Virus record (IMG/VR): IMGVR_UViG_3300050821_009835 | Location: 1-64,000 of that record | Length of the DNA stretch: 64,000 nt | Reading direction: 5' to 3' (one strand) | Shown: positions 1 to 64,000 of the stretch, piece after piece | Layout: every line of letters starts with the position of its first letter | Position numbering within the stretch: the stretch's first letter is position 1 | Notes under the pieces: generated by a model | What the model was told of the DNA's origin: nothing | Seen by the model: the letters and a program-made list of their open reading frames with translations, nothing else | Database searches by the model: none | Translations under genes and position numbers: made by a program

Positions 1-225
1 CCAAATGAACTTAGTGAAGAACAACGGAAGGATTTATTTGTCTATGTTCGCAAATACTTAAAGGAGTCTCTGGGCCGTTTAGGGATAAATTGCATTGCAT
101 AAAAACCAGTGCAAAGCGGTGTCTATTTTGTGGGGTTCAAAAACAAACCAAAAATGGTGACCCACCCAAGACTGAGCAAATCAATCAGCAAACTCAAGAA
201 GATGAACTACTAGGATAGAAATATA

Positions 226-3200
226 ATGAAAAAATCACTGTTGACAGGACTAATCCTCCTCTTAGCTTCTTTTGCGACGGCTCAAATACCAACTCCAATT
301 CGCAGTGTGTCCACCCTGCCAGTCACCTGCCATGGCGGTAATGCATCAATTTATACCGATGAAGTTGTACTTATTACAGGTGGAGTAGGCACAACTTATT
401 ATTGTTCGGCTCCAAATACTTGGACTGCTTTTTCTAGTGGTGGGGGTTCGGGTACAATTAACCCAGGAACTCAATATCAGATGCCTGTGTACGTTAGCGG
501 CGGCACCACGGTCGGGCCTAGTGCTTTTTTAAGCACAGATGCTATTGGAAACTTGAACGTTTCCACCGATATTTTCTCTCCCCTTCTTGATGGTGCAATT
601 GCCTTCGTTGATGGTAAAACATATCTGACAGCTCAATCAGTTTACGCTGCTAATCCAAATTGGTCGGGAAAAATTATCATTCCTTCTACCTTTGGCAGCC
701 CGGTTAATTGGACAACGGATCCTTATGCCAATACAGCAACGGTTGCAGTTCCCACCGTTACGGTGACTGGAACGAGTTGTTTAACCAAAATCCCAAATAA
801 CATGTACGAGGAAGTGCAACTATTCGAGGCCGACTCTAGCGGAAGTATCGTAGCGAGTGCTCCAGTTGTCTCCTCAACGAAAGGTAATGGTTCCACTTGT
901 TATAGTGTCACTGTTCCTACTGGGGCAATAATTGGTGGATTACAGGAAGGCTTCATTTTTGCGGAAGCATGTCTCACCAGCCCGTGTTCGCCATTTACAC
1001 CAACACTTCAATCAATAGGATCAGCAGAAGCAACTTTCACAGCAGCTGGGACTCTAGCTAATCTAAATTCTACGACTTCATCTACTGGATCCGGAGTTCA
1101 ACCTATTGCTGTGGATGCAGGCCTTCAGATGATAGGCACTGACATTTATCTAGAAGGAGTAAATTACGTTGTTAACGCCCCAGTAGTTCTTGGAAATCCT
1201 GGATTAATGCGCGGCAATGCCGTCGGGAACGGGGCAGGTGGAACCGTGGTACAAGCGGGTACTTCATTGCCCGCACCAGTACCTGTTGCACCAGCTCCCA
1301 AAGGTCTGCTTGTAACTGGAGGGAGTGGCACTTTAAATAACTATCTCACAGTTGAGACAGCGGTTACTTGGGGTTTGACGAGTCCTTATAACACAGTTCT
1401 ATCAATCAGCCGTGCTCAAACCTTTGGTCCATTTACATCTACATTGACTCAAGTTGAGTTGATGCAGCCCTCCCCGCCATTTCTTCCGAACCCGTGGACT
1501 CCATCTATGACATATTGGATTGGGGCAACTGTGGATGATGAAAACAACTTGAATACAACTGGCCCTTGTCTATGGAAATTGACCGCAATTTCGAGCGGGA
1601 GTTTCAATTATACCACTGCAGCATCAAATTTCTTTCCTAGTTGTACATCAGGAACGCCGGGTTCTACCACTACAACAGATGGAATTGCAACGTGGACTTT
1701 ACAGATGGTGTCTAAAAACGTGGCGGCTCAAGCATACAATGCTGGGGATGAAGTCTGGGATTCAACACATCACGTTTTTCAGCAAGCACAAACAGCGTTT
1801 ACTTCAAATGGCTCACCAACTTATCGCCCTTTATTTGCTGCCGTTTCCACAGGTGACAATGGTTTGTGGGCTAATATAGGAAAGAATGTTATCCCCCATC
1901 CAGGAATAGTGTTCTATGCTCAATCTGGCTCGTCTAGCTCCGGTTCTTACAGTGGGTTAGCGGCGGTAGAAAGTTCTCCTGTTTTTGTTAATTCTGGCTG
2001 CACGAACTTTTTCACCGCTGTCGCAACATGTGGCCTGGGGCAGACACAGGCCACGGTGTTCATTTCTGCAACTGGGGCAAACACTGCTGCTCCTAGCAAC
2101 CTAACGCTTTCTGCAACTGCTTGTCCTCAGGGTTTGACCTGCGGGAACCTCTCGGCGACGATCTACTATGTTCAGATGATGTGGGGCACACCGCTTGGAT
2201 TGACCCCGCCCTTTGCCGAGGCGACGGTTAGCGGATTGTCGAACGGTCAGGGCATTCTGGTTACGCCGCCTTCGATAGCATCTGCCCCACCTGAAGCGAC
2301 CTGCTACAGCCTGGGCACAAACGATTCATCAGCTGGCGGGAGTTTGGCTGAGATGATGGAGCCGCCCGACGGCTTCAATGTTATTGCTGGTACCGGAGGC
2401 TCTTCTCAATATCTGAACGGCCTTCAGCATGGTCAGTGCATTCCACTTGGCGAGACAGCCGTAATTGTGAATGACCAGCCTAACTCCCAAGCCTTCGGCT
2501 TTGCCACCCTAAAAATTCCGGGTTCTCCGCTGCCCACGGTCAATACAACAGGCAACATGATTTCCCTGGGTAGTGTTGATCCACTTGCGCCCAGTGTACT
2601 TTTGGGTAGCAATTATTATTCACGGATCAGCGATCTAACTCTGGAAGCGAGCCCAGTTGGGTTAAACCACGCCGCTCCTTATACTGGTCTATTATTCAAC
2701 TCAAGTGCCCAAGAACAGAGCGGCCCTTTTCATGTTCAATTCAACGATTCAGGCTCCTACGACTACTATGCTAAAGGTCCAGATGCTCAAAATAGCAGCA
2801 TGGGAGATGATCACGATACAGGGATCCCTAACGACGGTAAAGAGTGTGTTGTTATTGATACAGTTGGTGCATTTCGTGGGGTATTCGGTGGTAGCATGTG
2901 CGGAGGTACGCAAGGTGCTCAGTATTCCAATCGGAACGCGATTCACGCTTACACTCCTCTTTGGTCCAACTTTGGTGCTATGCAGATCAATATGCAAAGT
3001 GTCATTGCGGAAGGTGCAGTAGATGCTTTTGAATGTTCTAATTGTAACTTGGTTGTTCTTATTGATGCACTTACTACTTCCACAACTGGCCGCCATGTTC
3101 TTGATTTAGCTCGCTTTGACGAAGGTACCTACAATTGGAGTGTTGACGGTGCTTCAGCTGGTGGTGCTGGTGTGTGTGCAATTCGTGATGATACTTTGAA

Positions 3201-5115
3201 CGACGGTGCTTGCCTTACTACGGTCACCAAAATTGGTAAATGCTCCGCTGGCAATGTGGCTGATGTGGCAAGCGCGTATGAATCGCTTGATTGTCCTGGT
3301 GATCCTGGTGTACCTAATCAATTTTACGCTGGTTTTACTGTAGGTACTACGGCTCAATTTGGATTTAGTCAATCTGGAGCTGGCTTGTTTAATGGAGCAA
3401 CAGTCACTGGCAACAGTACTGCTAGTTTTTCTCCTTTCTTAATTACAGGTAACCCAGTACCACCAGGGGGAACAGGTGCGACAGCTTACCCTCAGCTTTA
3501 TTTTAATCAAACTGGAAACACGCCTCCTACAAGTTTTAGCACGGGGGGTACATTGTTGGGTTTCAACCTACCCTCTGGCTTCGTTGGAGATACTATTGAA
3601 CTTCACTTTAATGGTGGTCCAGTTATCTTTAAAGTGGATTACCAGGGGAATACAACAGCAAACACTGTACAGTCTTCTGAGTATAATATCAATGGGACTA
3701 CCACAAGTTACGTAAACTGCCCACAGCCTAACAATGCAATCTGTTCTTCTGCTCTTAGTGGTACGGAAACACCCCTGTACATAGGAACTTCTGGCACTAG
3801 TATAACAATTCTGGGAGCAACAACTCCATTGGTGTACTACATTGCTGGCCAGTACCAAACTATCAACACTACGCTGACGATCCCAAATTGTGGCAGCCAG
3901 CCCTGCTGGACTACACCTGCGGGAGAAACCGAGATCTTCATCTTTGCTCTCTTGGATACAACAAATTGGGCATCCATCCCGCTGGCGGATATTGCTATTA
4001 CCACTTGCCCATTGTTGATTTCCTATGTCCCGCCACCGAACTGTGCAGCAGCAAGTTCCACCAATCTACAATTCTTTTTCAATCTCGGAACGAATCAGAT
4101 GATGGCTTGCAACGGTGCGGGAAGTTGTGGAACATTCTCCAACTTCACGGCTAAGGCTGCCATCTTGTTGGGCGTTGCCATGGTGAGCACTACGCCGACA
4201 GTAGATGGCGTGGTAGGTATGCCTTTCAATATGGACCCCACTTACATCTATGAGAATTTTGGGGACGGTTCAAGCGGATCGAAGGTTTTGACCTCTGGTA
4301 CTACCACTCAAGATGGAGTGTTTAAATACTCCAATTTCAGCATGTCAAACGCAACCTTGCAACATACTCAGGTGGCAGGCAGCGTTAACACACCAGGTCT
4401 TTTAGTCTATAGTCAGACCCCCGTTATTCTAGCGGATGCACAAGGAGCCTCCACTATCAACGTTAATGGATTATCTCTGGCGGGGCCAACTGGAACAGCG
4501 GGAACATGCACGACTTCTAACTCTGCATTTGGACGTTCTGGGTCAGGAGGAGGATCTGGCGGAGCGAGCAGCACCAACGCTGGATGCAAAGGTGAAGCTC
4601 ACTACTCTTGGGGATTTCAGGTGGCAGGAGGTGGAGGAGCAGGCACCGCAGGTTCCCCAGGGACAGCAGGTCAGTCCGGTCAATCATGGAATACGGGTTG
4701 GGCGGCAGGTGGTGTCGACTTACAGCCAATGTCATTGGAATATTACGCAGATGGATTTGGTAGCCCCGGCGCAGCAGGTGCTGGCGTATCTGCGGGCGGT
4801 ACGGGCGGTAATGGTGGGACTGGTGGAGGAGTCGCGGTCATCAAAACACCTTCGATCAACGTCGTGTCCGGTTCAACCATGTCAGCAAACGGAACTGTTG
4901 GAACCATTGGGACTACTTCTACGACTAGTGGTGGTTGTGGCGGTGGGGGTGGGGGAGGTACGGCGGGTTACATTGCCGGCTTTAGTGTAAATGGCGTTGC
5001 CGGGATTACGGCTTCAGGTGCAATTGCAGTGACTACTTGTACTGGTCTCTCCCCAGAATCAAGCAACGGTGGAGCTGGTGGAGCTGGGCATGTAGTAGCT
5101 GTTCGAGTACGTTAA
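226..5115 (+). CDS. 1629-aa Gly/Thr/Ser-rich protein with N-terminal signal peptide; putative tail spike/fibre-like or surface adhesin
   Basis: MKKSLLTGLILLLASFATAQ looks like a Sec signal. W-x-x-x-x-x-Y-x-x-G segments (PWTPSMTYWIGATV) resemble carbohydrate-binding modules. Central region is beta-helix-like (SRISDLTLE..TGLLFN). C-terminus has a Gly-rich GGxGG tract typical of phage tail proteins. Confidence 0.55.
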   Translation: MKKSLLTGLILLLASFATAQIPTPIRSVSTLPVTCHGGNASIYTDEVVLITGGVGTTYYCSAPNTWTAFSSGGGSGTINPGTQYQMPVYVSGGTTVGPSAFLSTDAIGNLNVSTDIFSPLLDGAIAFVDGKTYLTAQSVYAANPNWSGKIIIPSTFGSPVNWTTDPYANTATVAVPTVTVTGTSCLTKIPNNMYEEVQLFEADSSGSIVASAPVVSSTKGNGSTCYSVTVPTGAIIGGLQEGFIFAEACLTSPCSPFTPTLQSIGSAEATFTAAGTLANLNSTTSSTGSGVQPIAVDAGLQMIGTDIYLEGVNYVVNAPVVLGNPGLMRGNAVGNGAGGTVVQAGTSLPAPVPVAPAPKGLLVTGGSGTLNNYLTVETAVTWGLTSPYNTVLSISRAQTFGPFTSTLTQVELMQPSPPFLPNPWTPSMTYWIGATVDDENNLNTTGPCLWKLTAISSGSFNYTTAASNFFPSCTSGTPGSTTTTDGIATWTLQMVSKNVAAQAYNAGDEVWDSTHHVFQQAQTAFTSNGSPTYRPLFAAVSTGDNGLWANIGKNVIPHPGIVFYAQSGSSSSGSYSGLAAVESSPVFVNSGCTNFFTAVATCGLGQTQATVFISATGANTAAPSNLTLSATACPQGLTCGNLSATIYYVQMMWGTPLGLTPPFAEATVSGLSNGQGILVTPPSIASAPPEATCYSLGTNDSSAGGSLAEMMEPPDGFNVIAGTGGSSQYLNGLQHGQCIPLGETAVIVNDQPNSQAFGFATLKIPGSPLPTVNTTGNMISLGSVDPLAPSVLLGSNYYSRISDLTLEASPVGLNHAAPYTGLLFNSSAQEQSGPFHVQFNDSGSYDYYAKGPDAQNSSMGDDHDTGIPNDGKECVVIDTVGAFRGVFGGSMCGGTQGAQYSNRNAIHAYTPLWSNFGAMQINMQSVIAEGAVDAFECSNCNLVVLIDALTTSTTGRHVLDLARFDEGTYNWSVDGASAGGAGVCAIRDDTLNDGACLTTVTKIGKCSAGNVADVASAYESLDCPGDPGVPNQFYAGFTVGTTAQFGFSQSGAGLFNGATVTGNSTASFSPFLITGNPVPPGGTGATAYPQLYFNQTGNTPPTSFSTGGTLLGFNLPSGFVGDTIELHFNGGPVIFKVDYQGNTTANTVQSSEYNINGTTTSYVNCPQPNNAICSSALSGTETPLYIGTSGTSITILGATTPLVYYIAGQYQTINTTLTIPNCGSQPCWTTPAGETEIFIFALLDTTNWASIPLADIAITTCPLLISYVPPPNCAAASSTNLQFFFNLGTNQMMACNGAGSCGTFSNFTAKAAILLGVAMVSTTPTVDGVVGMPFNMDPTYIYENFGDGSSGSKVLTSGTTTQDGVFKYSNFSMSNATLQHTQVAGSVNTPGLLVYSQTPVILADAQGASTINVNGLSLAGPTGTAGTCTTSNSAFGRSGSGGGSGGASSTNAGCKGEAHYSWGFQVAGGGGAGTAGSPGTAGQSGQSWNTGWAAGGVDLQPMSLEYYADGFGSPGAAGAGVSAGGTGGNGGTGGGVAVIKTPSINVVSGSTMSANGTVGTIGTTSTTSGGCGGGGGGGTAGYIAGFSVNGVAGITASGAIAVTTCTGLSPESSNGGAGGAGHVVAVRVR

Positions 5116-5283
5116 AAAGAACTTCTAACTTATTGTTAGGTGTACAAGATGAAGCGTCTGGTGACATTGGCTCACGGGTTGCTTTTACTGGTTACAACTG
5201 CTAGCACGGGCAGCGATAGAGAAGGCCGAGCAAGACCTTCGCAAGCTTCCAGCGTTTATCAACCCAAGTAAGAAGGGGGTTTT

Positions 5284-5700
5284 ATGAAGCTGCTGACCGT
5301 AGTTCTGTTCGTTCTATTTACTGCATGTTTATCTCCCGCCCAAACTGGACCGCAGAGAAGCCGTTTGCCGATAACTTGGGTTCAGTGTCAAACCTGCCCT
5401 CCTATCGAAATACCAACGGCTGTTAGTGACGGGGATTTTGTATTTATTGCGCTGCACTGCCCGTACGAACACTGCGGTTTACCAGAATTCAATTACACCA
5501 ACCGTCTCCATGCGGGAATAAAATTTGGGGAACTTGGCCCTCCTGTCGATTCTGATGATTCCCACGCATATCAGTTTTTTATGACGTGGGTAGCACAAAC
5601 TGGTTTAATGAAAGTGTATATTCCGGTTCCGGTCAGCGGGATTCGGTATGAAGCGGTTATCGAAGTTACGACGCCGACGGCGGTGGGCACCAACCCATAA
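5284..5700 (+). CDS. Hypothetical exported protein
   Basis: Signal-peptide-like N-terminus MKLLTVVLFVLFTACLSPAQ; RBS-like GAAGGGGG upstream. Confidence 0.55.
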   Translation: MKLLTVVLFVLFTACLSPAQTGPQRSRLPITWVQCQTCPPIEIPTAVSDGDFVFIALHCPYEHCGLPEFNYTNRLHAGIKFGELGPPVDSDDSHAYQFFMTWVAQTGLMKVYIPVPVSGIRYEAVIEVTTPTAVGTNP

Positions 5701-5738
5701 GAGGAAATAACGCGCAAAGAACGCAAACCTTCCGAGTA

Positions 5739-6905
5739 TTGATAACTGTGTCACTGATCACTCAACGCCCACAGCATTTAAATAGCGTCATTGGACAAGA
5801 ACGTGCTATTAAGGTTCTTCGAGCTGTTCTTCATAGTGAGAAATTCCTTTTACGAGGATTTATTTTTTCTGGCCTCACAGGAAGCGGAAAAACATCTGTC
5901 GCTTATCTTGCATCTCGTGCTTTAATGTGTGCTGGTCGCAGTCCAGAGGGCTGTGACTCCTGCCCCTCCTGTAAAACAATTGCTAATCAAGGCATTGATG
6001 CCCATCCTGACTTTATGGAAATAGCTGCAGCAGCTAAACCTGGAGTGGAAGCTGCTCGAGATATCCTATTGACTGCGGAGTCCCTCCCTGTCTTGGGGAA
6101 ACGGCGCGTGGTTATGATTGACGAAGCGCACTGTTTAAGTCCGGAAGCGTGGAAGGTCTATCTAAAACCTCTAGAACTGATTAACAACGATGCGATTTTT
6201 ATTTTTGTAACCAATCAAGAGAGACAGATTCCGGCAGAAATTCATGGCCGCTGTTGTCGGCTTAAATTTGGCAAAGTGGACGAAGAGACCCTTCTGGGCT
6301 TTCTTGTTAATGTCGCCTCAGCTAATCAGATCCAATACGAATTGGACGCTCTGAAGTTAATCTCTCGCTCTGCAAAGGGCATTGTACGAGAAGCATTGAG
6401 TGTTCTGGACATTTGCGCAGCAATAGGCACGGTAACTAAGGAACTCGCCATCAATGCCATCTACGATGATCTAGAAGATACAGCGTTAAATATCTACTTA
6501 CGTATGGCTGCCAAAGATCAGAAAAGCGCGGTTGAGATCGCAGATAATGCCTGTAAAACAGAATCTCCGATTCGACTAATTGAATCATTGTTTGCAACTT
6601 ATGCCAAGTGCGTTTATCGCCCGGAGTCACCAGGGCAGATCACTATTCGCGATAGCTTTCGGGACATTTGTGGTATGACTCAGATTTTCTTGAAGTGGGC
6701 AACCCCCCAGCAACTCTCGGCAGATGTTGTTCCCTTGTTAGTAGTGGAGTTAATGTCTCTAGGAGAAACTTCTCGCAATTTGGATCGCATCGTTAGCTTC
6801 GCTCCGCAAGACCGTTCTAAACTGGTTTCTACTCCTGTTGCACCAGGGGTCGAAACAGTAAGTAGATTCGCGGAATTAACTGGGGCAAAATCAGTTAAAC
6901 TTTAG
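5739..6905 (+). CDS. dnaX: DNA polymerase III gamma/tau-like clamp loader ATPase (probable start GTG 5748)
   Basis: RPQ..VIGQ N-terminus, Walker A GLTGSGKT, Zn motif C..CDSCPSC, DFMEIAAA, Walker B DEAH, SRC-like GRC, and G.VREALS.LD. Confidence 0.9.
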   Translation: MITVSLITQRPQHLNSVIGQERAIKVLRAVLHSEKFLLRGFIFSGLTGSGKTSVAYLASRALMCAGRSPEGCDSCPSCKTIANQGIDAHPDFMEIAAAAKPGVEAARDILLTAESLPVLGKRRVVMIDEAHCLSPEAWKVYLKPLELINNDAIFIFVTNQERQIPAEIHGRCCRLKFGKVDEETLLGFLVNVASANQIQYELDALKLISRSAKGIVREALSVLDICAAIGTVTKELAINAIYDDLEDTALNIYLRMAAKDQKSAVEIADNACKTESPIRLIESLFATYAKCVYRPESPGQITIRDSFRDICGMTQIFLKWATPQQLSADVVPLLVVELMSLGETSRNLDRIVSFAPQDRSKLVSTPVAPGVETVSRFAELTGAKSVKL

Positions 6906-6972
6906 TATTTAAATCAGTTGGAGGGAGCCCGCATTGATTTTAGAATTTGGCCCGGTGGAAAAACTAAAGGGA

Positions 6973-8058
6973 ATGAATTGGGTGGCTCTGGAACTCAGAT
7001 CAGAACGTACGATTGAACCCACCATGCGAAGAGTTGGAAACAAGATATCAGGGATTTTCCGAAACGATCCAATTGAGATCTTTATACCCATAACTAAACG
7101 CGACTTAGACATTTTTGAGATGGGAACGATGAATCTGATCTTTGCTCGTTCCACAAATCTCAATGCCTTGTTTCGTTTAATGACCGTTACAGGAGTTGTA
7201 CAATTTCTCACAGAAGGAGAAACTAAACGCCATAAAGCTATTGAAATTTCTGACGATTATGTTCAGGGGTTGATCATTGAAGCCGAAAAATTATACGAGA
7301 CTTTGGGTGAAGGCATTGAGGTTGGAAGTTTTGTTCGCATATTAAACGGTGAAATGCGGGATTTCTGTGGGACAGTAGAAGTCATCGACGCAGGCCGAGC
7401 CATTATTCGTATCAGTTTAAAAACTAAGACCTGCTTAAACGAAACACCTGTAAAGAATTTACTTAATCTCTCCCAAGTTCCTAAGGAACAACGTGTCTGG
7501 TACTATGGATCCCTGGTGGATCAATTAGTTGCAGACAAAGACGCGGATGGGCTTGCATTGATTGCAGAAGACCTCCCTAATGGAAAAACAGAGGAGACAA
7601 TTTCTGAATTTCCAGAATTTTTCGAGGCAACCGATGAAGCAAAACGTCATACTCGGCAGCGAACGGTGACCGCATTTGTGAAGAAACTGATTTTATTAGA
7701 TAAGATCCATGAGCCAATGGAAATTGCTAAGAAAGTTGTTGCTGCTCTTAAAACAGGAGACATTAAAGCACCAAAGAATATATTCATTGGATATTGCATT
7801 ATAAAAGACAACTTGATGAAACTGTACTTCAAGAATATCGATCCCACTCTCAATAATTATCGGGATGTGATCCACAAGTACGGGCGTAAGTACAAATTCA
7901 GTGCGCAGGATATCTTCAATTTGGATCTATCTCTGGGAATACCTATTCAAAGCCAAGAGATTTGTAAAGACGGTCGCTCTCGTGAAGCTCGTATGAAGGC
8001 TTCAAAACAGGCTTTGAAAAAGCAAGCGAAAGTAAAAGTAAAAATCGCAGTATCATAG
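6973..8058 (+). CDS. NusG-family (NGN+KOW) transcription factor paralog with ~200-aa C-terminal extension
   Basis: NGN-like N-terminus (WVALEL..EIFIP..LIFAR..TGVVQFL) and KOW motif IEVGSFVRILNGEMRDFCGTVEVID. Start moved to ATG 6973, which has an AAGGGA RBS. Confidence 0.75.
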   Translation: MNWVALELRSERTIEPTMRRVGNKISGIFRNDPIEIFIPITKRDLDIFEMGTMNLIFARSTNLNALFRLMTVTGVVQFLTEGETKRHKAIEISDDYVQGLIIEAEKLYETLGEGIEVGSFVRILNGEMRDFCGTVEVIDAGRAIIRISLKTKTCLNETPVKNLLNLSQVPKEQRVWYYGSLVDQLVADKDADGLALIAEDLPNGKTEETISEFPEFFEATDEAKRHTRQRTVTAFVKKLILLDKIHEPMEIAKKVVAALKTGDIKAPKNIFIGYCIIKDNLMKLYFKNIDPTLNNYRDVIHKYGRKYKFSAQDIFNLDLSLGIPIQSQEICKDGRSREARMKASKQALKKQAKVKVKIAVS

Positions 8059-8073
8059 AACGAGGAGAAACAC

Positions 8074-8373
8074 ATGAAAGCTATTTTCTTGCTTGACCGT
8101 TTGGATGAAACGGGTAAGGTTGTAGAGGAAAATGTTAGAGCATTGGAAATACTACCATCCCAATTTCAGTTAAAAGAGACAGAGGAATTCCTGACATGGC
8201 TGTGTTTTCCCGTGGGGGATCAATCTAATCTTGTCACCGCAAAGTTTGTACCCTTAGTGGCTTTTCCCGTTGGTCTAAAGAGGAAGCCAGCAATACCCGA
8301 TGCTGCTTTGAAGGTGAAGAAGCTGGCACCAGCAAAGAAAGTGCTTACAAAGAAGAAAGCTGCAAAGAGTTAA
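8074..8373 (+). CDS. Hypothetical protein with Lys-rich tail
   Basis: ORF with GAGGAG RBS. Confidence 0.6.
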   Translation: MKAIFLLDRLDETGKVVEENVRALEILPSQFQLKETEEFLTWLCFPVGDQSNLVTAKFVPLVAFPVGLKRKPAIPDAALKVKKLAPAKKVLTKKKAAKS

Positions 8374-8376
8374 TTT

Positions 8377-8973
8377 ATGGCAATTAAAGTCCAGCGCACA
8401 CATGGTCTCCGGGCCACTATGGAGAAGTGTGGCTGTAAGGCAACTCAAGAGTATGAAGATTCCTCATTGTTAAACAAAATTGAGGATACAACGATTTATA
8501 CTCCTTGTCAAAAACACAAGATTTCGGCAGAAGCAGCTGAGACCTTCAAAGAAGTTCTCCTAGAAGTATTGGAAACTGCGCAGATGCAGGCGCGTAAATT
8601 TCCAGATCCTAGTGTGACCCCAAGCAAATCCATTGGTCATTCCATTGAAGATGTTGCAGCGGCGCAATCTTCGGGAGCGGTCTCTGCTACAAGAACACCT
8701 ATCAATAGAAGCGGTTCAGGTTCTCGTTTATCTGTTCGACGTTCCAGCGATAGCGGCTCATTACCGCGTGTTTCTACAGCAGTAAGGAATGCCAGGGCAT
8801 CCGGTAGTGCAACCTCCATCGATGCTGAACTTGCTAGAACCCCAGATTTTGCAACACCGGGCAGAATTGGCCCAATAAGCCGTGAAAAGGTACAAGAAGC
8901 TATAGATGAAGCTGCTGAGTCAGGGGAGCCAGTTACGCCGCTGGATGTTATTTTAAGTGTGAATGACGAGTAG
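8377..8973 (+). CDS. Hypothetical protein, Cys-containing N-terminus and Ser/Arg low-complexity middle
   Basis: 198-aa ORF starting 3 nt after the previous stop. Confidence 0.6.
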   Translation: MAIKVQRTHGLRATMEKCGCKATQEYEDSSLLNKIEDTTIYTPCQKHKISAEAAETFKEVLLEVLETAQMQARKFPDPSVTPSKSIGHSIEDVAAAQSSGAVSATRTPINRSGSGSRLSVRRSSDSGSLPRVSTAVRNARASGSATSIDAELARTPDFATPGRIGPISREKVQEAIDEAAESGEPVTPLDVILSVNDE

Positions 8974-9283
8974 TGCGACGAAACTTATTGGACAAAGGTG
9001 TTATAGTCCAAGGATTACCGCTGTCGATGGATTTACCACAGAAATCCTCTAATTCTTCCAAAATGTGAAACCAGGGAGTTATAACAAAGCCGATCAATGG
9101 CGGCTCTAAACGTGATCCTATTGCAATCGCAGGTTTGACGTGAGTTTCTGGCCCGAAATCCTCTAATCCAAGGCGAGCAGCAAGGTCAGTATAAGCACGG
9201 ACAACTGTTATCTCCTCGATATCGCAAAGGACTTCACAGCTGAATCGGCTACAAACCTCGTCTATAGCCCTGTGGAATTTCAT
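8948..9283 (-). CDS. Hypothetical protein
   Basis: ORF directly downstream of the DUF6011 gene on the same strand. Confidence 0.5.
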   Translation of the reverse strand: MKFHRAIDEVCSRFSCEVLCDIEEITVVRAYTDLAARLGLEDFGPETHVKPAIAIGSRLEPPLIGFVITPWFHILEELEDFCGKSIDSGNPWTITPLSNKFRRTTRHSHLK

Positions 9284-9288
9284 TTACT

Positions 9289-10116
9289 TTAGAAACTCTC
9301 CACTGGCTCGTTGCCATAGACTGCTTGATAGCGACGCTCGTTCATCTGCTCTTCTGCACGAAGTGAAGACATTTCTGCTTCTCGTTCGTCGATAACTTCT
9401 TGACGGCCAGCCTCATCGCCCCAGAAGCGATCGTCTTCAATCGGATTGGCGGTGAACCGTTTGGTCCAGAACTGAACAGCGGCTCCCTCGGTCAGTTGTT
9501 CACCGATCCCGAATGGGTCGTAGAACTTCTCAGTTTCCATCGCCTTCAGAAAAGAAACCATGCGTGAGATAACGGCCTTGTCATCTTTCACCGGGGTCGT
9601 GCGTGTTTCATACGAAGTGGCTTCAAAGTGGAAACCTGTCTGCACCGGGGCTGCATTTGGGTCAGCGTACACTGATCCAGGCGTTCTAACAGCTGCAACA
9701 GCTTCACGAGCAGCAATCTGGTCAATCTTCTCCCAAGCGTACTTCTCGGCACAATCAGGACCCATGCCGGCATGAATCGAGGCGGGGACTGTCAGCTCGC
9801 GACCACAACGGCAGCAGCGACCTTCTTTCATCGCATAAGCCATACCAGCTTCCATGGGGTTGCGAGCGATACGATTGATTGCGTTCTGAAGAGCTTCCAG
9901 ACGTTTCGGGTCAAATTCGTTACGGAACCGCTTCCACAACATTACGCGGTTGTCGGCGGAGAGGAATGCAATGCCTTCATAGCGTGAACCAGACTTGCGC
10001 GACAGGATGGACTTGCCTTTGAAGGAGCCGGAATCTTCTCCTTCGTTGTTGTTAATGCTCAGTGTGCGATATTCACCGTTGCTGTAAACCAGCGTGTATC
10101 GTCCATTCTGAATCAT
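9289..10116 (-). CDS. DUF6011-like Zn-finger protein (phage)
   Basis: Motif CCRCGRELTVPASIHAGMGPDCAEK matches the CxxCGRxLTxxxSxxxGxGPxC pattern; GGAGGG RBS. Confidence 0.75.
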   Translation of the reverse strand: MIQNGRYTLVYSNGEYRTLSINNNEGEDSGSFKGKSILSRKSGSRYEGIAFLSADNRVMLWKRFRNEFDPKRLEALQNAINRIARNPMEAGMAYAMKEGRCCRCGRELTVPASIHAGMGPDCAEKYAWEKIDQIAAREAVAAVRTPGSVYADPNAAPVQTGFHFEATSYETRTTPVKDDKAVISRMVSFLKAMETEKFYDPFGIGEQLTEGAAVQFWTKRFTANPIEDDRFWGDEAGRQEVIDEREAEMSSLRAEEQMNERRYQAVYGNEPVESF

Positions 10117-10164
10117 TGTTTCCCTCCATCAATAAACTACGCAGACAGGGAGAAAAACGGGTAT

Positions 10165-10170
10165 TATAAT
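10165..10170 (+). promoter_or_regulatory. sigma70-like -10 (TATAAT) 7 nt before ATG 10178
   Basis: TATAAT-tggcaca-ATG with no Shine-Dalgarno in between. Confidence 0.45.
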
Positions 10171-10177
10171 TGGCACA

Positions 10178-10345
10178 ATGATTTTCCCAGTAAAACTCGC
10201 TTTGTTAATCGTCACAGGATGGCTGATTGGGTCGGTTGTCTTTGCGTTAACGGGTGATCAGTTTATCGCAGTTGCGAGTTTCCTGCTATGGGCGGTTTTG
10301 AATCGGAAAGCAGTATTAAACGAAGAGGGTGAACCCAATGCATAA
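10178..10345 (+). CDS. Small membrane protein (55 aa; not in the ORF track)
   Basis: MIFPVKLALLIVTGWLIGSVVFALTGDQFIAVASFLLWAVLNRK..., with two hydrophobic segments. Confidence 0.5.
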   Translation: MIFPVKLALLIVTGWLIGSVVFALTGDQFIAVASFLLWAVLNRKAVLNEEGEPNA

Positions 10346-10580
10346 GATTGACTTACCTGTACTTCGCGGTAATAAAACAGCTTGTTACAGGTATCTTGTT
10401 GGAAATCATTCAGTGGGGATAATTTCACCCACAAGAAAAAAGCACTTGGCTACTATTGAGAAAGTCAAGAGTATGTGGACAGGGGCACCTGTTGTTCCTG
10501 ATATTCTTTACGGTCAGTACGATCGTAGAATCACTCCAGAAGAGGTCGCTAATTACATCCTTCTCATGCGTTTGGCTTGA
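10338..10580 (+). CDS. Hypothetical protein
   Basis: ATG 10338 with GAGGG RBS; overlaps the previous stop. Confidence 0.5.
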   Translation: MHKIDLPVLRGNKTACYRYLVGNHSVGIISPTRKKHLATIEKVKSMWTGAPVVPDILYGQYDRRITPEEVANYILLMRLA

Positions 10581-10625
10581 TTAATCGCATTTCGCCTTTT
10601 ACTCCCAAAGTAGAGGCGATTCACA

Positions 10626-10847
10626 ATGAGCATTCGTTGCGTGCACAGCATCCATTCTGAATGTGATATCTTCGTCCAAAAAACGGGTGGTGGCGACGTT
10701 CGCCTTCGCCTTCGAGAAAAAGACCCTGAACTCGTTTCTCCTACAGATTTTGAGCTAGAAGGTGACCCTGCACATATTGCTGAGGCACTCAGTTTTATCG
10801 TCGGGGTTTTGACAAATTTGGACGCCTTAGACAAGGAGCCAAGTTAG
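10626..10847 (+). CDS. Hypothetical protein
   Basis: ORF in plus-strand run. Confidence 0.45.
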   Translation: MSIRCVHSIHSECDIFVQKTGGGDVRLRLREKDPELVSPTDFELEGDPAHIAEALSFIVGVLTNLDALDKEPS

Positions 10848-10851
10848 TCTC

Positions 10852-11124
10852 TTGAAACAGTCTCCTATCGCCCGATTTTGCTTCTATTGCGGGCGGACAC
10901 TTTCTCGTCGAACAAAAACTCGTGATCATTTACAACCTAAGAGCAGGCATGGAAGTAGTGCTCGTTACAACATCGTGGACGCATGTCGTCCTTGCAATGC
11001 CCTAAAAGGTGCCCTCGCCCTCGAGGAATTCAGGGTGGTGATGGCATATCGAGCCGGACAAATTAAAGCTGCTAAAATGCGTTTTCCTGGGGAAATTAAA
11101 AAACCACTATCTCAAACCAAATAG
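10852..11124 (+). CDS. HNH endonuclease
   Basis: CFYCG...TRDHLQPKSRHG...NIVDACRPCNALKG. Confidence 0.85.
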   Translation: MKQSPIARFCFYCGRTLSRRTKTRDHLQPKSRHGSSARYNIVDACRPCNALKGALALEEFRVVMAYRAGQIKAAKMRFPGEIKKPLSQTK

Positions 11125-12072
11125 ATTTTTCTTCTTAGCAGCTTCTACTATACGTCGACGACGTTCCACGGCTCTTTGAACTTGAGGATGATTTACGGCT
11201 GCGCTTGCGGCTTGCTGTTGGAGTTCGCGCCAATTAGGCGGTGCATCAAACACTTCAGGGATAGAGGGAAGAGATGGAGGTGCTGTTCTTCGGAGCGGCC
11301 TGGGAGCCATACGATTCGGGAGAACAGGATCTGCGAGAGTTGGGTTGATCGCTGGCGTCAGGGTAGTCGGCAGGGCATTCAAGGATGGCCAGAGATCGGG
11401 GTGCAACGATTTAATTTTTGCAATTAGTTTAGGCCTGTTTACTCTCTTGAGCATCGAGTCGTGCTTTTCACGATAGTGGAAAATAGCTTCCGGGACAATA
11501 ACAACCTTCCAACCTCGCTTTACTATGTCAATCCAGAGATTCCAATCCTCGTAACCAATATGCTCTTTGTCGTATCCACTAAGTGCGGGGTTGTACCCTC
11601 CAACTTCCATAAGAACACTGCGTCTGATGAGAGAGCACACGGGTATGCAATTGTCCATCTTGAGTTGGTCCAAAGTGGGAGAGGACGTGTGCCAGGTGTA
11701 ATCCTTAATGCCAAAGCAAGCTGCGAAGGTGCCAACTATTCCTACCTCATCACTCATCTGAGGTACAGTCTTGCTGAGGTAATCTCTGTCAATCCAGTCA
11801 TCTGAATCCAAAGGAAGAATGAATTTCCCTGAGGATGCAGCTATGCCAGCATTTCTGGTTAGAGATAACCCTCTATTCTTCTGGGAGATTACTCGTACTC
11901 CTTTCCCCTCATAACTTCTCGCTACGGCTAAAGAATTATCAGTAGAGCCATCGTTTACTACAATAATTTCCGTGTTCCCATAATCTTGCTCCAGCGCCGA
12001 TTCAATGGCCTGAGAAAGATATTGAGCGTGGTTAAAAACCGGGATGATAATAGAAACTTTGGACATTGCCAT
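11107..12072 (-). CDS. Glycosyltransferase family 2 with Pro/Arg-rich C-terminal tail
   Basis: VSIIIPVFN..YLSQAIESAL.Q..EIIVVNDGSTD..RNAGI..ILPLDSDD..GYEDW. Confidence 0.92.
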   Translation of the reverse strand: MAMSKVSIIIPVFNHAQYLSQAIESALEQDYGNTEIIVVNDGSTDNSLAVARSYEGKGVRVISQKNRGLSLTRNAGIAASSGKFILPLDSDDWIDRDYLSKTVPQMSDEVGIVGTFAACFGIKDYTWHTSSPTLDQLKMDNCIPVCSLIRRSVLMEVGGYNPALSGYDKEHIGYEDWNLWIDIVKRGWKVVIVPEAIFHYREKHDSMLKRVNRPKLIAKIKSLHPDLWPSLNALPTTLTPAINPTLADPVLPNRMAPRPLRRTAPPSLPSIPEVFDAPPNWRELQQQAASAAVNHPQVQRAVERRRRIVEAAKKKNLFGLR

Positions 12073-12075
12073 CTT

Positions 12076-12753
12076 TCATTTACGACCATCCTCGGAAAAT
12101 GTGGAACGGATGGTCAATTCTGTTACTTCCACTGTTTTAGGGAGGGAAAGTATAAATTCAATAGTATCGGCCACAGACTCTGGTTGCATCAGGAGCTCTG
12201 GCTTGTAAATGCGATCCTCTTGTTCATAGAGGGATTTTAAGAGTGGTGTGGCAATTCTTCCCGGAAACAATGATAGAACTCTCACACCTTTTTCATTTGC
12301 TTCGATTCTAAAACTATCGGCAAAGGCTCGTAGAGCGTGCTTCATAGCAGCGTATTGCTCTAACTCGGATCGTTGTACAAAAAGACCAGCAAACGAGTTT
12401 ACAAACACTATTTGACCCTGTGCTGCTGCAAGTAAAGGGAAGAATCTGCGGGTAACGATGTACGGTGCTCGGAAGTTGATATTGTACTGAATGTCCAAGT
12501 CTGCCGGATCATGGCTTTTCAAAAGAACCCCGGCGCTGTGAATGAGAATATCTAATTTGCCCTCTTCAGCCAGGGCTTGAGATATAGTGTCTCTGCCCTC
12601 TTCGGTTCCTATGTCTGCAAGCACCCCAATACATCCGGCCTGAAAATTGTCTTTTCTGCCTACACCGTACACTTTCACACCCTTCTCTACTAACTTTTGA
12701 GTGATAGCTTTCCCCAAACCGCCTGTAGAGCCGATTACTAAGGCTGTTTTCAC
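12076..12753 (-). CDS. Short-chain dehydrogenase/reductase (possible NDP-sugar ketoreductase)
   Basis: GSTGGLG, HSAG, YAAMK catalytic motif. GTG start at 12753 has an AGGAG RBS and overlaps the fcl stop. Confidence 0.85.
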   Translation of the reverse strand: MKTALVIGSTGGLGKAITQKLVEKGVKVYGVGRKDNFQAGCIGVLADIGTEEGRDTISQALAEEGKLDILIHSAGVLLKSHDPADLDIQYNINFRAPYIVTRRFFPLLAAAQGQIVFVNSFAGLFVQRSELEQYAAMKHALRAFADSFRIEANEKGVRVLSLFPGRIATPLLKSLYEQEDRIYKPELLMQPESVADTIEFILSLPKTVEVTELTIRSTFSEDGRK

Positions 12754-13694
12754 ATGTTCTCCTGCTGTTTGATGTACCACGCTATGGTTTTGTCCAGTCC
12801 TTCTGAAAGAGTAGTACGCGCTGTGAAACCGAATTCTTGCAACGCACGCTCGGTGTTCAAGCATCGTTCAGGCTGACCATCAGGCATTGTAGAGTCGAAA
12901 AGAATCTCGCCAGTGTAACCTACTTTTTGCGCGATCATGGTTACAAGATCGCTTATTGCAGTTGTGCAACCCGTGCCAATATTAACGGGTGCACCCCCAT
13001 CGTATTTCTCCGTCGCCATTACAACTGCTTTGGCTGCATCTTCAATATAGAGAAATTCACGAAAAGCGTTACCACTGCCCCAGACACTAACAGGAGATTG
13101 CGCGTTAATAGTGGCTTCATAAAATTTCCGAATCAGAGCGGGCATTACATGAGAACTGCTGGGATTGAAGTTGTCATGAGGACCATAAAGATTAACAGGT
13201 AAGAGGTGTATCACGTTGAACTTGTACTGGTCTCGATAGGCTTGACCCATCACCATCAAAGACTTCTTTGCAATGCCGTAAGGGGCATTAGTTTCTTCAG
13301 GATAGCCATTCCACAAATCGTTCTCGTTGAATGGAACCGGAGTAAATTTTGGATATTCGCAGACCGTTCCGAGTTGCACGAATTTTTCTACCCCTTGTTT
13401 ATGGGCTGCGTGCATCAATAGGATGCCCATTAGGGCATTATCATAAAAGAGATCGGCAGGTCGTTCTTTGTTCAATCCTATGCCACCACAGTGAGCAGCG
13501 CAATGAATTATGATGTCAGGAACGGTCTTTTGAAGTACAGTATCAATCTGCTCTTTGACTCGTAGATCGTATTCGATTGACGTGGGTGCGGATACTTCTC
13601 TACACCCGCGCTGGTGTAATTCTGAAACAATATGCTGTCCGAAAAAACCCGCTCCACCTGTGACGAGGACGCGTTTGCTGGTTAAATCAATCAT
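12750..13694 (-). CDS. fcl: GDP-L-fucose synthase
   Basis: [68 protein letters not shown]. Confidence 0.93.
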
Positions 13695-14665
13695 TGGAGT
13701 GCCACCTTTTCTCGCTTTGCATCGATCAAATCTGAATCCACCATCCTACGCACAAGATCTCGAAACTTAATTTGAGGCTCCCAGCCTAATACTCTTTTCG
13801 CCTTAGAAGAGTCACCCAGAAGAATATCCACTTCGGTTTTTCGATAGTATTTTGGGTCAATTCCAACGTACTCATGCCAGTCCATTCCGAGATAGCCAAA
13901 GGCCTCGTCTAAAAGTTCCCGAACTGTGTGCGTCTCTCCTGTAGCAATGACAAAATCATCGGGAGTATCTTGTTGCAACATAAGCCACATAGCGTTTACA
14001 AACTCTGGGGCGTATCCCCAGTCTCGTTTAGCCTCCAAATTTCCCAGCAGTAACTTTTCTTGCAAACCCAGTTTAATCCTAGATGTTGCCTTAGTGATCT
14101 TACGTGATACAAAAGTCTCCCCTCTTCGTTCAGACTCATGGTTGAATAAGATGCCATTACACGCAAACATCCCCATCTCTCGATAATTGACTGTGGTCCA
14201 AAAAGCAAATTGCTTTGCTATTCCATACGGGCTACGTGGGTAAAATGGGGTATTCTCATTTTGCGGTATCTCCTGAACTTTCCCATAAAGCTCACTAGAT
14301 GAAGCTTGATAGAATTTGGCTCCAGGACTTTGGGCCTTGATCGCTTCAAGAAGCCGGAGAGTTCCCAAACCGTCTACGTCAGCGGTATATTCAGGGATAT
14401 CAAAACTGACACGCACGTGGCTTTGTGCACCCAGATTGTAGACTTCATCCGGCTGGATCTCTCCTATGAGGCGGCTCAGGGCGCTGCCATCTGTCAAGTC
14501 GTTGTGATGAAGATGAAGTTGGTCGAAGATGTGGTCTATTCGCCCGGTATTAAAACTGCTGGAACGACGGATGATACCGTGAATCTCATAGTCCTTCTCT
14601 AATAGAAGTTCCGCAAGGTATGAACCGTCTTGACCCGTGATTCCAGTTATTAATGCTTTTTTCAA
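13691..14665 (-). CDS. gmd: GDP-mannose 4,6-dehydratase
   Basis: [69 protein letters not shown]. Confidence 0.97.
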
Positions 14666-15207
14666 TCTAACACTACCCGAGCAATGCTCATCTCTACCTT
14701 GGCTTGTGGTGACAATCTCAAGATGCCGTTAACGCAGGGACAAACATTCTCTTCACATTTGTGATCCGAGTAAAGATCAGTGTTGATGATGTCATCAACC
14801 AAGATTACACTATGAGTCAGTTTTCTATTGAGTAGATATTCAAGTTCATAATGCCCAGAAAACTTGTGCTTTGCTGAACTGAGTGGGCCGGGGTCATCTG
14901 AACCTAAATGGGCATCCAGCCAGAATAGAATACGTTCATTGGGTAGATTCTTCACTATCTGAGGGAGAAGAATCTCACTGTCCCCTTGGTACAAGTGAAC
15001 GTTGTTCACGCCCAAGAATTTATTTTTGCAGTACTCGTAGCGTTCTGCGTGAAGCTCTATGGAATACACTTCTTTGAAGATATGACGGGCGAACTCTACT
15101 GATCTTCCATCATTGGTTCCAGTCTCAACAAAGGTTTCTAAGCCATAGGTATCGTGGTAGAACTTCATCTGGTTGTGCTTGTAGACTTCAAGTTCTTGCC
15201 AAGACAT
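14662..15207 (-). CDS. SAM-dependent methyltransferase-like protein
   Basis: FVETGT.DG, SIELH, LFWLDAH, ILVDD. Start at ATG 15207 (TAATG coupling). Confidence 0.6.
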
Positions 15208-16397
15208 TATTCCTGGGTTGAAGGTAGGCATTTTATCCTTTCTGGATAAGGGGTAAAATAATCCCCTTGGTAAGTCTCCGCGTATCGTTTGAAGATTTCT
15301 GTTGCATAGTTCCAAGAGAAAATACAGGTAGACTCAGGCTGAGCATCAAGCCAGTCTTGAGGAGATCGCACCTCAATTTGTGTTCCCGGAATAAACTTCC
15401 CGATTTTCGCTGGGGCGTCATCAGCCACGGCGTCAATCAAGGTGTGATCAATACCGCAATAATTCATCATCACTGTTGCTTTCGCCGCCGCCCCAAATCC
15501 CCAGATCCTCTTTCCTTGACTTTTGAAGCGCAAGAGAGTGTTTTTCAGGTCGTAGGCAACTTGGTCGGCATACTGTTGTAGGGTATGTACATTCTCTAGC
15601 CCATATTCAACGAACGGGAATGTAGTGGAAGCGATACCTACAAGGTCTGGATACTCCTTCTTACATGTGACGCGGAGGGAGCCGCCTTGCGATGGAAGTT
15701 GCTCTACGTTTGCAATGTACAGCCCATGACGACTGAAGAGACGATCCAGGGATTTGAAGGAAAAATAATAGCAGTGCTCGTGGTAGATAGTGTCGAACGT
15801 GCCCTTATTCAGCAGGTCGCCAAGGTAAGGAACTTCGATCATGCAAATTCCTTCTGGCTTTAAAATTTCTGCAATCCCAGCCACGAAATCATTGATATCC
15901 GGTACATGAGCTAGAACATTATTGGCGTGGATAACATCAGCTTTGGGTAGAGTGAGTGCTAAGTCGTGAGTGAAGAATTCCGGTATAGTTGGGATGCCTT
16001 TCTTAACAGCAACTTCGGCAGGTCCTAGCGCCGGGTCAACCCCTAGAACAGTAAAGCCGTGATCTTTGTAAAATTGCAGCAAGTAGCCGTCATTGCTGGC
16101 AAGTTCGATCACTAGAGCATCTGTGGGAAGTGTTTTGACAGTTCTTTCGACTAGGACTTTTGCAGAGTCTACTACAGATTTGCAGACGGTAGAGAAGTAC
16201 AGATATTCTACAAACATCTTTTCAGGCAAAACGTAATTTCGGATTTGTCCCAATGCGCAAGATGCACAGTACATGATATCTAGAGGATGCTTCTCGAATG
16301 CTTCGTCCCGGGAGGTGAGAAGTTCATTCGCTAGGGGAGTTTTTCCAAGAGAGAATATCATTTCGGTGTTATCACCGCAGCTGCGACAGTTCATCAT
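15207..16397 (-). CDS. NDP-sugar C-methyltransferase (Zn-binding, TcaB9/EryBIII-like)
   Basis: CRSCG..LGKTPLAN, ELASNDGYLL, HANNVLAHVPD, FDTIYHEH, GFGAAAKA, KIGKFIPGT. Confidence 0.88.
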   Translation of the reverse strand: MMNCRSCGDNTEMIFSLGKTPLANELLTSRDEAFEKHPLDIMYCASCALGQIRNYVLPEKMFVEYLYFSTVCKSVVDSAKVLVERTVKTLPTDALVIELASNDGYLLQFYKDHGFTVLGVDPALGPAEVAVKKGIPTIPEFFTHDLALTLPKADVIHANNVLAHVPDINDFVAGIAEILKPEGICMIEVPYLGDLLNKGTFDTIYHEHCYYFSFKSLDRLFSRHGLYIANVEQLPSQGGSLRVTCKKEYPDLVGIASTTFPFVEYGLENVHTLQQYADQVAYDLKNTLLRFKSQGKRIWGFGAAAKATVMMNYCGIDHTLIDAVADDAPAKIGKFIPGTQIEVRSPQDWLDAQPESTCIFSWNYATEIFKRYAETYQGDYFTPYPERIKCLPSTQE

Positions 16398-17332
16398 ATA
16401 CCTAGCCTCTCAACCATCTTTACATTGTAGTATTCTGGGTTATCCCAGTCCGAGAATTTATCGACATTGGCCGCAAGTTCTTGGACGATCTGTTCAACCC
16501 TTTGCTGGGGATTGAATGCCAGAATAGATTTTGCTTTCTCTATAGAGATTTTGTAATTACGTTTATCTGGATTCGTGGTAGTGTTAAGTTTTACTCCCAT
16601 GAGATTAGCCATGATTTCAGCTATCTGCCCAACTGTGTAATTTTCAGATGCTATGTTGAATGCCCCAGAAATGCCCATATCCGCTTCCACAGCTTTAACG
16701 TATGCTTGCGCGGCGTCAGCAATACCTAGAATGGGCCTCCAGATCTCTGGATTGCTCGCAGTGATCATGCCGTCTCTAACGGCGGACTTGTACATGGCAT
16801 TTATGATGAGGTCCAAACGCATCCTTGGACTGTACCCACAAACCGTGCCTTTACGCAGGGTAATAACAGAGAAATTCTCATCCTGCAAATGTAAAACTGC
16901 CTGTTCCCCTAGCATCTTAGAAATCCCGTAAGGATGTTTACAGATTGGTGGATCTTCCTCTACACATATCCTATCCGTCAGATATTCATAGATAGAACAT
17001 GTGCTGGCATAAACGAATCGTTTGACGTGAGCCTGTTTTGCAATGTATGCTAAGTACGCGGGTGCCGATGTATTGAGAATGAAATTCTTTCCCGGAGAGA
17101 GTTCACAGGTAGGGACACTGGACATTCCAGCTATGAAAACAACTCGTTCATAGGGTTCTAAATCACTTTCTGTTAAATCAAAAACATCTCTGTTGTACAA
17201 CCCGATACCACCAGGCAGATGATTACCAAACCATAAAAGATCCACTACATCTACGCTGTGTCCATGTTCTAATAAGGCGGGCACTAAACGTGATCCCACA
17301 TACCCAGCTCCTCCTGCTACAAGAATTTTCAT
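16394..17332 (-). CDS. NAD-dependent NDP-sugar epimerase/dehydratase
   Basis: ILVAGGAGYVGS, YASTCSIY, PYGISK, RMRLDLIIN. ATG 17332 overlaps the upstream stop. Confidence 0.88.
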   Translation of the reverse strand: MKILVAGGAGYVGSRLVPALLEHGHSVDVVDLLWFGNHLPGGIGLYNRDVFDLTESDLEPYERVVFIAGMSSVPTCELSPGKNFILNTSAPAYLAYIAKQAHVKRFVYASTCSIYEYLTDRICVEEDPPICKHPYGISKMLGEQAVLHLQDENFSVITLRKGTVCGYSPRMRLDLIINAMYKSAVRDGMITASNPEIWRPILGIADAAQAYVKAVEADMGISGAFNIASENYTVGQIAEIMANLMGVKLNTTTNPDKRNYKISIEKAKSILAFNPQQRVEQIVQELAANVDKFSDWDNPEYYNVKMVERLGI

Positions 17333-18129
17333 GCTAGTTTCTCCTGCAGCCATTTGGTCTTCTTTTCATGGTACTCTGCAGATTTTTGATTCCAGTTGGA
17401 ACCTGCACGGTAGTGTAACACAATGGGATTTCCAGAAATCGAGTACCATTCATAGTCTATACCTGTGAAATCTGCTTCATCAACTGTGGGTGTGGCCCCA
17501 ATATGGAGTTGCCTTAGTCCGGGATGAGCTTGCAGATATTTGTAAGTCTGCCCTCCAACATCCACCGGGATGCCCTTAGCTGTACCACAATACCAATCCA
17601 TAGTTTCGGGGCTAGGCAATAGAGACGGGTTAGTTAGTATCATGCCACTGTGCATGTTTATATCAGAAATTCTGTCGCCCAGTCTATACTGCATGGGATG
17701 AAATCCAATATCGTATCCTTGCAGAAAATCAGAGAGTTTGATCGGCGCCATTAAAAACATGTCAGATTCCAGAAAACAAATAGGTGTCTTTTCCCAGCAT
17801 ATATGGGTTTTCCACGCCCAACAGAGGGGGTAGGCGCAGGCTATGTTTGCGTTGCTGTAAGTGCCGTTTGGCAAAAACAAAGAAGGGAAGACACTCTCTT
17901 GAACTTGGCATGGGTCTTCTATTGCAGAGGTTCTTACGATATCAATAGCTTGAATCCCGATTTTAGAGCAGACAGTTTTGATCTTCTCGTAATTGTTCTT
18001 GTCAATATCAAAGACAGCGTTGTTGAAGACAACAAATTCAAAAGGCTCTTGAAGATGCTTCTGAAAGGACTGAAATTGCAGCCCAATGAAATCGGGCCGC
18101 CTGTGAGCAACTGTAAAGAGCTTAATCAT
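17329..18129 (-). CDS. Putative GT-A-fold glycosyltransferase
   Basis: HRRPDFIGLQ..FVVFNNA, FLESDMF (ExD variant of DxD); sits in the glycan gene run. Confidence 0.45.
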   Translation of the reverse strand: MIKLFTVAHRRPDFIGLQFQSFQKHLQEPFEFVVFNNAVFDIDKNNYEKIKTVCSKIGIQAIDIVRTSAIEDPCQVQESVFPSLFLPNGTYSNANIACAYPLCWAWKTHICWEKTPICFLESDMFLMAPIKLSDFLQGYDIGFHPMQYRLGDRISDINMHSGMILTNPSLLPSPETMDWYCGTAKGIPVDVGGQTYKYLQAHPGLRQLHIGATPTVDEADFTGIDYEWYSISGNPIVLHYRAGSNWNQKSAEYHEKKTKWLQEKLA

Positions 18130-18185
18130 TAGTGTGGGAAATTCCTTCGCTATCAATACTCAATTATATAAACGGAAGGTGATCA

Positions 18186-18890
18186 ATGGGAATAAGAATC
18201 TACAATCCGCCACTCACAGGAACTGCTTATAACTGGCGTCAATCAGCCACGGGAAACGAAGTTCCTGGCGAGTCATTGGCCGTGGCTTACGGCACGGATG
18301 TAGTGAAAGGAAATTTAATGATCGTTGTAGTGGGCGGTGGAGCTGCTTCCGCAGGTTCATTTCCCATCGCCTCAATTTCTGATACTCTCAGCAGTTCTTG
18401 GAATCTCATTCCAAATTGCCCAATTGAGAGCAATCCAGATGTAACTACGTCCAATTTGGCCTGGATGTGGTGGGCGATTGCCCCGTCATCGGGAGCAAAT
18501 ACAGTGACTGTTACCATGAATCAGTCGACTTACTACGAGATGAGTATCGCAGAGTGGTACGTCTATGGAGCTGTTCCCACACTAGATGCTTTTGGTGTTG
18601 CTGCGCACACTACTGGAACAACGTTAAGCGTTTCTTCCTCAAGTTGTTTGAATCCTTCTGATTTACTTGTTGCTTTCGTAGACGTTAATGCTGGGGATAG
18701 CACTTTTGCTCTTTCGGGCTATACGGAGAGGGAGGCAGATACCGAAGGTTCGACGTCTTTATGGGATGCATCTTCTTCGGTTACAGGTACGCAGACTGCT
18801 AACTTCACTGGTTTAGCCTCGGGAGATGCAGAAGCCATTATTGCATGCTTTTCAGGCATACCTCTCCCACCTAGTATCATCATCTGTTAG
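18186..18890 (+). CDS. Ser/Thr/Ala-rich beta-sandwich-repeat protein (tail-associated-like), antisense to the operon
   Basis: Two related units (GNLMIVVVG / SDLLVAFVD); GAAGGT RBS; stop overlaps the convergent gene by 4 nt. Confidence 0.6.
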   Translation: MGIRIYNPPLTGTAYNWRQSATGNEVPGESLAVAYGTDVVKGNLMIVVVGGGAASAGSFPIASISDTLSSSWNLIPNCPIESNPDVTTSNLAWMWWAIAPSSGANTVTVTMNQSTYYEMSIAEWYVYGAVPTLDAFGVAAHTTGTTLSVSSSSCLNPSDLLVAFVDVNAGDSTFALSGYTEREADTEGSTSLWDASSSVTGTQTANFTGLASGDAEAIIACFSGIPLPPSIIIC

Positions 18891-19546
18891 TACCCGCAAT
18901 TGATAACAGAATCTTCGGTGTAGAGGTCTTTCCAATTGGCAGGATCAACACCAAGTTGTTCTCCTAATTCTTTAAGGACAAATATGGTATTGCCAATATG
19001 GCAGGCCAATTCATAACCCTTTAGTTTCGCCAAGTCCACCATAGAGGCAAACGAAGCCGCCGCATCCCTTCCTGCTGGTTTTCCTAGTTCTGGAATTTTC
19101 CGCATTTCTGGCCCGTATGAGGTGTTAACCTCTATGACTACAACTCTTGGGCGATAATTTTCCAGAGTTTGCCAGATGAGATAGTCATCGTTGTCCACAT
19201 CTATTGACAGCAGGTCTAAGTCTTTAGGGAGTGGGGTTTTATTGAGGATTTCTTCAATATTGCTGGGACGTACAAATTCTTGCATTAGAACTGCCCGATT
19301 TATTTCCCGAAAATTGTTTTGGAGTTGTTTAAATCGCTCAGCTTCTGCTTCTATGAGAACGGCTGACCATCCTTGGTTCATGATGAGGTCATAGGTGTTG
19401 GAAATTGTTTTGCCATCCCAAGCTCCGAACTCGCAACACCATTTATTTGCAGCGCCTATCTTTTTGAAGATGGCGTCAATGACGCCATCTTCACCGTTTT
19501 GACTTGTAACATTATGCCTATGTTCCTTCAACCAAAGACTGGACAT
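18887..19546 (-). CDS. FkbM-like SAM methyltransferase
   Basis: SQNGEDGVI..CEFGAWDG..SNT, DLLSIDVDNDD, RPRVVVIE. TAATG-coupled start at 19546. Confidence 0.75.
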   Translation of the reverse strand: MSSLWLKEHRHNVTSQNGEDGVIDAIFKKIGAANKWCCEFGAWDGKTISNTYDLIMNQGWSAVLIEAEAERFKQLQNNFREINRAVLMQEFVRPSNIEEILNKTPLPKDLDLLSIDVDNDDYLIWQTLENYRPRVVVIEVNTSYGPEMRKIPELGKPAGRDAAASFASMVDLAKLKGYELACHIGNTIFVLKELGEQLGVDPANWKDLYTEDSVINCGY

Positions 19547-19932
19547 TAGGCAACGCCATAGCAACCACTGTATTCGATGACGTAACCATCAGCTACAGTA
19601 GGAGAGTTAGAATAATCCTGGCAACGTGCAACTCCAGCACCGTCAGTTGCATCAACAGTTGCTGTCCACGCCACGCCCGTTTCCACTGTTTCTCTTCCTG
19701 CAAATGTGTAACCCCCGCCTACAGGGAATACAGCATCAATAGGAAGACTAAAAATTGGACCTTGTCCTGTTCCCACCGTTGTGATAGTGAGTGTAACTTG
19801 GAAGAAAACTACAGGTCCTATTTGACAATAAGATGCTACAGCAGACGTATCTGTGAACGTGCCTTCTTGAGCTGTTATTGTTGGAGTATAATCCGTCCAA
19901 ATGCTAAATCCGGGTACTAACAATGCACTCAT
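19546..19932 (-). CDS. Small phage tail-fibre-tip-like beta domain
   Basis: WTDYTPTIT..G......Y.QIG.VVFF..T....FSLP pattern recalled from fibre C-termini; AAGGAG RBS. Confidence 0.55.
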   Translation of the reverse strand: MSALLVPGFSIWTDYTPTITAQEGTFTDTSAVASYCQIGPVVFFQVTLTITTVGTGQGPIFSLPIDAVFPVGGGYTFAGRETVETGVAWTATVDATDGAGVARCQDYSNSPTVADGYVIEYSGCYGVA

Positions 19933-19957
19933 TTTCTTTCTCCTTTGGTGTTCTTGT

Positions 19958-19963
19958 AGTATA
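19958..19963 (-). promoter_or_regulatory. Internal -10-like element (TATACT) ahead of the 19932 gene
   Basis: TATACT on the minus strand in the only clear intergenic gap here, followed by an AAGGAG RBS. Confidence 0.35.
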
Positions 19964-19970
19964 GTTTAAA

Positions 19971-20903
19971 CTAATTCTCTAGTTCTCGTACAGCAGCTGC
20001 TATCCCATCAATCTTGTTTAGATACGTGTGTTTTGCTGCTATTTCATCCATGAGGCTGTGGAGTTCCTCTACCTTCATATCTTGAAGTCGTTCTTTGGCG
20101 TCGTAGAATAGTTGGTATGTATCCGGGTTGTAGATTAAACGTCCACCGAATAGATCGTTAGTATACTTTGAATGTGTTATCCCAAACTGGCCATAACTGA
20201 TGTTCTTGAACAACCGACAGGGAACATAACCTCTTTCTATTTGATCAAGTCTTTGCAAGGCCGGAGCCATGTAAGATTCTTTGATGAGACGTACTCCTTC
20301 TTCTGGACTGACAGGCGGCTTATTTACGCCGTATCCGCCGTATCCTTCAAAGCCAATACCATTCTCAGCAGCAGCGCGACGGAAATTGGAAATTGCTCCT
20401 TCGTTGCTGCTGTCTATTGTACCAATATAATTTATGAGAGTACTGTTCGAGTTGAAGACTTGCTTAGGTTTATTCATCGCAATTTCATGAGGCAACAAAT
20501 CTGTTCCCCATCGAAATGCCAGCGAACGATGCCCTTTATCAAAATAAATTTCTGGTCCTACCTCCACTACAGAATCAGCATAAGAGTTTAAGCTGCAGTG
20601 TACTCCAAAACTAAGGGAGTTCAGTCCTTCAAAATGCGATCGGCAAGAATCATCTAGATTGTGGACGATGTAAAAGCCATCTTGTCTTTGAGGTATACCA
20701 TGATAGGCGCAATTCATAGTCAGGAAACAAGACCCTGCAAAATCAATCTGAGAAATATCATCCCCGTTCTCTAGCCAGTAAACTTCTTTCCCTAAGAATT
20801 GAAGAGTCTTCAAAAAGGCTTCGTGTATGTGACCATACGTGTTGTAGGGGCGCTTTGCGCCCCATATAATCCATTTGCAGGTATCAATGTTGAATTCGTT
20901 CAT
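19971..20903 (-). CDS. Putative glycosyltransferase (GT-B-like)
   Basis: TYGHIHEAF, YIGT, YVPCRLFKNISYG; operon context. Confidence 0.45.
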   Translation of the reverse strand: MNEFNIDTCKWIIWGAKRPYNTYGHIHEAFLKTLQFLGKEVYWLENGDDISQIDFAGSCFLTMNCAYHGIPQRQDGFYIVHNLDDSCRSHFEGLNSLSFGVHCSLNSYADSVVEVGPEIYFDKGHRSLAFRWGTDLLPHEIAMNKPKQVFNSNSTLINYIGTIDSSNEGAISNFRRAAAENGIGFEGYGGYGVNKPPVSPEEGVRLIKESYMAPALQRLDQIERGYVPCRLFKNISYGQFGITHSKYTNDLFGGRLIYNPDTYQLFYDAKERLQDMKVEELHSLMDEIAAKHTYLNKIDGIAAAVRELEN

Positions 20904-21694
20904 GATTTTTCCTTAATGGCCTGATTCCCAAACTTGTCCAACCACCATCTAGAGGCATTGAATGCATTCAGGCATAATATGTCCTTTCGTTCAATCACCA
21001 AAATGGTTTTTTCGTTGGCATACCAGCCTTGGACCATGAAGTCCGGGGCTTTCGTCATCTCCATATTTAAGCGATGCAAAAGCACACTAGCAGCGGTTTG
21101 GTCTTGTCGATGGCCAAGTACTCTAGGATCATCGCTAGCTTCTCCGTCTATGTTATTCTTCGGTCCTATGAATGCCCCTTTCTTTTCCAATTCTTGCCAT
21201 TGATGGAAAAATTTTTGGGCGATATCGTGTTTAAAACACAATCCAAAAGCGTTGGTCGAACACTGTGGAACATGAAATGATTCTTCTCTTGTCAGACCAA
21301 GAATCGGGAGAGCTGAATCGCATGTCCATTCTCCGTTGTTGTTGGACATATTATCTGAAAACCAATAACCGCGCTGCTCAATATACTCCCATAGAGGAAT
21401 TAATTGACGTATGGGTATGATAGATGAATCAGCCCAAATAACAGTATCGCAACCCCGTTTATGCGCTTCATCTATGGCGTAGAGTTTAAAAGCATAAGGG
21501 CTGTCTTTCGGTTGGGGGCTTCCTGGTGGAAGATTATAGCCAGTCCATTGCAGAGTTTGTTCCCCCCACATGTGAAAAAAGAAATCCAGACGATGTTGCA
21601 TAGCATCAAAATCCGCCCCGTCATCGTCACAACCGGGATTATGCTTACGCCCACCTCCCACTGAAACTATGATCCGACTCACAATTTCACCCAT
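20900..21694 (-). CDS. Putative nucleotide-diphospho-sugar transferase
   Basis: YAFKLYAI..A...VIWADSS, HRQDQTAAS. Start at ATG 21694 or GTG 21682. Confidence 0.55.
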   Translation of the reverse strand: MGEIVSRIIVSVGGGRKHNPGCDDDGADFDAMQHRLDFFFHMWGEQTLQWTGYNLPPGSPQPKDSPYAFKLYAIDEAHKRGCDTVIWADSSIIPIRQLIPLWEYIEQRGYWFSDNMSNNNGEWTCDSALPILGLTREESFHVPQCSTNAFGLCFKHDIAQKFFHQWQELEKKGAFIGPKNNIDGEASDDPRVLGHRQDQTAASVLLHRLNMEMTKAPDFMVQGWYANEKTILVIERKDILCLNAFNASRWWLDKFGNQAIKEKS

Positions 21695-22455
21695 CTTTCT
21701 GGAATCAAATCTTTTGTGTCTATGTTCGCCGCAAACCACCGTTTTGGGGCGATTACAATACGATTTGTTTGTTGATCCCCTAACCAAGCTCCCCACCAGC
21801 TGAAACTAGAATTAGCCAGTATCGCATGCTGGCAGCCACTCATTAGATAAAGATCCTCGTGGGGGGCATTACTGTTGTGGTCAACCACAATGCAATCCGT
21901 AGGGAAATTTTCCCGGCACCAATGCGGTTCGTCTGAAAAGACAAAAAACTTAACGCCTTCTCGCTGTCCTCGAATGACGTTCATGGCCTTGGTGTAGTAG
22001 TCTATTGTCGGCATACCATGAAATGCATTCGTGCTCCCACTTGTGTAATCTCCACGTCTAACGTGTAGAAATGTGCTGTTTTCTGTTCTCAAGATTGCGT
22101 CCATAATTTGATTCGTTTGGCCACTCGCAGGATTTCGCAGTGTCACTTCTTTACGAACAATATCAGTGTTGAAGTATTTCTCAGTCTGCCAATAACCGAT
22201 GAAGCGACTATCATGAGGAGCTGTATACACACCGCTATCATAACAAAACGAAGGTTCCCGATATTCTGACAGACCTGTTCCATTTGCAAACAAAACATTT
22301 ACGTTGAATGCATCAAGTGAATAAGCACGAAGATGCCTGTCACCTAAATTGTATTTTTCAAAGAAAACATCTTCATTTCTAGCCAAAGACACTGAACGTC
22401 CAAAAGCATACTGGAAGAGTTGATTGCCCACGCCGCCGCAAAGTTGAACGATCAT
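21679..22455 (-). CDS. Alpha-1,2-fucosyltransferase (GT11)
   Basis: GGVGNQLFQYA, GYWQTEKYF, HVRRGDY, FFVFSDEP, DLYLMSGCQHAILANSSFSWWGAWL. Confidence 0.95.
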   Translation of the reverse strand: MIVQLCGGVGNQLFQYAFGRSVSLARNEDVFFEKYNLGDRHLRAYSLDAFNVNVLFANGTGLSEYREPSFCYDSGVYTAPHDSRFIGYWQTEKYFNTDIVRKEVTLRNPASGQTNQIMDAILRTENSTFLHVRRGDYTSGSTNAFHGMPTIDYYTKAMNVIRGQREGVKFFVFSDEPHWCRENFPTDCIVVDHNSNAPHEDLYLMSGCQHAILANSSFSWWGAWLGDQQTNRIVIAPKRWFAANIDTKDLIPERWVKL

Positions 22456-23840
22456 CTAGATTCCTTGTCAAGTGCCAGCAACTTGGGTACTATGCTTACA
22501 CGGCCCGCTCTCTTCCACTTTTCCGCGTAACGCCCAGCGGTCTGATACTCACTCTGTGGGTAACAAAAAGAGGGGTCTAAGATTTTAGCTGGCGGGTGGT
22601 CGTAAAGATACCTCTGAAGGTGACTTTCATCGTGCCAAATAGCAAGAATCCCGTTGGCATCATCTGTATTAACTGCCTCTTTGATTGTTTCCGCCATCTG
22701 TAAAAACGCTGAACTTGCGCCACCATTGAATCCACCACAGAAATAAGTTTCCCCAGTTGGGCAGCAAGCTGTAGACCGAGGGTTGGTTTCGGGAGTTCCA
22801 GGAACGCCCACGTAGCCCGGATGTTCTGTAGCTGTGATGCCACCCGAAAAAATCTCATCTGCCGTCACCGGGGCAACAAACAGCATGTCTGCATCCGAAT
22901 AGAACAACTGATCATATTTGGAAAGAATCTCGCGTGCGCCCCAAATGGCATGATAGCGCATAAGTGTTGCTCGCGGGAATCCAAGATGCACATGCTCTAC
23001 GACGATGCAGTCGGTAAACCCCGTTGGATCATCGGTAAAAATAATCACGTCATGGGGTACAAAAAATTGCTTTGCTGAATCAATAAGCTGCCTGGCGTTT
23101 CTGCGGTAAGTTTCACCCGTCGCAATAATGATGAGAGCTGTTTGTTTTTTAGTGTCGGGAACTGTATCATAACAGGCGTGCATCATTTCTGAGGTGCAGG
23201 GGTGAATGGCGATATTAGAAGTTTGAATCCCCGGCTTGAATAAATCCCCTATCTTTAGAAATTTTGCTCCTATGCTACGATACCTATCATCGTATTTATG
23301 AGCAATGCCACTTTTGTGTAGGACTTCGCCTACCCAATGATCTTCTAAAGTGTTTGTTATCCTTCCATTAGCAATCAGATCGGCAGACCTTCTACTCACC
23401 CAGTATCCCAGTCCGGTTGCATAAGGATATTTGCCCAGGTAACTAATGGCTCCGATATAATCGTGTGCTTCGAAACCGCTACCCATTAAACGATCTACCC
23501 AGATGTATGTATCATCATCAGTCATGAAGATATGGTCATAGCCCTGTTTCACTGCCCAAGCACAAATGGCTTTAGTTTTATAGGGTAAACTTTTGTAATC
23601 ATCGCAGCAATCCAAAACTACTTCATCGGATAATAAGGCACGATTGGCCCCTTGTCCATAGAAAAATCTAACATCAGTATTGAGGTATGCTGTAAAGTCT
23701 TTTACCCAAGTATCACGGCATGCCTTAATCTGCTCGTCAACATTGTTAGAGCGATGCTTTTCTTGATTGGTCCAATCCCAGCCTTTTCCTGTCATGGGAA
23801 CATAGCGATGACAAGCTTTTATAGCAACCAGAACTTTCAT
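22452..23840 (-). CDS. Bifunctional glycosyltransferase: N-terminal GT31/Fringe-like domain plus C-terminal GT6 (ABO-type) domain
   Basis: N-terminal domain: D.Y.SLPYKT..I.AWA..GYDHIFMTDDDTY. C-terminal domain: IIFTD, FPRATLMRY, YSDAD, YFCGGFNGG, WHDESHLQRY. ATG 23840 overlaps the upstream stop. Confidence 0.85.
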   Translation of the reverse strand: MKVLVAIKACHRYVPMTGKGWDWTNQEKHRSNNVDEQIKACRDTWVKDFTAYLNTDVRFFYGQGANRALLSDEVVLDCCDDYKSLPYKTKAICAWAVKQGYDHIFMTDDDTYIWVDRLMGSGFEAHDYIGAISYLGKYPYATGLGYWVSRRSADLIANGRITNTLEDHWVGEVLHKSGIAHKYDDRYRSIGAKFLKIGDLFKPGIQTSNIAIHPCTSEMMHACYDTVPDTKKQTALIIIATGETYRRNARQLIDSAKQFFVPHDVIIFTDDPTGFTDCIVVEHVHLGFPRATLMRYHAIWGAREILSKYDQLFYSDADMLFVAPVTADEIFSGGITATEHPGYVGVPGTPETNPRSTACCPTGETYFCGGFNGGASSAFLQMAETIKEAVNTDDANGILAIWHDESHLQRYLYDHPPAKILDPSFCYPQSEYQTAGRYAEKWKRAGRVSIVPKLLALDKESR

Positions 23841-24541
23841 GATGGGAGATTCCTCTGCTCGTACGGCTGTTTCCCATTTATAGCCGGACGATTGGGAGTG
23901 CCTTTTGGGACCCGCCATATTTTTGTGGCTGGAGTTCTAGACCATGTGTTGTAATCTAGCCCCAGTTCCACAGTTGGCGGGAATTCGTACAAATATCGAT
24001 TGAGATGACTTTCATCATGCCAAGTGGCAATGAAATCGTTGGCATTGTCTATATCAATCCGCTTACTGATGATCTCTGCCATGGACAGAAATGCTTGGGT
24101 TTTTCCTCCTTGGAAACCACCGATGTACATCTTGCGAATATCCTTTTTGCTAAGGTAAGCGGTAGAACGAGGGTCTTCTTCCGGGGTGCAGTATTGGCCG
24201 CCGCTCATAATGAATGAGGCGTGAATACAAGCAGTAATGCCGTCGGAGAGAATTTCTGTTCCTATTGGAGCAGTCATGTTCATACAGATGTCCATGTAGA
24301 AGATGTATTCATACTGGGACAGCCATTCTCGTTGATTGAGCATGGTATGATAGCGCATCAATGTAACATGAGGCCAGCCTACGTGAGGAATTTGCACTTG
24401 TTTGGTGACCCCAAATCGCTGGGGACTATCTGTAAATAGCAAGATGTCGGAAGGAAGGAATCGTGCCGAAGTGATGGCAGGTTGAATAAATTTATGGTAG
24501 TCTCGTCCAGTGCAAATGAAGATTAAAGCAGTTTTATTCAT
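23837..24541 (-). CDS. GT6 (ABO blood-group-type alpha-1,3-Gal/GalNAc transferase)
   Basis: LIFICTG.DY, LLFTD, WPHVTLMRY, YMDIC, MYIGGFQGG, WHDESHLNRY. Confidence 0.88.
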   Translation of the reverse strand: MNKTALIFICTGRDYHKFIQPAITSARFLPSDILLFTDSPQRFGVTKQVQIPHVGWPHVTLMRYHTMLNQREWLSQYEYIFYMDICMNMTAPIGTEILSDGITACIHASFIMSGGQYCTPEEDPRSTAYLSKKDIRKMYIGGFQGGKTQAFLSMAEIISKRIDIDNANDFIATWHDESHLNRYLYEFPPTVELGLDYNTWSRTPATKIWRVPKGTPNRPAINGKQPYEQRNLPS

Positions 24542-25185
24542 TCCAGCAATCCTCTCACCGTTTCCCATGTCACAGGTCTATACTCGAGAGGTCCTAAAGT
24601 CTTCTTGCAAGCATTAGCGGGGTGCACAGCCGCGACCACCAAGGTTGGATCTTTGATATCCAATTTTGCAGAAGGTGGCAATTTGAGCTGGAGTTTATAG
24701 TCTGAACCCGCTGCCGAAGGTTCAAATTTATGATTTTCCCAGAGTTTTTTACGAAAGGCAATAGAGGCTAACCAGTTCACGCGGGGCGGCGAAGTATAAT
24801 GCCAGGCTTGATGAAAGTCTTCTTTCACAAAATACAACGTACTGGTACCTGTTAACATCAGTGCAGGGCTATCTATCATTGGTTGAATCTGGTGCGAAAT
24901 TCTATGAGTGGGATACACATCATCATCATCATGGACTATACAATATTCTCCTGAAGCATACTCGCAACAGATATTCATTTTCTGCCCATGATTTTTCTGA
25001 GGGAGATCTCGGAAATACTTTATTCTGGGATCATCGGGAAGCAGGTCTTTGATAGGATCTGGGCCATCATCTAACACTATGAGTTCAAGATTGGGGTAGT
25101 CTTGTTTTTGAAAACACTTGATGGCACGAGGGATGAACGCTCGTCTGTTGAAGGTTGGCATTAAAGCCGAAACTAGAGGCATCAT
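24538..25185 (-). CDS. Glycosyltransferase family 2
   Basis: VSALMPTFNR, ELIVLDDG, VHDDDD. Confidence 0.85.
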   Translation of the reverse strand: MMPLVSALMPTFNRRAFIPRAIKCFQKQDYPNLELIVLDDGPDPIKDLLPDDPRIKYFRDLPQKNHGQKMNICCEYASGEYCIVHDDDDVYPTHRISHQIQPMIDSPALMLTGTSTLYFVKEDFHQAWHYTSPPRVNWLASIAFRKKLWENHKFEPSAAGSDYKLQLKLPPSAKLDIKDPTLVVAAVHPANACKKTLGPLEYRPVTWETVRGLLE

Positions 25186-25784
25186 AAGATAGCAACGTGA
25201 CGATCATGCTTTCCGAAATTATAAAATTTGAGTTCTTTGTGAAATCGATCCACCGCTATTTCTACAACTGCTTTTGCGGCACCCGGCCAATGAGAATCAG
25301 CGAAATCATCTACAATAACAACACCACCCTCTACCATACGGGGGAGTACGAATTCTAACGCCGCCTTAGTGGGTTCATACAAGTCTACGTCAATGTGAGC
25401 GAATGCGATACGGGAATCTTCTAAGCCAGCGAAGGTATCGGGTATCGTACCTGGGTGTAAAATCGCAAAATCAGCATTTACAAAACCTCGAACATCCTCG
25501 ACAGAGGTAGCGGTAAACATACCTTTCTTTGGATAGGTACCATCTTCTGAGTTTATGTTAGGAAATCCCGAAAAGGTGTCAAACAATCGGAGATGGCGTG
25601 GGCGATATCGTAAAACTTCTGCCAGGATTCTAGCACTCCCGCCCCGAAATACTCCACATTCCCAAAATTCGCCTTGGAGGGAAGCTGCATCTCCCGCATT
25701 GCTATATAGAGATCGGGCACGATTGACGTCCATCTGCAATCGGGGTTTTACTAATTCGAATATTTCCTGAAAGGACATCCTCAT
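25182..25784 (-). CDS. TylF/MycF/NovP-family sugar O-methyltransferase
   Basis: WECGVFRGGS, LFDTFSGFP, AHIDVDLYE, GGVVIVDDF. Confidence 0.88.
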   Translation of the reverse strand: MRMSFQEIFELVKPRLQMDVNRARSLYSNAGDAASLQGEFWECGVFRGGSARILAEVLRYRPRHLRLFDTFSGFPNINSEDGTYPKKGMFTATSVEDVRGFVNADFAILHPGTIPDTFAGLEDSRIAFAHIDVDLYEPTKAALEFVLPRMVEGGVVIVDDFADSHWPGAAKAVVEIAVDRFHKELKFYNFGKHDRHVAIL

Positions 25785-26569
25785 TTTCTTCCTGAAATAC
25801 GGCGACTTTTTGATTTGATGGTTGGGTTGGGTTTATACAACTCTTTTAATCCCATGCCTTTGCACGGATAGGAATCCAATGGTAGTGTATACATCTTGCC
25901 ATCTTGGTCTAAATGCACAGGGAGTACACCCCCGTGAGCCATGATTTTGAATCCTGCTTTCGTAACCTTGTCGCAAAAATACAGATCGTCTGTCCCACCC
26001 TCATGAGCACAGACACTTGGTTCGCCATCCCCTAAGTCTATAATTTTGTCTACGGGATTCTCTCGAGGTTCAAAAAACCAAGGTTTAGAGAGGTGTTTAA
26101 AAACTTCTGTTTTGATAAGCATGGCACCTGTTCCCAAGCCAGCGCACTCGAATATATCTCCCACTTTCCATTTGTAGTATGGTCCACCACCGAGTTTCTT
26201 AAACACTATGGGCTGAGGAGGATCGGACTTAGTGCAGTAGATACCCCCGCATATCATAATAGAAGGGTCTTTTTCTATTTCTGTATGCAGATGAGTCAAA
26301 GTGAAGTTGGGGCAGATAGTATCGTCGTCCAGAAAGAACAGGTACTCGGCTCCTATATCCACGACTTTCTCCGCTATAATCTCCCGATTCTTGGCCCTAT
26401 CTGCGTGCTTCTCTAGTCGATTTCTACGTTCTATATCGGGATTACCTCTGACCATCCACGCAACAGACATGCCAACAGGCGGCCCTAAGCCAGGCAGGCT
26501 CATAGCCCAGCGTATGTCTACTTTGCGCCCAGAAGTTGCTATTCCAATTGCTATGCCGTCGAAACTCAT
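25781..26569 (-). CDS. GT2-like glycosyltransferase (phage type)
   Basis: NREIIAE..YLFFLDDD, GGIY, GLGTGAMLIK..VF..PWF, DDLYFC..GFKI. Confidence 0.75.
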   Translation of the reverse strand: MSFDGIAIGIATSGRKVDIRWAMSLPGLGPPVGMSVAWMVRGNPDIERRNRLEKHADRAKNREIIAEKVVDIGAEYLFFLDDDTICPNFTLTHLHTEIEKDPSIMICGGIYCTKSDPPQPIVFKKLGGGPYYKWKVGDIFECAGLGTGAMLIKTEVFKHLSKPWFFEPRENPVDKIIDLGDGEPSVCAHEGGTDDLYFCDKVTKAGFKIMAHGGVLPVHLDQDGKMYTLPLDSYPCKGMGLKELYKPNPTIKSKSRRISGRK

Positions 26570-28111
26570 TTACAGATAGAATACTGTGCCTTGCAAAGTT
26601 CCAGTCGTAGTCGTAGTCGTGGAAGAATATGTTGTCGATAGAGAGATCGTGATACCATTGGAGAAGTTTGCCAAAGCAATGGCACCTGGCGGGATACAAA
26701 ATCCTGTACCATAACCAGTAACTCCTGCAGGACCCGTGTAAACCGCAAAAGACATTATCCAGTTTGCCAATGTCGTGTTGGTTGTGTTCCAGAACTGTAA
26801 AAACAGCTGGGTTGTTGTAGTGGATGTAGCTGTAAAGAAGACGTTGAATCCATATAAGTTTCCAGCAGTCCCTTTGACGTTCGCTACACCAATGCCAGAG
26901 TGAGAACTGACAAGACTGGTTGCCGCACCCAATGAAGCATTGGGTATATTGACAGCGTTAACCGCCATAACTTCCGTGCCTGTGGGTGCAGTTCCTAGGG
27001 CGGAAATTGCAGCCGTGATGACGTTGGTCTGGTCGCAGATTGCAGTGAATACGCCATTGGTTTTGGCGTTGGTTACGCCCAAGTTCCCAACAACGTTCAC
27101 ATCCACCACGCCTGTAGCGGTTGTGGTTTGATTTGTACGGGCTAGTGTCGTCCCCATGAACAACGAGGCATTAACACCAAGGGCATTGCCAGTTGGGGCA
27201 GTGGTACCAAAAGTGTTAGGCGTACCAAGAGCCGTAGTGCCTGAGAACATGGAAGCATTAACAGTACCTGCAATTACTGCACCCGGTGTCGTGCCAAAAT
27301 TTACGGCTGCACCCAGAGCAGTTCCTGCCCAGGCTTGCAAATCAGAGTTAAGTGCACCGTGCAGATCGGTAACGGGTAAAACCATATCCCCAGTTGTGTA
27401 GGTCACTGTAGAATATGCAGTTTCAGCAATTGCCGGTAATACGCCAATCAGAGTAGCGCCCGGAGCTGCATTGTTGTTGGTGAGAGTACCAACAGCACTG
27501 ACATTGAGGGCACTGCCCGTAGCGGAAAGCGCAGTCTGCCCAGCGAATAATTCGGCATTAACAGCTTGCACATCAACCGTGACGGCTGGAGCGGTTCCCC
27601 AAACAGTTTGTCCCGAAACAAAAACATTGAGCGATGATACAGGAGGGCTTCCTGCAGTTGTAAAAGTTGCCCCGGTAATGCCCACAGTCCCGTACACAAC
27701 ACTGTTTGCATTGACGAACGAATCTGCAGCATAGCCGATTATGACGGTTCCGGTTCCAAGAATAACTGTACTCAGAAGAACCTGGAAATAGGGGATAGCT
27801 GTGAGGTTGAATTCAAAAGCAGCGTAAGTATTGTTCTGGAGATTATAGGTAGGACCGATTATGGTTGTAGTGCCGGGTGTGATGCCTTCGAGATTGAACC
27901 AATTTGTACCATCTAAAGAGCCCTGAAATGTGACTGTGCCCTGAGTGATTGTACTAGATTGTTTGAGGGTAACAATCAGTGTATTGTACGAGTAATCTTG
28001 GCTTACAAGTGAAGCCACTGTATTAAGAGTAGTGGCTTGACTCCACGTAACAAATGAAGCATTCGATTCACCAACTGATAAACTAGCTTGAATTGGGAAC
28101 TGTGATTCCAT
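26570..28111 (-). CDS. 513-aa Thr/Ala/Gly/Asn-rich modular putative virion protein
   Basis: Shares the TITQGxVTFQGxxDGTNW and GTLTNNNAAP..LPAIAETAY..GDMVLPVTDLHGAL modules with the 827-aa gene. Its stop is directly adjacent to the next ATG. Confidence 0.6.
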   Translation of the reverse strand: MESQFPIQASLSVGESNASFVTWSQATTLNTVASLVSQDYSYNTLIVTLKQSSTITQGTVTFQGSLDGTNWFNLEGITPGTTTIIGPTYNLQNNTYAAFEFNLTAIPYFQVLLSTVILGTGTVIIGYAADSFVNANSVVYGTVGITGATFTTAGSPPVSSLNVFVSGQTVWGTAPAVTVDVQAVNAELFAGQTALSATGSALNVSAVGTLTNNNAAPGATLIGVLPAIAETAYSTVTYTTGDMVLPVTDLHGALNSDLQAWAGTALGAAVNFGTTPGAVIAGTVNASMFSGTTALGTPNTFGTTAPTGNALGVNASLFMGTTLARTNQTTTATGVVDVNVVGNLGVTNAKTNGVFTAICDQTNVITAAISALGTAPTGTEVMAVNAVNIPNASLGAATSLVSSHSGIGVANVKGTAGNLYGFNVFFTATSTTTTQLFLQFWNTTNTTLANWIMSFAVYTGPAGVTGYGTGFCIPPGAIALANFSNGITISLSTTYSSTTTTTTGTLQGTVFYL

Positions 28112-30020
28112 GAAAACTTCCTTTACAGAAGACTTTCTTTAGCTACAAATGTCTGACTACAACGCCGCGCTTTGTTCGGACCACTGAATAGATGCAAGCA
28201 TTTGAGCAGTGCCTGTAATGGATTGTCCACAAATGGAGAATTTATCTCCTGGCGTGCCTGCTGCGATGGCTTGGAGAAGAGCTTGTTGAATGTTAACCGT
28301 CCCCACGTATCCAGAAAAGACCACAGTCCCGGCAGTGATAGCAGATGCAACTATATCGGTTTTCATATTGCCTTCTGTTCCAGTAAAGGTCGCGCCCGTC
28401 AGAGTTCCGTTCTTTACTACACGAACCAACGCGATAGTACCATTGCTGCCGACGTTGATGCCGCGTAGCAAGAAGATAATTGAAGATGAGTTTGTCTCGA
28501 TAGAAAGCAAAGGAATTAGAGTTGTACCTACTGCGACCTGCGTAGCGGCGTTATCGAAACTGTAATATGACAGAGATGAAGCATTTGCTTCATCAACTGG
28601 TACCATACGGACTGCACCACCCAGAGAAGTGGTTGCTAGAACTTGATCACCCTGCGTGTAAGCTTCAGCAGAAGCTGTAGCAATATAGTCTAACGAGCCA
28701 ATATTAGTTGTCGTTGGGGCTGCGTTGTTGTTAGTCAGGTTGCCCACAACTGTAGTATTTCCTGACGAACCTGCGATTTCAACGTTAAGTGCGCCGCCAG
28801 TATTCGTTAAGGCTGTTGTACCACTAAAGAGCGAGACGTTTGCGTTGACTGCTTTAACAGCACCCGGCCCCGTACCAAAGTTTGCCATGGCACCCATGGC
28901 GTTTGTGCCGTCGCTAATTTCAGTAAACAGCGGATTAGCTGCGCTGATTGCCGCAGTTCCTTGGAAAATAGAAGCGTTTACACCCACTACGTTGACTGCG
29001 GCGGGAGCTGAACCAAAGGCCGTAACGCCTGTTGCACCCAACTGAACTCCAGCAACAGCTTGGAGATCCTCGTTGAGAGCACCGTGTAGATCTGTGACTG
29101 GAAGAACTAGATCACCAGTGGTGTAGGTGACCGTGGTATACGCAGTTTCAGCGATTGCAGGCAAAACTCCAATCAACGAAGCTGTGGGCGCTGCATTGTT
29201 GTTAGTTAGAGTACCATCAACTATTGTTGTGCCTGATAAAGGTAAGTTGGTCGGTTCTGTGGCTAACGACGCCCAGTATGGCGTTACAGATCCAGATCCT
29301 GTGAATGTGGTAGAGACATCAGTGCGAATACCGACGTAACCTTGAGCCAAAATGAGGAATGCAATATTCGTGCTGGCCTGCAGAGTATAAGGATTCGTCA
29401 ACGGTGCATAAGTGTTTGGATTAAGCACCTGAGCAACAGGAATCGTCGTCCAGTTTACGTTGTCATAAGTTCCCTGGAATGTTACGGCACCAGCAGTGAT
29501 AGTAGTTGTTTGATCAAGAGCTACTAGATAAGCCGGGGCACCCGACAGTTGACCTTGTGTTGTTGTTCCAGTTGGATATTGGAACGTTCCACCTGGGGTG
29601 CTACCGCCAGCCCAGACTGTTCCTGTCTTAAACTGCACGCCAGGAAAGTTTAACAGGTTGGCTGATTGATCCTGCTGCACTGCCGTAGCTTGCGTGGCTG
29701 TTGGAGCAGGTTCTGTCGTGCTGTAGATGCCACTTACTGCCAACGCATTTGTTGGGGCTGTGCCAGATCCAACTGTGGAATCTAATGTGGCCGCCCCGTG
29801 GCCTTCAATTCCCACCATTTGTACGCCGGATGCGGCTGTAACAACAGCAGTGCCTCCAACAGCTTGCACATCAGTATTGAGAGCCCCGTGTAGGTCAGTA
29901 ACAGGCAGTACCATGTCGCCTGTTGTGTAGGTGGCGGTTGTATATGCCGTTTCAGCAATTGCGGGTAGTACCCCGAGGTTGTTATTGGACGGGACTGCAT
30001 TGTTATTCGAGAGAGTGCCA
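27341..30020 (-). repeat. Dispersed ~150-bp coding repeat, three copies (~27341-27490, ~29061-29215, ~29871-30020)
   Basis: Each encodes GTL(T/S)NNNA(A/V)P...GVLPAIAETAY.T.TYTTGD.VLPVTDLHGALN. Copies differ mostly at synonymous sites. A degenerate fourth copy lies near 28620-28750. Confidence 0.85.
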
Positions 30021-30640
30021 GATACTGTAGAGCCCGCACTAGTAGTGATGCTTGGTTCATATGCTAATGTCGCCCAGTTTGGTGTAACAGATCCTGACCC
30101 CAAAATTACAGTAGACAATTCAGCACGGATTGCAATAAAACCCTGAGACAGGATGAGGAACGGAACATTCGTGCTCGGTACGAATGTGTAAGGGTTTGTT
30201 AACTGCGCAAAAGTTGCAGGGTTTAAAACTTGCGCAGTTGGAATTGTTATCCAGTTGGTGCCATCATAGGTCCCCTGAAAAGTCACTGCACCTTGAGTGA
30301 TGGTTGTAGTCTGGTCGAGTGCTATTAAATAAGCTGGAGCGCCTGCAAAAGCACCAATGGTTGCGGTGCCTGTAGCGTATTGAAGTGTGTTAGAACCTGT
30401 GCCGCTATTCCATGCAGCACCCGTTTTGAACTGAATTCCAGGAAAGGCAAGCGAGTTTCCCGATTGATCGGATTGGGCAGCAACTAACTGTCCGTTAGCT
30501 GGAGAGGGTGCTGTGGTGCTATAAACTGCACCATCCTGAATCGCAGCTGCAGGAGCGGCAGCTCCAGGAACTCCCAGAACTGCATTACCCGCGATATCGT
30601 TTAGCCCAAATACTGTGATGCCAGTGTATAAATTAGGCAT
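28157..30640 (-). CDS. 827-aa Thr/Ala/Gly-rich internally duplicated putative virion protein
   Basis: Two tandem ~190-aa units (FPGxQFKTG..PAYLxALDQTTTITxGAVTFQGTYD..VLNP..TNPY..PVTDLHGAL). C-terminal domain (TTLIPLLSI..KNGTL) is related to that of the 447-aa gene. Confidence 0.65.
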   Translation of the reverse strand: MPNLYTGITVFGLNDIAGNAVLGVPGAAAPAAAIQDGAVYSTTAPSPANGQLVAAQSDQSGNSLAFPGIQFKTGAAWNSGTGSNTLQYATGTATIGAFAGAPAYLIALDQTTTITQGAVTFQGTYDGTNWITIPTAQVLNPATFAQLTNPYTFVPSTNVPFLILSQGFIAIRAELSTVILGSGSVTPNWATLAYEPSITTSAGSTVSGTLSNNNAVPSNNNLGVLPAIAETAYTTATYTTGDMVLPVTDLHGALNTDVQAVGGTAVVTAASGVQMVGIEGHGAATLDSTVGSGTAPTNALAVSGIYSTTEPAPTATQATAVQQDQSANLLNFPGVQFKTGTVWAGGSTPGGTFQYPTGTTTQGQLSGAPAYLVALDQTTTITAGAVTFQGTYDNVNWTTIPVAQVLNPNTYAPLTNPYTLQASTNIAFLILAQGYVGIRTDVSTTFTGSGSVTPYWASLATEPTNLPLSGTTIVDGTLTNNNAAPTASLIGVLPAIAETAYTTVTYTTGDLVLPVTDLHGALNEDLQAVAGVQLGATGVTAFGSAPAAVNVVGVNASIFQGTAAISAANPLFTEISDGTNAMGAMANFGTGPGAVKAVNANVSLFSGTTALTNTGGALNVEIAGSSGNTTVVGNLTNNNAAPTTTNIGSLDYIATASAEAYTQGDQVLATTSLGGAVRMVPVDEANASSLSYYSFDNAATQVAVGTTLIPLLSIETNSSSIIFLLRGINVGSNGTIALVRVVKNGTLTGATFTGTEGNMKTDIVASAITAGTVVFSGYVGTVNIQQALLQAIAAGTPGDKFSICGQSITGTAQMLASIQWSEQSAAL

Positions 30641-30696
30641 GTTTTCTCTCCTAAACTATTGGCAGATCTTCTCTATCTATTAAACAGGAAGTGATT

Positions 30697-32040
30697 TTAT
30701 CGTTCAGTCCATCGTAAAGCAGCAGCAGCATGTGTAGAGTTTCCGTTAACATCTCCATCAATTGCAATCGTTAAAATATCTCCAACGGCAGGAGACCCTG
30801 AAAATCCAAAAAGAATTTCGTAAGTGTTAGCACGAGTTCCCAAAGTCGTGTAACCTGAATCTATGGCTACACCGCCAGTAATTGTAGTGGAATCAACGTC
30901 CATTTGAGCATTGGTACCCGACACATTTACCCAGTTTGTCCCCCCACCCAAGGTCGCATTCTTGTAAAGGGTCCATTGGGAAATGGCTGGCATTGCTGTG
31001 ATATCCAGCCCTGTAAGCGTAAAAACGATTGATCCAGCTCCTGACTTAGGTCGTATCGAGAGAAGTGGGGTTAGAGTTGTGGGAACACTGACAATTAGGT
31101 TCCCTGTATTGACAGAATAGGGGGCTGCATTAGAGGTAGGAGTGCCGGGGTTAACAACGTAAACATTGAGAGCTTCCGTTGCTGAATAATCAGTGAAAGT
31201 GAGTGGGGCTAAAGTTAATTCAATCGCTGCTAGAGAGCTTTCGGCAGCGGGGTCCTGCACTACCCAGGGGGATGTGCTTTGGGTGACTGGAACACTACTA
31301 GGGAATACCACTTGAGCTTCAGTTGGATTTACAACGTATACATTGAGTGCATTCTCAGCTGGGCTACCATAAGGGGTCAGGACCAGATTCTGCAATTCCT
31401 TATTCGCATCTTCGGCACCCATTAAGACTGGTTGAATCGTAGTAGGTGGGGTATAAGTTGGAGGAAAATTTATGGCGCTCCCAGCAGCATACAATCCCTG
31501 TACCAGCGGGTCAGCCCAAACTGCACTCGTATTACCCGGTTGAGAGATTAGAATTTCTCCTGGATGAGTTGGTAAATTGCCCGCGATGTCGATTGTCCCA
31601 ACCTCGTTGGCATTAACAACACCTTCCAGAGTATAGGTTAGCACAGCCCCTGTACTCACGGTCATGGTTGACGTGAGATTTGTGCCACTTGTAATGTCCG
31701 CAAAAGAAGTTGAAGATGCCCCAGTGTTGGTGAAAGTGACTTCACCATTCGGGCCAAACGTGATAACAATTCCTGTGCCCGGGATAAAGTTCAAGGTACT
31801 TTGATCTGTAACCGGGGTGCCATTAACTTCGATCAGACTAGAGGGGATAGCAGGCAGTAAGCAAGGATCAATCGTTCCTGCCGCACCTGTCATGACAAGG
31901 CTGTAGGGATTTGCAGAGCAACTGTAGGTTGCGCCAGCTCGCCACTCCGTCCAGGGAACTTGGCCAACTTTGTCACGACGATTGACAATGACCGAAAGTT
32001 CCAGTGCATCTTGGATTGGATTTTGAATGGTGTTACTCAT
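30697..32040 (-). CDS. 447-aa Thr/Pro-rich putative virion protein
   Basis: ALNVYVVNP occurs twice; C-terminal TTLTPLLSI..KNATL domain shared with the 827-aa protein. Confidence 0.6.
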   Translation of the reverse strand: MSNTIQNPIQDALELSVIVNRRDKVGQVPWTEWRAGATYSCSANPYSLVMTGAAGTIDPCLLPAIPSSLIEVNGTPVTDQSTLNFIPGTGIVITFGPNGEVTFTNTGASSTSFADITSGTNLTSTMTVSTGAVLTYTLEGVVNANEVGTIDIAGNLPTHPGEILISQPGNTSAVWADPLVQGLYAAGSAINFPPTYTPPTTIQPVLMGAEDANKELQNLVLTPYGSPAENALNVYVVNPTEAQVVFPSSVPVTQSTSPWVVQDPAAESSLAAIELTLAPLTFTDYSATEALNVYVVNPGTPTSNAAPYSVNTGNLIVSVPTTLTPLLSIRPKSGAGSIVFTLTGLDITAMPAISQWTLYKNATLGGGTNWVNVSGTNAQMDVDSTTITGGVAIDSGYTTLGTRANTYEILFGFSGSPAVGDILTIAIDGDVNGNSTHAAAALRWTER

Positions 32041-33022
32041 ATCTGTACCATGCGATTATTTCAGATCCTGCTTCCGGAGGATTCACAAACGTGATGATGT
32101 CACTGGAAATAGTGTAATCGACGCCAACAGCTAAGACTTGCCCATTTTCAACAAGAATCAGACTGGCTGTTGGAACTGGAGTATGAACCAGGTTGAATAC
32201 TGTGTTGGACCCGTCAATTGTACCTGATGGTGTTTCTCCATCTGAAAACTCAACACCAGCAGTTACACTCCCTCCCCCGTATCTATACCACGCGACTATT
32301 TCATATCCAACCGCTGGAGGATTTATGAATGTTACGATGTTGCCAGAAATAGCGTAGTCTACACCGACGGTTAGCACTTGTCCATTTTCAGTAAGGATTA
32401 GACTGGCTGCTGGACTTGGTGCATGTGCCAAAGTAAAGATTGTATTGGTCCCATCAATAGCTCCCGATGGGATCTCTGCATCAGAGAATTCTACACCCGA
32501 TGATGCCGTTCCACCAATGAACAGTTGTTCTAGATCGTATATGAATCGAGCTGCGACAGGACCATCAAGTCTGCGAGGGGCTTGTGTTGAGGGGACGCCA
32601 GATGAGGCGTAGTATAGTTCAATAAAACGGGAACTTGCATCCAAAACAGTTGCTCCTGCACTTTCTAACGCAGAGGCATAGTTTGAAGCGATGAAATTAA
32701 AAGTGAGGGCAGTTGGGGATATTCCAGTTACGCGACCAATTTGACCATTGAGGAAGTTTGCATTGGTGAAATTGGTGAAAATAACCAATTGGTTTAGTTT
32801 AGCTGCACCTGGGCTACACGAAAGAACCAAACTATTATTGTTGAGAACAACATTGGTAATATTGGAAGATACGATAACTTGTTGATTCGATTCATACCAT
32901 TGTACACCATTTGTCTCTACAAAAATTTCTCGGCCAAGAGGATCAACAGCAGGGTCAGGCTTGAAAATCCAGAGCGCAGATTGAATGGTTGTATTGGATT
33001 GCCAGCCGCTAAATGGTGCCAT
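32033..33022 (-). CDS. Putative virion protein with tandem phage-type repeat
   Basis: Two copies of VEFSDxExPSGxIDGxNTxFxLxHxP.PxASLILxENGQVLxVGVDYxIS.xIxTFxNPP. Confidence 0.65.
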   Translation of the reverse strand: MAPFSGWQSNTTIQSALWIFKPDPAVDPLGREIFVETNGVQWYESNQQVIVSSNITNVVLNNNSLVLSCSPGAAKLNQLVIFTNFTNANFLNGQIGRVTGISPTALTFNFIASNYASALESAGATVLDASSRFIELYYASSGVPSTQAPRRLDGPVAARFIYDLEQLFIGGTASSGVEFSDAEIPSGAIDGTNTIFTLAHAPSPAASLILTENGQVLTVGVDYAISGNIVTFINPPAVGYEIVAWYRYGGGSVTAGVEFSDGETPSGTIDGSNTVFNLVHTPVPTASLILVENGQVLAVGVDYTISSDIITFVNPPEAGSEIIAWYRYE

Positions 33023-33049
33023 TGCGCAGTCCTTCGGCTCAAGTAATTT

Positions 33050-33096
33050 GACACCCGCTTGTGGTTGGGCGAGTGTCTAACTATCTTTCGATAGCT
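33050..33096 (-). promoter_or_regulatory. Two hairpins in the 5' leader of the 22-kb gene run
   Basis: On the minus strand: AGCTATC-GAAA-GATAGTT (7-bp stem, GNRA loop), then GACACTCGC-N10-GCGGGTGTC (9-bp stem with one G-U pair), ending 27 nt before the first ATG. Confidence 0.55.
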
Positions 33097-33115
33097 GATT
33101 TTCATTATCCGCTCG

Positions 33116-33121
33116 TATAAT
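33116..33121 (+). promoter_or_regulatory. -10 element TATAAT 7 nt before ATG 33129
   Basis: cgTATAATtaactgaATG with no SD. Confidence 0.5.
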
Positions 33122-33128
33122 TAACTGA

Positions 33129-33419
33129 ATGAAACCACAAGAAGCTGTTCTCAGCACCGTGACGGACGCATTGCTCGCTATGACATTATGCCCGTATGAT
33201 GAGTACAACACAATTCTTCCCCAGATCAAGAAGCAGCTTGCTTTAATCAATAAAAATGGAGTTGCTACTTTTGAGAAAACTCTTTTCGAAGAACTCCCGT
33301 TGACGACAGCACGGCGAGCATATCAAACAGCCATTCGGGTTGCTTTGGGGCAGGACAATGTTTTTCGGGAATACGTACCTCCCCAAAAATCAAAATCTAA
33401 GAAAAAGAGTATTAAATGA
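33129..33419 (+). CDS. Hypothetical protein
   Basis: First ORF of the plus-strand block. Confidence 0.6.
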   Translation: MKPQEAVLSTVTDALLAMTLCPYDEYNTILPQIKKQLALINKNGVATFEKTLFEELPLTTARRAYQTAIRVALGQDNVFREYVPPQKSKSKKKSIK

Positions 33420-33709
33420 GAACTAAGAAGGACAAGTGCCCTACTTGTGGCACTGAATTCATTCAAAGTATGCACCCGTTTGATGTAGAAGTGCGCGAAC
33501 GCTACAAAAACGTCGATCTGACGCTGCTAAGAAAGGCTGGAAATTAAGAAAACGACGCCTTAAAGTCGTCAAGGCTCTTCTAAATGAATATCAGCGTCGG
33601 TGGCCCAACCAGTAGTTCACGAACACCGGCTACTGCATTCGGGCTACGACTCCACAATAACTGTAATTTGAATCCCTTCGGTAGTTTGAAACGAAGGTAA
33701 GGAGATTTT

Positions 33710-34406
33710 ATGGCAGAGAATTTCGTAAAGCGAACCACTGTGTTTCAGATTCATTGCAGTAACTGTGATAACGACACCGTCTACAACGAGAAGAGCGACT
33801 TCGCAACTTGTTCTGTATGCAGAGCTTGCACACTCTGGTACGTTGCTGAGCGCGAGGGTCGTGTGAAGACAGCTACGCCCCCTTCTAAGGAACAGGCATC
33901 AATCCCGCTAGTCACTACTCGAGATAAGGTTGCCAATCCCAAAGAGATTCTCGCAAAGGTTTAAAGATGCCGTGTACTTACTCAGGAAGCATTGAAGGCG
34001 ACAGATTGATGCTCACTCAGGATTTGGTGACTGAGTTGACTCAGCTTCTTTGTTCACTTTGTAAACGGTGCGAAAAAGAAAAAGTCAAACTGCCTCGTAG
34101 AGTTTCAATCTGGTGGAAACAGCATAAAAAAGTGGATGCGAGGGCAAAAATCTGATGGCTTCCCAAATCACATTTTTCCGAAAGAATCCTGACCACAGTT
34201 TTGTTGAGCTCTTCGATGGTGTGGCGCAAGAGGTTCCACGTAAGGATGAAATTGTCATTTTTGCACGCGGGTACGAGATCGACGGGCACGCAGGGATTCG
34301 CTATCGTGTTGCAGAAGTGGCCCACTGTTTTATCAGTGGATATGGCTACGACGACACGATGAGTACAATCAGTCACGTTGAAATCACATTAGAGGAATTG
34401 CAATGA
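33710..34406 (+). CDS. Three small coupled ORFs (33710-33964 Zn-ribbon CxxC..CxxC; 33967-34155; 34155-34406)
   Basis: TAAGGAG RBS for the first; abutting or overlapping starts and stops. Confidence 0.55.
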
Positions 34407-34563
34407 GTTCAGAATGTTTAACTGTCCTTGTTTTGAAGGTTGGGAGTATGTTTGTTTAAGGTGTCACCCAGACAATCACGGTTGGAAAATGGCACAAACA
34501 AGGAAGCGTGATCCCGATTTCTGACCATTGAACCGAAGGGCATTCCATTTAGTATTGAGCAGT

Positions 34564-35028
34564 ATGAAAATCATCGGTTTTACCGGAAGCAGCCGGGGGA
34601 TGAACGCCGATCAGAAGGATGGGTTTCGTTCACTAATTCGAGGAATTGTTAGGTCTGAGATTCAACAGGGTGATTCCTTCATTGAGTTCCACCATGGGGA
34701 TTGCATAGGAAGCGATGACGAGGCTGCCACCATTGCTTATGAAGAGGGCTGTAAAATTGTAGCCCATCCCGGCTACCCAGCAAAGAAACCCGAAGACACA
34801 ACCTTCCGAGCATTTAACCCTCATAATGAAATCACTCTTTCTGCTAAGGAGTTTATTAAGCGGGACTATGATATTGTAGACATTGCAGATCATGTGATTG
34901 CTGCTCCGCATACTGACAAAGAGCTAGTGAGGAGCGGTACTTGGACAACCGTTCGATATGCTCGTAGGGTAAACAAAGGAATCAGTTTTGTGTTCCCAGA
35001 ACGCAGAATGGTTTCCGATGCACATTGA
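34564..35028 (+). CDS. SLOG-superfamily (DprA/YpsA-like Rossmann) protein
   Basis: IIGFTGSSRGM, FHHGDCIGSD, RDYDIVD.AD.VIA.P, SGTWTTVRYA. Confidence 0.7.
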   Translation: MKIIGFTGSSRGMNADQKDGFRSLIRGIVRSEIQQGDSFIEFHHGDCIGSDDEAATIAYEEGCKIVAHPGYPAKKPEDTTFRAFNPHNEITLSAKEFIKRDYDIVDIADHVIAAPHTDKELVRSGTWTTVRYARRVNKGISFVFPERRMVSDAH

Positions 35029-35314
35029 ATTTTAACTAGGAGAACCACATATGTACATGATGATCCACGATCCAAAACTCGAGGATCGCATCCAAAACAC
35101 GATCACTCTACTCGTGATTGATCGTGGAATGACTCCCCTTGACACGGCTAATTATCTAATCATGGTTGAAGGTTTCACTCGTGAAGATGCAGACGCCGCC
35201 GTCGGTTTTTGGCTTTATTCCAGCAACACCTAGATTCACCTACACTCGTGGCCAAATACGATCGAGCAGTAAAGGCTGTAACCTAATTTTTCACTTTGCG
35301 CCGTAGAATAAAGC

Positions 35315-35914
35315 ATGATCAAGACAAAAGTGAACGACGCTCTTCGTATTACCTTGGAAACCGGCACGTTGAATATGCGCTATTACGAAGAGGATCCCGA
35401 CCCGATTCTTTCCGCAAATTGCGCACCTTTCGAACCAGGCGAGTTTGGTACAGACCTTGTGCGGTTTAGTGTATTGCTCATTGAAAAAATGTTATCAACG
35501 TCCACAGGAATTGGACTGGCTGCACCACAAGTCGGTATTCTCAAACGAGCATTTGCAATGAAATATCCGGATATAGATAAACGAGAGGCAATCGTTCTCT
35601 ACAATCCAATCGTGATACCCGAAGGCGACGACTGGCTCTATAACGAAGGTTGCCTGTCTGTTCCCGGTGTCCACAACCAAGTCAAACGTCCCAAAAATGC
35701 AATCGTCCGTTACCAGAACGAAATCGGGAATGAGAAACGGATTGAATTGGAAATGCTTCCAGCGCGAATTGTCCAGCATGAGAATGACCATCTGAATGGG
35801 ATCATGTTCTTTGACCGCTTAACTAAGCAGATGCGTAAAGCAACGCTTCGTGAGTGGGAAAAAGAACGAACTCGCCGAGCCAAAGATTTATTTGGAACTG
35901 GAAAACAGGTATGA
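35315..35914 (+). CDS. def: Peptide deformylase
   Basis: GIGLAAPQVG, EGCLSVPG and QHENDHLNG motifs are all intact. Confidence 0.93.
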   Translation: MIKTKVNDALRITLETGTLNMRYYEEDPDPILSANCAPFEPGEFGTDLVRFSVLLIEKMLSTSTGIGLAAPQVGILKRAFAMKYPDIDKREAIVLYNPIVIPEGDDWLYNEGCLSVPGVHNQVKRPKNAIVRYQNEIGNEKRIELEMLPARIVQHENDHLNGIMFFDRLTKQMRKATLREWEKERTRRAKDLFGTGKQV

Positions 35915-36318
35915 AATTGATGCCGCCAGAACCTATTGATAAACTGGGTATGCCTATCAGGGTTGGTGATCCAGTTGCTTACGGTCATGCTTTAGGCCGA
36001 TGTGCGGGCATCCGTGTGGGTAAAGTTGTTGATATTAAGTACCGGGGGAAAGACCACAATGATATCGACCTTTGGAGCATCAGTGTCTGGGGAGTAGATG
36101 ATGACTGGGCACCCATGGTCTATTCTAAACAGCATTGGGACCCGAAAATCTATGGTGCACATTTGAACGATAAACGAGGGACACTGCAGTTTCCAGAACG
36201 AATGATTGTTCTGAAGTGGGGGCAGTTAAAACCGGAGGTTGCTAAAATGCTGACTCCAGTGAACAAAAATTACAAGCTGCCACCCGAAGAAACAAGTAAA
36301 GGACGACGGGGCTACTAA
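35911..36318 (+). CDS. Hypothetical phage protein (KOW/SH3-like)
   Basis: DKLGMPIRVGDPVAY..GKVVDI; ATGA-coupled to def. Confidence 0.55.
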   Translation: MKLMPPEPIDKLGMPIRVGDPVAYGHALGRCAGIRVGKVVDIKYRGKDHNDIDLWSISVWGVDDDWAPMVYSKQHWDPKIYGAHLNDKRGTLQFPERMIVLKWGQLKPEVAKMLTPVNKNYKLPPEETSKGRRGY

Positions 36319-36457
36319 TGAATGCGATCTGGGAGTTCTTTTTCTGCCCAGTGCACGGCGTTTTTGTCCCAGCAAATTGGGCATTCATCCTACCCGCATT
36401 GAGTGCAGCGACGGTATTCGTAAGAGGGAATTGGCAACGGTTACGAGGGCTTTTCAA

Positions 36458-36761
36458 ATGAGATTGACCAAAGCACAACGCGCAGTTATGCTGGAGATGC
36501 TGAATGGGTCTCCTCTTGTCGAGTTCCTGACTCCCCGCCGTGACCAGATTTTCTTTCGCACGTTGGGTGACTTCGGGCCAAGCTGAACTATGCAATAGAC
36601 GGAAAGAAGGTCCGATATGCGACATTTCGGACGCTGTTCAAAAACAACCTGATTCGGCCATCGGTCAGAACCCGCAGTATGCAGCCGGATTCACATCGCC
36701 TGACATCGGGACCACGAAATTCTATCTGACAGAGCGTGGAGCGGAGCTAATCAATGGGTGA
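36458..36761 (+). pseudogene. Probable ~100-aa winged-helix-like gene with two 1-nt deletions (or sequencing errors)
   Basis: Adding one G at the GGG at 36575-36577 and one at the GG near 36656 joins MRLTKAQRAVM.. to ..DGKKVRYATFRTLFKNNLI.. and ..YLTERGAELING. Confidence 0.4.
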
Positions 36762-37761
36762 GTTCAAGGAACACTATTTCGATTACAGTCGAGGTCGGGA
36801 GAACCGCCCCACTTTGTTCGTGATGGTTGGCATCTCTGGCTCCGGAAAGTCCACGGAATGCAAAGCTCGCCTGAATAAGACAGCGGGTAGGGCAATCCGA
36901 CTCAATCGGGATGACATGCGGCGTATGTTGTATGTCAATGTGCCCTGGGAAGCTCATAAGGATAACTACGTTCGAGCTGTTGAGTTGGACATGGCAAAAC
37001 GCGCCCTACATAAGGGTCTAGACGTCTACATTGACGACACCAATTGTATCCGCAAGACGCGGTACAGCTTTGAGGAACTCGCCAAAGAGGTGGAGTGCAA
37101 GCTATGCATCGTTGAAATGACCGTGTCATTCGATGAGTGTGTTAAGCGTGATCTGGCCCGGCATCAATCTGGGGAATGTGTCGGAAAAGATGTAATCCTG
37201 AAGCAGTACAAGGACTTGAATAAGAATCGCGTCGAGGTTGAGGACGCGGGAAAGCCGTTGAGCAAACCAGTGTTGACGAAGCCAGCGATGATGCGAGAGA
37301 TGCTGCATAACGGCGGCTTCACTCTCCGTCTGCCCGAAGCTCCCATCGTTATCTATGATGTAGACGGAACGTTGGCGAACCACGAAGGTGTGCGCAATCC
37401 CTATGACGAGAGTCGGGTAATCCACGACAATCCATACCCGGCGATTGTTGCTCAGGCTCGAAAGGACTATGAGACCAAAAACCTTTTCATCTTCTCGGGC
37501 CGCAAGGAAAAGTCGGGTGACGACACTTGTGATTGGATGGAGATGCACGGCGTTAAGTTCGATTTGATGCTCAATCGGTTGACCAAGGATAACCGTCACG
37601 ATACGGAAGTCAAGGGTGACATGTTGGATTTGATCCTTGAACTCTTCCCGATCGAGAAGATCGAATATGTTGTGGACGACCGCCCGGTGGTGTGTCGCCT
37701 TTGGGAGCGTCGGGGTCTCAAGGTCCAGTGGGCGCGTGGTCGTGACTTAGCCGATTTTTAA
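36754..37761 (+). CDS. pseT: T4 PseT-like polynucleotide 5'-kinase/3'-phosphatase
   Basis: Kinase VGISGSGKS, RLNRDDMR, IDDTN. HAD phosphatase IYDVDGTLA, FSGR, R..D...K, VDDRP. Confidence 0.92.
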   Translation: MGEFKEHYFDYSRGRENRPTLFVMVGISGSGKSTECKARLNKTAGRAIRLNRDDMRRMLYVNVPWEAHKDNYVRAVELDMAKRALHKGLDVYIDDTNCIRKTRYSFEELAKEVECKLCIVEMTVSFDECVKRDLARHQSGECVGKDVILKQYKDLNKNRVEVEDAGKPLSKPVLTKPAMMREMLHNGGFTLRLPEAPIVIYDVDGTLANHEGVRNPYDESRVIHDNPYPAIVAQARKDYETKNLFIFSGRKEKSGDDTCDWMEMHGVKFDLMLNRLTKDNRHDTEVKGDMLDLILELFPIEKIEYVVDDRPVVCRLWERRGLKVQWARGRDLADF

Positions 37762-38159
37762 GGAGACTATTTAAATGATTCAGACAATCGGCATGCCGAG
37801 CGGTGGTCCGCGAGACAGTTTTCGAGGAACTGTTGAGCAGGGGTGCCCAATATGCAGGTGGTTCGGGCATGTTGGGGCATTCCCTGCTCACTGGAAGACT
37901 CATTCACTCATTGATCGGGCGGCGTATCGTGTCGACCGTTGGTTACAGCATTGGTATTTATGAATGAGTTTCCTGTTGTAAAGACCTTCGAAGAAGCCGA
38001 ACCGTTTATTAGGAGCGGAATCGGAATCGCCGTTGATCTCACAGGGAATCCTGATTCTGAGAATATCCAGCGTCGAATTTCTGAATTGCATCGTGAAGTT
38101 TGTTCTACCACTTTGCGGCGTAGCGCCGTTTGGGAGCCCGGTAATTCTTGCAGACTAGC

Positions 38160-38396
38160 GTGACAAAAACTTTGTGACGTCAGATCGTTTGTTTCAGAGG
38201 ATGAATTTATGACCGCAGCTGAATGGAAACAAGCCGCTGAGAGCCATAGGAGATTGGCTGGAGATTATCGACAATATGCAGAAATCTTAACAAATACAGC
38301 TCGGTCTGAAGAAACTGCAGCTAATGCTTGCGAGATTAACGCTAGTCGTACCTTGCGAGAAGAACAAGATCAGAAATGACAAAACTTTGTGACATC
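38160..38396 (+). repeat. Imperfect ~21-bp direct repeat flanking a 56-aa ORF (38209-38379)
   Basis: GTGACAAAAACTTTGTGACGTC (38160-38181) versus ATGACAAAACTTTGTGACATC (38376-38396, the ligase start). Confidence 0.6.
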
Positions 38397-39491
38397 CTTG
38401 ACGTTGACTTGCTCCAGAAGCACATCGCCGAAGGTGTCGTCCGCTTTGCCACCCACCCGCTTTATCCTAATCTTCGGATTTACAACTACACAGAAGTGGC
38501 CCAATTTGGTCGCATTTGGGATAATGTCACCAATGTAACTCGTGGTCTCATTGTTGCCGATGATGAAGTAATCGCGAGGGGATTCAATAAATTTCACAAC
38601 CTGAACACTTCAGGTGTTGATGAGACACTGGAAGCTAATTTGCCAAAGACAATTCCACTTGTTACAGAAAAACTGGATGGTTCTATGGGCATTCAGTATT
38701 TCTGGGATGATAAATTGTGGGTTGCCTCTCGCGGCTCTTTTATGTCGGAGCAGGCAAAATGGGCGAATAACTGGATTCGTAACCGTCAGTTTATCGGTAA
38801 TCTGCTACACTACGCAACGGTGGGAAATGATCACACGATCCTATATGAGATAATTTACAAGGAAAACCGCATAGTCGTCGATTATGACTACGAAGGTTTG
38901 ATTATCACGGGATGCGTGGATACTGAGACGGGTCATGAGGTTGATCGTTCGGTGCTGGAGCAGATTGGCAAAGATTGTGATATCCCAGTCGTTAAAAAAT
39001 TTAATAAAACGTTGACGGAATGCGCAGCTGAGAACAACTTGAACGAAGAGGGCTATGTCCTCACTTACGACAAAGGCGATAATGCTCCTCCTCTAAAAAT
39101 TAAAGTCAAATTTCTCGAGTACTGCCGCCTCCATCGCATTTTGACCGGGCTGAACCCGAAGGCTATTTGGGAGATGCTGGCTGCAGGGCAGGGTGAAGCT
39201 GTTGATCTTATTCTCGACGATCCTACGATGCCATCGGAGTTCATTAAGTGGTTCGGTTCTTGGGTGGCTCAGCTTCGTGGTCAGTATATAATAATGGAAC
39301 TTCAATCAGCGGCGGTTTTCTACATTAAGCCAGAGGGAACGCGCAAGGATATAGCACTGTACTTCCAAAAGACGCCCAATCTTTGCCCAATTCTCTTCGC
39401 TATGCTGGATGGTAAGGATCCTGCACCCATAATTTGGAAGTTATTGAAAGTAAAAGCTGCAGATGAGACATTCAAGAAGGAAGATGAGTAA
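38376..39491 (+). CDS. T4 Rnl1-like RNA ligase
   Basis: YNYT..AQF..WD..T..TRGLI, RGFNKFHN, motif I TEKLDGS, SRGSF, YEIIY, EEGYV, KIKVK. Confidence 0.92.
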   Translation: MTKLCDILDVDLLQKHIAEGVVRFATHPLYPNLRIYNYTEVAQFGRIWDNVTNVTRGLIVADDEVIARGFNKFHNLNTSGVDETLEANLPKTIPLVTEKLDGSMGIQYFWDDKLWVASRGSFMSEQAKWANNWIRNRQFIGNLLHYATVGNDHTILYEIIYKENRIVVDYDYEGLIITGCVDTETGHEVDRSVLEQIGKDCDIPVVKKFNKTLTECAAENNLNEEGYVLTYDKGDNAPPLKIKVKFLEYCRLHRILTGLNPKAIWEMLAAGQGEAVDLILDDPTMPSEFIKWFGSWVAQLRGQYIIMELQSAAVFYIKPEGTRKDIALYFQKTPNLCPILFAMLDGKDPAPIIWKLLKVKAADETFKKEDE

Positions 39492-40402
39492 TGAGCGGAA
39501 AACCCAATCCAGAAGAAGTAAAGGAATTAGTAAAAGCACTTAATCAGGTTACATGGGCTCGCGAGCGCATTGCCGCAGTTACGGCGGAAATCAATGGTTA
39601 TGCAGCTCAACTTCGAGCATACGAAATAAAACTATCCACAGCCCAACAAAAGGTACAGGACTGCTTGAATTCTATGGATGTAAGTCGTCCGGGTAACATC
39701 GGATGGGAACAGCGACAACTCGCTCTTCTATCTTTGATGGCGCAACGAATGTAGCTGCCTCTCCTCTTCCTCCCGTAGATTGTGAGCGAGGGAATTATGT
39801 CAACCGCAGCAGTAAGTCGCAAAAGCCTAGTTCTGCCCGTTGGCGTTAAACTGAAGAGATTCTCGCTGTTTGACGCAGTGTTTGGGTGCAGTCATAATTG
39901 GAGTTGGCCCCTTACGTTGAGGTCGCAGACGTACCCAAAACCCTATGATGCGTATCAGACTTGCGTAAATTGCGGGGCTGAACGGTATTTCAGGACAGAT
40001 ACAGCTCAGGGTGGTCCACTTTTTAGAAAGGTATAGTATGACTCTACTCAGGTGCATCAAGTGTAACCGCGTACTCACTCGCCGTATGAAGTTCATCTTC
40101 GTGGGTCACAGCCCGATCTGTGACACGGCCACAGGTTGTCCAAAGAAGGAATTGAAATGACCAACGAGAACCCGAGAATGAAGAACCACAACCGTAACCA
40201 GTATCAGCTTCGGCAGCCACTGCCCAAGGGTGCTGCTGCTGAAATCCTGTCCAAAACTCGTGAATTTATCGAGTTCTTAGACAGCACTAAAACCACCACA
40301 CATCCTGTAATTCGCTCCCTACGAAACAGCGCAGAATTGCAGTTGGGAAGTTTGGTTGGATTGGTCGAGGCCGAACGCTGGAGGGAGGAACATCCCAGGT
40401 GA
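39491..40402 (+). CDS. Run of small hypothetical ORFs (39491-39754 coiled-coil; 39782-40036 Cys/His; 40157-40402)
   Basis: Coupled ORFs; no family recognised. Confidence 0.5.
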
Positions 40403-41052
40403 GTAAATCGTTTTCGGCGAGCAGAGGAACGCAAGAGCGAATTCTAATGAGGACACTGCCCGCGAGTCAATCTCGATTTCAAAACATTTATCTTTTTCAT
40501 GACAGAGGAGGTTCGCCCGACGGTGCTGTTTTAAATCTTGAAGCAATTCTCCAACATGCCTTTTATGATGTTAAATTCTGGCGGCCCGACTTTCCTCATC
40601 GGGACCTAGGAGTAAAAGCTGAAGAGTCTCTTGATTATGCTATTCTACAATATCGTAAAGAAATTATCCCCAATTCCTTGATTGTGGGAATTGGGCTAGG
40701 GGGTTTAATCGCAGCCAAACTCCAAGAGTTGAGCCCTCATTTAAACTTGAGCGTTATCACTCTGATGTCACCTATGCACGCGGGTGTTGTGTCTCTGGAA
40801 GAGAAAAATAAACAACGAATTGCTTTTTATTCCAAAGAAGACCCCGAAGCTCTGTATCACTCAGATTGGCCATTTGCTGAAACTTTCGATTTGCCTATGC
40901 TTCGTTATCACGAAATTAACAATTGCAAGTATGCAATTTGTTATTTAATCGTCACCTACATCCAAGGTAAGGGATTGACCGAGGCAGTAAACAATTTGTT
41001 TCCTCCAAACAAAGATTTTGTAACCGAACCTTTGAACTTAGCTAAAATCTAG
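40399..41052 (+). CDS. Alpha/beta-hydrolase-fold (YqiA-like) protein lacking the nucleophile Ser
   Basis: YLFH..GGSPDG, LIVGIGLGGLIAA (in place of GxSxGG), ITLMSP. Confidence 0.55.
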   Translation: MSKSFSASRGTQERILMRTLPASQSRFQNIYLFHDRGGSPDGAVLNLEAILQHAFYDVKFWRPDFPHRDLGVKAEESLDYAILQYRKEIIPNSLIVGIGLGGLIAAKLQELSPHLNLSVITLMSPMHAGVVSLEEKNKQRIAFYSKEDPEALYHSDWPFAETFDLPMLRYHEINNCKYAICYLIVTYIQGKGLTEAVNNLFPPNKDFVTEPLNLAKI

Positions 41053-41064
41053 TTTCTTGCCGTA

Positions 41065-41115
41065 GATTCAAACATGGATTCAAACATGGATTCAAACATG
41101 GATTCAAACATGGAT
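41065..41115 (+). repeat. 12-bp tandem repeat (GATTCAAACATG)x4 plus GAT
   Basis: Four perfect units read directly from the sequence. Confidence 0.95.
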
Positions 41116-41409
41116 ATCACACACCTTCCTGAAGCTCTCTATCTACAGGGTGAACGCGAAGCAGAATTCGAAGAAATCCGTCAGGAGACTGTTTATGCCT
41201 AAGAAGCCCGTCATTCTTGTACCCGGAATTGTGCAAGGCGCTAGGAAATATTTTCGAAAGTCCTGCTACATCCGAGAAACTATGAGCAGAGGTAAACTGG
41301 TGATTCGAGTAGTTGTGGTAGGCTTCATTCTGCTGGCGAAGATTATGACACCAAGTTACATGATTAGTCTGCTTCTCATATTTGAATTGATTCGCACTAA
41401 CGCTATCTA

Positions 41410-44356
41410 ATGGAAAATCGAGAAGAAGTCGAACGCATTTGTCATGAAGCCGTGCAAAATTACAATGGACTTGTGCATGCACGTAGCTATGAACAAGATC
41501 TGCGTCTTCTTCTAGACATCCAAGTTCAAGGCGTACAATTCCTGGAACGGCAAGCAGAAGAGTACAACCGGCAGATTCGCGCTTTAGGTTTCCACGACAT
41601 AGGTCATGCAAGGACAATTCTTCAACGAGAGGATAATCATGAAAACGTACACAACCATTGAAGTTAAACAGAGTCATATAAATCGGGGTTACAGTCACGT
41701 TGATGACCCAAATAATTGCATCATCACTTTGGCTGTACGTGCAGCTTTTCGAGGGTGCGGCGTTTCCTGTGGTTACGACTATGTCACCATTAATGGCGTA
41801 GATTGTGGTCTACCTTTTGCTGCTCGGAAATTGCAGAGCCGTATTTTTGGTGGTCCTGTTAAAGCTCCGGTCAAGCGAGGCGACATAAAGCCTTTCAAGT
41901 TTCGCCTCCCGATTACAAGAAAGCAGTTGGAGAATGCTGCACTCTGAATTCGTTTGCATGTATTGTGATCCGCCTCCAGATTTAGAAAATTTGGAGACGA
42001 AGATGATGTCTTGCCACATCTGTCAGAAGTCAACCTGGCATTGGAGTAAGACAATCGACCCTCTGGAACCGCGCCGGGGAGTGGTTACCGTCAGCATGTG
42101 GGGAGGCAGCAATGCTAAAAAACACTAAGTTAAAGACAACTAGCAACGCGCCTGCGCCTAAGCGCGAAAAATCTCATCCGCTCCTCACGTGGGTCATCGA
42201 GGAGGATGCTGGCATCCTTGTCATCGAACCCTCCTGCGTCAACACTGACTATGCCAACGGTGACTCTCAGGGTCATGAGATCACCTTCCACAGTTTCGCT
42301 GATGCGCGGCGTCAGCTTTTCCACCTGATCTCCGAACTGAACGAAATCGAGTACAACGCCGATCCCTACTTTTGCGATCATTGTCTGGCGCAGGGAGTGG
42401 AGACCAAGCTCCCTTACGAGATCACGCAGACTGAGGATTGGGATTGCCCTGTCTGTAACTGTCCAAACATGGGAGGCTAAATGTCGCGAAAGCTACTAAA
42501 AGCGAACGGTAGAAACTACCCGTTTGTTCGGTCCCATCCGTAGATTAACTACGGAGGGAACACAATGACGGCAACTTCAGCACAGATCAATCAACTCCTG
42601 CGGCACGTCGCAGAAGCCATCATCGAGTCCGTTAGGGAAGCTGGCCCGATGGGTGCTCCCGGTGGAAGTCTCTACGCAGCGATGATGACTCACGGTTTCT
42701 CCCTTGACAATTTCAATCAAATCATGTCTGGTCTTGTGTCTGCTGGTATGTTGGAAAAGCGCGGTCAACTGTACTTCGCGAAAGGAGTAAAGTAATGACT
42801 CCGATTCAGAAAAATTTCTATCGAATTGCAAAATTGATGGTGGAGACGCGCCTTTTAGCTGCAAAGCAAGGTGCAGCCTACCGCGCTGAGGGCAACTTAC
42901 CTATCGCTCGTTCTTACGAGCACATAGCTCATGATCTTCAAGACAATATGGGCGGGAATTCTTTGCAATCTTTGGTCAGACACCTTGAAAGTGAGCAAGA
43001 TGGCATTTACAAGCCTAGTTTTACTGTTACCGAAGATGAGATTCAGGCCGATATGACCAATGTATTGCGCTATGTCAATTCGCATCGTTCTCCTGAAAAG
43101 TCTCGTTTGATGGACGAATACATTCTGGGTATTAAGCCGAAGCAGAGTCGTGAAGAATTGCAAGCGGAATGGACAGAGCAGTTCGGGGAACACACTGAAT
43201 GTAAAGAATGTGGTACTCAGTGTGAAATGCTGTTCATGGAGGGAAAATGAAATCCACCCAATTCACGCCGAGTACACATGTGCGCATCTACATAGAACTT
43301 TTAGTCTACAACTACGATGCTTCGCCTCGCCATCAACGAGTTGAATACACTTGTGTCTCTGAAGAACGAGCCAAGTCAAAGGCGGACCGTCTGAAGAAAC
43401 TTATTGGGCACTGGGGTGATTCCAGTAATAGAACAGACCGTTGGCTGACAGAGCATATGGGCATCTATGGGTTCATTGAGCAAGTCGAGGGAATCTTCCG
43501 TCAAATTACAACTCGAATCGAATAACCGATAACAGAACTGTAAGCGTAGAATATCTACATGAGTACCAGACAGGAAACGGTAGGACGGCACGGACTCCTT
43601 GCCGACTACATCTTTAAAGGCCAATACTTTGATGCAGGCCTCCAATCGAAGATGCGGTGCTCCGTGTGCGGCGCAGACCTCAGGTTCTGCTACATTCTGA
43701 AAGAGAATACTTCAGACCGTCCTACCCCCTCCAAACTAACTATCGGGCAAGAATGCTTTCGCCTTTTCAAAGGCGAAGTCTTGATTCAACTCCGAGCAGC
43801 AGCGGTGCTTCTTGAAAATGCCGTTGTAGCGGAAGCACGCGACAAGAAAATCTTCGTTCCGCAAATAGAAGTTCGATCACGCCGAGACACTTGGCGTCAA
43901 CTGAAACGCCGTGCTTTGGACGTAATTCGCGAATACAAGTCCAAAACCGGGAAAGAATGGCTTCCTGAAGATCTCTTCTACCTGAAAATTGCAGCCGAAC
44001 AAACCCCCGTTGAATTTAAACGTGCTAAGAGTGCCATTCGATGGTTTGAGAAAACTACTTTACTTCTGGAAGAAAAACTTGCAATTGTCACCCAATAGGG
44101 TATATCAGTAGATATGGGCAATGCAAGCTTGCAAGTTCGTGTTAACGGCGTTCCTGCTTCTAAGCTGACGTTACGTCGTCAGATGTGTTCTGGTTACCCA
44201 GATGGCCCTTGGGAAGTTGTAGTAACCGATCCTGTTTTAGGGTCGTTTGCTATTAGCGACGATTTTAATATTGAGGTAAAGCAGCGCGGGCAACCCTGGC
44301 GCAAAATTCTTGTTGCTGAACTTTTAACCATTCTTAATATTGGGATTTCCCACTAG
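41410..44356 (+). CDS. Dense run of small phage hypothetical ORFs (41410-41661, 41639-41947, 41934-42128, 42112-42480, 42565-42795, 42795-43250, 43247-43525, 43559-44098, 44114-44356)
   Basis: Overlapping or abutting starts and stops, several CxxC motifs; 42565-42795 looks winged-helix-like. Confidence 0.55.
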
Positions 44357-44364
44357 GAGTCAAT

Positions 44365-44562
44365 ATGAGTTACGGGGAAGAAGACTACTACGAAGAAGAC
44401 GAAGAGTATTACGAAGATGAGGATGGCTGCGAATACCGTGAGCTTGAAATCGGTGAGAACGGGCGCATTCAGCGTGGCGTAGTACAGGAAGAGGAAGACT
44501 TTATCGACGACGAAGAGGATTACGAGAAAGACGAAGAGGATTACGAGAAAGACGAAGAATAA
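44365..44562 (+). CDS. Hyper-acidic 65-aa protein
   Basis: 34 of 65 residues are D/E and 8 are Tyr; TAGGAG RBS. Confidence 0.7.
   Translation: MSYGEEDYYEEDEEYYEDEDGCEYRELEIGENGRIQRGVVQEEEDFIDDEEDYEKDEEDYEKDEE
44509..44559 (+). repeat. 21-bp tandem repeat x2.4 encoding DEEDYEK
   Basis: GACGAAGAGGATTACGAGAAA twice, then GACGAAGAA. Confidence 0.9.
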
Positions 44563-44676
44563 GATTCGTTCTGGTCGTATCTGAAATACGAGAAAGAAGA
44601 TCTGAATTTATTGACGCTCAAGCTAAAGAAAAAGGGATTGAAGTTTGGACAAAAGAAAAACACTCAAAGAGGGAAC

Positions 44677-46509
44677 ATGAAGGTATCAAAGGAACTAGCA
44701 GATGTGTTGAAACAGGCGAGTGAAGAAGTTGAAAAATGGCCTCAGTGGAAACGCAGCCTTGATCCAATCGGGGACAAATCCCAAGGTGTGCCCCCGTATT
44801 CGATGGATGCACGCAATGATTTAAGAAAGATGGGACGATAGAAACCTCCTCTACGGGGTCAAAATCAAATCATGACCAAATCTCGTCAATATCTACTTGA
44901 AATTCTATTGTTCCTCGTTGTTGCTATATGTGGTTATCAAATTGACATGGCTATGTTAACGAGGTATTCCAGCCATGAACAGGGAGCTCTTAATGCCTTG
45001 GTTCCAAAAATTGAGCAAAAACAACAAATGGCTCCAGAGTTGAAAAAGACTCTCCCGAAGAAATCTTTCTCCCCTAAATCGGAAGATCCGCACTTAGATT
45101 TTCATCCTGTTGTTCCCTATGCATCTTCTAATGATGGACGCGATTTAGCCCCATCACCCGTTCCGCAGTGTGTCGAAGCTGGGAACACTTGGATGGAACC
45201 TCAGTGTTTTCGGGTATTCAGTAGCATATGATCGATCAGGAAAAACAATCATCAGAAGCTGAGATCAAGGGAATTTGCCATACGGATGCTGAATGTAAGC
45301 AAATGTACAAAGACTTGACTCCTGAGATCAAAGCCCCGGCAATGGCTATGTTGGTTAACGAATTGAAGCCAGCCACCGAGCAAATTCAGAAAGCCTACAA
45401 CGCTGAACCGAATGGATGGTCAGTAAACTACCACTTCAGTTGGGGCATGGCGGTTCGAAATCTTCTTCGTGAGAAGGGGTACGGCGAAGAGTATTTCGGC
45501 GTGCATAACTTGGATGATATCTATGTCGCACTGGTCGAAGAAGCTCTGAATCTAGGAGGCTCGCATGAAAGCAGCGGAAGCAAGAACACAGGCAACATCG
45601 ATCCATCGTAAAGAAGCTGCTAAGAAGTCTGCTGCGCTCAAGAAGCGCCGTGCGGCTCTCAGGATTTCCGTTCCACGCCTCCGCGCCGAACGCATCAAGA
45701 AAATCGAGAAGGAGTTCCGCGACAGCATCAAGTATGCTGTGGAAACTGGAGCAAAAGAGACGACCATCTGTCTCTCTTCTGACCACCATGATCTCCTGCG
45801 CGGGCAGTACAAGTATCTTCCGACCAAAGTCACGGGATACGACACGTCTTACTATCAGAGACGAGAGATTCGTACTTGGTATCATGCTTGGGGTGCGGGT
45901 TATCTCAAGTATGCTCCGTGGGGCAAGTACGTCAAGATCGTGTTGGCGAAGCTCCGGTGCGACGGGTTCAAGTGTGAAGTTACTGATCAGAATACGCAGC
46001 ATGATGACTCCGCTGCTTACCTGAACAGTGGCGGCGAGTGTGGTTCCGAAGAGATTTACTACACAAGAGATACAATCCTGACGATCAAGTGGTGATTTAT
46101 GGGAGACACGGCGTTGGTTAACAATCGTGGACCAGTAGAAAATGTAGCAGCTTATTACAAGGCTCTCGTCCAGGATCTTCGTCGTAAGAAGCAGCTCCGC
46201 CTTGATGGTGAAGCCACGGACCATATTTGGTTGATGGAAGATCGCCCTGGTCTTATCGGTATTCGAATGGACTGTGGGGATTCGGGCGTGGTTTACGTTA
46301 CACCATCTCAGGCAAAAGATCTTGCCACACAATTAACATGTGTGTTGCGGCAAATGACCCCTCAACCTTTTGTTGGCGGGGCGCGAGCTAATCCCAGTGC
46401 TGTGGCAGTTGTTGGTCAGATCATTGCTGGCAATATCGTTCAATGCGCAAAGTGCTATAACGAAGAAGGTTCATTTTCCTGCATTCGACCCGCGCATCAA
46501 TCACAGTAA
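44677..46509 (+). CDS. Five hypothetical ORFs (44677-44841; 44872-45231 with N-terminal TM; 45228-45611 with HFSWGMAVRN, DUF6794-like; 45565-46095; 46099-46509)
   Basis: Coupled ORFs with RBSs. The DUF6794 resemblance is from memory of a motif only. Confidence 0.5.
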
Positions 46510-46517
46510 TAGACAGA

Positions 46518-49500
46518 ATGCCTGAAGAGCTTCTCCAATGTCCATTAGTCACTGAGTACACAAAACTCATTGGCTTGAATTCGGACATGTTAGAGAAGCT
46601 CTTCGTTTTGCGGCAGTGGAATATAGAAGACAAGACTAACCCTATTCCTTTTAACTGGCCCTCTCTTCTTCGTAAGGAACTCTCACCTGGCGTTCCATTA
46701 GACCTCCGTCAATACCAAATCCAGCAAGTACACCATCTCTGTCGTATGCCTCGCTTTATTGATGGGGATAGCGTGGGTTTGGGAAAAACTATCGAAGCTA
46801 TCGCGGCAGCAACTTGGATCAAGGAACGATTCCCGAAAGCTAAAATAGTTATCCTCGCGACGAAGTCAACAACATGGCAGTGGTTCGATGAAATTATCCG
46901 CTTCAGCTATCTGCAGCCCTATGTCATGCGAGACACCTACAAAGGCATTAGTGGGCATAATGCTCGTTTGGCTCAGATGATGGCATTTCTTGAAGACACT
47001 AGTAAAAAAGACGTAATGATCTGCAAGTACAGCAGCCTTATAGGAAAACGCCGAATTGTTACGGATAAAGATGGTGTTCAACATAAGGAATTGGTTTCGC
47101 AAGAAATCAAAGCCATGGCGACCATCTTTAAGCAACATGGTAATAACATCATCCTGATTACGGACGAATGTCAAAAATACAAAGGCCCAGGAACTTCCAT
47201 TCGCAAACTAGTCATGGCCTTAGCCCGATATGCTGGAAAAACCTGGGCATTGTCGGCTACCGTTATCAAAAACGATCTTTCTGAATTCTACAACATCGCT
47301 TATGCCATCGGTATTCGTCCTTTGGGAGACCTTGCAGATTTTGCTGAAAATCATTGCAACTTCTACGACCAACACATCGGGGGAGGGCGATTTATTCCCG
47401 TTCTTTCGGGCTATAAGAACGTTGCTAGGTTCAAAGAGCAGCTCCGCCCCTTTTTTCTTGGACGCTCTCAAAAGCAAGTGAAAGAGCCCCTCCCGCTACT
47501 CTCTACATTGTTTCACCCGGTTGAGTTAGATGCCAAGCAAACCAAGCTCTTGTTGGAAGATATTCCTAACGGGACCTTCCAACTCCCACCCGCAATTATC
47601 AAAGAAGCCGGGCAGATTTTTGAAAAAGAACGTGACCCCAACAACCAGATGACCATGTTGTCTGTTCAGCAATTAGTTGCCAATCATTGGGCATTGATTG
47701 ATCGCTATGATGAAAAAACTTTCCACACTACGACCTTGTCCCCTAAAGAAGAGGCTCTATTAGACATGCTGGATGGGGATTTTCGCGATGAAAAAGTCAT
47801 TGCTTTTGCTCAACCTCTCTCTGCTAAAATCCTCACTCCTACTGGATGGAAGACTATGGGCAAAATAAGGATCGGAGACGCTGTGGTAGACCCCGACGGC
47901 GGTGTGGGTTATGTGGAAGGAGTATATCCTCAAGGAGAGAAAGAAATTTTTCGGGTCACGACTAAGAGTCGAGCTTCTACTGAGGTTACTGGGGATCATC
48001 TGTGGTTGTATCAAACACCATATGGACGAGATCATGGAATTTGGAAAGTGCGTTCCACATATCAGATTCTAAAAAAAGGACTCCAAAGAATAGATAAAAC
48101 AGGGAGAGATAATCAATATCATAAGGCGTTCCTTCCTCTTCCTGGCCCCACAGAATTCTGTTCCCACACATTTTTACCAATTCCCCCTTACACATTGGGT
48201 GTGCTTTTAGGAGATGGTGACATCTCTAGCGGAGGTGTAACGTTTGGGGTGGAAGATGGAGAAATCGCAGATAGAGTAGGCAAGGAGTGTTTAGAAGGAA
48301 TCGAGCTTAGAAATCATGGCGGGCAAAGTGGTTCCCCGAAATGCATAGGTTATAGTTTGTCCACAACTGTCCCCACCAAAAAAGACCATAGAGGTTACAA
48401 TGTTGGTCAAAATAACCGCTATCTCAATTCGCTACGAGATCTTGGTCTTTGTCAGCCTTCTAACAAAAAATTTATTCCCCGAATTTATTTGCAGGCCTCC
48501 CTACAAGATAGGATAGAGCTATTGCGCGGCTATCTGGATACAGATGGCTGCTGTACAAAAGGAGGGTGTGTTTCTTCAGGATCGGTGTCTAAGCAGCTTT
48601 CCTTAGATGTAGCTGAATTAGTGCGCTCCTTGGGAGGTTTAGCTTATTTCAATGGGCCAATCCAGAACTTTTATAATCATCAAGGAATTAGAAAACAAGG
48701 ACAGGACAGTTGGGACCTTGTCGTCCAAGTTCCGTTTAATCCATTCTATTTAGAACGCAAAGCGCGACGATGGAAACCTGCGGCAAATCCTTTAAATCCA
48801 ATTCATACCATCGAATTAGTAGGCCAAACCGAAGTCCAATGCATAAAAGTGTCTACAAAACGATCCTTGTATATCACCGATGATTATATTGTGACACACA
48901 ATACTAAATATCGAAGTTGGATTGATCGTCTTGAATGGCTTACTAAGAATGGGCACTTTACAAAACGGGAATTCTTGCGCATTACTGGAGCTGAAGACGA
49001 GAAACAACGGAGAGTTTCTAAGGCGCTATTTCAAGATCCAGAATCTAAGCACGATCTGATTGTTCTCAACAGTGCGGGCATCGAAGGCATTAATCTCCAA
49101 CAAGCTGCACACATGCTCTGTCTTGATCTGCCCTGGTCTTGGGGCGACCTTATCCAGTTGGTGGGTCGGATGGTCCGCATGGCTTCTCCACATTCAGCGT
49201 GCACTCTTCATGTATTGATATCTAAGGGCACAATTGATGAATACACCGTAGAAACTTTAAAGGGCAAAAAGGGGGTCTTTGAGAAAATCCTTGGGGAATC
49301 TCATTCAGCAGGTATCTTAGATGATAGGCTGTTACACGACCTTGATTCTGGCATGGAACATGTAGGTTCAGATGCAGAATTTAAGTCTATGCTTCACGCT
49401 CATTGTCGCTCCGTAGGAATGAAAAGTTTTCTTGAAGGCGATTTGATTGCTGCTGCAAGTAATGAAGATTATAAGATGATTTTTGAAAAAGGTGGCAAAG

Positions 49501-49562
49501 CAAAACGTCGCAAGCGCCGTCTTCCAACTGACGAGGAGATAGATGCAAAATGGAATCTATGA
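46518..49562 (+). CDS. SNF2/SWI2-family helicase interrupted by an intein
   Basis: GDSVGLGKT, TDECQK, LSAT, motif IV KVIAF|TKY split by the intein, AGIEGINLQ, QLVGRMVR. Confidence 0.9.
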   Translation: MPEELLQCPLVTEYTKLIGLNSDMLEKLFVLRQWNIEDKTNPIPFNWPSLLRKELSPGVPLDLRQYQIQQVHHLCRMPRFIDGDSVGLGKTIEAIAAATWIKERFPKAKIVILATKSTTWQWFDEIIRFSYLQPYVMRDTYKGISGHNARLAQMMAFLEDTSKKDVMICKYSSLIGKRRIVTDKDGVQHKELVSQEIKAMATIFKQHGNNIILITDECQKYKGPGTSIRKLVMALARYAGKTWALSATVIKNDLSEFYNIAYAIGIRPLGDLADFAENHCNFYDQHIGGGRFIPVLSGYKNVARFKEQLRPFFLGRSQKQVKEPLPLLSTLFHPVELDAKQTKLLLEDIPNGTFQLPPAIIKEAGQIFEKERDPNNQMTMLSVQQLVANHWALIDRYDEKTFHTTTLSPKEEALLDMLDGDFRDEKVIAFAQPLSAKILTPTGWKTMGKIRIGDAVVDPDGGVGYVEGVYPQGEKEIFRVTTKSRASTEVTGDHLWLYQTPYGRDHGIWKVRSTYQILKKGLQRIDKTGRDNQYHKAFLPLPGPTEFCSHTFLPIPPYTLGVLLGDGDISSGGVTFGVEDGEIADRVGKECLEGIELRNHGGQSGSPKCIGYSLSTTVPTKKDHRGYNVGQNNRYLNSLRDLGLCQPSNKKFIPRIYLQASLQDRIELLRGYLDTDGCCTKGGCVSSGSVSKQLSLDVAELVRSLGGLAYFNGPIQNFYNHQGIRKQGQDSWDLVVQVPFNPFYLERKARRWKPAANPLNPIHTIELVGQTEVQCIKVSTKRSLYITDDYIVTHNTKYRSWIDRLEWLTKNGHFTKREFLRITGAEDEKQRRVSKALFQDPESKHDLIVLNSAGIEGINLQQAAHMLCLDLPWSWGDLIQLVGRMVRMASPHSACTLHVLISKGTIDEYTVETLKGKKGVFEKILGESHSAGILDDRLLHDLDSGMEHVGSDAEFKSMLHAHCRSVGMKSFLEGDLIAAASNEDYKMIFEKGGKAKRRKRRLPTDEEIDAKWNL
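47808..48902 (+). mobile_element. Class-3 (Ala-start) intein with LAGLIDADG homing endonuclease, 365 aa
   Basis: Starts AQPLSAKILTPTGW. Block B TGDHLW, block F VQCIKV, block G IVTHN followed by Thr(+1). Endonuclease motifs LGVLLGDG and LLRGYLDTDG. Confidence 0.9.
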
Positions 49563-50051
49563 ACAAACGTGACCTATTTTCAGAAGCAGTAGAAGCAGCC
49601 GAAAAGGCGAAAGCAACAGAGCCTCTAAAAAGCAAGATTGTCCGCTATGCAGGTTGGGGATTTTTCATCTTGCTCGCTTTAGGCTTGCTCATTTGGCCTG
49701 CCATGATGGGATTTTCGAAATGACCCAAATAACAGGATCATTATGCCCCAGATAACAGGGATTACTCTCAGCGTAAATTTCGGGGACAAGGAATACGGTA
49801 AAGGGTCAGATTCCTTTATGAATGCTTCTTTGAAGTGGGAGGATTCTGAAGCTCCCACTTTACTCCAGTTGGACGATGTGATCATCGATGGGCTGGACTT
49901 GTATTTTGCGGTTTGGCAAACACTTCTTGCTAGTCGTTATACGACGGGCGTCATCAATGCCGAGGAGTTTAACAAGCGCCTGGAAGCCAGTCAAAAACGT
50001 CTCAAAATGATTCGTAAATTTTACAAGAAGGAGATTTCTGAAGATCACTAA
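49559..50051 (+). CDS. Two hypothetical ORFs (49559-49723 with C-terminal TM; 49743-50051)
   Basis: The first is ATGA-coupled to the helicase. Confidence 0.5.
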
Positions 50052-51267
50052 TAAAATTAGTTTCTATACTATCTTTCTTTGTAGTATATGGAGCAGAAAT
50101 ACACCTACAAGTTTCGTCTGTACCCAACAAAGGAACAGGAGATTCTCCTGAACAAGCACTTCGGGGCCGTGCGCTGGGTGTGGAACCATTTCCTTGAACG
50201 GAGGCAACGTTTCTATTTAGAAGCCAAAGAGAAGCAGCTTGCTAAGAAGCAACTGTATTATGCAGAGAATTGCTCAGAAGTTGTAAGTCTCAAGAAGTCC
50301 CCAGAAACTCAGTGGTTAAGAGAAGTGGGTGCTCAAAGCCTTCAACAATCGTTGAAAAATCTGGACGCAGCTTATAACAATTTCTTCAAAAAACGAGCCC
50401 AATTCCCTAAATTCAAATGCCGTCACGGGAAGAACACCTTTCGGGACCCACAAGGGGTAGAAGTAGACGACGAGAAACTATACATTGCTAAATTTTCTGA
50501 AGGTATAAAAACAGATAACCACAGAAAAGTGGAAGGGAGAATTAAGCACGCCACAGTAAGTAAGTCTAAATCAGGTAGATATTTTGCTGCGATTATGGTG
50601 GAGCGAGAAATAGCCGGGTTACCTTTAGCAAATTCTCAGATCGGTGTCGATCTAGGATTAACTGATCTGGTAGTAACATCTTCTGGTAGAAAGTACGGAC
50701 GATTAAAAATCCCCAAGAACCTACTTCGAATTCGTCAAAAAGCAATTTCACGAGCAAAGAAAGGCAGTCGAACTCGAGAGAAGGCTCGCTTGACCTTAGC
50801 TCGTTTGCACGAAAAAATTAACAATCGGAGAAGTGATTTCCTCCATAAGATTTCTCGAGAACTTATTGATGAGAACCAAGTCATAGTTTTAGAGAGTTTT
50901 AACGTTAAAGGCATGATGCAAAATCATCACTTGGCTGGGGCTATAGGTAACGCGGCTTGGTCGGATTTTGTCACTATGCTGAAATACAAAGCTGCATGGT
51001 ACGGAAGACAAATTGTTCAAATAGACCGCTGGTTTCCATCGTCGAAGACGTGTGGAAGCTGTGGGTATGTTTTGGAGAGTTTGCCCCTATCTGCCAGATC
51101 TTGGGTTTGTTTCAAATGTGGAAGCAAACATGACCGAGATATCAATGCAGCGAGTAATATACTGAAGCAGGGATTAAATCTGCTTTCCGTGGGAACCACG
51201 GTTTAGCCGTCTGTCTTGGGTTGAAGTAAGACCTGATTGGGGCGGAATCCATGAAATGGAAGTTCAC
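50052..51267 (+). mobile_element. TnpB-only IS200/605-like element (no tnpA); left boundary approximate
   Basis: Right-end-like features: CCGTGG-GAA-CCACGG (51187-51201), GTCTTG..TAAGAC hairpin, and TCCAT-GAA-ATGGA followed by AGTTCAC (ends 51267). Confidence 0.6.
50088..51206 (+). CDS. tnpB: IS200/IS605-family TnpB RNA-guided nuclease, catalytically intact
   Basis: HTH YKFRLYPT.EQ, RuvC-I GVDLG, RuvC-II VLES, Zn finger CGSCG..CFKCG, RuvC-III HDRDINAA. Confidence 0.95.
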   Translation: MEQKYTYKFRLYPTKEQEILLNKHFGAVRWVWNHFLERRQRFYLEAKEKQLAKKQLYYAENCSEVVSLKKSPETQWLREVGAQSLQQSLKNLDAAYNNFFKKRAQFPKFKCRHGKNTFRDPQGVEVDDEKLYIAKFSEGIKTDNHRKVEGRIKHATVSKSKSGRYFAAIMVEREIAGLPLANSQIGVDLGLTDLVVTSSGRKYGRLKIPKNLLRIRQKAISRAKKGSRTREKARLTLARLHEKINNRRSDFLHKISRELIDENQVIVLESFNVKGMMQNHHLAGAIGNAAWSDFVTMLKYKAAWYGRQIVQIDRWFPSSKTCGSCGYVLESLPLSARSWVCFKCGSKHDRDINAASNILKQGLNLLSVGTTV

Positions 51268-51286
51268 AAGAAGGAAGTCGCGACCA

Positions 51287-52996
51287 GTGAGTGAACAAAC
51301 AGCAACAATCATAGCAGCCCTTCAAGCTGATAAAATTCTCCAGGGCAGTTTTATTCTAAAGCAAATTGACGACTTAAAGAATAATCTCCGTTATCGTACA
51401 GATGGTACTTATCTGTCATTTGACGATATGTGGCTAAGTCTTGAAGCACAGATTGACGGGTGCCCAAAGCTGAAATTGGAGACAGCCGTTCCCACCGGAA
51501 CTGAGAATCAATACATTGTCAAATTGGTTCAAATTTTGGAACAGGCCTTAGACGACACTGACCGAGTCGGCCAGAAGATTATCCATTTTGAGTCTAAGTT
51601 AAAGGATGCCAATAGCCAGATCAAGACTCTCCGTGGTGCATTCGTGGTTTGGTACACACTGGCTGCGTTCGAGATTCTATCACAACGGGGTATTACACTT
51701 CCAACGACTAATCTGAGACCGCTGGCCGAGTCTGAATTCGCTCGATTGATGGGTGGAACTGTACAGACTGTTGAGTCATTGCTTGGGGCGGTTAAAGCAT
51801 CCATAGATCGTCTGAAACTTCACAAGAAAACTCAGCAAGAGAAGTTTGATTTGGGTAAAGATCAGGCTAATGCAAGTTGGACTAGCAGTTTTCCTGCCTT
51901 TGGTTCCACAATAGGTGAATCGGAACCCGAGCAAACTGAAGAGGTGGAAGAACCCGCAGATGAAGATACCCCCGCTTTTATGACTATAACGCCTAAAGTG
52001 ATCCCAGCGCCCGTTTATCGTCAAGCATCAAATGGTGGGGTAGAAACTAGCGAAGGCGTTCCTGTTGTTCGCGGGGATGAAAATGGCCTGCCTAAATTGG
52101 TTATCAGCAATGCTCCAGTAGCAGTTCAGACTTTTCAAGGCGCACCAGGCCCATCTTTAACTGTTGCTGTTGTCCCGGATGAGAAATATGACGCTCTTAA
52201 AGAAGCTGTCAAGGCAGGCCCAGTAGACGCTCAACAATTCGCTGCTTTATTGAGCGACGAACCTGTCAAATTGAAACCAGCCAAGATTACAAAAGATCCA
52301 AGCACGATCAAAGCGAAAAATACGGCTATTCTGACATTTGTAATGCCCGATGTTGCTATTGTAGTCGACCGTGTTAAGGATGGTTTACCAGAGAAGATTA
52401 AATGCGTTGTTTGTGATCGTCGAATTCGTGTAGGACAAAAGATGTTTGAACGAGATGGTGGTTGGGCGCACGCGGTACAAGTAGAATGCGAAACGTCGAC
52501 AAAAACAGTTAAACCTCCGCAGTTACCATTCGGAGACAGCCCAGATGCTCCTCCCCAGACGAAACCTCTTGAATCTGTCGGGCCAATTAAAGCTACTGTA
52601 GTCGGCACTGGTGACACGTCCCAGGATACCATCATCGCCCAGATGACAAAAGAGAACCCGATTATCGAGACTCTGAAGGCGAATCCTGTCCTTGCGACTT
52701 TGAATCCGACCTTAGCTGTGAAAGCGGCTATGATGCAAAGTCCCGTACCTGATGAATTAAACGACCTTCTTGACAAAGCGCGCAAGGTTACTATGTCTCC
52801 GGAAGAAACCGAAGAACAACGTCGTAGTTTCACAGCGGGGAATGTAGCTCTTGATACGGGACGTTCTTTGGAGCAAGTTCGTCAGGATGTAGATAGGGTG
52901 GCGGAAGCAATAAAGATTGACGAACCTCTTGTGTCTGAAGTACAGAATATTCCGCCGCGCAAACGGATTGCTTTTTTAGAGGATGAAGTGATATGA
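51287..52996 (+). CDS. Hypothetical protein: helical/coiled-coil N-terminus, Pro-rich linker, CxxC..H..C motif
   Basis: GTG 51287 preceded by an AGAAGGA RBS. Confidence 0.65.
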   Translation: MSEQTATIIAALQADKILQGSFILKQIDDLKNNLRYRTDGTYLSFDDMWLSLEAQIDGCPKLKLETAVPTGTENQYIVKLVQILEQALDDTDRVGQKIIHFESKLKDANSQIKTLRGAFVVWYTLAAFEILSQRGITLPTTNLRPLAESEFARLMGGTVQTVESLLGAVKASIDRLKLHKKTQQEKFDLGKDQANASWTSSFPAFGSTIGESEPEQTEEVEEPADEDTPAFMTITPKVIPAPVYRQASNGGVETSEGVPVVRGDENGLPKLVISNAPVAVQTFQGAPGPSLTVAVVPDEKYDALKEAVKAGPVDAQQFAALLSDEPVKLKPAKITKDPSTIKAKNTAILTFVMPDVAIVVDRVKDGLPEKIKCVVCDRRIRVGQKMFERDGGWAHAVQVECETSTKTVKPPQLPFGDSPDAPPQTKPLESVGPIKATVVGTGDTSQDTIIAQMTKENPIIETLKANPVLATLNPTLAVKAAMMQSPVPDELNDLLDKARKVTMSPEETEEQRRSFTAGNVALDTGRSLEQVRQDVDRVAEAIKIDEPLVSEVQNIPPRKRIAFLEDEVI

Positions 52997-53730
52997 GCTT
53001 AGGACCAATCGATATCTGCTTCAGTTGTAATATTGGCGAGTGTGATAAGTGCGATGGTTACACTATCATGAAACACGTTTGCCAGCACGGATGCAGCGTG
53101 AAAGAGTTTGTAGACAAACCTGCGCATGTTGCCTATTTGTATCTCTGGGAGTTCTATGATGAGATCGATGACGACCAACATCGGCTAGAAAAATTGACCC
53201 AAGATTATTTCGATGTGATGCAAAAAGCACCCGGATCAAGCCACAATCATCAAGCCTGGCAGGGTGGTTACTTACACCATGTCATGGAGTGCCTCAATAT
53301 TGGTGCTCAACTGTACAACACACTTAATCAGCTTCGTCCGTTACCATTCACTCGGAAAGATGCGTTGGTTGTGATGTTTTTGCACGATATTGAAAAACCA
53401 TTTAAGGACAGCCCAACGATGGTTAGCCCGCTAGGAAAATCTTGGAATGAATATTGTGAATGGGCACAAGCAACTGTTTTGGCACCTTGGAATTCATTTG
53501 ACTGGAAAATGGTACGGCGTCAGTTTAGAAAAGACATCATCAACCGTCTCGGTATTGAACTAACAAAGGAACAATGGGCAGCACTGGAATATGTAGAAGG
53601 TGAGCGGGAAGATTACACACCGGGCAAACGTTTAATGAATGAACTCTGTGCATTTTGCCATTGTATTGATGTCCTTAGTGCTCGCTTGTGGCACGATAAA
53701 GGGAAGGAACAGAAATGGCAACAGCTGTAA
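52993..53730 (+). CDS. HD-domain phosphohydrolase (YhaM-like)
   Basis: SSHNHQAWQGGYLHHV, FLHDIEK, HCIDVLSA. Confidence 0.8.
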   Translation: MSLGPIDICFSCNIGECDKCDGYTIMKHVCQHGCSVKEFVDKPAHVAYLYLWEFYDEIDDDQHRLEKLTQDYFDVMQKAPGSSHNHQAWQGGYLHHVMECLNIGAQLYNTLNQLRPLPFTRKDALVVMFLHDIEKPFKDSPTMVSPLGKSWNEYCEWAQATVLAPWNSFDWKMVRRQFRKDIINRLGIELTKEQWAALEYVEGEREDYTPGKRLMNELCAFCHCIDVLSARLWHDKGKEQKWQQL

Positions 53731-55602
53731 GTGTCTTCATCGAAATAGTCAGATTGAACAATCCTGGGCCAGTCTTGGGCTTGGTTTACTATGGCAACAA
53801 GTGCGTAGGACGTGTCCATCTAGAAGACAACGAGGGGTTAGTTTTCGTTCCTGAGGGATCCAGCCGTCTTAACGCAGAACTCTTGATTGCGATTGCAGAA
53901 ATTCTGAACCACTGGGCGAGCTAATGGCAGATACAAGACCACCTATTCCACAGAATTTTAAGTGGTATTCCGTTTGTTCTGGGCATAGTTGTACTAATCC
54001 AGAACACAACCATGGAAACTGTTTTAGATATTGCTCCGACTGCCCTCGTTGTAACACTGGTCATTGGGTTAATGACGAACTCCAAGAATTAAACAGCTGG
54101 CTGTACAAACAAAACCCAAAACTCTGGCGAAAATGGGCCAACAGAGAGACACACCCTGCGGAGCCGGGGCATGCAGCCCGTCATTTTCTGGAAAGTGTGT
54201 TTCCGAAACTGATAAAATGATCAACCTGATCGTACAACAATTCGATGGCCCCACTATAATAGATCTGGCACCTATTTTACATCTTATTGAAGGAACGGTA
54301 AACGTTCATTGGATGAATTCTCATGCTGAACAAATTCTCATAGAGAAACATCGTGGTCGAGATTTTCTTCTTCATGTTGATAATCTGACTATCATGGAAA
54401 AATCGGCTACCGCATTGGGCTTAAACTATGTTTTAGATTCGAATGTCTACCAATCTGGGTTAGCTGCCCTCATTCATCAAAAGATTGCGAACTGGCGTGC
54501 TTTTACGGAGGGTGTGGGATCTTCGGTGTCTCGTAGTATCCTTACTAGATTATCCGCTGATTCAATCCGCAAAGGTGGTCGTCCTCGATTAGCAGCAATT
54601 GCTGCGGAAAGCGTATTAGAAAATATGAATCCAATTGACGCGGACGTATTACTGCGGATTGCAGCTTTAAACGCGAGGTGATTAGTGCTCGACACTGAAG
54701 ATGCTATCTCAGAAAAATTTCTGGATATTAAGATTTTTATGCGCATTGGTTCGGATGGTCAACCTCAACTTATCCGTATGGAACCTATGGTTACGGCAGA
54801 CAACACGTTCATTCCAAGTATGGTTCGCGTATACATTGATGAAGAATCAACCCCCACAGTTTTAACCCGTGATGCGGCGTATCTAATGCTAGAAAACACA
54901 AACTGTGTACCCATTGAAGAAGCAATGCGGTATAAACATTTGATGAGGAACTGATCCATGTTAGATAGCTTATTTCTCAAATGGCAGTTTATGTCTATGG
55001 CCGACCAGGAGAACGGTAAACAGGCAGAACTTGATAATGATTACGAGATTCTGCAAGAGCAAATACGGGGGCACAAACGATGCTACGTCAATCTGGGATT
55101 GGAGGCGCAAGGCGTTTGCAATGGCTAGTATTTCAAAAATTCGAGAGGCAGTGGACAAACTTGTCGTCCCGGAGCAGCTGGGCATGAAAATGCTTGTACC
55201 CATGTCTGAAGTATTCGGTGCCCTCCGTGAATATGCCTTAAAATACGGCTACAAGATGCGAGATCTACACGAACTTAACAAGGCTACCCGTAGTCTATGA
55301 ATGATGCTATGAGTGACGCTCTTAAAGAACGAACCGAACGCGGCGAAATCATCAAAGCGTTCGATGTCAGCATTGACAATGATATCAACACTTTCGGGGA
55401 GAACATCATCGTTCTTGCTTTAGATATTACAGAGGCTCAGGTCATTGCGCACGAAGCTGTCAGTGCGTTAAATGAGATGACCAAACGGACGGACCTTCGA
55501 GTGAAGGGTGTCAATGAGCAGTGTTTCGTAGTTGCGCCGGAACTTGGGTTTAAGGTAGAAACCTGGATTGAACGTCTCAAGATTGCGTTAGAAGACGACT
55601 AA
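53715..55602 (+). CDS. Run of hypothetical ORFs (53715-53924; 53924-54220 Cys/His-rich; 54217-54681; 54685-54954; 55121-55300; 55297-55602)
   Basis: Coupled ORFs; no family recognised. Confidence 0.5.
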
Positions 55603-55715
55603 CGGAACCCATTAACATGTGGCTCAGAACCTGCCCTCTGTGTGGTCGTGAACTTCACAAAGCGACACTAAAGGAAGTTCTGCGCTGCTTGTGCGGTTGG
55701 GTTTGGGGAGCGTAA

Positions 55716-56381
55716 ATGCCTGAAACAGAACAACAAAATTGGTTCGATAAAGTTCCCACATCTCGGATTACCGACAACATTTTCTTAAGTGGCTACAAGC
55801 CCGCAGCGGATCTTTGGTCGGCGAATCCTCTTGGAATAACCCATGTTTTGAATGTCTCTACGAACGAACCATATTTGCAAGCCGAAGGTATCTCTTACAT
55901 GGATTGTCCTTTCCATGATGGCCATCCTATTCCAGAAGATAAATTTGCAGCATGCATGGCCTTTATGCAATCTGCTTGTGAAAGCGGGGGTAAGATCCTA
56001 GTGCATTGTGCCGCAGGTATATCTCGTTCTGCTACCACCGTTGCAGCATATCTGCATTACAGTAAGCAGATGGAGTTAAACGATGCTCTCACTTATATAA
56101 TGGCTTGTCGACCAATTGTGAACCCGGCTGTTGCAACGTTGAATAGTGCCCGTAAGATGTTGAGGGCATGGCCCTACGATGGGTCTATGTCGGAGGTATC
56201 GGAGGACAAGAAACTTCTGGAAGATGCAATCCTTCAATTCATCATCAACAAAGCGAAGGATTCTCACCCCAATTCAGAATGCCCAGTTCGTGTCATGTTA
56301 CTGCGTGAGAATCCTGGAAAATTGGGTGCAAATACTCCTCGTCACACCATAAAATGTAACTGTTCACCCAAATCTAAGTAA
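55716..56381 (+). CDS. Dual-specificity protein phosphatase
   Basis: ITDNIFLSG, ITHVLNV, PFHD, ILVHCAAGISRS (HCxxGxxR), RPIVNP. Confidence 0.92.
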   Translation: MPETEQQNWFDKVPTSRITDNIFLSGYKPAADLWSANPLGITHVLNVSTNEPYLQAEGISYMDCPFHDGHPIPEDKFAACMAFMQSACESGGKILVHCAAGISRSATTVAAYLHYSKQMELNDALTYIMACRPIVNPAVATLNSARKMLRAWPYDGSMSEVSEDKKLLEDAILQFIINKAKDSHPNSECPVRVMLLRENPGKLGANTPRHTIKCNCSPKSK

Positions 56382-56405
56382 TAGGGTACCTGGAGGCATA
56401 AACCA

Positions 56406-56762
56406 ATGTCTGAAGGAACAGTAACATTAGAATCAGTAAAATCCACAACGAATTGTGACGATGATTATAAGGCCCAGCAAATGGAGCAAGTTAAGGTATT
56501 CCAAGTATTCCAAACCACTCCCTGGGAACACGTTCAGTTGTTCTTACTCGCTCGATACCCGCGCCTCTTTATGTTCATTTGGGGCAGTGAAATTCTGGAC
56601 TGTCTGGAAAGTCTATATAGTCTGGACAGTCCAGAAGATCCCGAGGAATTTGAAAACAACAAAGTCATAATGAATTATTTGCGGAAGCGTTCCAATCACG
56701 CACAAATTGGCAACAAGAAATCGGTTGAGAAGATTAAACTGATTCCTCAGGCCGGGCAATAA
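56406..56762 (+). CDS. Hypothetical protein
   Basis: GGAGG RBS. Confidence 0.55.
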   Translation: MSEGTVTLESVKSTTNCDDDYKAQQMEQVKVFQVFQTTPWEHVQLFLLARYPRLFMFIWGSEILDCLESLYSLDSPEDPEEFENNKVIMNYLRKRSNHAQIGNKKSVEKIKLIPQAGQ

Positions 56763-56796
56763 AGTCAATTCCCCTACCTCTAAGTAGAGGGATTTC

Positions 56797-57339
56797 ATGC
56801 CTGTCGAGAAAGAAAAAAGCTCCAAGGGAATTGCTACAGAAATTAAGGCTCCGGGTATATATGATGCCGCAAGCAAATATACCATCTTCCTTGCTGGAGC
56901 AATTGACCAAGGAAAATCTGTCGATTGGCAAAAAGAAGTCGCTCAGGCTCTGTCTGAATTTGATATTCTCATCTTAAATCCCCGCCGTGACGACTGGGAT
57001 AGTTTGGAGCAATCGGCTGATAATGCCCAGTTTGCTCAACAAGTGACCTGGGAACATGACGCGATGAAGGCAGCAGACCTCATTATCTTCGTCTTCCTCA
57101 AAGACAGCAAAGCCCCGATTACATTCTATGAGATGGGCCGCTTCGGACGGGAGAAGACCGCGCTGGTTTGTGCCGAAGAAGGTTTCTACAGACAGGGCAA
57201 CCTCGATGTTTATTGCCGGTTGGATGACATACCAATCTACCACAACTTAGAAGCCATGCTAGAGGATCTCAAGAACGTCCTCTCGAAACATTTCGGTGGT
57301 CCGGTTGGCCCTTTCATCAATCCGAATGCAGAGGCTTAA
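56797..57339 (+). CDS. Nucleoside 2-deoxyribosyltransferase-like protein
   Basis: IFLAGAI..WQ..ILNPRRDDW..QVTWE..AD..APITFYEMG. Confidence 0.85.
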   Translation: MPVEKEKSSKGIATEIKAPGIYDAASKYTIFLAGAIDQGKSVDWQKEVAQALSEFDILILNPRRDDWDSLEQSADNAQFAQQVTWEHDAMKAADLIIFVFLKDSKAPITFYEMGRFGREKTALVCAEEGFYRQGNLDVYCRLDDIPIYHNLEAMLEDLKNVLSKHFGGPVGPFINPNAEA

Positions 57340-58174
57340 ATGCTCTTCGTCTTGACTGCGGTTGAAGGCAAAGAAGAACGTCCAGTGGCAGTTGTCGATA
57401 ACGAACAGACAGCTAACAACTGGGTTGCTGAGGGCAAAACTCACAATTGGATACCTTTTGAGCTGAACGATGTGGGTGGGTTAGGAACCTACACCCCCTT
57501 CAAGCCAGCCCCGGGATCCCCCGCTGAAGCTGAAGCCAAGAAGCGTGAACAAGAACACCAGCAGTTGCAGAAAACTCAAGAACTAGTGGGGCAGTTGCAG
57601 GAAGCCAACAAGAAATTGCTTAAAATTCTTCGCAGCAAAGGTGTTAAGATCCCCGGTTTGACTGCTAGCCAGTTGTTGACACCTGCCCATGAGTGGAGTA
57701 TTTAACAGTATGAAGAAATGCATCTTGTGCTCGGATAAGGCCAAAAAAGGCAGTGTCTACTGCACTAAGTGCGAAATTCGTGTTCACGTTTCAGGAGACA
57801 TTGCTCCCAAGGGTACATTCAAGAAAACTGTTACGGGTCGTGCCAAAGTTGTTCGCACAGCGGAGGCCTAAATGGTCGTATGGGCATGGTTTGGCTGGTG
57901 GAGAAGTTGGATTAGTATTCTGGCTGTGTATCGGTTCCTGAAAGACCCGCATGGTGTGGCTTTCCACACCACTCGTTGGGTGGGCGGAACGGTAGCGAAA
58001 CTTGCCGTTCTCGTTCTTATCATTGTAGTTTCAGCCAACATCTGGGCGTTTAGTGAGCGGTTCATTTTCCACGTACCTAAACAAGAGATCATACGAAAAA
58101 TGTATAGGATTGATGACGCCCTAGAGCACTGGAGCAGCGTCGTGGTTCAGAAGTTGAACAGAAAGTTAATATAA
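57340..58174 (+). CDS. Three hypothetical ORFs (57340-57705; 57710-57871 CxxC..CxxC; 57872-58174 membrane)
   Basis: Abutting ORFs. Confidence 0.5.
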
Positions 58175-58650
58175 TGGCATACAGCGACAAAGTGATAGAT
58201 CACTATAATAATCCACGCAACGTCGGTTCTATGGACAAGAGCAGTTCCGATGTAGGAACAGGACTGGTAGGAGCACCTGAGTGCGGCGATGTGATGAAGC
58301 TCCAGATTCGTGTCAATAAAGATACGAATGTCATTGAGGATGCCAAGTTCAAAACGTTCGGGTGTGGCAGCGCAATTGCCTCTTCCAGCCTCGCAACTGA
58401 ATGGGTGAAGGGCAAAACTATAGACGAGGCCTTTGCCATCAAGAACACTGAAATCGTAAAAGAACTGAGTCTCCCTCCAGTAAAAATCCACTGTAGTGTG
58501 CTTGCCGAGGATGCCATCCGTGCTGCTATTCACGACTGGAAACGAAAACAAGTATTAAATGAGCATGGATCTCCTCAAAACCATACTGAAAATACAGAAA
58601 GTACTGGGGCCACATCTAGCCCCGAAGCGTCTACTCTCTTTCCGTCCTAA
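58174..58650 (+). CDS. iscU: Fe-S cluster scaffold IscU (true stop probably near 58558)
   Basis: YSDKVIDHY.NPRNVG, APECGDVMKLQI, FKTFGCGSAIASSS, LPPVKIHCSVLAEDAI. Confidence 0.95.
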   Translation: MAYSDKVIDHYNNPRNVGSMDKSSSDVGTGLVGAPECGDVMKLQIRVNKDTNVIEDAKFKTFGCGSAIASSSLATEWVKGKTIDEAFAIKNTEIVKELSLPPVKIHCSVLAEDAIRAAIHDWKRKQVLNEHGSPQNHTENTESTGATSSPEASTLFPS

Positions 58651-58966
58651 GGACGCTCATTCTTCTTGGGGATGTTGCTATCCTGCAACGGAAGCTCTGT
58701 ATTATCTATGGGGGGAAGAACATGGTTTTACTCCTCACTATGTTGCCTACGAGGTTGCGCCGGGAGTTTGCACCACACATTGGTTCTTACGAGATAAGTC
58801 CAAAGTTATGTACGTTGATCCCACCGGATCTCAATTCCAGAATGGCATGCCCGATTACACTAAAGGCATTTCTTGTGGATTCTTGACTAAAAACCATCTA
58901 AACGAGCGCGACAGATTATGGAGCAGATACAACGGAGACAAGGATTACTATGAAAAGGGACATTGA
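58559..58966 (+). CDS. Phage hypothetical protein (possible -1 lesion in the A5 run at 58889-58893)
   Basis: CYPATEALYY..THWFL..DPT..QF..GFLTK. Adding one A gives GFLTKKPSKRA, which I recall (unverified) as this family's usual ending. Confidence 0.5.
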   Translation: MSMDLLKTILKIQKVLGPHLAPKRLLSFRPKDAHSSWGCCYPATEALYYLWGEEHGFTPHYVAYEVAPGVCTTHWFLRDKSKVMYVDPTGSQFQNGMPDYTKGISCGFLTKNHLNERDRLWSRYNGDKDYYEKGH

Positions 58967-59000
58967 TCGTATTAGAAGAAGTTAAAAAGAGAATTTCACA

Positions 59001-59699
59001 ATGACACTGAAAATAGAAGGTGGCACGATTAACGATACTTTATTTGACATCCCTAAATGCAGATTCTGCTCTGCTGATGCTGTAGGTCACTACAAGTTAT
59101 CAAAGGGGTGCTTTTGCTTTCCAGACGACAAGGAACAGGACTTGTGCGCTCAACACGTCGTCAGCGCCACTCCAATCGATTCATTTGAGTTAGCTCACAA
59201 ATATCCAAACAGCGATTGGTTCTACAGCCATTACAGCAGCCAAGTCAAGTCGCAGTCCTACGCTCGCATGATCATCCGAAACAAAGAAGGCAAATTCCTC
59301 ATCCTCAAGAATATCAAAGATGGAAGCAACCGTTGGGAGTTTCCGGGCGGTAAGACAGATCCTGGTGAGAACCTAGTAACAACAGCAAGACGAGAGACTG
59401 CGGAAGAGACAGGTGTCAAAGTCACGGTCTGTCGATATGTAGCAGAGAGGTTCATTCATGTAGACAGCGGAGATTGGCGAGGAGAAATCTGGGAAGCTGT
59501 GGACTGGAAAGGAGAACCGAAGATCCTCGAACCAGCCAAATTCCAGGAGATGCGCTGGGTAACCAGTGAAGAATTTGCAGGTCTACCTCAAATTCCACGC
59601 ATGGGCGTAGACTTAGCCAGGATGGTTGAAGAGCGCGACCGTGCTGAGAAAATTCTCCACGAAGTTCACGTAGAAGTCCAACCACACTCGAATTCATGA
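59001..59699 (+). CDS. Nudix hydrolase with N-terminal Cys-rich domain
   Basis: Nudix box WEFPGGKTDPGENLVTTARRETAEETGV; N-terminal CRFC..C.C..C. Confidence 0.9.
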   Translation: MTLKIEGGTINDTLFDIPKCRFCSADAVGHYKLSKGCFCFPDDKEQDLCAQHVVSATPIDSFELAHKYPNSDWFYSHYSSQVKSQSYARMIIRNKEGKFLILKNIKDGSNRWEFPGGKTDPGENLVTTARRETAEETGVKVTVCRYVAERFIHVDSGDWRGEIWEAVDWKGEPKILEPAKFQEMRWVTSEEFAGLPQIPRMGVDLARMVEERDRAEKILHEVHVEVQPHSNS

Positions 59700-60397
59700 T
59701 AAGCCTCCAAGCGACGAAACTCGAGCTTTACATGTTAGGCGTTGAATTGAGTCGAAAATTCCTCTCAGTAAATCACTTAGGTGCCCCGGAGTATTTCACT
59801 TTCGAAGAAGTTCTCAAACGTCCTTTTACAGATCCCATGCATCGTCGTTTAATCAAGTTAGTTAACGGTCCAAAACAAGGTTATGGCACGGGCTGGTATT
59901 ATGATAATACGGCCTTCGTGAATTTGAAAAAAGCAGCCTCTCTGGTTAAGAAGCCGCGTTGCTCAACCTGGTCTTTTCCTGGTTACAAGATCGACCGGGA
60001 GCCTTGCGGAGTTGTTGCCCACGAAACCGGGCACCACGTTGACCATGTCTTAGGCGAAGGGCAAAATCCAAAATTAACGCCGGGGATGAACCCGGATGCC
60101 AACACTATCCGTCTCTACAACACTCTCTTCCGAGGATCGCCAAGTTCGCATCCTGAGTGGGCTAAGGTTGTCCGCCTGAGCAAGCCCATCACTTCTTACG
60201 AACCGAACCTTCATGAGTCCTTCGCGGAAACTGGGCGGCTTTTTATCCTGAATCCCGATCTTCTCGAGCAGGGCAGCCCGGAGAGATTTAAATTTTTCAC
60301 GAAAGTTGGTCTTAAACCGAGCGAAACTCGCGACTTCCGACAAGTGCTAGATCACCCAGATTATGTCGCCGCCGCAGAAAGATGGATTGCCAAATGA
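59696..60397 (+). CDS. Zincin-like HExxH protein
   Basis: VVAHETGHHVD plus downstream HESFAE. Confidence 0.6.
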   Translation: MISLQATKLELYMLGVELSRKFLSVNHLGAPEYFTFEEVLKRPFTDPMHRRLIKLVNGPKQGYGTGWYYDNTAFVNLKKAASLVKKPRCSTWSFPGYKIDREPCGVVAHETGHHVDHVLGEGQNPKLTPGMNPDANTIRLYNTLFRGSPSSHPEWAKVVRLSKPITSYEPNLHESFAETGRLFILNPDLLEQGSPERFKFFTKVGLKPSETRDFRQVLDHPDYVAAAERWIAK

Positions 60398-60576
60398 CAC
60401 CAGAAAATATACGTGAATGGGATAAGACCTTTGATGATAAAAGTGTGACTGCGGAAGTTGCTAGAGCTAGAGCAAGAATTGAAATCGCCGCCCAACTTTC
60501 AGAATTAAATCTCAATATGCGTTCTGTAATACAACTTTTGGGGGGTCATCGCGGCAAATGAGAAGCTGGAGGGAAA

Positions 60577-61123
60577 ATGCTAGGCAAGGCATACAGGCTT
60601 TACGCTACAGGCGAGGGCTGAGACGAGCGAGAAGGGAAGCAAGCCGAAGAAGCATCGACTCGTATTGTCGTTGGGGTCTAAACGATGGTACTGCCTGGAT
60701 TGCAAGCGGTGGTTCAAGAAGCGAATTAAGGCGCACTGTAAAGGAGTGAGGCCATGAAGAACGAAGCACCACAGCTCTATCACGTCACGGTCCATCTGTA
60801 CCCGTCAGGGATCACCGACAGCGGCTATTGGCACTCGGAGTACAACGACCGGGGATGAACTGATCGCCCTCAATCGCCGGGTGACGGAAACCCGTGAGAA
60901 ACTGGACGCCGCACACATAGAGAATCAGCGGAAATTTTGGGCAAAGCAGCGAGAGATGCAGAAGAAGGGCGAATCCACCCGTATGGGACTGGGGCCGCAC
61001 AGAACGGAATTTAGCGTCACTATCGTTCGGTTGGAAGATTCCGTGATCGACGGCACCAAGCTGATGGCAGAATTCAACGAATTTGCAACAAGGGAAGGTT
61101 TAATGGCAGACCCGACAAATTAA
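60577..61123 (+). pseudogene. Two small genes each broken by a +1 base in a homopolymer (60577-60757 Zn-finger-like; 60754-61123)
   Basis: Removing one T at 60599-60601 gives MLGKAYRLTLQ..WYCLDCKRWF..HCK, whose stop overlaps ATG 60754. Removing one G at 60851-60854 gives ..YNDRDELIALNRRVTETREKL.. Confidence 0.5.
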
Positions 61124-61161
61124 GCCATTTTTAAGTATTGAGGTTTAGGCAAAGGATTATC

Positions 61162-61437
61162 ATGGTAACGCTAAAAGAAATCAATCATTTGATTCGCACC
61201 AACCACACTTGGACAGCAGTCGCATTTGCAGCCTATCCTAAGGAATTTCTCTCCGTTAAAGACGTAGCAAAGGTTCTCTTGACAACTCCTGGCGCTATCT
61301 AAAAACGTGTTCAGCGGCACTCCATCCCATTCTTCACCGTTAGCAGTGGTATAGATGCACGCAATCGTTTAGTATTTCTTCGGTCAAGCCTGCGTCTATG
61401 GGCCGCAAATAAACCTGAACTCGATTCACTATTGTAA
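61162..61437 (+). pseudogene. Excisionase/MerR-like HTH protein with in-frame TAA at 61300-61302
   Basis: EFLSVKDVAKVLLTTPGAI*KRVQRHSIPF..RLVFLRSSLRLW; AAAGGA RBS. Confidence 0.7.
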
Positions 61438-61461
61438 CTCCGGGTATCAGGTAGATAGATT

Positions 61462-61944
61462 ATGGCGGTTACAGACGTTGGCTTCAAAAAAGTCGCGAAT
61501 GAAGAGCACGATTATGGGACTGGTGCCCACCGCGATTCTCGTGGCGGAAAAGGTGCCCTCCACTGGATTCCATTTGACAGTCTCTTTCTTGTATCCCGTA
61601 TTTATGAGTTAGGCAACAAGGGTAGAAGTGCAAATGGGGACGGGAACGATCGAAATTGGGAGCACGGCATGCCCATCATCGATCTTTGTCAAAGTGCGCT
61701 AAATCACATCACGGCGTATATTTCTGGGGATCGTTCAGAACCCCATCTTCCACAAGCAGCTTGGAACATCATCAATGCTATCCAAATGTCAATTTGGGTG
61801 CACCTGGGTTTTAGGCCAAAATCACTGAATCAACTTCCCAATCACCGGACTAATTGGAAGCCCGGTGATGAATCTCCTTGCCCATTATCCTCTCAAGAAA
61901 TTGAGTGGTTGGCGTTTCGTGGGATAAAGAAAGCAGAATCTTAA
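61462..61944 (+). CDS. dATP/dGTP diphosphohydrolase (DUF5664-like)
   Basis: GAHRD..GKG..IP..Y..G..RNWEHGMP..SALNH..GDRSEPHL..AAWN. Confidence 0.85.
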   Translation: MAVTDVGFKKVANEEHDYGTGAHRDSRGGKGALHWIPFDSLFLVSRIYELGNKGRSANGDGNDRNWEHGMPIIDLCQSALNHITAYISGDRSEPHLPQAAWNIINAIQMSIWVHLGFRPKSLNQLPNHRTNWKPGDESPCPLSSQEIEWLAFRGIKKAES

Positions 61945-62447
61945 TGGCAAATCTAAACATGGAAGTAGCACAACTTGCTGAACGATGGGCTAATGCCTTT
62001 CCTCAAGATATCCAACCCGCTGATTTTTGGGAGGGACTTCTCTATCGCTTTCATCCGGATGTTATTCATCGTAAGTTAACGGATGTTTTGCGCTATCGAG
62101 ATGGCATTGCTAAACCAGGCCCGTACTTCATCACTTCCATTAGTTCGCAAGGGAAGGAAGTTCAAAAATTGCTACAATTGTCTCCACTATTTTCTTATGA
62201 AGAAATTGAAGAGCCTGTTAGTGAAGGAATCAAGCGGCGACTAAGGCGTAGCATGGCTCAAAAAACCATCTTAAACAAAATCACACGCCAACGTAAGAAT
62301 TTAGGCAAGCCTCCACTGCCTGCCGAAGATATCTTGGCAGAGATTAAGTCACTCTATCGTGACGGTAAGGGCATCACTATTAAACACCAGATCTGTTTGG
62401 TGGGTCCTGTTGCTTATGACTTCGTTGCCGCTAAGGTTGCAGTGTAG
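61944..62447 (+). CDS. Hypothetical protein
   Basis: TAATG-coupled start at 61944. Confidence 0.55.
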   Translation: MANLNMEVAQLAERWANAFPQDIQPADFWEGLLYRFHPDVIHRKLTDVLRYRDGIAKPGPYFITSISSQGKEVQKLLQLSPLFSYEEIEEPVSEGIKRRLRRSMAQKTILNKITRQRKNLGKPPLPAEDILAEIKSLYRDGKGITIKHQICLVGPVAYDFVAAKVAV

Positions 62448-62448
62448 T

Positions 62449-63378
62449 ATGGCTCTATTTATTGAGAAACCTGTTGCTTGCGTGTTTGACTGGGATAAGA
62501 CATTAAGCCCAACCTATCAACAACGTCCCCTCTTCAAGGAATACGGCGTTGATGAAAAGACGTTTTGGGAGCTAACGCATACTCGCACTCGCGCTCACCA
62601 ACATTATACTCAGAATCGCTGCTTCGTTGAGCATGAATATCTAAATACCATCCTCGATTACACCCGACGCGGCGTCTTCAAAGGATTGAATAACGCCAAG
62701 TTAGAAGAGCTGGGTAAGACCATAGAGGTCTACCCTGGCGTAGAAGACTTTTTTCGTAAGTTGAAGGAAGAAGGTGCCGAACTTTATGTTGTTAGTGGCG
62801 GGATTCGCTCCATGCTCAAGGGCATTCCATTTGTCAAAGAAACTGTAACCGAGATTTACGCAGCTGACTTCGCTGACTATGAATTGGACGATTTGGGAAA
62901 GAAGATTCCGAAAGAGACAATTCAGTCTATTGTCGTCTCTGTTATTCCCACTGATAAGACTCGCATCATGAACGAGATTTCTAAAGGCTGCGCCCACGGA
63001 AATTTCGATACCAATGCTACTCTTGTTCAAGAGCGACGTCGCATTCCATTTAAACGCATGATCTACATTGGCGACGGAGTATCAGATATCCATGCATTTG
63101 AAACCGTTCGGCGCGACGGGGGATTTGCTGTTGCTGTGTATAATCCTAATGAACCGCAATTTGATCAAGCAGAAATGCTTCGTAGCAATGGTTGGGTAGA
63201 CCTGATTGCTACTGCCGACTTTCGGCCTGGTGCCAGTGCTCACGATTGGGTGCTTCAAAAGGTTCGTCGTATCCGGGATGGTATCAAGAAAGAAGAAATC
63301 GCGGTTAGAGAAGCTGAATTGGAACAGGTTCGGAAAGTCGCGCCGAAATACATTCACGCCTGGTCTAAAGAAGATTAA
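62449..63378 (+). CDS. HAD-superfamily hydrolase
   Basis: VFDWDKTLSP, YVVSGGI, K..I.KG, MIYIGDGVSDI. Confidence 0.85.
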   Translation: MALFIEKPVACVFDWDKTLSPTYQQRPLFKEYGVDEKTFWELTHTRTRAHQHYTQNRCFVEHEYLNTILDYTRRGVFKGLNNAKLEELGKTIEVYPGVEDFFRKLKEEGAELYVVSGGIRSMLKGIPFVKETVTEIYAADFADYELDDLGKKIPKETIQSIVVSVIPTDKTRIMNEISKGCAHGNFDTNATLVQERRRIPFKRMIYIGDGVSDIHAFETVRRDGGFAVAVYNPNEPQFDQAEMLRSNGWVDLIATADFRPGASAHDWVLQKVRRIRDGIKKEEIAVREAELEQVRKVAPKYIHAWSKED

Positions 63379-63389
63379 TTGGAGGGAAC

Positions 63390-64000
63390 GTGTCGCTATA
63401 TCGTTTGATTAAAGGATTTGTACCGCCTCAAGATTTGGAAGAGGTTATTGCTGAGACCTTTGTATTCAAGAAGGTATACTACACCCCAGAAAATCTTGAG
63501 CACCATATTGCCTATCTTTCGGACGACAAACCCCACCGCACTTCGCATGCTTACGCCGTCTCCTCTCATGTACCAGGACGTTATTTAAGTGCAGAACTTC
63601 CCTATATCAATTTACGCGATAGAGATGATTGGGAAAAATGGCACTTAACTCAACTTTATCGCAATGTTCGAAACGAAATGGGGCTCTGCGAAGACAATCG
63701 CATGCTCTTCAACGTGCAAGAGTATTACGGCGGGTCCGAACATGTACCAATGCATTGTGACGGTGAACTGTTAGAGTTTGATGTCCGCGAAAACGGGTCC
63801 TTGGATATCAAGCGTAGCATCCGACCGGATCTCGTGGCTGTGCTCACGCTGGTCAACGATACGGAGGCCGGGGGGACTCGCGTGCACCCGGTTGACGCGA
63901 TCGACAACTCTATCGTTATTCGCGCTGAAGCTGGAGACCTTCTGATCTTCGACAACGTGAACGCTTTCCACAGCGTCGACGCCTTGACCGGAACCGTGAA
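63390..64000 (+). CDS. 2OG-Fe(II) dioxygenase, truncated by the window end (not in the ORF track)
   Basis: GTG 63390 with GGAGGG RBS, open to the end; PMHCDG (HxD), AVLTLVND..GGT, GDLLIFDN..FHSV. Confidence 0.8.
   Translation, partial: MSLYRLIKGFVPPQDLEEVIAETFVFKKVYYTPENLEHHIAYLSDDKPHRTSHAYAVSSHVPGRYLSAELPYINLRDRDDWEKWHLTQLYRNVRNEMGLCEDNRMLFNVQEYYGGSEHVPMHCDGELLEFDVRENGSLDIKRSIRPDLVAVLTLVNDTEAGGTRVHPVDAIDNSIVIRAEAGDLLIFDNVNAFHSVDALTGTV

What the first reader, a model, noticed from the sequence alone, without database searches (positions are those of the whole stretch)
6973..8058. Phage NusG paralog with a long unique C-terminal extension, a possible dedicated antiterminator
Seen: NGN+KOW in the first ~165 aa, then ~200 extra residues with a basic tail. 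Established: specialised NusG paralogs (RfaH, UpxY, LoaP, TaA) antiterminate long polysaccharide or secondary-metabolite operons. Inference: it supports transcription through the 22-kb glycan/structural run that ends ~3 kb away, or it competes with host NusG.
Basis: partly seen in the sequence, partly recalled or inferred. Interest (0 to 1): 0.6.

Follow-up and report, generated by a model that had tools for sequence, protein, structure and literature searches.

The report
Jumbo-phage NusG-like factor, orphan tail

Summary
Window 6934-8058 (+) is a real 374-aa gene. Its start is TTG 6934, not ATG 6973.

- **NusG fold.** Residues 10-119 superpose on E. coli NusG NGN (Z 10.0, rmsd 2.2 Å). Residues 127-181 form a KOW barrel.
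- **Weak sequence signal.** TIGR00922 scores 25-31 bits against a cut-off of 135.7, and Pfam gives nothing for this protein.
- **Orphan extension.** Residues 186-374 comprise an α-hairpin, an acidic disordered linker, a basic helical domain and a Lys-rich helix. No fold or sequence relative was found. In 1.84 billion representatives this module occurs only behind this same NGN-KOW unit.
- **Phage-only family.** It has more than 180 clusters in viral and metagenome contigs of up to about 460 kb and none in 185,579 prokaryote genomes. The one cultured member is Tunturiibacter phage Tunturi_5 gp25, annotated "transcription antiterminator".
- **Link to the glycan run is not supported.** The gene follows the clamp-loader gene in 25 of 29 relatives. 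The 22-kb island is absent near relatives and from Tunturi_5.

Most likely it is a clade-wide elongation or antitermination factor that occupies the NusG site of host RNA polymerase. No phage polymerase was detected. The tail probably binds nucleic acid. Function is inferred, not shown. I rate it a new variant of a known kind.

The parts
6920..6924 (+). Shine-Dalgarno-like GGAGG, 9 nt before the TTG start
   Evidence: Read directly from the sequence.
6934..8058 (+). CDS of the NusG-like protein: 374 aa, TTG start, stop at 8056-8058
   Evidence: ORF list. Identical 374-aa database call P0002. The N-terminal 13 residues are conserved in the family. More than 180 clusters of full-length relatives.
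6934..7308 (+). Residues 1-125: short N-terminal strand and helix, then the NGN domain (β-α-β fold, helix 107-122)
   Evidence: AF2 model, pLDDT mostly above 88. VIA-align against E. coli NusG NGN on RNAP (6c6u_N): Z 10.0, rmsd 2.2 Å over 96 residues. RfaH NGN (6c6t_D): Z 8.7.
7312..7482 (+). Residues 127-183: KOW β-barrel
   Evidence: phmmer and hmmsearch alignments to NusG KOW domains. VIA-align against 3c4s_A: Z 8.5, rmsd 1.2 Å over 55 residues. Foldseek hit to the T. thermophilus NusG C-terminal domain 1nz9. KOW5_SPT5 hit in 10 of 57 relatives.
7510..7572 (+). Residues 193-213: two short helices (α-hairpin) directly after KOW, ending in the near-invariant E-D-L motif (E212, D213, L214)
   Evidence: Helices 193-202 and 204-213, with mean pLDDT about 95-96 over residues 181-210. 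Conservation.
7573..7653 (+). Residues 214-240: acidic linker (predicted disordered over 218-236), variable in length and sequence
   Evidence: pLDDT below 50 for 218-236. pI 4.5. Gapped, variable columns in the alignment.
7654..7938 (+). Residues 241-335: basic all-α domain of unknown fold, with invariant R241, Q242, T246, A247, P261, K281, Y287, K291, G317 and K321-F322-S323
   Evidence: pLDDT 92-98. pI 9.8. No match in PDB by HMM, Foldseek (best E 1.5) or VIA wide (best Z 5.3). ESM Atlas TM at most 0.34. Found only fused behind this NGN-KOW unit.
7939..8055 (+). Residues 336-374: basic tail with a Lys-rich terminal helix (350-373)
   Evidence: pI 10.5, with 11 K+R in 39 residues. In relatives this position holds a Cys/His zinc-ribbon-like tail (58 of 138), a basic tail (56 of 138) or, in P0163, two HTH-like repeats.
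5739..6905 (+). Context: clamp-loader (DnaX-like AAA+) gene, 28 nt upstream on the same strand
   Evidence: Pfam DNA_pol3_delta2 at 5.8e-20 and DNAX_ATPase_lid. Adjacent upstream in 25 of 29 related loci, including Tunturi_5 gp24.
8074..8973 (+). Context: two small same-strand ORFs (8074-8373, 8377-8973), 15 nt and 3 nt after the preceding stop, probably co-transcribed
   Evidence: ORF list. No Pfam family. The 8377 homologue recurs downstream in 9 related loci.

Best explanation
**What it is.** The gene encodes a phage-specific member of the NusG/Spt5 superfamily. It is a core gene of a clade of soil jumbo phages, and Tunturiibacter phage Tunturi_5 is the cultured example.

**Proposed mechanism (all inferred).**
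1. The gene is expressed with the replication genes.
2. Its NGN domain docks on the β' clamp helices and β gate loop of the host RNA polymerase elongation complex. This is the site used by NusG, RfaH, UpxY and LoaP.
3. Docking closes the clamp, which reduces pausing and termination. It also shuts out host NusG, and with it NusG-assisted Rho silencing of foreign DNA.
4. Long phage transcription units are then read through.
5. The family-specific C-terminal module, held on a flexible acidic linker, supplies the phage-specific part. Most likely it contacts DNA or RNA, or anchors a partner.

**Scope.** The factor serves the phage genome in general, not the neighbouring glycan island.

**Shown versus inferred.** The fold, the domain architecture, the conservation, the phage restriction and the synteny are shown. 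RNAP binding, antitermination, exclusion of NusG and Rho, and nucleic-acid binding by the tail are inferred.
For: - **Fold.** The top 30 PDB Foldseek hits are all NusG/Spt5/RfaH. NGN gives Z 10.0 at rmsd 2.2 Å against RNAP-bound E. coli NusG, and KOW gives Z 8.5.
- **Sequence.** 57 of 57 relatives hit TIGR00922 weakly and 54 of 57 hit UpxY. Divergent relatives still hit UpxY or NusG in their N-terminal half.
- **Core-gene status.** There are more than 180 clusters and 28 IMG/VR loci. It is one of 87 ORFs shared with Tunturi_5, at 45% identity, and is present once per genome.
- **Phage-restricted.** No relative turned up in 185,579 prokaryote genomes.
- **Host RNAP as target.** PF04997, PF00623, PF00562 and PF00940 give no hit in this record or in the complete Tunturi_5 genome. 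Tunturi_5 carries a σ70-family factor.
- **Tail as nucleic-acid binder.** The helical domain has pI 9.8 and the tail pI 10.5. Relatives carry interchangeable basic, Cys/His or HTH-like tails at the same position.
- **Placement.** The gene is tightly spaced with the clamp-loader gene.
- **Possible expression.** A soil metatranscriptome from another study holds a 307-nt contig, at least 99% identical, at 6983-7289.
Against: - There is no functional data for any family member.
- Sequence similarity to NusG is far below every curated cut-off.
- RNAP-contact residues could not be checked.
- Very divergent phage RNA polymerases, such as the phiKZ type, can escape Pfam models, and this record is only about 78% complete.
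- The RNA-library contigs may derive from DNA carried over in the library.
- Constant adjacency to replication genes could point to a role other than transcription.
Confidence: 0.55

Rival explanations
1. Dedicated antiterminator of the neighbouring 22-kb glycan/structural run (11107-33022, − strand), acting like UpxY or RfaH on one long operon.
For: Part of the run does encode sugar-nucleotide enzymes, methyltransferases and glycosyltransferases. Known specialised NusG paralogues control such operons (PMC7819879, PMC11685472). UpxY is the second-best NCBIfam match.
Against: The island's genes are absent within 10 kb of the gene in 29 relatives and absent from the complete Tunturi_5 genome, yet the factor is conserved. 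Homologues of the genes flanking the island lie close together in L012, L013 and L026, so the island is a variable insertion. The gene is on the opposite strand beyond the 3' end of the run. ops-like motifs occur at chance level (34 found, 33.9 expected). The leader fold is not significant (z -1.93).
Confidence: 0.07
2. Host-takeover inhibitor. The NGN domain occupies the NusG site on host RNAP, or the KOW domain titrates a NusG partner, mainly to cripple host transcription or transcription-translation coupling. It would give phage transcripts no positive processivity benefit.
For: The evidence is the same fold and the same likely host-RNAP target as the best explanation. Many phage RNAP binders are inhibitors (general knowledge). 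The gene sits in a replication-type, probably early or middle, gene block.
Against: An inhibitor would not need a conserved 190-residue extra module with nucleic-acid-binding-type tails. All characterised NusG paralogues promote elongation (PMC7819879).
Confidence: 0.15
3. The factor links transcription to replication, or works on DNA or RNA without RNAP. The NusG scaffold plus the basic module would bridge the replisome (clamp or clamp loader) and nucleic acid, as the T4 sliding clamp activates late transcription. Alternatively the KOW-type barrel serves a ribosome or RNA role.
For: The gene is next to the clamp-loader gene in 25 of 29 loci. In Tunturi_5 it lies in a block with the sliding clamp, primase and exonuclease. 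It carries a conserved E-D-L motif before a flexible linker and a basic C-terminal module. KOW-like barrels also occur in ribosomal proteins.
Against: No clamp-binding motif was recognised and the C-terminus is variable. Gene adjacency in phage early and middle modules is weak evidence. The NGN domain superposes closely on RNAP-bound NusG.
Confidence: 0.12

Closest known systems
Housekeeping bacterial NusG (TIGR00922; e.g. E. coli NusG, PDB 6c6u)
   Same: Two-domain NGN + KOW architecture in the same order. The NGN superposes at Z 10.0, rmsd 2.2 Å. NusG is the best NCBIfam hit for every family member.
   Different: - It scores 25-31 bits against a cut-off of 135.7 and shares about 11-20% identity.
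- It is phage-encoded.
- It has a 13-residue N-terminal addition and a 189-residue C-terminal module that NusG lacks.
- Binding sites for Rho and S10 on the KOW domain were not tested.
UpxY (NF033644), the capsule-operon antiterminators of Bacteroides
   Same: It is a specialised NusG paralogue associated with glycan loci. UpxY is the second-best model, hit by 54 of 57 members, and the best for several divergent relatives.
   Different: - It scores 19-33 bits against a cut-off of 100.
- It is not the first gene of the operon and is not linked to glycan genes in relatives.
- No UpxZ-like partner was identified.
- It carries the extra C-terminal module.
RfaH (TIGR01955) and LoaP (NF033641)
   Same: The NGN fold matches RfaH on RNAP (6c6t_D Z 8.7, 8phk_P Z 8.8). 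The concept is the same: a paralogue that excludes NusG and resists termination.
   Different: - Only 2 of 57 members hit the RfaH model and 5 of 57 hit LoaP, all weakly.
- ops-like elements occur at chance level.
- The KOW domain is modelled as a β-barrel with a separate α-hairpin after it, not as a fold-switching helical CTD.
Short phage NusG/RfaH-like proteins (PHROG 6386 'transcription antiterminator'; BFVD entries A0A6J5PZH6 and A0A6J5MAV8)
   Same: These are phage-encoded NGN-KOW proteins. They are structural matches at E 1e-6 to 1e-5.
   Different: They are 146-241 aa long and lack the C-terminal module. The match to phrog_6386 has E 0.06, so this is a separate family.
Tunturiibacter phage Tunturi_5 gp25 (XOB77468.1, PP885688.1)
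   Same: It is a true family member: 45% identity over 91% of the length, and the same position after the clamp-loader gene gp24. Its phage is a cultured jumbo myovirus of an acidobacterial host (PMC11924767).
   Different: It is annotated only as 'transcription antiterminator'. The word search of the paper found neither 'antiterminat' nor 'NusG' in its text. Its phage has 58.4% GC, against about 46% here, and lacks this window's glycan island.

Membership tests
NusG/Spt5 superfamily | N-terminal NGN domain fold | tested here: met
   VIA-align gives Z 10.0, rmsd 2.2 Å over 96 of 98 residues against E. coli NusG NGN (6c6u_N). Spt5 NGN (3lpe_A) gives Z 8.4, rmsd 1.9 Å. The top 30 Foldseek hits are all from this family.
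NusG/Spt5 superfamily | KOW β-barrel following the NGN domain | tested here: met
   Residues 127-181 give Z 8.5, rmsd 1.2 Å against 3c4s_A. Sequence alignments to NusG KOW domains have E 0.002-0.25. Foldseek hits the NusG C-terminal domain 1nz9.
NusG/Spt5 superfamily | Pfam PF02357 (NusG) or PF00467 (KOW) at the gathering threshold | tested here: not met
   This protein gives no hit. Only 1 of 57 relatives hits PF02357, at E 0.066. Ten of 57 hit KOW5_SPT5 at E 3e-4 or weaker.
NusG/Spt5 superfamily | Binding to the β' clamp helices of RNA polymerase | tested here: inconclusive
   The complex prediction of NGN with E. coli β' 215-365 returned no verdict. That is no evidence either way, and biochemistry is needed.
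Housekeeping NusG (TIGR00922 equivalog) | Score above the curated cut-off of 135.7 bits | tested here: not met
   It scores 30.9 bits (361-aa form) and 25.2 bits (residues 1-185), and 24.5 bits in the genome scan.
UpxY (NF033644) | Score above the cut-off of 100 bits | tested here: not met
   It scores 20-23 bits here. The best among the divergent relatives scanned is 33.2 bits.
UpxY (NF033644) | Encoded as the first gene of the polysaccharide operon it controls | tested here: not met
   The gene is on the + strand, about 3 kb beyond the 3' end of the − strand glycan run. It is linked to the clamp-loader gene, not to glycan genes, in relatives.
RfaH (TIGR01955) | Model score, and an ops recruitment element in the target leader | tested here: not met
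   Only 2 of 57 relatives hit the model, with best E 0.012. The ops consensus with up to 2 mismatches gives 34 matches against 33.9 expected, and none lies in the 33023-33128 leader.
RfaH (TIGR01955) | C-terminal domain that switches between an α-hairpin and a β-barrel | not testable with these tools
   The model shows a confident β-barrel plus a separate α-hairpin at 193-213. A single static prediction cannot show fold switching or autoinhibition.
LoaP (NF033641) | Score above the cut-off of 125 bits | tested here: not met
   Five of 57 relatives hit it, with best E 4.3e-5. One divergent relative scores 19 bits.
PHROG 6386 (phage 'transcription antiterminator') | Significant profile match | tested here: not met
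   E 0.06, 14.1 bits.

The most novel reading that the evidence does not exclude
The orphan basic C-terminal module turns a NusG scaffold into an adaptor of a new type. While riding on host RNA polymerase, it would grip DNA, RNA or the phage replisome (the clamp and clamp-loader genes are its constant neighbours). Transcription of a 300-kb phage genome would then be coupled to replication or marked as 'self'. The α-hairpin after the KOW domain could act as an RfaH-like autoinhibitory lid. This would be a previously undescribed mode of NusG-family specialisation, and it could be tested in the cultured Tunturi_5 and Tunturiibacter pair.
Probability: 0.12. Interest if true: 0.8.

Novelty: new variant of a known kind. 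Interest (0 to 1): 0.5.

Why it matters
NusG is the only transcription factor conserved in all domains of life. Its specialised paralogues (RfaH, UpxY, LoaP) are models for how horizontally acquired DNA escapes Rho silencing. Searches of open-access papers found no described phage-encoded NusG-type factor.

This family shows that a whole clade of soil jumbo phages keeps its own NusG-like protein as a core gene and has added a conserved module of unknown fold. These phages probably infect Acidobacteriota, a dominant and poorly tractable soil phylum. If the protein reprogrammes host RNA polymerase, it would be a new route of phage takeover and a new structural solution for targeting a NusG paralogue. 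Because one member belongs to a cultured phage-host pair, the idea can be tested directly.

The correction matters too. The nearby glycan island is a variable insertion and should not be used to assign the factor's target.

Tried and rejected
- **Complex prediction.** NGN (residues 1-130) with E. coli β' 215-365 returned no verdict (score 0.16, mark 0.34). It is not evidence either way. Acidobacterial RpoC references were not held.
- **ops element.** A search of the window gave matches at chance level.
- **Leader fold.** Folding the 33020-33135 leader gave two hairpins, but z was -1.93 and 12 of 200 shuffles folded as well, so it is not significant.
- **Promoter and terminator scan.** The scan of 5000-11200 found no excess over shuffles.
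- **Repeated intergenic signal.** An exact 10-mer count over the intergenic regions of the whole record found no recruitment or promoter motif, only a 12-bp tandem repeat.
- **Phage RNA polymerase.** PF04997, PF00623, PF00562 and PF00940 gave no hit. The PF00940 search rang in no control genome, so it is uninformative.
- **Sigma factor in this record.** PF04542 gave none. The ORF at the position syntenic with Tunturi_5 gp211 has no Pfam hit.
- **C-terminal module.** No match came from the HMM against PDB, Foldseek PDB, VIA wide, the ESM Atlas by shape or by features.
- **Literature.** Searches on NusG together with huge, jumbo or phage-encoded terms returned nothing relevant. The NusG reviews do not mention phage-encoded NusG paralogues.
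- **Phylogeny.** A tree against curated NusG, RfaH, UpxY and LoaP sets was not run. Per-family HMM scores were used instead.
Full report
**1. The observation**

The window holds a 374-codon ORF at 6934-8058 on the + strand. Three things favour the TTG at 6934:
- It is preceded by GGAGG at 6920-6924.
- It restores an N-terminal segment conserved in the relatives (consensus MILEYGD.SKLKG).
- The database gene call is the identical 374-aa protein P0002.

The record containing the window is an IMG/VR virus contig of 264,912 bp. It is linear and about 78% complete by CheckV. Its source is a soil metagenome.

**2. Is it NGN + KOW?**

Ordinary HMM thresholds would say no.
- Pfam returns no NusG or KOW hit for this protein.
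- PHROG 6386 "transcription antiterminator" matches at E 0.06.
- NCBIfam nusG (TIGR00922) reaches only 30.9 bits against a cut-off of 135.7. UpxY reaches 20 bits against 100.
- Searches against PDB sequences, with the single protein and with family profiles, hit only NusG/Spt5 KOW regions, at E 0.002-0.25.

The signal is weak but consistent. All 57 relatives tested hit nusG, 54 hit UpxY, 29 hit the mycoplasma-type NusG model, 5 hit LoaP and 2 hit RfaH. None comes near a cut-off.

Structure settles the matter.
- An AlphaFold2 model built on 57 relatives has mean pLDDT 87.2.
- Its top 30 Foldseek matches in the PDB are all NusG, Spt5 or RfaH and cover the whole of those proteins.
- Residues 10-119 match E. 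coli NusG NGN bound to RNA polymerase (6c6u_N) at Z 10.0, rmsd 2.2 Å over 96 residues. RfaH NGN (6c6t_D) gives Z 8.7.
- Residues 127-181 match KOW-type barrels at Z 8.5, rmsd 1.2 Å over 55 residues.

The NGN + KOW observation is therefore confirmed.

**3. The extension**

Residues 186-374 divide into four parts:
- **α-hairpin, 193-213.** It is modelled with high confidence and ends in a near-invariant E-D-L motif.
- **Acidic linker, 214-240.** It is variable in sequence, with pI 4.5, and is predicted disordered over 218-236.
- **Basic all-α domain, 241-335.** It has pLDDT 92-98 and pI 9.8.
- **Lys-rich terminal helix, 350-373.** It lies within a tail of pI 10.5.

The module is as conserved as the NusG part. 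Its invariant residues include R241, Q242, T246, A247, P261, K281, Y287, K291, G317 and K321-F322-S323.

No relative of the module was found by any method:
- profile against PDB sequences: no hit;
- Foldseek against PDB: best E 1.5;
- exhaustive VIA-align over 48,161 chains: best Z 5.3, below the noise level for helical proteins;
- ESM Atlas by shape: TM at most 0.34, and by features nothing usable.

An exhaustive profile search of 1.84 billion representatives found only 68 clusters. In nearly all full-length ones the match starts at residue 185-190, which is the same NGN-KOW-plus-module architecture. The shorter hits look like fragments. Divergent relatives keep weak UpxY or NusG hits in their N-terminal half.

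At the extreme C-terminus the family carries interchangeable tails. Of 138 full-length members, 58 have a Cys/His zinc-ribbon-like tail (median length 436 aa) and 56 have a basic tail like this one. One relative, P0163, has two HTH-like repeats with weak σ70 region-4 and HTH hits. All three are typical nucleic-acid-binding elements. That is my main reason to infer that the C-terminus contacts DNA or RNA.

**4. Distribution**

- The word search gave 152 clusters at 90% identity with the full-length query and 182 with the extension. Identity to this protein is 48-79% among those listed. Many lie on contigs of 200-460 kb, and JGI names some of them NusG.
- IMG/VR yielded 28 loci on viral contigs of up to 463 kb.
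- A scan of one genome from each of 185,579 prokaryote species found none. The family therefore appears restricted to lytic jumbo phages.
- Among 50,697 GenBank phage records, only Tunturiibacter phage Tunturi_5 has it. That phage has a 308.7-kb genome, is a myovirus, and infects an acidobacterial host from Arctic soil. Its gp25 is annotated "transcription antiterminator" and shares 45% identity. A word search of the paper describing it found neither "antiterminat" nor "NusG" in its text (PMC11924767).
- BFVD contains shorter phage NusG/RfaH-like proteins of 146-241 aa. These lack the module.
- Literature searches found no paper on phage-encoded NusG paralogues in jumbo or huge phages. Two NusG family reviews do not mention any.

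**5. Context and the glycan hypothesis**

The gene lies 28 nt after a clamp-loader gene (5739-6905; Pfam DNA_pol3_delta2 at 5.8e-20). Two small same-strand ORFs follow after gaps of 15 nt and 3 nt. The clamp-loader gene is the upstream neighbour in 25 of 29 related loci. Homologues of 8377, 8948, 9289 (DUF6011), 10329 and the HNH gene at 10852 recur downstream.

Part of the − strand run at 11107-33022 does encode glycan enzymes: a GDP-mannose dehydratase, epimerases, a C-methyltransferase and glycosyltransferases. Its promoter-proximal large genes have no Pfam family. Four points argue against a link to the NusG-like gene:
- None of the run's genes appears within 10 kb of the NusG-like gene in relatives, apart from a 24%-identity glycosyltransferase match in two loci.
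- None has a homologue in the complete Tunturi_5 genome, which shares 87 of about 297 ORFs with this record.
- In L012, L013 and L026, homologues of the genes on the far side of the island (33129, and in L012/L013 also 34528) lie within a few kb of backbone genes from its near side. The island is therefore a variable insertion in a conserved backbone.
- The proposed leader (33023-33128) has two hairpins, but its fold is not significant (z -1.93). ops-like motifs occur at chance frequency.

The factor is a clade-wide core gene. A role dedicated to this island is not supported.

**6. Which polymerase?**

Pfam models for β' and β of multisubunit polymerases rang in all 14 control genomes. They found nothing in this record or in the complete Tunturi_5 genome. 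The T7-type model found nothing either, but it rang in no control, so it is uninformative. Tunturi_5 encodes a σ70-family factor, gp211. None was recognised in this incomplete record. The large proteins shared with Tunturi_5 are annotated there as tail and baseplate proteins. These phages therefore probably use host RNA polymerase. The caveat is that very divergent phage polymerases can escape these models.

**7. Mechanism**

Shown:
- a NusG-fold protein, present once per genome;
- core to the clade and restricted to phages;
- fused to a conserved basic orphan module;
- encoded in a replication-gene block.

Inferred from established knowledge of NusG, RfaH, UpxY and LoaP (PMC7819879, PMC11685472):
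1. The NGN domain binds the β' clamp helices and β gate loop of host elongation complexes.
2. Binding suppresses pausing and termination.
3. It also excludes host NusG, and with it Rho-mediated silencing of foreign DNA, across the long phage transcription units.
4. The C-terminal module, on its flexible acidic linker, adds nucleic-acid or partner contacts.

I put this at about 0.55. The rivals are:
- a pure inhibitor of host NusG function (0.15);
- a replication-coupled or non-RNAP role, suggested by the constant clamp-loader neighbour (0.12);

One prediction of NGN with E. coli β' 215-365 gave no verdict and counts for nothing.

**8. Expression hint**

A soil metatranscriptome from a study other than the probable source holds seven small contigs at least 99% identical to the laid stretch 5000-10500. 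One is a 307-nt piece at 6983-7289, inside the NGN coding region. RNA libraries can carry DNA, so this is only a hint.

**9. Verdict**

- It is a new variant of a known kind: a NusG-superfamily protein that meets the fold criteria but none of the curated subfamily criteria, with a family-specific C-terminal module.
- Interest is moderate (0.5). There is no functional evidence yet, but a cultured phage-host pair exists for testing.

Noticed in passing
window 11107-33022 (− strand): The 22-kb glycan and unknown-gene run looks like a variable island inserted into a conserved backbone. In L012, L013 and L026, homologues of window genes from both sides of it (10852 on one side; 33129 and, in L012/L013, 34528 on the other) lie within a few kb of each other. 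None of its ORFs has a homologue in Tunturi_5. It encodes a GDP-mannose 4,6-dehydratase, epimerases, a C-methyltransferase and GT2/GT6 glycosyltransferases.
   Followed up: partly
window 26570-33022 (− strand): The four promoter-proximal genes of that run (329, 447, 827 and 513 aa) have no Pfam family. They were not examined further, and whether they are structural or enzymatic is open.
   Followed up: no
window 226-5115 (+): This 1,629-aa protein has a signal-peptide-like N-terminus and Gly/Ser/Thr-rich repeats. It has no Pfam hit and no homologue in the related loci or in Tunturi_5. It may be a host-specific fibre or adhesin.
   Followed up: no
window 41065-41115: A perfect 12-bp tandem repeat, GATTCAAACATG in 4.2 copies, lies in an intergenic gap between 40399-41052 (+) and 41117-41698 (−). 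It could be an iteron or operator-like site.
   Followed up: partly
window 9289-10116 (−) and 10852-11124 (+): A DUF6011 protein (Pfam 3.5e-14) and an HNH endonuclease (1.7e-8) belong to the conserved backbone downstream of the NusG-like gene in many relatives.
   Followed up: partly
window 33050-33095 (− strand leader of the glycan run): Two adjacent hairpins lie in the 106-nt divergent intergenic region: a 7-bp stem with a GAAA loop and a 9-bp stem. The overall fold is not significant (z -1.93).
   Followed up: yes
whole record G000 versus Tunturi_5 (PP885688.1): The two phages share 87 of about 297 ORFs at 25-72% identity, but the gene order is rearranged. In Tunturi_5 the sliding clamp, primase and exonuclease lie directly upstream of the clamp loader and the NusG-like gene. 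In this record their homologues sit at about 228-235 kb.
   Followed up: partly
relatives, e.g. P0008, P0009, P0011 (C-terminal ~55 aa) and P0163 (residues ~340-452): Family members swap the extreme C-terminus. Some carry a Cys/His zinc-ribbon-like tail, which JGI once named 'ribosomal protein L32'. Others carry a plain basic tail or two HTH-like repeats.
   Followed up: partly
window 5000-10500: A soil metatranscriptome run from a different study holds seven contigs, at least 99% identical, scattered over this stretch on both strands. A near-identical phage was therefore present, and possibly active, in another soil sample.
   Followed up: partly

What the first reader, a model, noticed from the sequence alone, without database searches (positions are those of the whole stretch)
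11107..33022. Candidate self-contained virion-glycosylation system: repeat-built Thr-rich structural genes coupled to a full glycan-building kit
Seen: one minus-strand run begins with four Thr/Ser/Asn-rich, non-enzymatic proteins. It continues, with the stop at 26570 abutting the ATG at 26569, into ~9 GT-like genes, gmd/fcl, four methyltransferases and two SDR-fold enzymes, mostly joined by ATGA/TAATG overlaps. A tail-fibre-like gene and a tail-type repeat gene are embedded among the enzymes. No flippase, Wzy or export gene was recognised. Established: chloroviruses and mimiviruses glycosylate capsids or fibrils with their own enzymes, and some mycobacteriophages have glycosylated virions. Inference: the sugars are attached in the cytoplasm to phage structural proteins rather than to a host O-antigen, with an unusually complete donor, transfer and tailoring set.
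Basis: partly seen in the sequence, partly recalled or inferred. Interest (0 to 1): 0.85.

Follow-up and report, generated by a model that had tools for sequence, protein, structure and literature searches.

The report
Phage fibre genes coupled to glycan kit
A giant soil phage has about 15 kb of sugar-building enzymes joined to the operon of its threonine-rich fibre-like proteins, and the first enzyme resembles protein-glycosylating enzymes and sits beside such proteins in many other phages, so sugar-coated phage fibres are plausible but unproven.

Summary
Window 11107-33022 holds four Thr-rich, Lys/Arg-poor, repeat-built proteins. They are followed on the same strand by about 18 enzyme genes: 7 supported glycosyltransferase (GT) genes, gmd/fcl, 2 firm and 2 weak methyltransferases, and 2 further SDR enzymes. 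Most junctions are TAAATG or ATGA. The window has no multi-pass membrane protein.

The window is the start of a 265/340-kb uncultivated soil phage contig. Its megaphage relatives keep the fibre module but lack the sugar island, and they are just as Thr-rich. Thr-richness is therefore not a glycosylation signature.

The gene abutting the 513-aa protein is a GT-A enzyme. Its model best matches STIV A197, then the collagen GTs COLGALT1 and LH3. Its close homologues (50% identity or more) lie within two genes of a Thr-rich protein in 13 of 15 other phage loci. Six of those proteins carry the same C-terminal jelly-roll domain. The homologues are often fused to an O-methyltransferase or paired with a PLOD-type GT.

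This supports fibre glycosylation by at least the first GT. No data show that the whole kit serves the virion. The published reading of such jumbo-phage clusters, host surface polysaccharide remodelling, remains a strong rival. Verdict: a new variant of a known kind, with moderate to high interest.

The parts
32033..33022 (-). 329-aa fibre-module protein with two tandem ~80-aa repeats
   Evidence: ORF. Repeat family D2. PHROG virion structural protein families 11431/10330 and a weak tail-fibre family 2710. The N-terminal half is conserved in the megaphage relatives.
30697..32040 (-). 447-aa Thr-rich fibre-module protein; its C-terminal domain is shared with the 827-aa protein
   Evidence: Thr 13.4 %. 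The C-terminus hits phrog_1645, virion structural protein. It is 32 % identical to residues 688-823 of the 827-aa protein.
28157..30640 (-). 827-aa Thr-rich modular fibre-like protein (two copies of jelly-roll module A, three of module B)
   Evidence: Internal 229-aa duplication at 65 % identity. 247 homologues, all hypothetical proteins, many on 0.3-0.48-Mb contigs.
26570..28111 (-). 513-aa Thr-rich fibre-like protein: N-terminal jelly roll (aa 20-131), unmodelled repeat shaft, and the C-terminal jelly-roll 'c513' domain (aa ~400-513, nt 26573-26914)
   Evidence: Thr 17.9 %, Lys+Arg 0.8 %. AF2 model with two confident beta-sandwich domains. Foldseek matches YomS/XepA, Ena, a phage cement protein and CBMs. 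Thr clusters at aa 429-434, 442-447 and 498-503 fall in predicted loops.
25781..26569 (-). GT-A glycosyltransferase (A197/COLGALT1-like); its ATG directly follows the stop of the 513-aa gene
   Evidence: TAAATG junction. Homologues carry PF00535/PF13641. Invariant DDD motif. AF2 pLDDT 92.8. Foldseek top hit is STIV A197 (E 5e-11), followed by COLGALT1, mimivirus R699, LH3 and GalNAc-Ts.
25182..25784 (-). TylF/Methyltransf_24 O-methyltransferase
   Evidence: Pfam. The same domain is fused to the GT in homologues P0124, P0165, L053 and L070.
24538..25185 (-). GT2 glycosyltransferase
   Evidence: PF00535, E 7e-21.
23837..24568 (-). GT6 glycosyltransferase (probable start 24541)
   Evidence: PF03414, E 3e-21. 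74 % identical homologue in L029.
22452..23918 (-). Two-domain GT: Galactosyl_T (GT31-like) N-terminus plus GT6 C-terminus (probable start 23840)
   Evidence: Pfam. 62 % identical homologue in L029.
21679..22455 (-). GT11 (alpha-1,2-fucosyltransferase family)
   Evidence: PF01531, E 3e-31.
20900..21796 (-). Conserved protein of unknown function (probable start 21694); possibly a GT
   Evidence: 150 homologues with no Pfam or PDB match; conserved W-x-D and H-R-x-D motifs.
19971..20903 (-). GT-B type glycosyltransferase (Glyco_trans_1_2-like family)
   Evidence: 611 homologues. 13 of 40 sampled homologues hit PF13524, and some are fused to GT2 or methyltransferase domains.
19546..19932 (-). 128-aa Thr/Gly-rich non-enzyme ORF
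   Evidence: Thr 14.8 %, Lys+Arg 1.6 %. No family hit. Has its own Shine-Dalgarno-like spacer.
18887..19564 (-). Possible FkbM-type methyltransferase
   Evidence: PF05050, E 9.5e-4, below the curated cut-off.
18186..18890 (+). 234-aa Ser/Thr-rich ORF on the opposite strand, splitting the run
   Evidence: Composition. Called as a gene by JGI. No family hit.
17329..18156 (-). 275-aa protein of unknown function, first gene of the second sub-operon
   Evidence: No hits. Promoter-like site at 18192-18163.
16394..17353 (-). Extended-SDR NDP-sugar epimerase/dehydratase/reductase
   Evidence: PF01370, E 4e-26. Partial GalE/RmlD-like NCBIfam hits.
15207..16397 (-). NDP-sugar C-methyltransferase (Methyltransf_13/23/14 architecture)
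   Evidence: Pfam.
14662..15315 (-). Unknown protein with a class-I methyltransferase-like motif (probable start 15231)
   Evidence: No Pfam hit. Weak PDB methyltransferase hits, E 0.11.
13691..14665 (-). GDP-mannose 4,6-dehydratase (gmd)
   Evidence: PF16363, E 9e-135.
12750..13694 (-). fcl-like GDP-4-keto-6-deoxymannose epimerase/reductase
   Evidence: PF01370, E 8e-57. ATGA overlap with gmd. The specific function is inferred.
12076..12864 (-). Classical SDR oxidoreductase
   Evidence: PF00106, E 7e-30.
11107..12072 (-). GT2 glycosyltransferase, last gene of the island
   Evidence: PF00535, E 3e-35. 73 % identical homologue in L029.

Best explanation
A late, fibre-linked operon that glycosylates the phage's own Thr-rich surface or fibre proteins in the cytoplasm.

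Shown:
- The gene order, the coupling of the junctions and the enzyme families.
- The GT-A fold and DXD motif of the first GT.
- The conserved adjacency of that GT to Thr-rich proteins in other phages.

Inferred:
- The A197/COLGALT1-like GT (25781-26569) is translated right after the 513-aa protein and puts the first sugar on it. The likely sites are the Thr-rich loops of its C-terminal jelly-roll domain.
- The adjacent Methyltransf_24 enzyme methylates that sugar.
- The following translationally coupled GT2, GT6, GT31-like/GT6, GT11 and GT-B enzymes extend it.
- gmd and fcl supply GDP-fucose from host GDP-mannose.
- The C-methyltransferase and the SDR enzymes make a methyl-branched or deoxy sugar.
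- The result is a fucosylated, methylated oligosaccharide coat on the fibres. It would mask them, stabilise them, or tune adsorption.
For: 1. Same strand, zero-nt TAAATG junction, and ATGA overlaps from the 513-aa gene through 19971.
2. The first GT is a soluble GT-A with an invariant DDD motif. Its best structural matches are STIV A197, then COLGALT1, mimivirus R699, LH3 and polypeptide GalNAc-Ts. Most of these act on proteins. A profile search of PDB sequences also puts A197 first.
3. Homologues of this GT at 50 % identity or more have a Thr-rich, Lys/Arg-poor ORF within two genes in 13 of 15 non-redundant loci. Six of these carry the c513 domain. The loci differ in genomic background; one runs fibre, GT, SU10-type portal, capsid. 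Across the whole family, such ORFs make up 22 % of genes at +-1-2 and 5-10 % further away (odds ratio 3.7, P 1e-5).
4. Among the megaphage-clade loci, the c513 domain was found only in the two that also have the GT, the window and L053.
5. In sister modules the GT is fused to Methyltransf_24, in the same order as in the window. In others a Pfam GT_PLOD (LH3-type) GT lies between the Thr-rich ORF and the GT.
6. The window has no priming transferase, flippase, polymerase or any multi-pass membrane protein.
7. A related sugar sub-cluster in a 155-kb viral contig is flanked on both sides by Thr-rich, Lys/Arg-poor ORFs.
8. Precedents exist: mycobacteriophage capsid and tail-tube glycosylation (cited in PMC12363180) and the STIV capsid with A197 (PMC10551542).
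Against: - There are no protein-level data of any kind.
- The fibre module is equally Thr-rich in relatives that have no GT.
- 24 of 26 viral loci with a c513-like domain have no homologue of the abutting GT beside it; other GT families were not screened there.
- The adjacency could mean only that fibre regions are hotspots for accessory genes, or that a receptor-binding protein travels with an enzyme that alters its receptor.
- In bacteria, the GT6, GT11 and GT31 families and gmd/fcl are typical of O-antigen synthesis on lipid carriers (my own knowledge).
- The second half of the island (18156-11107) is separated by an opposite-strand gene and has its own promoter-like site.
- A Foldseek ranking among GT-A folds is not a test of acceptor type.
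- Only 64 kb of a 265/340-kb genome was visible.
Confidence: 0.45

Rival explanations
1. Host-envelope remodelling. The island is an auxiliary 'LPS/capsule modification' cluster of the kind known from cyanophages and other jumbo phages. Its soluble GTs act on host lipid-linked O-antigen, core or EPS intermediates. Host enzymes export the product. The changed cell surface blocks superinfection or stops progeny sticking to debris. Its position next to the fibre genes reflects a hypervariable hotspot.
For: - Comparable clusters with up to 13 GTs (including GT11 and GT2) and NDP-sugar epimerases occur in S-SCSM2R, S-SCSM1 and P-SSM2. They are read as host cell-surface modification (PMC12801897).
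- The jumbo-phage survey describes GT-rich 'capsular polysaccharide modification' clusters proposed to pre-empt attachment (PMC7824862).
- The island is absent from all close relatives, so it is accessory.
- Bacterial O-antigen GTs are also soluble or peripheral, so the lack of transmembrane segments does not discriminate (my own knowledge).
Against: - Translational coupling to fibre genes argues for co-expression with them.
- The first GT resembles protein-directed enzymes and tracks Thr-rich proteins across unrelated phages.
- There is no initiating transferase, flippase, polymerase or ligase in the window.
- Surface remodelling is of little obvious use if the operon is expressed late. The timing itself is only inferred.
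Confidence: 0.3
2. Split function. Only the conserved pair of GT 25781 and methyltransferase 25182 serves the fibre protein. The other ~16 genes are separate cargo that builds a glycan for another target: the host surface, or another virion protein such as the capsid.
For: - In all other loci the fibre-linked module is just the GT, with or without Methyltransf_24, a PLOD-type GT or one GT2. It never includes NDP-sugar synthesis.
- The GT6, GT31-like/GT6, GT11 and GT2 sub-cluster travels on its own in L029 without the A197-like GT.
- The plus-strand gene and the promoter-like site split the island.
Against: ATGA coupling continues unbroken from the GT through the GT2, GT6, GT31-like/GT6, GT11, unknown and GT-B genes. 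The L029 sub-cluster is itself flanked by Thr-rich ORFs.
Confidence: 0.17
3. DNA hypermodification. The GTs decorate modified bases of the phage DNA to evade restriction.
For: - Phage GTs that build glycans on DNA are known (bioRxiv 10.1101/2023.12.21.572611, listed).
- The window encodes a nucleoside 2-deoxyribosyltransferase-like protein and a dATP/dGTP diphosphohydrolase-like protein.
- Relatives carry a Mom-family gene near the fibre module.
Against: - No hydroxymethylase or TET-type enzyme was recognised in or beside the island among the ORFs scanned.
- GT6, GT11 and GT31 with a GDP-fucose pathway are glycan-extending families.
- The island is linked to fibre genes, not to replication genes.
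- The nucleotide enzymes lie 35-50 kb away on the other strand.
Confidence: 0.03

Closest known systems
Mycobacteriophage virion glycosylation (Che8, Corndog, Myrna; Freeman et al. 2023, as summarised in PMC12363180 and PMC12619734)
   Same: Phage-encoded GTs are thought to act in the cytoplasm on the phage's own structural proteins. The glycans sit at C-terminal regions. The effect is shielding of the virion surface.
   Different: There the targets are the capsid and tail-tube subunits, only a few GTs are involved, and the system is proven by experiment. Here the putative target is a fibre-like jelly-roll domain, the kit has about 18 genes with its own GDP-fucose and methyl-sugar synthesis, and nothing is proven. 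Homology to Che8 gp110 was not tested.
STIV A197 glycosyltransferase with the glycosylated capsid protein B345 (PMC10551542)
   Same: It is the best structural match (E 5e-11, TM 0.70 on the target) and the best PDB profile match. Both are minimal viral GT-A enzymes with a DXD motif, presumed to glycosylate a virion protein.
   Different: A197 comes from an archaeal virus and is 17 % identical. A197's own acceptor is only presumed.
Collagen hydroxylysine glycosylation by COLGALT1 and LH3/PLOD3, with the mimivirus enzymes R699 and L230
   Same: The fold of the first GT matches COLGALT1, LH3 and R699. Sister phage modules add a Pfam GT_PLOD enzyme, giving a two-GT, protein-directed arrangement.
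   Different: No lysyl hydroxylase is present. The putative substrates have almost no lysine and no collagen repeats. The acceptor residue is unknown.
Chlorovirus PBCV-1 capsid glycosylation machinery (my own knowledge)
   Same: The virus encodes gmd and a GDP-fucose synthase, several soluble GTs and a GT-methyltransferase fusion (A064R). The capsid glycan is fucosylated and methylated and is made without the host's membrane pathway.
   Different: PBCV-1 is a eukaryotic virus, its target is the major capsid protein, and no sequence relationship to it was tested here.
LPS/capsule-modification clusters of cyanophages and jumbo phages (P-SSM2, S-SCSM1, S-SCSM2R; PMC12801897, PMC7824862)
   Same: Many GT families, including GT11 and GT2, plus NDP-sugar enzymes in a large phage genome. 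The clusters are accessory and vary between relatives.
   Different: Those clusters are not reported as translationally coupled to fibre genes. They are interpreted as acting on the host surface. The A197-like fibre-linked GT is not described there.
Wzx/Wzy-dependent O-antigen clusters with blood-group-like units, such as E. coli O86 (my own knowledge)
   Same: The combination of gmd/fcl, a GT11 fucosyltransferase, a GT6 alpha-1,3-Gal(NAc) transferase and a beta-1,3-galactosyltransferase-like enzyme.
   Different: The window has no wzx, wzy, chain-length regulator or priming transferase. It has extra methyltransferases and lies in a phage fibre operon.

Membership tests
Phage-encoded virion glycosylation system (mycobacteriophage type) | The phage itself encodes glycosyltransferases | tested here: met
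   Seven GT genes are supported.
Phage-encoded virion glycosylation system (mycobacteriophage type) | Glycan covalently attached to virion structural proteins | not testable with these tools
   This needs mass spectrometry or glycan staining of virions or of co-expressed proteins.
Phage-encoded virion glycosylation system (mycobacteriophage type) | Genetic linkage of the GT to its structural target | tested here: met
   TAAATG junction. 13 of 15 close-homologue loci have a Thr-rich ORF within two genes.
Phage-encoded virion glycosylation system (mycobacteriophage type) | Homology of the GTs to Che8 gp110 or Corndog gp38 | not tested
   No actinophage appeared in the tblastn search of the GT against 50,697 phage records. 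The only hits were two 31 %-identical matches to spring-water MAG phages.
Wzx/Wzy-dependent O-antigen or capsule gene cluster | Flippase (Wzx), polymerase (Wzy) or ABC exporter encoded in the cluster | tested here: not met
   No ORF in the 64-kb window has two or more convincing transmembrane segments, and no such Pfam hit was found. The rest of the genome was not seen.
Wzx/Wzy-dependent O-antigen or capsule gene cluster | Initiating phosphoglycosyl transferase (WecA/WbaP type) | tested here: not met
   None was found among the cluster proteins, and all of them are soluble.
Wzx/Wzy-dependent O-antigen or capsule gene cluster | NDP-sugar synthesis genes together with several GTs | tested here: met
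   gmd, an fcl-like gene, SDR enzymes, a C-methyltransferase and seven GTs.
Jumbo-phage/cyanophage polysaccharide-modification cluster | Accessory, variable cluster of paralogous GTs and sugar-nucleotide enzymes in a large phage genome | tested here: met
   Present in the window but absent from the syntenic relatives L005, L011, L012 and L013.
Jumbo-phage/cyanophage polysaccharide-modification cluster | The product is a host surface polysaccharide | not testable with these tools
   This is inferred in the literature as well (PMC7824862, PMC12801897).
GT-A fold glycosyltransferase (gene 25781-26569) | Rossmann-like GT-A fold with a DXD metal and nucleotide-sugar motif | tested here: met
   AF2 pLDDT 92.8. 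141 PDB matches at E <= 0.001; all 50 listed are glycosyltransferases or GT-like proteins. D81-D82-D83 invariant or nearly so in 63 sequences.
Phage tail fibre / receptor-binding protein (the four upstream proteins) | Recognisable fibre or virion-protein homology, or presence in the virion | tested here: inconclusive
   Only weak PHROG 'virion structural protein' and tail-fibre hits for the 447- and 329-aa proteins. Jelly-roll and CBM-like domains, with a few 'minor tail' or 'structural protein' matches in BFVD. No capsid, sheath or baseplate gene was seen in the window.

The most novel reading that the evidence does not exclude
A widespread and so far undescribed fibre-glycosylation module exists in uncultivated soil, peat and freshwater phages. 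It consists of a Thr-rich jelly-roll fibre tip plus an A197/COLGALT1-like GT, with or without a PLOD-type GT and an O-methyltransferase. In this megaphage the module has grown into a self-contained factory of about 18 genes that coats the fibres with a fucosylated, methylated, possibly histo-blood-group-like oligosaccharide. This would extend virion glycosylation from actinophages to a much broader set of phages.
Probability: 0.3. Interest if true: 0.8.

Novelty: new variant of a known kind. Interest (0 to 1): 0.6.

Why it matters
Glycosylated virions are established for chloroviruses, mimiviruses, some archaeal viruses and a few mycobacteriophages. In tailed phages generally, GT clusters are assumed to act on DNA or on the host surface. 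If the fibre-linked GT module found here really modifies fibre proteins, then virion glycans could be a common and overlooked factor in adsorption, host range, particle stability and immune or defence recognition among environmental phages. The module gives a simple two-gene pair to test in E. coli. If instead the island remodels the host envelope, it is a further and unusually complete example of a known jumbo-phage strategy.

Tried and rejected
- Cultured phages. DNA and protein searches of INPHARED with the region, the 827-aa protein, the GT and the c513 domain found no cultured relative.
- PDB sequence searches. The four fibre proteins and the unknown ORFs 14662, 17329, 19971 and 20900 gave nothing significant.
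- NCBIfam gave no hit for the unknown ORFs.
- Remote GT-A relationship. hhalign of the GT profile against 17329, 19971 and 20900 found no relationship.
- The ~300-aa Thr-rich proteins next to some GT homologues are not related to the c513 domain.
- Host inference from the TnpB gene failed. The best matches are 41 %-identical Bacillota MAGs. The window has no tRNA genes.
- Thr-richness as a marker of glycosylation was rejected. Relatives without a GT and most c513 proteins have the same composition.
- The gene upstream of the GT in L017 carries the PHROG label '2OG-Fe(II) oxygenase'. Pfam shows it is a PLOD-type GT domain, not a hydroxylase.
- No window gene is similar to the PLOD-type GTs or to the extra GT2 genes of the sister loci.
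- The promoter and terminator scans were no better than shuffled sequence.

Full report
WHAT IS THERE

The window equals the first 64 kb of IMG/VR contig IMGVR_UViG_3300050821_009835 (264,912 bp), with matching coordinates. A 340,335-bp metagenome contig, Ga0210388_10000011, is 100 % identical over the 10.8 kb that spans the fibre-enzyme junction.

The rest of the window encodes typical large-phage functions:
- a clamp-loader subunit;
- polynucleotide kinase, RNA ligase and peptide deformylase;
- an SNF2 helicase and a TnpB;
- a dual-specificity phosphatase and a NUDIX hydrolase.

There are no tRNA genes. No cultured phage matches at the DNA or protein level.

On the minus strand, 33022-26570 encodes proteins of 329, 447, 827 and 513 aa. 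None has a Pfam domain above threshold. Thr is 8-18 % and Lys+Arg is 0.8-3.0 %, against roughly 7-14 % in the enzymes.

These proteins are built from repeats:
- a 229-aa tandem duplication at 65 % identity in the 827-aa protein;
- a ~100-aa 'LTNNNAAP...' module present three times in the 827-aa protein and at least once in the 513-aa protein;
- two ~80-aa repeats in the 329-aa protein.

The stop of the 513-aa gene and the next start read TAAATG. The following junctions are ATGA overlaps, some only with the starts that JGI called.

Pfam, homologue annotation and fold give the enzyme list:
- Seven supported GT genes: GT2 twice, GT11, GT6, a GT31-like/GT6 fusion, an A197-like GT-A and a Glyco_trans_1_2-like GT-B.
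- gmd and an fcl-like gene.
- A C-methyltransferase and a TylF/Methyltransf_24 O-methyltransferase.
- Two weaker methyltransferase candidates.
- One classical and one extended SDR.

Two ORFs (17329 and 20900) stay unassigned.

Two Thr/Ser-rich non-enzyme ORFs are embedded. One of them, 18186-18890, lies on the plus strand. The 'single run' is therefore really two sub-operons.

No protein in the whole window has two or more convincing transmembrane segments.

THE FIBRE MODULE IS CONSERVED AND THE SUGAR ISLAND IS NOT

The four-gene module and its divergently transcribed neighbours (PNK, peptide deformylase and, in the relatives, Ro60/TROVE) recur in contigs of 332, 448 and 462 kb and in shorter ones.

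In none of these does a sugar cluster follow. The module ends with more fibre-like ORFs and then opposite-strand genes (PhoH, ClpP, MGMT). The island 11107-26569 is therefore an accessory acquisition of this phage.

The fibre proteins of the GT-less relatives are equally Thr-rich and equally modular. Composition alone says nothing about glycosylation.

WHAT THE FIBRE-LIKE PROTEINS LOOK LIKE

The AF2 model of the 513-aa protein has mean pLDDT 62.7. It contains two confident beta-sandwich domains: residues 20-131 at pLDDT about 95, and residues 409-513 at about 80. The repeat shaft between them is unmodelled.

Foldseek matches the sandwiches to:
- the prophage proteins YomS and XepA;
- Ena spore-appendage subunits;
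- a phage cement protein;
- carbohydrate-binding modules and lambda tail-tip parts.

Against viral models the matches are mostly uncharacterised Caudovirales proteins. A few are labelled structural, minor tail or host-specificity protein. PHROG hits for the 447- and 329-aa proteins are 'virion structural protein'.

A virion surface or fibre role is thus likely but not shown. No capsid, sheath or baseplate gene lies in the window.

THE KEY NEW EVIDENCE CONCERNS THE GENE THAT ABUTS THE 513-AA GENE

This is a divergent GT2-clan enzyme:
- Some of its homologues carry PF00535 or PF13641.
- A DDD motif is invariant or nearly so.
- The model is excellent, with pLDDT 92.8.
- The top PDB matches are STIV A197 (E 5e-11). 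After it come human COLGALT1, mimivirus R699, LH3 and polypeptide GalNAc-transferases.
- A197 is also the best profile-sequence hit.
- A197 is the essential GT of an archaeal virus whose capsid protein is glycosylated (PMC10551542).

The family occurs only on uncultivated phage-like contigs, largely from soil and peat samples by their JGI identifiers.

Its neighbourhoods are informative:
- In L036/L037 the order is Thr-rich 894-aa protein, GT (overlapping), SU10-type portal and major capsid protein.
- In L038, L016 and L053 (a 456-kb megaphage contig) an 808-941-aa Thr-rich protein is followed immediately by the GT.
- In L034 the two genes are convergent but adjacent.
- All of these neighbours share the C-terminal jelly-roll domain of the window's 513-aa protein (alignment A1).

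Counts over non-redundant loci with GT homologues:
- At 50 % identity or more, 13 of 15 have a Thr-rich, Lys/Arg-poor ORF within two genes. Six of these carry the c513 domain. Most of the others are a ~300-aa protein of an unrelated family.
- The two exceptions are 1.5-kb contigs.
- Below 50 % identity the figure is 10 of 33.
- Across the family, such ORFs are 22 % of genes at +-1-2 and 5-10 % further away (odds ratio 3.7, P 1e-5).

Further links:
- Several homologues are fused to a Methyltransf_24 domain, the same order as genes 25781 and 25182 in the window.
- In three loci the gene between the Thr-rich ORF and the GT is a Pfam GT_PLOD domain, the LH3-type collagen GT.
- Within the megaphage-clade loci, the c513 domain was detected only in the two that have the GT.

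LIMITS OF THAT EVIDENCE

- The association is one-directional. Of 26 viral loci with a c513-like domain, only two have the GT. Most are followed by more fibre-like genes.
- Adjacency may reflect the location of the GT in morphogenesis modules, or the co-mobility of a receptor-binding tip with an enzyme that alters the same receptor.
- The neighbour statistics do not correct for relatedness beyond 90 % clustering.
- A Foldseek ranking among GT-A enzymes does not establish acceptor type.

MECHANISM PROPOSED (INFERENCE)

The operon is expressed with the fibre genes. The A197-like GT initiates on the 513-aa protein. Three Thr clusters (aa 429-434, 442-447 and 498-503) fall in predicted loops of the C-terminal jelly roll, and several of these Thr/Asn positions are invariant in A1.

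The O-methyltransferase and the coupled GT2, GT6, GT31-like/GT6, GT11 and GT-B enzymes then extend and tailor the glycan. gmd and fcl supply GDP-fucose. The C-methyltransferase and SDR block supplies a modified deoxy sugar.

The set of GT31-like, GT11 and GT6 enzymes with GDP-fucose is the enzyme combination used for blood-group-like glycans in some O-antigens. That comparison rests on my own knowledge and is only a lead.

RIVALS

The published interpretation of GT-rich clusters in cyanophages and jumbo phages is host-surface polysaccharide modification (PMC12801897, PMC7824862). Nothing here excludes it for the bulk of the island.

A split model is also tenable. In it only the GT and methyltransferase pair serves the fibre, and the rest is separate cargo. 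The fibre-linked module elsewhere never includes sugar-nucleotide genes, and the GT6/GT11 sub-cluster travels independently in L029. That sub-cluster is, however, flanked by Thr-rich ORFs too.

DNA hypermodification is unlikely, given the enzyme families and the fibre linkage.

VERDICT

A kit of this kind is already known in large phages, so that part is not novel.

What appears new is:
- its translational coupling to fibre genes;
- the recurrent pairing of an A197/COLGALT1-like GT (with or without an O-methyltransferase or a PLOD-type GT) with Thr-rich fibre-like proteins across many uncultivated phages.

The pairing is directly testable with a two-gene co-expression.

My confidence that the system glycosylates the phage's own fibre proteins is about 0.45. 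For the first GT alone it is higher, about 0.6: the main explanation plus the split-function rival.

Noticed in passing
L017:9345-10004, L077:4291-5004, L079:1576-2256: In three phage contigs a Pfam GT_PLOD (LH3-type collagen glycosyltransferase) gene sits between a ~300-aa Thr-rich ORF and the A197-like GT. This makes a two-GT, collagen-glycosylation-like module, and no hydroxylase was recognised in the genes examined. PHROGs labels this family '2OG-Fe(II) oxygenase', which is misleading for these short proteins.
   Followed up: partly
window:50088-51206 (+): A full-length IS605-family TnpB (OrfB_IS605 plus the Cas12f1-like TNB domain) lies inside the phage genome. The nearest genomic relatives are only 41 % identical, in Bacillota MAGs. 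No flanking omega-RNA or TnpA was looked for.
   Followed up: partly
window:56797-57339 (+) and 61462-61944 (+): A nucleoside 2-deoxyribosyltransferase-like protein and a dATP/dGTP diphosphohydrolase N-terminal domain protein. Together with the NUDIX (59001-59699) and HAD (62359-63378) genes, they hint at non-canonical or modified bases in the phage DNA.
   Followed up: no
window:226-5115 (+): A 1629-aa Thr/Ser/Gly-rich, Lys/Arg-poor protein (Thr 12 %, Lys+Arg 2.1 %) at the contig start, with no Pfam or PHROG hit. It is probably another large virion surface protein. It is not similar to the 1625-aa Thr-rich protein next to the GT in L038.
   Followed up: partly
window:46518-49562 (+): A 1014-aa SNF2-family helicase. 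A ~370-residue insert between its SNF2 N-terminal and Helicase_C domains gives PHROG hits to P-loop families (terminase large subunit, primase, DnaC-like).
   Followed up: no
window:33129-39491 and loci L011, L012, L013: A conserved, divergently transcribed block next to the fibre module: polynucleotide kinase/phosphatase, RNA ligase and peptide deformylase. Relatives add a Ro60/TROVE-vWA protein and a Mom-family gene. This looks like an RNA-repair and Ro-like module that marks this megaphage clade.
   Followed up: no
L029:7382-20087: A 155-kb viral contig carries a sugar cluster of about 11 genes, with 53-74 % identical GT6, GT31-like/GT6, GT11 and GT2 genes. It is bracketed on both sides by opposite-strand Thr-rich, Lys/Arg-poor ORFs of 612 and 280 aa. 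This is a second case of a glycan cluster embedded among fibre-like genes.
   Followed up: partly
window:26849-26875 (aa 413-421 of the 513-aa protein): The c513 domain has an invariant Lys in the motif K-x-x-A-G-N-x-Y-G, in a protein that is otherwise 0.6 % lysine. This is curious given the collagen Hyl-GT-like fold of the neighbouring enzyme. No hydroxylase was found.
   Followed up: no
window:9289-10116 (-): A DUF6011-containing 275-aa protein lies just beyond the end of the sugar island. Its function is unknown.
   Followed up: no

What the first reader, a model, noticed from the sequence alone, without database searches (positions are those of the whole stretch)
12750..24541. Phage-encoded histo-blood-group-A-like pathway (Gmd + Fcl + GT11 + two GT6 domains)
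Seen: gmd and fcl, an alpha-1,2-fucosyltransferase, and two GT6 domains with intact WHDESHL. Established: Gmd/Fcl make GDP-L-fucose, GT11 makes H antigen (Fuc-a1,2-Gal), and GT6 adds a1,3-GalNAc (A) or Gal (B). Human GTA reads YYLGG and GTB reads YYMGA at the donor-selecting positions. Both phage domains have Gly at the 268-equivalent (YIGG, FCGG), which is A-type. Inference: the phage can build an A-like or Forssman-like epitope, perhaps to shield its virion or to bind lectin-like receptors. GT6 is known from a few bacteria and a cyanophage, but a tandem pair with GT11 and the donor pathway in one phage gene run is notable.
Basis: partly seen in the sequence, partly recalled or inferred. Interest (0 to 1): 0.8.

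Follow-up and report, generated by a model that had tools for sequence, protein, structure and literature searches.

The report
Phage sugar-coat genes, blood-group-A-like
A giant soil bacteriophage carries a tightly packed run of about twenty sugar-building genes that could plausibly make a blood-group-A-like sugar cap, but the same gene combination turns out to be common in phages and has sat in a published cyanophage genome since 2005, so it is a good example of a known kind rather than a first.

Summary
On the minus strand lie Fcl (12750-13694), Gmd (13691-14665), a GT11 fucosyltransferase (21679-22455) and two GT6 domains with intact WHDESHL. The GT6 domains sit in two adjacent genes, not one. 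The second gene (22452-23840, 462 aa) fuses a GT31-like domain to GT6. They belong to a larger 15.5-kb operon-like island (11107-26569) with about ten glycosyltransferase domains, four methyltransferase-like genes and a sugar 3-C-methyl branch.

The A-like reading is well supported by sequence for the fused GT6. It has DAD, His/Gly/Thr/Tyr acceptor residues, Cys-Gly-Gly at 266-268, Ala at the fucose-accommodating position and the C-terminal Lys. It is weaker for the stand-alone GT6, which has D-I-C, H-A-S, Met for Tyr and a different tail. GT31-like, GT11 and GT6 form a coherent Gal-beta, Fuc-alpha1,2, GalNAc-alpha1,3 chain.

The novelty claim fails. GT6 occurs in 72 GenBank phage records and 328 IMG/VR stretches, and 69 of the 80 best viral GT6 loci carry GT11 within 10 kb. 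P-SSM2 and ACG-2014f already show Gmd, Fcl-like, GT11 and GT6 in one run. The glycan's target, host surface or virion fibres, is unresolved.

Verdict: new member of a known kind; interest about 0.35.

The parts
11107..12072 (-). GT2-family glycosyltransferase (GT2a), last gene of the island
   Evidence: Pfam Glycos_transf_2 at 122 bits. No TM segment. Homologues in 27 of 80 viral GT6 loci.
12076..12864 (-). Classical short-chain dehydrogenase/reductase; start uncertain (gene calls give 225-234 aa)
   Evidence: Pfam adh_short at 104 bits. NCBIfam PRK08219 at 155 bits, below its cut-off. Gene calls.
12750..13694 (-). GDP-L-fucose synthase-like (Fcl/GMER)
   Evidence: NCBIfam GDPFucSynFcl at E 1e-88, full length but below the cut-off. 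Best PDB matches are GDP-L-fucose synthases at E 1e-64, with catalytic Cys, Tyr, Lys and His kept.
13691..14665 (-). GDP-mannose 4,6-dehydratase (Gmd)
   Evidence: TIGR01472 at 505.7 bits against a cut-off of 415. Pfam GDP_Man_Dehyd at 450 bits.
14662..15231 (-). Small protein with a SAM-methyltransferase-like glycine motif (read by eye); no family match
   Evidence: No Pfam, NCBIfam or PHROG hit. Sequence shown. Homologues in 14 of 80 viral GT6 loci.
15207..16397 (-). Nucleotide-sugar 3-C-methyltransferase
   Evidence: Pfam Methyltransf_13, 23 and 14. PDB sugar 3-C-methyltransferases 5t64, 4rv9 and TcaB9 at E 1e-55 to 1e-60, full length.
16394..17353 (-). Extended SDR nucleotide-sugar oxidoreductase or epimerase; probable partner of the C-methyltransferase
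   Evidence: Pfam Epimerase at 92 bits. Best PDB match is 6vo6, a putative sugar-nucleotide epimerase/dehydratase, at E 4e-28; GalE-type matches are much weaker.
17329..18129 (-). Conserved unknown (266 aa); recurs in related viral glycan islands
   Evidence: No family hit. Homologues in 19 of 80 viral GT6 loci, usually next to the GT-B gene or Gmd.
18186..18890 (+). Oppositely oriented 234-aa Ser/Thr/Ala/Gly-rich ORF inside the island; unknown function
   Evidence: Called as a gene in two assemblies. No family hit. Translation.
18887..19546 (-). FkbM-like methyltransferase (weak)
   Evidence: Pfam Methyltransf_21 at E 9.5e-4, below the cut-off. The syntenic gene in related phage L005 has the same weak hit.
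19546..19932 (-). 128-aa Ser/Thr/Gly-rich protein; unknown, not conserved in other loci
19971..20903 (-). Phage-type GT-B fold glycosyltransferase
   Evidence: ESM Atlas: nearest clusters are viral; structure TM 0.64-0.69 to GT1/GT4 families; T4 glucosyltransferase family among the feature hits. Homologues in 22 of 80 loci.
20900..21694 (-). Phage-type GT-A fold nucleotide-sugar transferase (264 aa)
   Evidence: ESM Atlas: TM 0.60-0.86 to viral and bacterial clusters, including GT8, GT34 and Nucleotid_trans-like ones. A gene of similar size (292 aa, no family hit, homology not shown) follows GT11 in related phage L005.
21679..22455 (-). GT11 alpha-1,2-fucosyltransferase-family enzyme
   Evidence: Pfam PF01531 at 109 bits against a cut-off of 23.9. 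HVRRGDY and the other family motifs are invariant across phage homologues.
23157..23840 (-). GT31-like (beta-1,3-Gal/GlcNAc/GalNAc-transferase family) N-terminal domain of the fusion protein
   Evidence: Pfam Galactosyl_T at 35 bits against a cut-off of 23. Atlas nearest clusters are viral Galactosyl_T/Fringe. In the AF2 model this domain is confident, and the best non-GT6 PDB fold match is human B3GNT2 at E 6e-10. The sequence contains a DDD motif.
22452..23156 (-). GT6-2: C-terminal GT6 domain of the fusion protein, with the canonical phage-type signature
   Evidence: Pfam PF03414 at 70 bits. BoGT6a at E 1e-28 and GTA at E 1e-20. Carries DAD, HPG, Thr, Tyr, C-G-G, WHDESH, Ala at A7 and the Lys.
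23837..24568 (-). GT6-1: stand-alone divergent GT6 paralogue
   Evidence: Pfam PF03414 at 76 bits. BoGT6a at E 2e-27. Its signature (D-I-C, HAS, I-G-G, different C-tail) is absent from 149 nearest family representatives. The ortholog in L009 is 74% identical and has D-V-C.
24538..25185 (-). GT2-family glycosyltransferase (GT2b)
   Evidence: Pfam Glycos_transf_2 at 75 bits.
25182..25784 (-). TylF-like sugar O-methyltransferase
   Evidence: Pfam TylF at 65 bits and Methyltransf_24 at 49 bits.
25781..26569 (-). Weak GT2-like protein (GT2c), first gene of the island; abuts the upstream fibre-like gene
   Evidence: Pfam Glycos_transf_2 at E 0.004, below the cut-off. PHROG 1574 at E 4e-7.
26570..33022 (-). 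Four co-oriented probable virion fibre-like proteins (513, 827, 447 and 329 aa); candidate acceptors, not shown to be part of the pathway
   Evidence: Ser+Thr is 18-26%. The 513-, 827- and 447-aa proteins share sequence modules; the 329-aa protein has no BLASTP match to them. Weak PHROG 'virion structural protein' hits at E 3e-8 to 3e-11. No homologues in other loci or in GenBank phages.

Best explanation
This is a phage-borne glycan-biosynthesis island in a soil jumbo phage. It is one co-oriented, translationally coupled gene run, 11107-26569.

Shown by sequence evidence:
- Gmd and an Fcl-like enzyme are present.
- There is a GT31-like domain fused to a GT6, a GT11, a second divergent GT6, three GT2-type enzymes, one viral GT-A and one viral GT-B.
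- There is a sugar 3-C-methyltransferase with its own SDR partner, plus up to three further methyltransferase-like genes.

Inferred mechanism:
1. Host GDP-mannose is converted by Gmd to GDP-4-keto-6-deoxymannose.
2. This intermediate is split between Fcl, giving GDP-L-fucose, and the C-methyltransferase plus reductase, giving a GDP-3-C-methyl-6-deoxyhexose.
3. [quoted passage not shown]
4. GT11 adds Fuc-alpha1,2.
5. The fused GT6-2 caps the same Gal with alpha1,3-GalNAc from host UDP-GalNAc. This gives an A-like trisaccharide at the end of a larger, partly methylated oligosaccharide built by the other soluble transferases in the infected cytoplasm.
6. GT6-1 most likely adds a second alpha1,3-linked sugar to a different acceptor.

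The carrier of the glycan is not determined. My split is about 45% a host lipid-linked or surface glycoconjugate (the classical 'phage LPS genes' idea), about 35% the phage's own virion fibre proteins, and 20% something else.

The island is a member of a widespread viral module (GT6 + GT11, with or without GT31, Gmd and Fcl) first deposited with cyanophage P-SSM2.
For: - Gene identities.
- Residue-level match of GT6-2 to GTA and BoGT6a donor and acceptor determinants. Their roles are taken from PMC3516806.
- A DXD-type minimal GT6 (PaGT6) was shown experimentally to be a metal-dependent GalNAc transferase on H antigen (PMC3516806).
- GT31-like assignment.
- Domain fusions linking the three steps: GT31-GT6 here and in 7 other viral loci; GT6-GT11-GT2 in P0017; GT31-GT11 clusters in bacteria and giant viruses.
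- Four-base gene overlaps along the run.
- Synteny GT6 / GT31-GT6 / GT11 in a related 155-kb phage contig.
- Co-occurrence of GT11 in 69 of 80 viral GT6 loci, and of strict Gmd in 30.
- Phage origin: IMG/VR UViG of 265 kb; clamp loader, PNK, RNA ligase and virion-protein PHROGs; helicase 56% identical to jumbo phage Tunturi_5.
- GC of the island equals that of its flanks.
Against: - No enzyme was assayed. Specificity rules come from GTA, GTB and BoGT6a and may not transfer to a clade only about 30-40% identical.
- The GT31 family also holds GlcNAc and GalNAc transferases, so the acceptor sugar is not fixed.
- No UDP-GalNAc 4-epimerase was identified in the island. The second SDR is closest to a GDP-sugar enzyme, so the donor supply depends on an unknown host.
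- Fcl scores below NCBIfam's equivalog cut-off.
- GT6-1 lacks the second Asp of DXD and two acceptor residues.
- With about ten transferases, the A-like cap could be further substituted or methylated, so that no A epitope is exposed.
Confidence: 0.6

Rival explanations
1. Same enzymes, but the acceptor is the phage's own virion. The island glycosylates the Ser/Thr-rich fibre-like proteins encoded directly upstream, as mycobacteriophages glycosylate capsid and tail proteins and giant viruses glycosylate capsids or fibrils with virus-encoded machinery.
For: - All island proteins are soluble. There is no Wzx, Wzy, ligase or polyprenyl-phosphate transferase.
- The first island gene starts one base after the stop of a 513-aa protein with 26% Ser+Thr. 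Four fibre-like genes lie upstream on the same strand, with weak virion-protein PHROG hits.
- The GT-A, GT-B and GT31-like families found here are overwhelmingly viral in the Atlas.
- Phage virion glycosylation is an established phenomenon (papers listed), as is giant-virus self-glycosylation (PMC9614988, listed).
Against: - In related phages the island is not consistently next to Ser/Thr-rich proteins.
- The fibre-like proteins have no homologues elsewhere, so no co-evolution signal exists.
- Ser/Thr richness is common in tail fibres anyway.
- Every characterised bacterial GT6 or GT11 works on lipid- or LOS-linked glycans (PMC4202792).
Confidence: 0.3
2. The GT6 domains are not A-type. One or both add another alpha1,3-linked sugar (Gal, giving a B-like or alpha-Gal epitope, or Glc), or act on non-fucosylated acceptors (Forssman-like). 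In that case no blood-group-A-like epitope is made.
For: - GT6-1 has D-I-C, H-A-S, Met at the Tyr153/264 position and a tail that does not align at the A7 and Lys positions.
- The 266-equivalents (Ile, Cys) differ from both GTA (Leu) and GTB (Met).
- Both score below the cut-off of NCBIfam NF041524, whose name is 'family 6 glucosyltransferase'.
- Cyanophage GT6s carry Q-G-C at 266-268, showing that the position varies in phages.
Against: - GT6-2 keeps Gly at the 268-equivalent and a small residue at the 266-equivalent, like GalNAc-specific BoGT6a (A-G-G). It also keeps His, Gly, Thr, Tyr, Trp, Glu and Ala at A7, the set that accommodates 2'-fucose (PMC3516806).
- GT11 is adjacent and overlapping, and is linked to GT6 in 86% of viral loci.
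Confidence: 0.25
3. GT6-1 is a catalytically impaired paralogue (pseudo-enzyme, or a sugar-binding or scaffold subunit) rather than a second transferase.
For: - The second Asp of the metal-binding DXD is Cys. None of 149 nearest family representatives shows D-x-C.
- It sits on a long branch in the GT6 tree.
Against: - The catalytic Glu and the whole WHDESHL are intact.
- The ortholog in a related phage is 74% identical and keeps D-V-C and the unusual C-tail, indicating purifying selection.
- In BoGT6a the second motif position tolerates substitution with minor kinetic effect (PMC3516806).
Confidence: 0.15
4. The region is a bacterial O-antigen or EPS locus on a mis-classified or chimeric contig, not phage DNA.
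For: The enzymes are the same families as in the E. coli O86 O-antigen pathway (WbnI GT6, WbwK GT11; PMC4202792). The window also holds a transposase.
Against: - The same 41-kb to 340-kb contigs were assembled independently in several samples.
- IMG/VR lists it as a viral genome.
- Both flanks carry phage genes.
- There is no wzx or wzy and there are no membrane proteins.
- GC is uniform.
- The nearest GT-A, GT-B and GT31 families are viral.
Confidence: 0.03

Closest known systems
'LPS gene' cluster of Prochlorococcus phage P-SSM2 (PSSM2_257-271) and the equivalent runs in Synechococcus phages ACG-2014f and S-SCSM1
   Same: One phage gene run holds Gmd, Fcl-like epimerases, GT2s, GT11 and a minimal DXD-type GT6 (PMC9602691). 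All enzymes are soluble, and function is uncharacterised. They were hypothesised to remodel the host surface (PMC1079782).
   Different: The window is from a soil jumbo phage related to an Acidobacteria phage, not a T4-like cyanophage. It has two GT6 paralogues, a GT31-GT6 fusion, C-G-G or I-G-G rather than Q-G-C at positions 266-268, and a 3-C-methyl-sugar branch. GT25 was not found among the proteins scanned.
E. coli O86 O-antigen pathway (WbnI GT6 + WbwK GT11), which makes a blood-group-B-like O unit
   Same: The enzymatic logic is the same: a beta-Gal, then alpha1,2-Fuc by a GT11, then an alpha1,3 cap by a GT6 (PMC4202792). That the O86 cluster also carries gmd and fcl is my own knowledge, not checked here.
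   Different: The O86 unit is built on undecaprenyl-PP and needs Wzx, Wzy and a ligase encoded with it. None of these is in the phage island. According to PMC3516806, bacterial GT6s apart from PaGT6 have N-x-N in place of D-x-D; WbnI itself was not examined here. Here the motifs are D-A-D and D-I-C.
BoGT6a (Bacteroides ovatus) and PaGT6 (Parachlamydia): characterised prokaryotic blood-group-A synthases
   Same: BoGT6a is the best structural and sequence match, and all substrate-contact residues are shared with GT6-2. PaGT6 is the minimal DXD, metal-dependent GalNAc transferase on H antigen, in the same clade as phage GT6 (PMC3516806).
   Different: Identity to BoGT6a is only about 30% in the structure-based alignments. 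BoGT6a is N-x-N, metal-independent and has a C-terminal membrane-binding domain. The window's enzymes are untested.
Virus-encoded virion glycosylation (chlorovirus PBCV-1 and mimivirus; mycobacteriophage capsid and tail glycosylation)
   Same: A large virus carries its own nucleotide-sugar enzymes together with soluble transferases and methyltransferases (reviews listed; that chloroviruses encode Gmd and a GDP-L-fucose synthase is my own knowledge, not checked here). Phage GT genes next to structural genes have been taken to suggest capsid glycosylation.
   Different: There is no evidence here that virion proteins are glycosylated. Enzyme families overlap only in part.

Membership tests
CAZy GT6 (PF03414): GT6-2 domain | Significant match to the family profile above the curated threshold | tested here: met
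   PF03414 at 69.8 bits against a cut-off of 25. A profile of phage GT6s hits BoGT6a at E 3.5e-66 and GTA at 1.7e-53.
CAZy GT6 (PF03414): GT6-2 domain | GT-A fold like BoGT6a, GTA and GTB | tested here: met
   Foldseek top hits are BoGT6a at E 3.5e-13 and GTA/GTB at about 1e-9. The C-domain of the model has low pLDDT, so this is supportive only.
CAZy GT6 (PF03414): GT6-2 domain | DXD (or NXN) nucleotide-sugar motif and catalytic Glu within W-H-D-E | tested here: met
   D-A-D aligns to GTA D-V-D and BoGT6a N-A-N. WHDESH is intact.
CAZy GT6 (PF03414): GT6-1 | Significant match to the family profile above the curated threshold | tested here: met
   PF03414 at 76.1 bits against a cut-off of 25. 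BoGT6a at E 2e-27.
CAZy GT6 (PF03414): GT6-1 | DXD (or NXN) motif | tested here: not met
   The motif is D-I-C. The ortholog in L009 has D-V-C. 144 of 149 nearest representatives have D-x-D, 3 have N-x-N and none has D-x-C. The catalytic Glu is present.
Blood-group-A-synthase-type specificity (UDP-GalNAc donor, Fuc-alpha1,2-Gal acceptor) | Gly at the GTA-268 equivalent and a residue at 266 that leaves room for the N-acetyl group | tested here: met
   GT6-2 has C-G-G and GT6-1 has I-G-G, against GTA L-G-G and BoGT6a A-G-G. This is a sequence-level test only.
Blood-group-A-synthase-type specificity (UDP-GalNAc donor, Fuc-alpha1,2-Gal acceptor) | Acceptor residues His122, Gly124, Thr134, Tyr153, Trp189, Glu192 and a small residue at Ile228 (BoGT6a numbering), as listed in PMC3516806 | tested here: inconclusive
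   GT6-2 keeps all of them (H, G, T, Y, W, E; Ala at A7; Lys231 equivalent kept). GT6-1 has Ser for Gly124 and Met for Tyr153, and its tail does not align reliably.
Blood-group-A-synthase-type specificity (UDP-GalNAc donor, Fuc-alpha1,2-Gal acceptor) | Measured transfer of GalNAc to H-type acceptors | not testable with these tools
   This needs recombinant enzyme assays.
CAZy GT11 alpha-1,2-fucosyltransferase (PF01531) | Profile match above threshold and the HxRRxDY GDP-fucose motif | tested here: met
   109 bits against a cut-off of 23.9. HVRRGDY and three further motifs are invariant across four phage GT11s. No solved structure is found by sequence.
GDP-mannose 4,6-dehydratase (TIGR01472 equivalog) | Score above the curated equivalog cut-off | tested here: met
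   505.7 bits against a cut-off of 415.
GDP-L-fucose synthase (NF047922 equivalog) | Score above the curated equivalog cut-off | tested here: not met
   297.6 bits against a cut-off of 500. It is still by far the best family, and the match is full length.
GDP-L-fucose synthase (NF047922 equivalog) | Catalytic Ser/Thr-Tyr-Lys triad plus the Cys and His epimerisation pair | tested here: met
   In the alignment to 7ll6, G-T-V-C aligns with G-S-S-C, Y-x3-K is kept and G-P-H-D-N-F is kept. The residue roles come from my own knowledge of E. coli GMER.
CAZy GT31 (PF01762 Galactosyl_T): N-domain of the fusion | Profile match, and GT-A fold closest to GT31 members | tested here: met
   35 bits against a cut-off of 23, but only about 54 profile positions are matched. 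Atlas nearest clusters are Galactosyl_T/Fringe. The best non-GT6 PDB fold match is B3GNT2 at E 6e-10, TM about 0.5. The donor sugar is not assignable.
Wzx/Wzy-dependent O-antigen gene cluster (e.g. E. coli O86) | Flippase, polymerase and an initiating polyprenyl-phosphate transferase encoded with the transferases | tested here: not met
   No protein in 9289-33022 has more than two hydrophobic segments, and none matches those families.
Phage virion-glycosylation system | Glycosylated virion proteins | not testable with these tools
   Only adjacency to fibre-like genes is seen.

The most novel reading that the evidence does not exclude
A soil jumbo phage uses this island to glycosylate its own Ser/Thr-rich fibre proteins in the host cytoplasm with a methylated, C-branched oligosaccharide capped by a blood-group-A-like trisaccharide. 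That would be a bacteriophage counterpart of giant-virus fibril glycosylation. The D-x-C paralogue GT6-1 would be a new GT6 specificity or metal-use type adding a second, different alpha1,3 cap.
Probability: 0.2. Interest if true: 0.7.

Novelty: new member of a known kind. Interest (0 to 1): 0.35.

Why it matters
Phage 'LPS gene' clusters have been known since 2005, yet no product or target of a GT6/GT11/Gmd module has been determined in the literature I could search. This window gives a compact, intact and apparently environmentally expressed example in which the three steps of an A-type cap are physically linked, one of them by gene fusion.

That makes it a convenient set of enzymes for finally testing what these widespread viral modules make. 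If the A-like product is confirmed, environmental phages would be a large reservoir of histo-blood-group-type glycan synthesis, which bears on ideas about the origin and horizontal spread of GT6. The D-x-C GT6 paralogue is a small enzymological curiosity.

None of this is surprising to a specialist in phage auxiliary genes, which is why the score is moderate.

Tried and rejected
- Megablast of the 13-kb region against GenBank phages found no match.
- tblastn of the 447-aa virion-like protein against phages found no match.
- PHROGs gave nothing for nine of the ten unknown island ORFs.
- phmmer of the GT31-like domain against the PDB gave only a chance hit. The assignment had to come from Pfam, the Atlas and Foldseek.
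- The GT11 has no solved structure detectable by sequence.
- The sigma-70 promoter and terminator scan of 9000-28900 found fewer sites than shuffles, so it gives no information on transcription units.
- Tunturi_5, the nearest isolated phage, is only a distant relative (helicase 56% aa identity; GC 58% against about 46%). No GT6 match to it appeared among the 40 of 72 records listed, and its published annotation mentions only a few glycosyl- and galactosyltransferases, so it gives no host or function transfer.
- I first aligned the GT6 C-termini from memory of the GTA tail (S-I-V-P-K against T-A-V-P-K). The profile alignment to BoGT6a showed this was wrong, and I replaced it with P-K-L-L-A-L-D-K against P-I-I-L-I-R-D-K.
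- I considered the second SDR (16394-17353) as a UDP-Glc(NAc) 4-epimerase that would supply UDP-GalNAc. Its GalE match covers only the Rossmann half, and its best structure match is a different sugar-nucleotide enzyme, so I rejected this.
- The metatranscriptome run holds 100%-identical fragments across the island. The tool warns that DNA carry-over cannot be excluded, so I use this only as a hint.
- Adjacency of Ser/Thr-rich proteins to the island in related phages was checked and is not consistent.

Full report
**What is there**

The minus strand between 33022 and 11107 is one uninterrupted run of co-oriented genes.

- Pfam and NCBIfam identify Gmd at 13691-14665 (TIGR01472, 505.7 bits, above its equivalog cut-off).
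- An Fcl-like SDR lies at 12750-13694.
- A GT11 lies at 21679-22455 (PF01531, 109 bits).
- There are two GT6 domains (PF03414, 76 and 70 bits).
- Fcl falls below NCBIfam's strict cut-off (297.6 against 500). It is nevertheless full length, all its best PDB matches are GDP-L-fucose synthases (E 1e-64), and the Cys, Tyr-x3-Lys and His positions are conserved.
- The GT11 has the family's GNQxFQYA, HVRRGDY, FSDE and NSSFSWWGAWL motifs, invariant across four phage homologues.
- Both GT6 domains contain WHDESHL. Their best solved relative is the Bacteroides ovatus A-antigen synthase BoGT6a (E 1e-27 to 1e-28), followed by human GTA and GTB.

**Corrections to the anatomy**

- The two GT6 domains are in two adjacent genes.
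- GT6-1 (23837-24568) is a stand-alone minimal enzyme.
- The next gene does not start at 23918. It starts at Met27 (23840), where its ATG overlaps the TGA of GT6-1. Independent gene calls give the same 462-aa product.
- The N-terminal 228 residues of that product are a GT31-like domain. The evidence is Pfam Galactosyl_T above threshold, nearest Atlas clusters that are viral Galactosyl_T/Fringe families, and an AlphaFold model whose confident N-domain matches human B3GNT2 best outside GT6 (E 6e-10), while the C-domain matches BoGT6a (E 3.5e-13).
- Most genes along the run overlap by four bases, as expected for a translationally coupled operon.

**The island is much larger than the five genes**

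From 26569 down to 11107 it contains:

- a weak GT2-like protein, a TylF-type O-methyltransferase and a GT2;
- GT6-1, GT31-GT6-2 and GT11;
- a viral GT-A-fold transferase and a viral GT-B-fold transferase;
- two small unknowns and an FkbM-like methyltransferase;
- one oppositely oriented Ser/Thr-rich ORF and a conserved unknown;
- an extended SDR, and a nucleotide-sugar 3-C-methyltransferase (PDB 5t64, 4rv9 and TcaB9, E 1e-55 to 1e-60);
- a small methyltransferase-like protein, then Gmd, Fcl, a classical SDR and another GT2.

Gmd's 4-keto product therefore probably feeds two branches: fucose, and a 3-C-methyl-6-deoxyhexose. No protein in the region looks like a flippase, polymerase, ligase or polyprenyl-phosphate transferase.

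**Is it a phage?**

Yes.

- The contig is in IMG/VR as a 265-kb viral genome. It also appears as contigs of 41 kb and up to 340 kb in other assemblies of soil metagenomes.
- The window carries a clamp loader, a PNK plus RNA ligase pair, virion-protein PHROG hits, a peptide deformylase and a NUDIX protein.
- Its SNF2 helicase is 56% identical to that of the 309-kb Acidobacteria jumbo phage Tunturi_5 (PMC11924767).
- GC in the island (0.44-0.46) matches the flanks.

**Residue-level test of the A-type reading**

I used the HMMER alignments to BoGT6a and GTA, a profile alignment that extends through the C-terminus and an hmmalign of 149 family representatives. These gave the positions that PMC3516806 defines as substrate contacts.

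| Position | GT6-2 | GT6-1 |
|---|---|---|
| DXD motif | D-A-D | D-I-C |
| His122 / Gly124 region | H-P-G | H-A-S |
| Thr134 | Thr | Thr |
| Tyr153 | Tyr | Met |
| GTA 266-268 equivalents | C-G-G | I-G-G |
| W-H-D-E | intact | intact |
| 'A7' (Ala in GTA, Ile in BoGT6a, Trp in alpha3GT, where it excludes fucose) | Ala | does not align |
| C-terminal phosphate-binding Lys | kept | does not align |

GT6-2's set is also the modal signature of the family's viral and environmental members. The minimal DXD-type clade includes PaGT6, shown experimentally to be a metal-dependent GalNAc transferase on H antigen. For GT6-2 the A-type inference is as good as sequence can make it.

GT6-1's signature is absent from all 149 nearest representatives. 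Its ortholog in a related phage is 74% identical and keeps D-V-C and the odd tail. In a GT6 tree the GT6-1 clade (four phages) and the GT6-2 clade both fall inside one well-supported 22-member clade of environmental phage enzymes. I read GT6-1 as a selected, neofunctionalised duplicate whose acceptor, and perhaps donor, cannot be read off from Gly268.

**A coherent three-step chain**

An A or H determinant needs a beta-linked Gal. The GT31-like domain fused to GT6-2 is the obvious candidate to make it.

- GT31-GT6 fusions recur in 8 viral loci.
- A GT6-GT11-GT2 fusion exists (P0017).
- GT31-GT11 fusions form whole clusters in Verrucomicrobiota and in giant viruses.
- In a related 155-kb phage contig the order GT6, GT31-GT6, GT11 is conserved.

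These Rosetta-stone and synteny links support the chain GT31, then GT11, then GT6. The sugar added by the GT31-like domain, and UDP-GalNAc supply by the unknown host, remain inferences.

**Novelty**

The searches show otherwise.

- In GenBank phages, tblastn finds GT6 in 72 records, GT11 in 103 and Gmd in 86. Most are cyanomyoviruses, plus two >630-kb huge phages.
- Synechococcus phage ACG-2014f has Gmd, an Fcl homologue (37% identity, E 1e-59), GT11 and GT6 within 5.5 kb.
- P-SSM2 itself has Gmd, two epimerases, GT2s, GT1, GT11, GT6, an epimerase and GT25 in one run, annotated as such. These were discussed in 2005 as 'LPS genes' (PMC1079782).
- S-SCSM1's Gmd, Fcl and alpha-1,2-fucosyltransferase are described in PMC9602691.
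- In IMG/VR, 328 stretches encode a GT6. Of the best 80 loci (flanks of 10 kb, the window's own contig included), 69 have GT11, 30 have a strict Gmd (all of them with GT11), 17 have Gmd, Fcl and GT11, and 20 have a GT31-like domain. Only 4 have two GT6 genes.
- At 50% clustering the family has 1,992 clusters at E<=1e-3.
- What I did not find in the searchable literature is any paper treating the phage module as a blood-group-type pathway, or determining its product.

**Where does the glycan go?**

This is unresolved.

- For a host-surface target: all characterised GT6/GT11 systems act on lipid- or LOS-linked glycans, and this is the standing hypothesis for cyanophage clusters.
- For a virion target: every enzyme is soluble and no export machinery is encoded. 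The island also begins one base after a 513-aa protein with 26% Ser+Thr. That protein shares modules with two of the three fibre-like proteins upstream of it, and two of the four have weak 'virion structural protein' PHROG hits.
- In related phages the island is not consistently next to such proteins, and the fibre-like proteins have no homologues.
- A soil metatranscriptome contains identical fragments across the island. This hints at expression but does not prove it.

**Verdict**

This is a real, intact and rather complete glycan island. Its core could make a GalNAc-alpha1,3(Fuc-alpha1,2)Gal-beta cap. The claim of an unusual combination is not supported.

It is a new member, in a soil jumbo phage, of a widespread and long-deposited kind. 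It has three modest variants: a GT6 duplicate with D-x-C, a GT31-GT6 fusion, and a 3-C-methyl-sugar branch.

Noticed in passing
window 46518-49562 (+): The 1014-aa SNF2-type helicase appears to be interrupted by an intein. Residues about 378-796 match a Vibrio phage 'hedgehog/hint domain protein' and intein-bearing phage proteins. The Tunturi_5 helicase aligns in two pieces around that segment.
   Followed up: partly
window 50088-51206 (+): A full-length transposase (PHROG 506, E 4e-123) sits inside the phage genome.
   Followed up: no
window 36754-37761 and 38376-39491 (+): A polynucleotide kinase/phosphatase and a T4 Rnl1-like RNA ligase lie close together, the classic phage tRNA-repair pair. 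No tRNA genes occur in the window.
   Followed up: no
window 15207-17353 (-): A sugar 3-C-methyltransferase (E 1e-60 to KijD1, TylC3 and TcaB9) is coupled by a four-base overlap to an SDR and lies just upstream of Gmd. This suggests a GDP-linked 3-C-methyl-6-deoxyhexose branch. From memory it resembles the proposed GDP-virenose route of Coxiella; that comparison was not checked. Homologues occur in 9 of 80 viral GT6 loci.
   Followed up: partly
window 26570-32040 (-): Three Ser/Thr-rich proteins (513, 827 and 447 aa) share repeated modules, up to 76% identity over 59 residues. Two of them share a C-terminal domain. They have no homologues in GenBank phages or in the 79 other viral loci.
   Followed up: partly
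window 226-5115 (+): A 1629-aa ORF has no Pfam or PHROG match at all.
   Followed up: no
window 18186-18890 (+): This is the only gene on the opposite strand inside the island. It encodes a 234-aa Ser/Thr/Ala/Gly-rich protein with no family match and is called as a gene in two assemblies.
   Followed up: no
P0017, P0040, P0047: Environmental GT6 domains occur fused to GT11 + GT2 (718 aa), to a GT29 sialyltransferase-family domain (470 aa), and to methyltransferase + GT2 (about 770 aa). GT6 is a frequent module of multidomain transferases.
   Followed up: no
L005 6690-8528: In the related 155-kb phage, a 612-aa protein with an ice-binding-like (PF11999) domain lies about 750 bp upstream of the GT6/GT11 island, on the opposite strand with an Endonuclease_7 gene between them.
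   Followed up: no
window 35315-35914 (+): A phage-type peptide deformylase (PHROG 2890, E 1e-32), an auxiliary gene better known from cyanophages.
   Followed up: no
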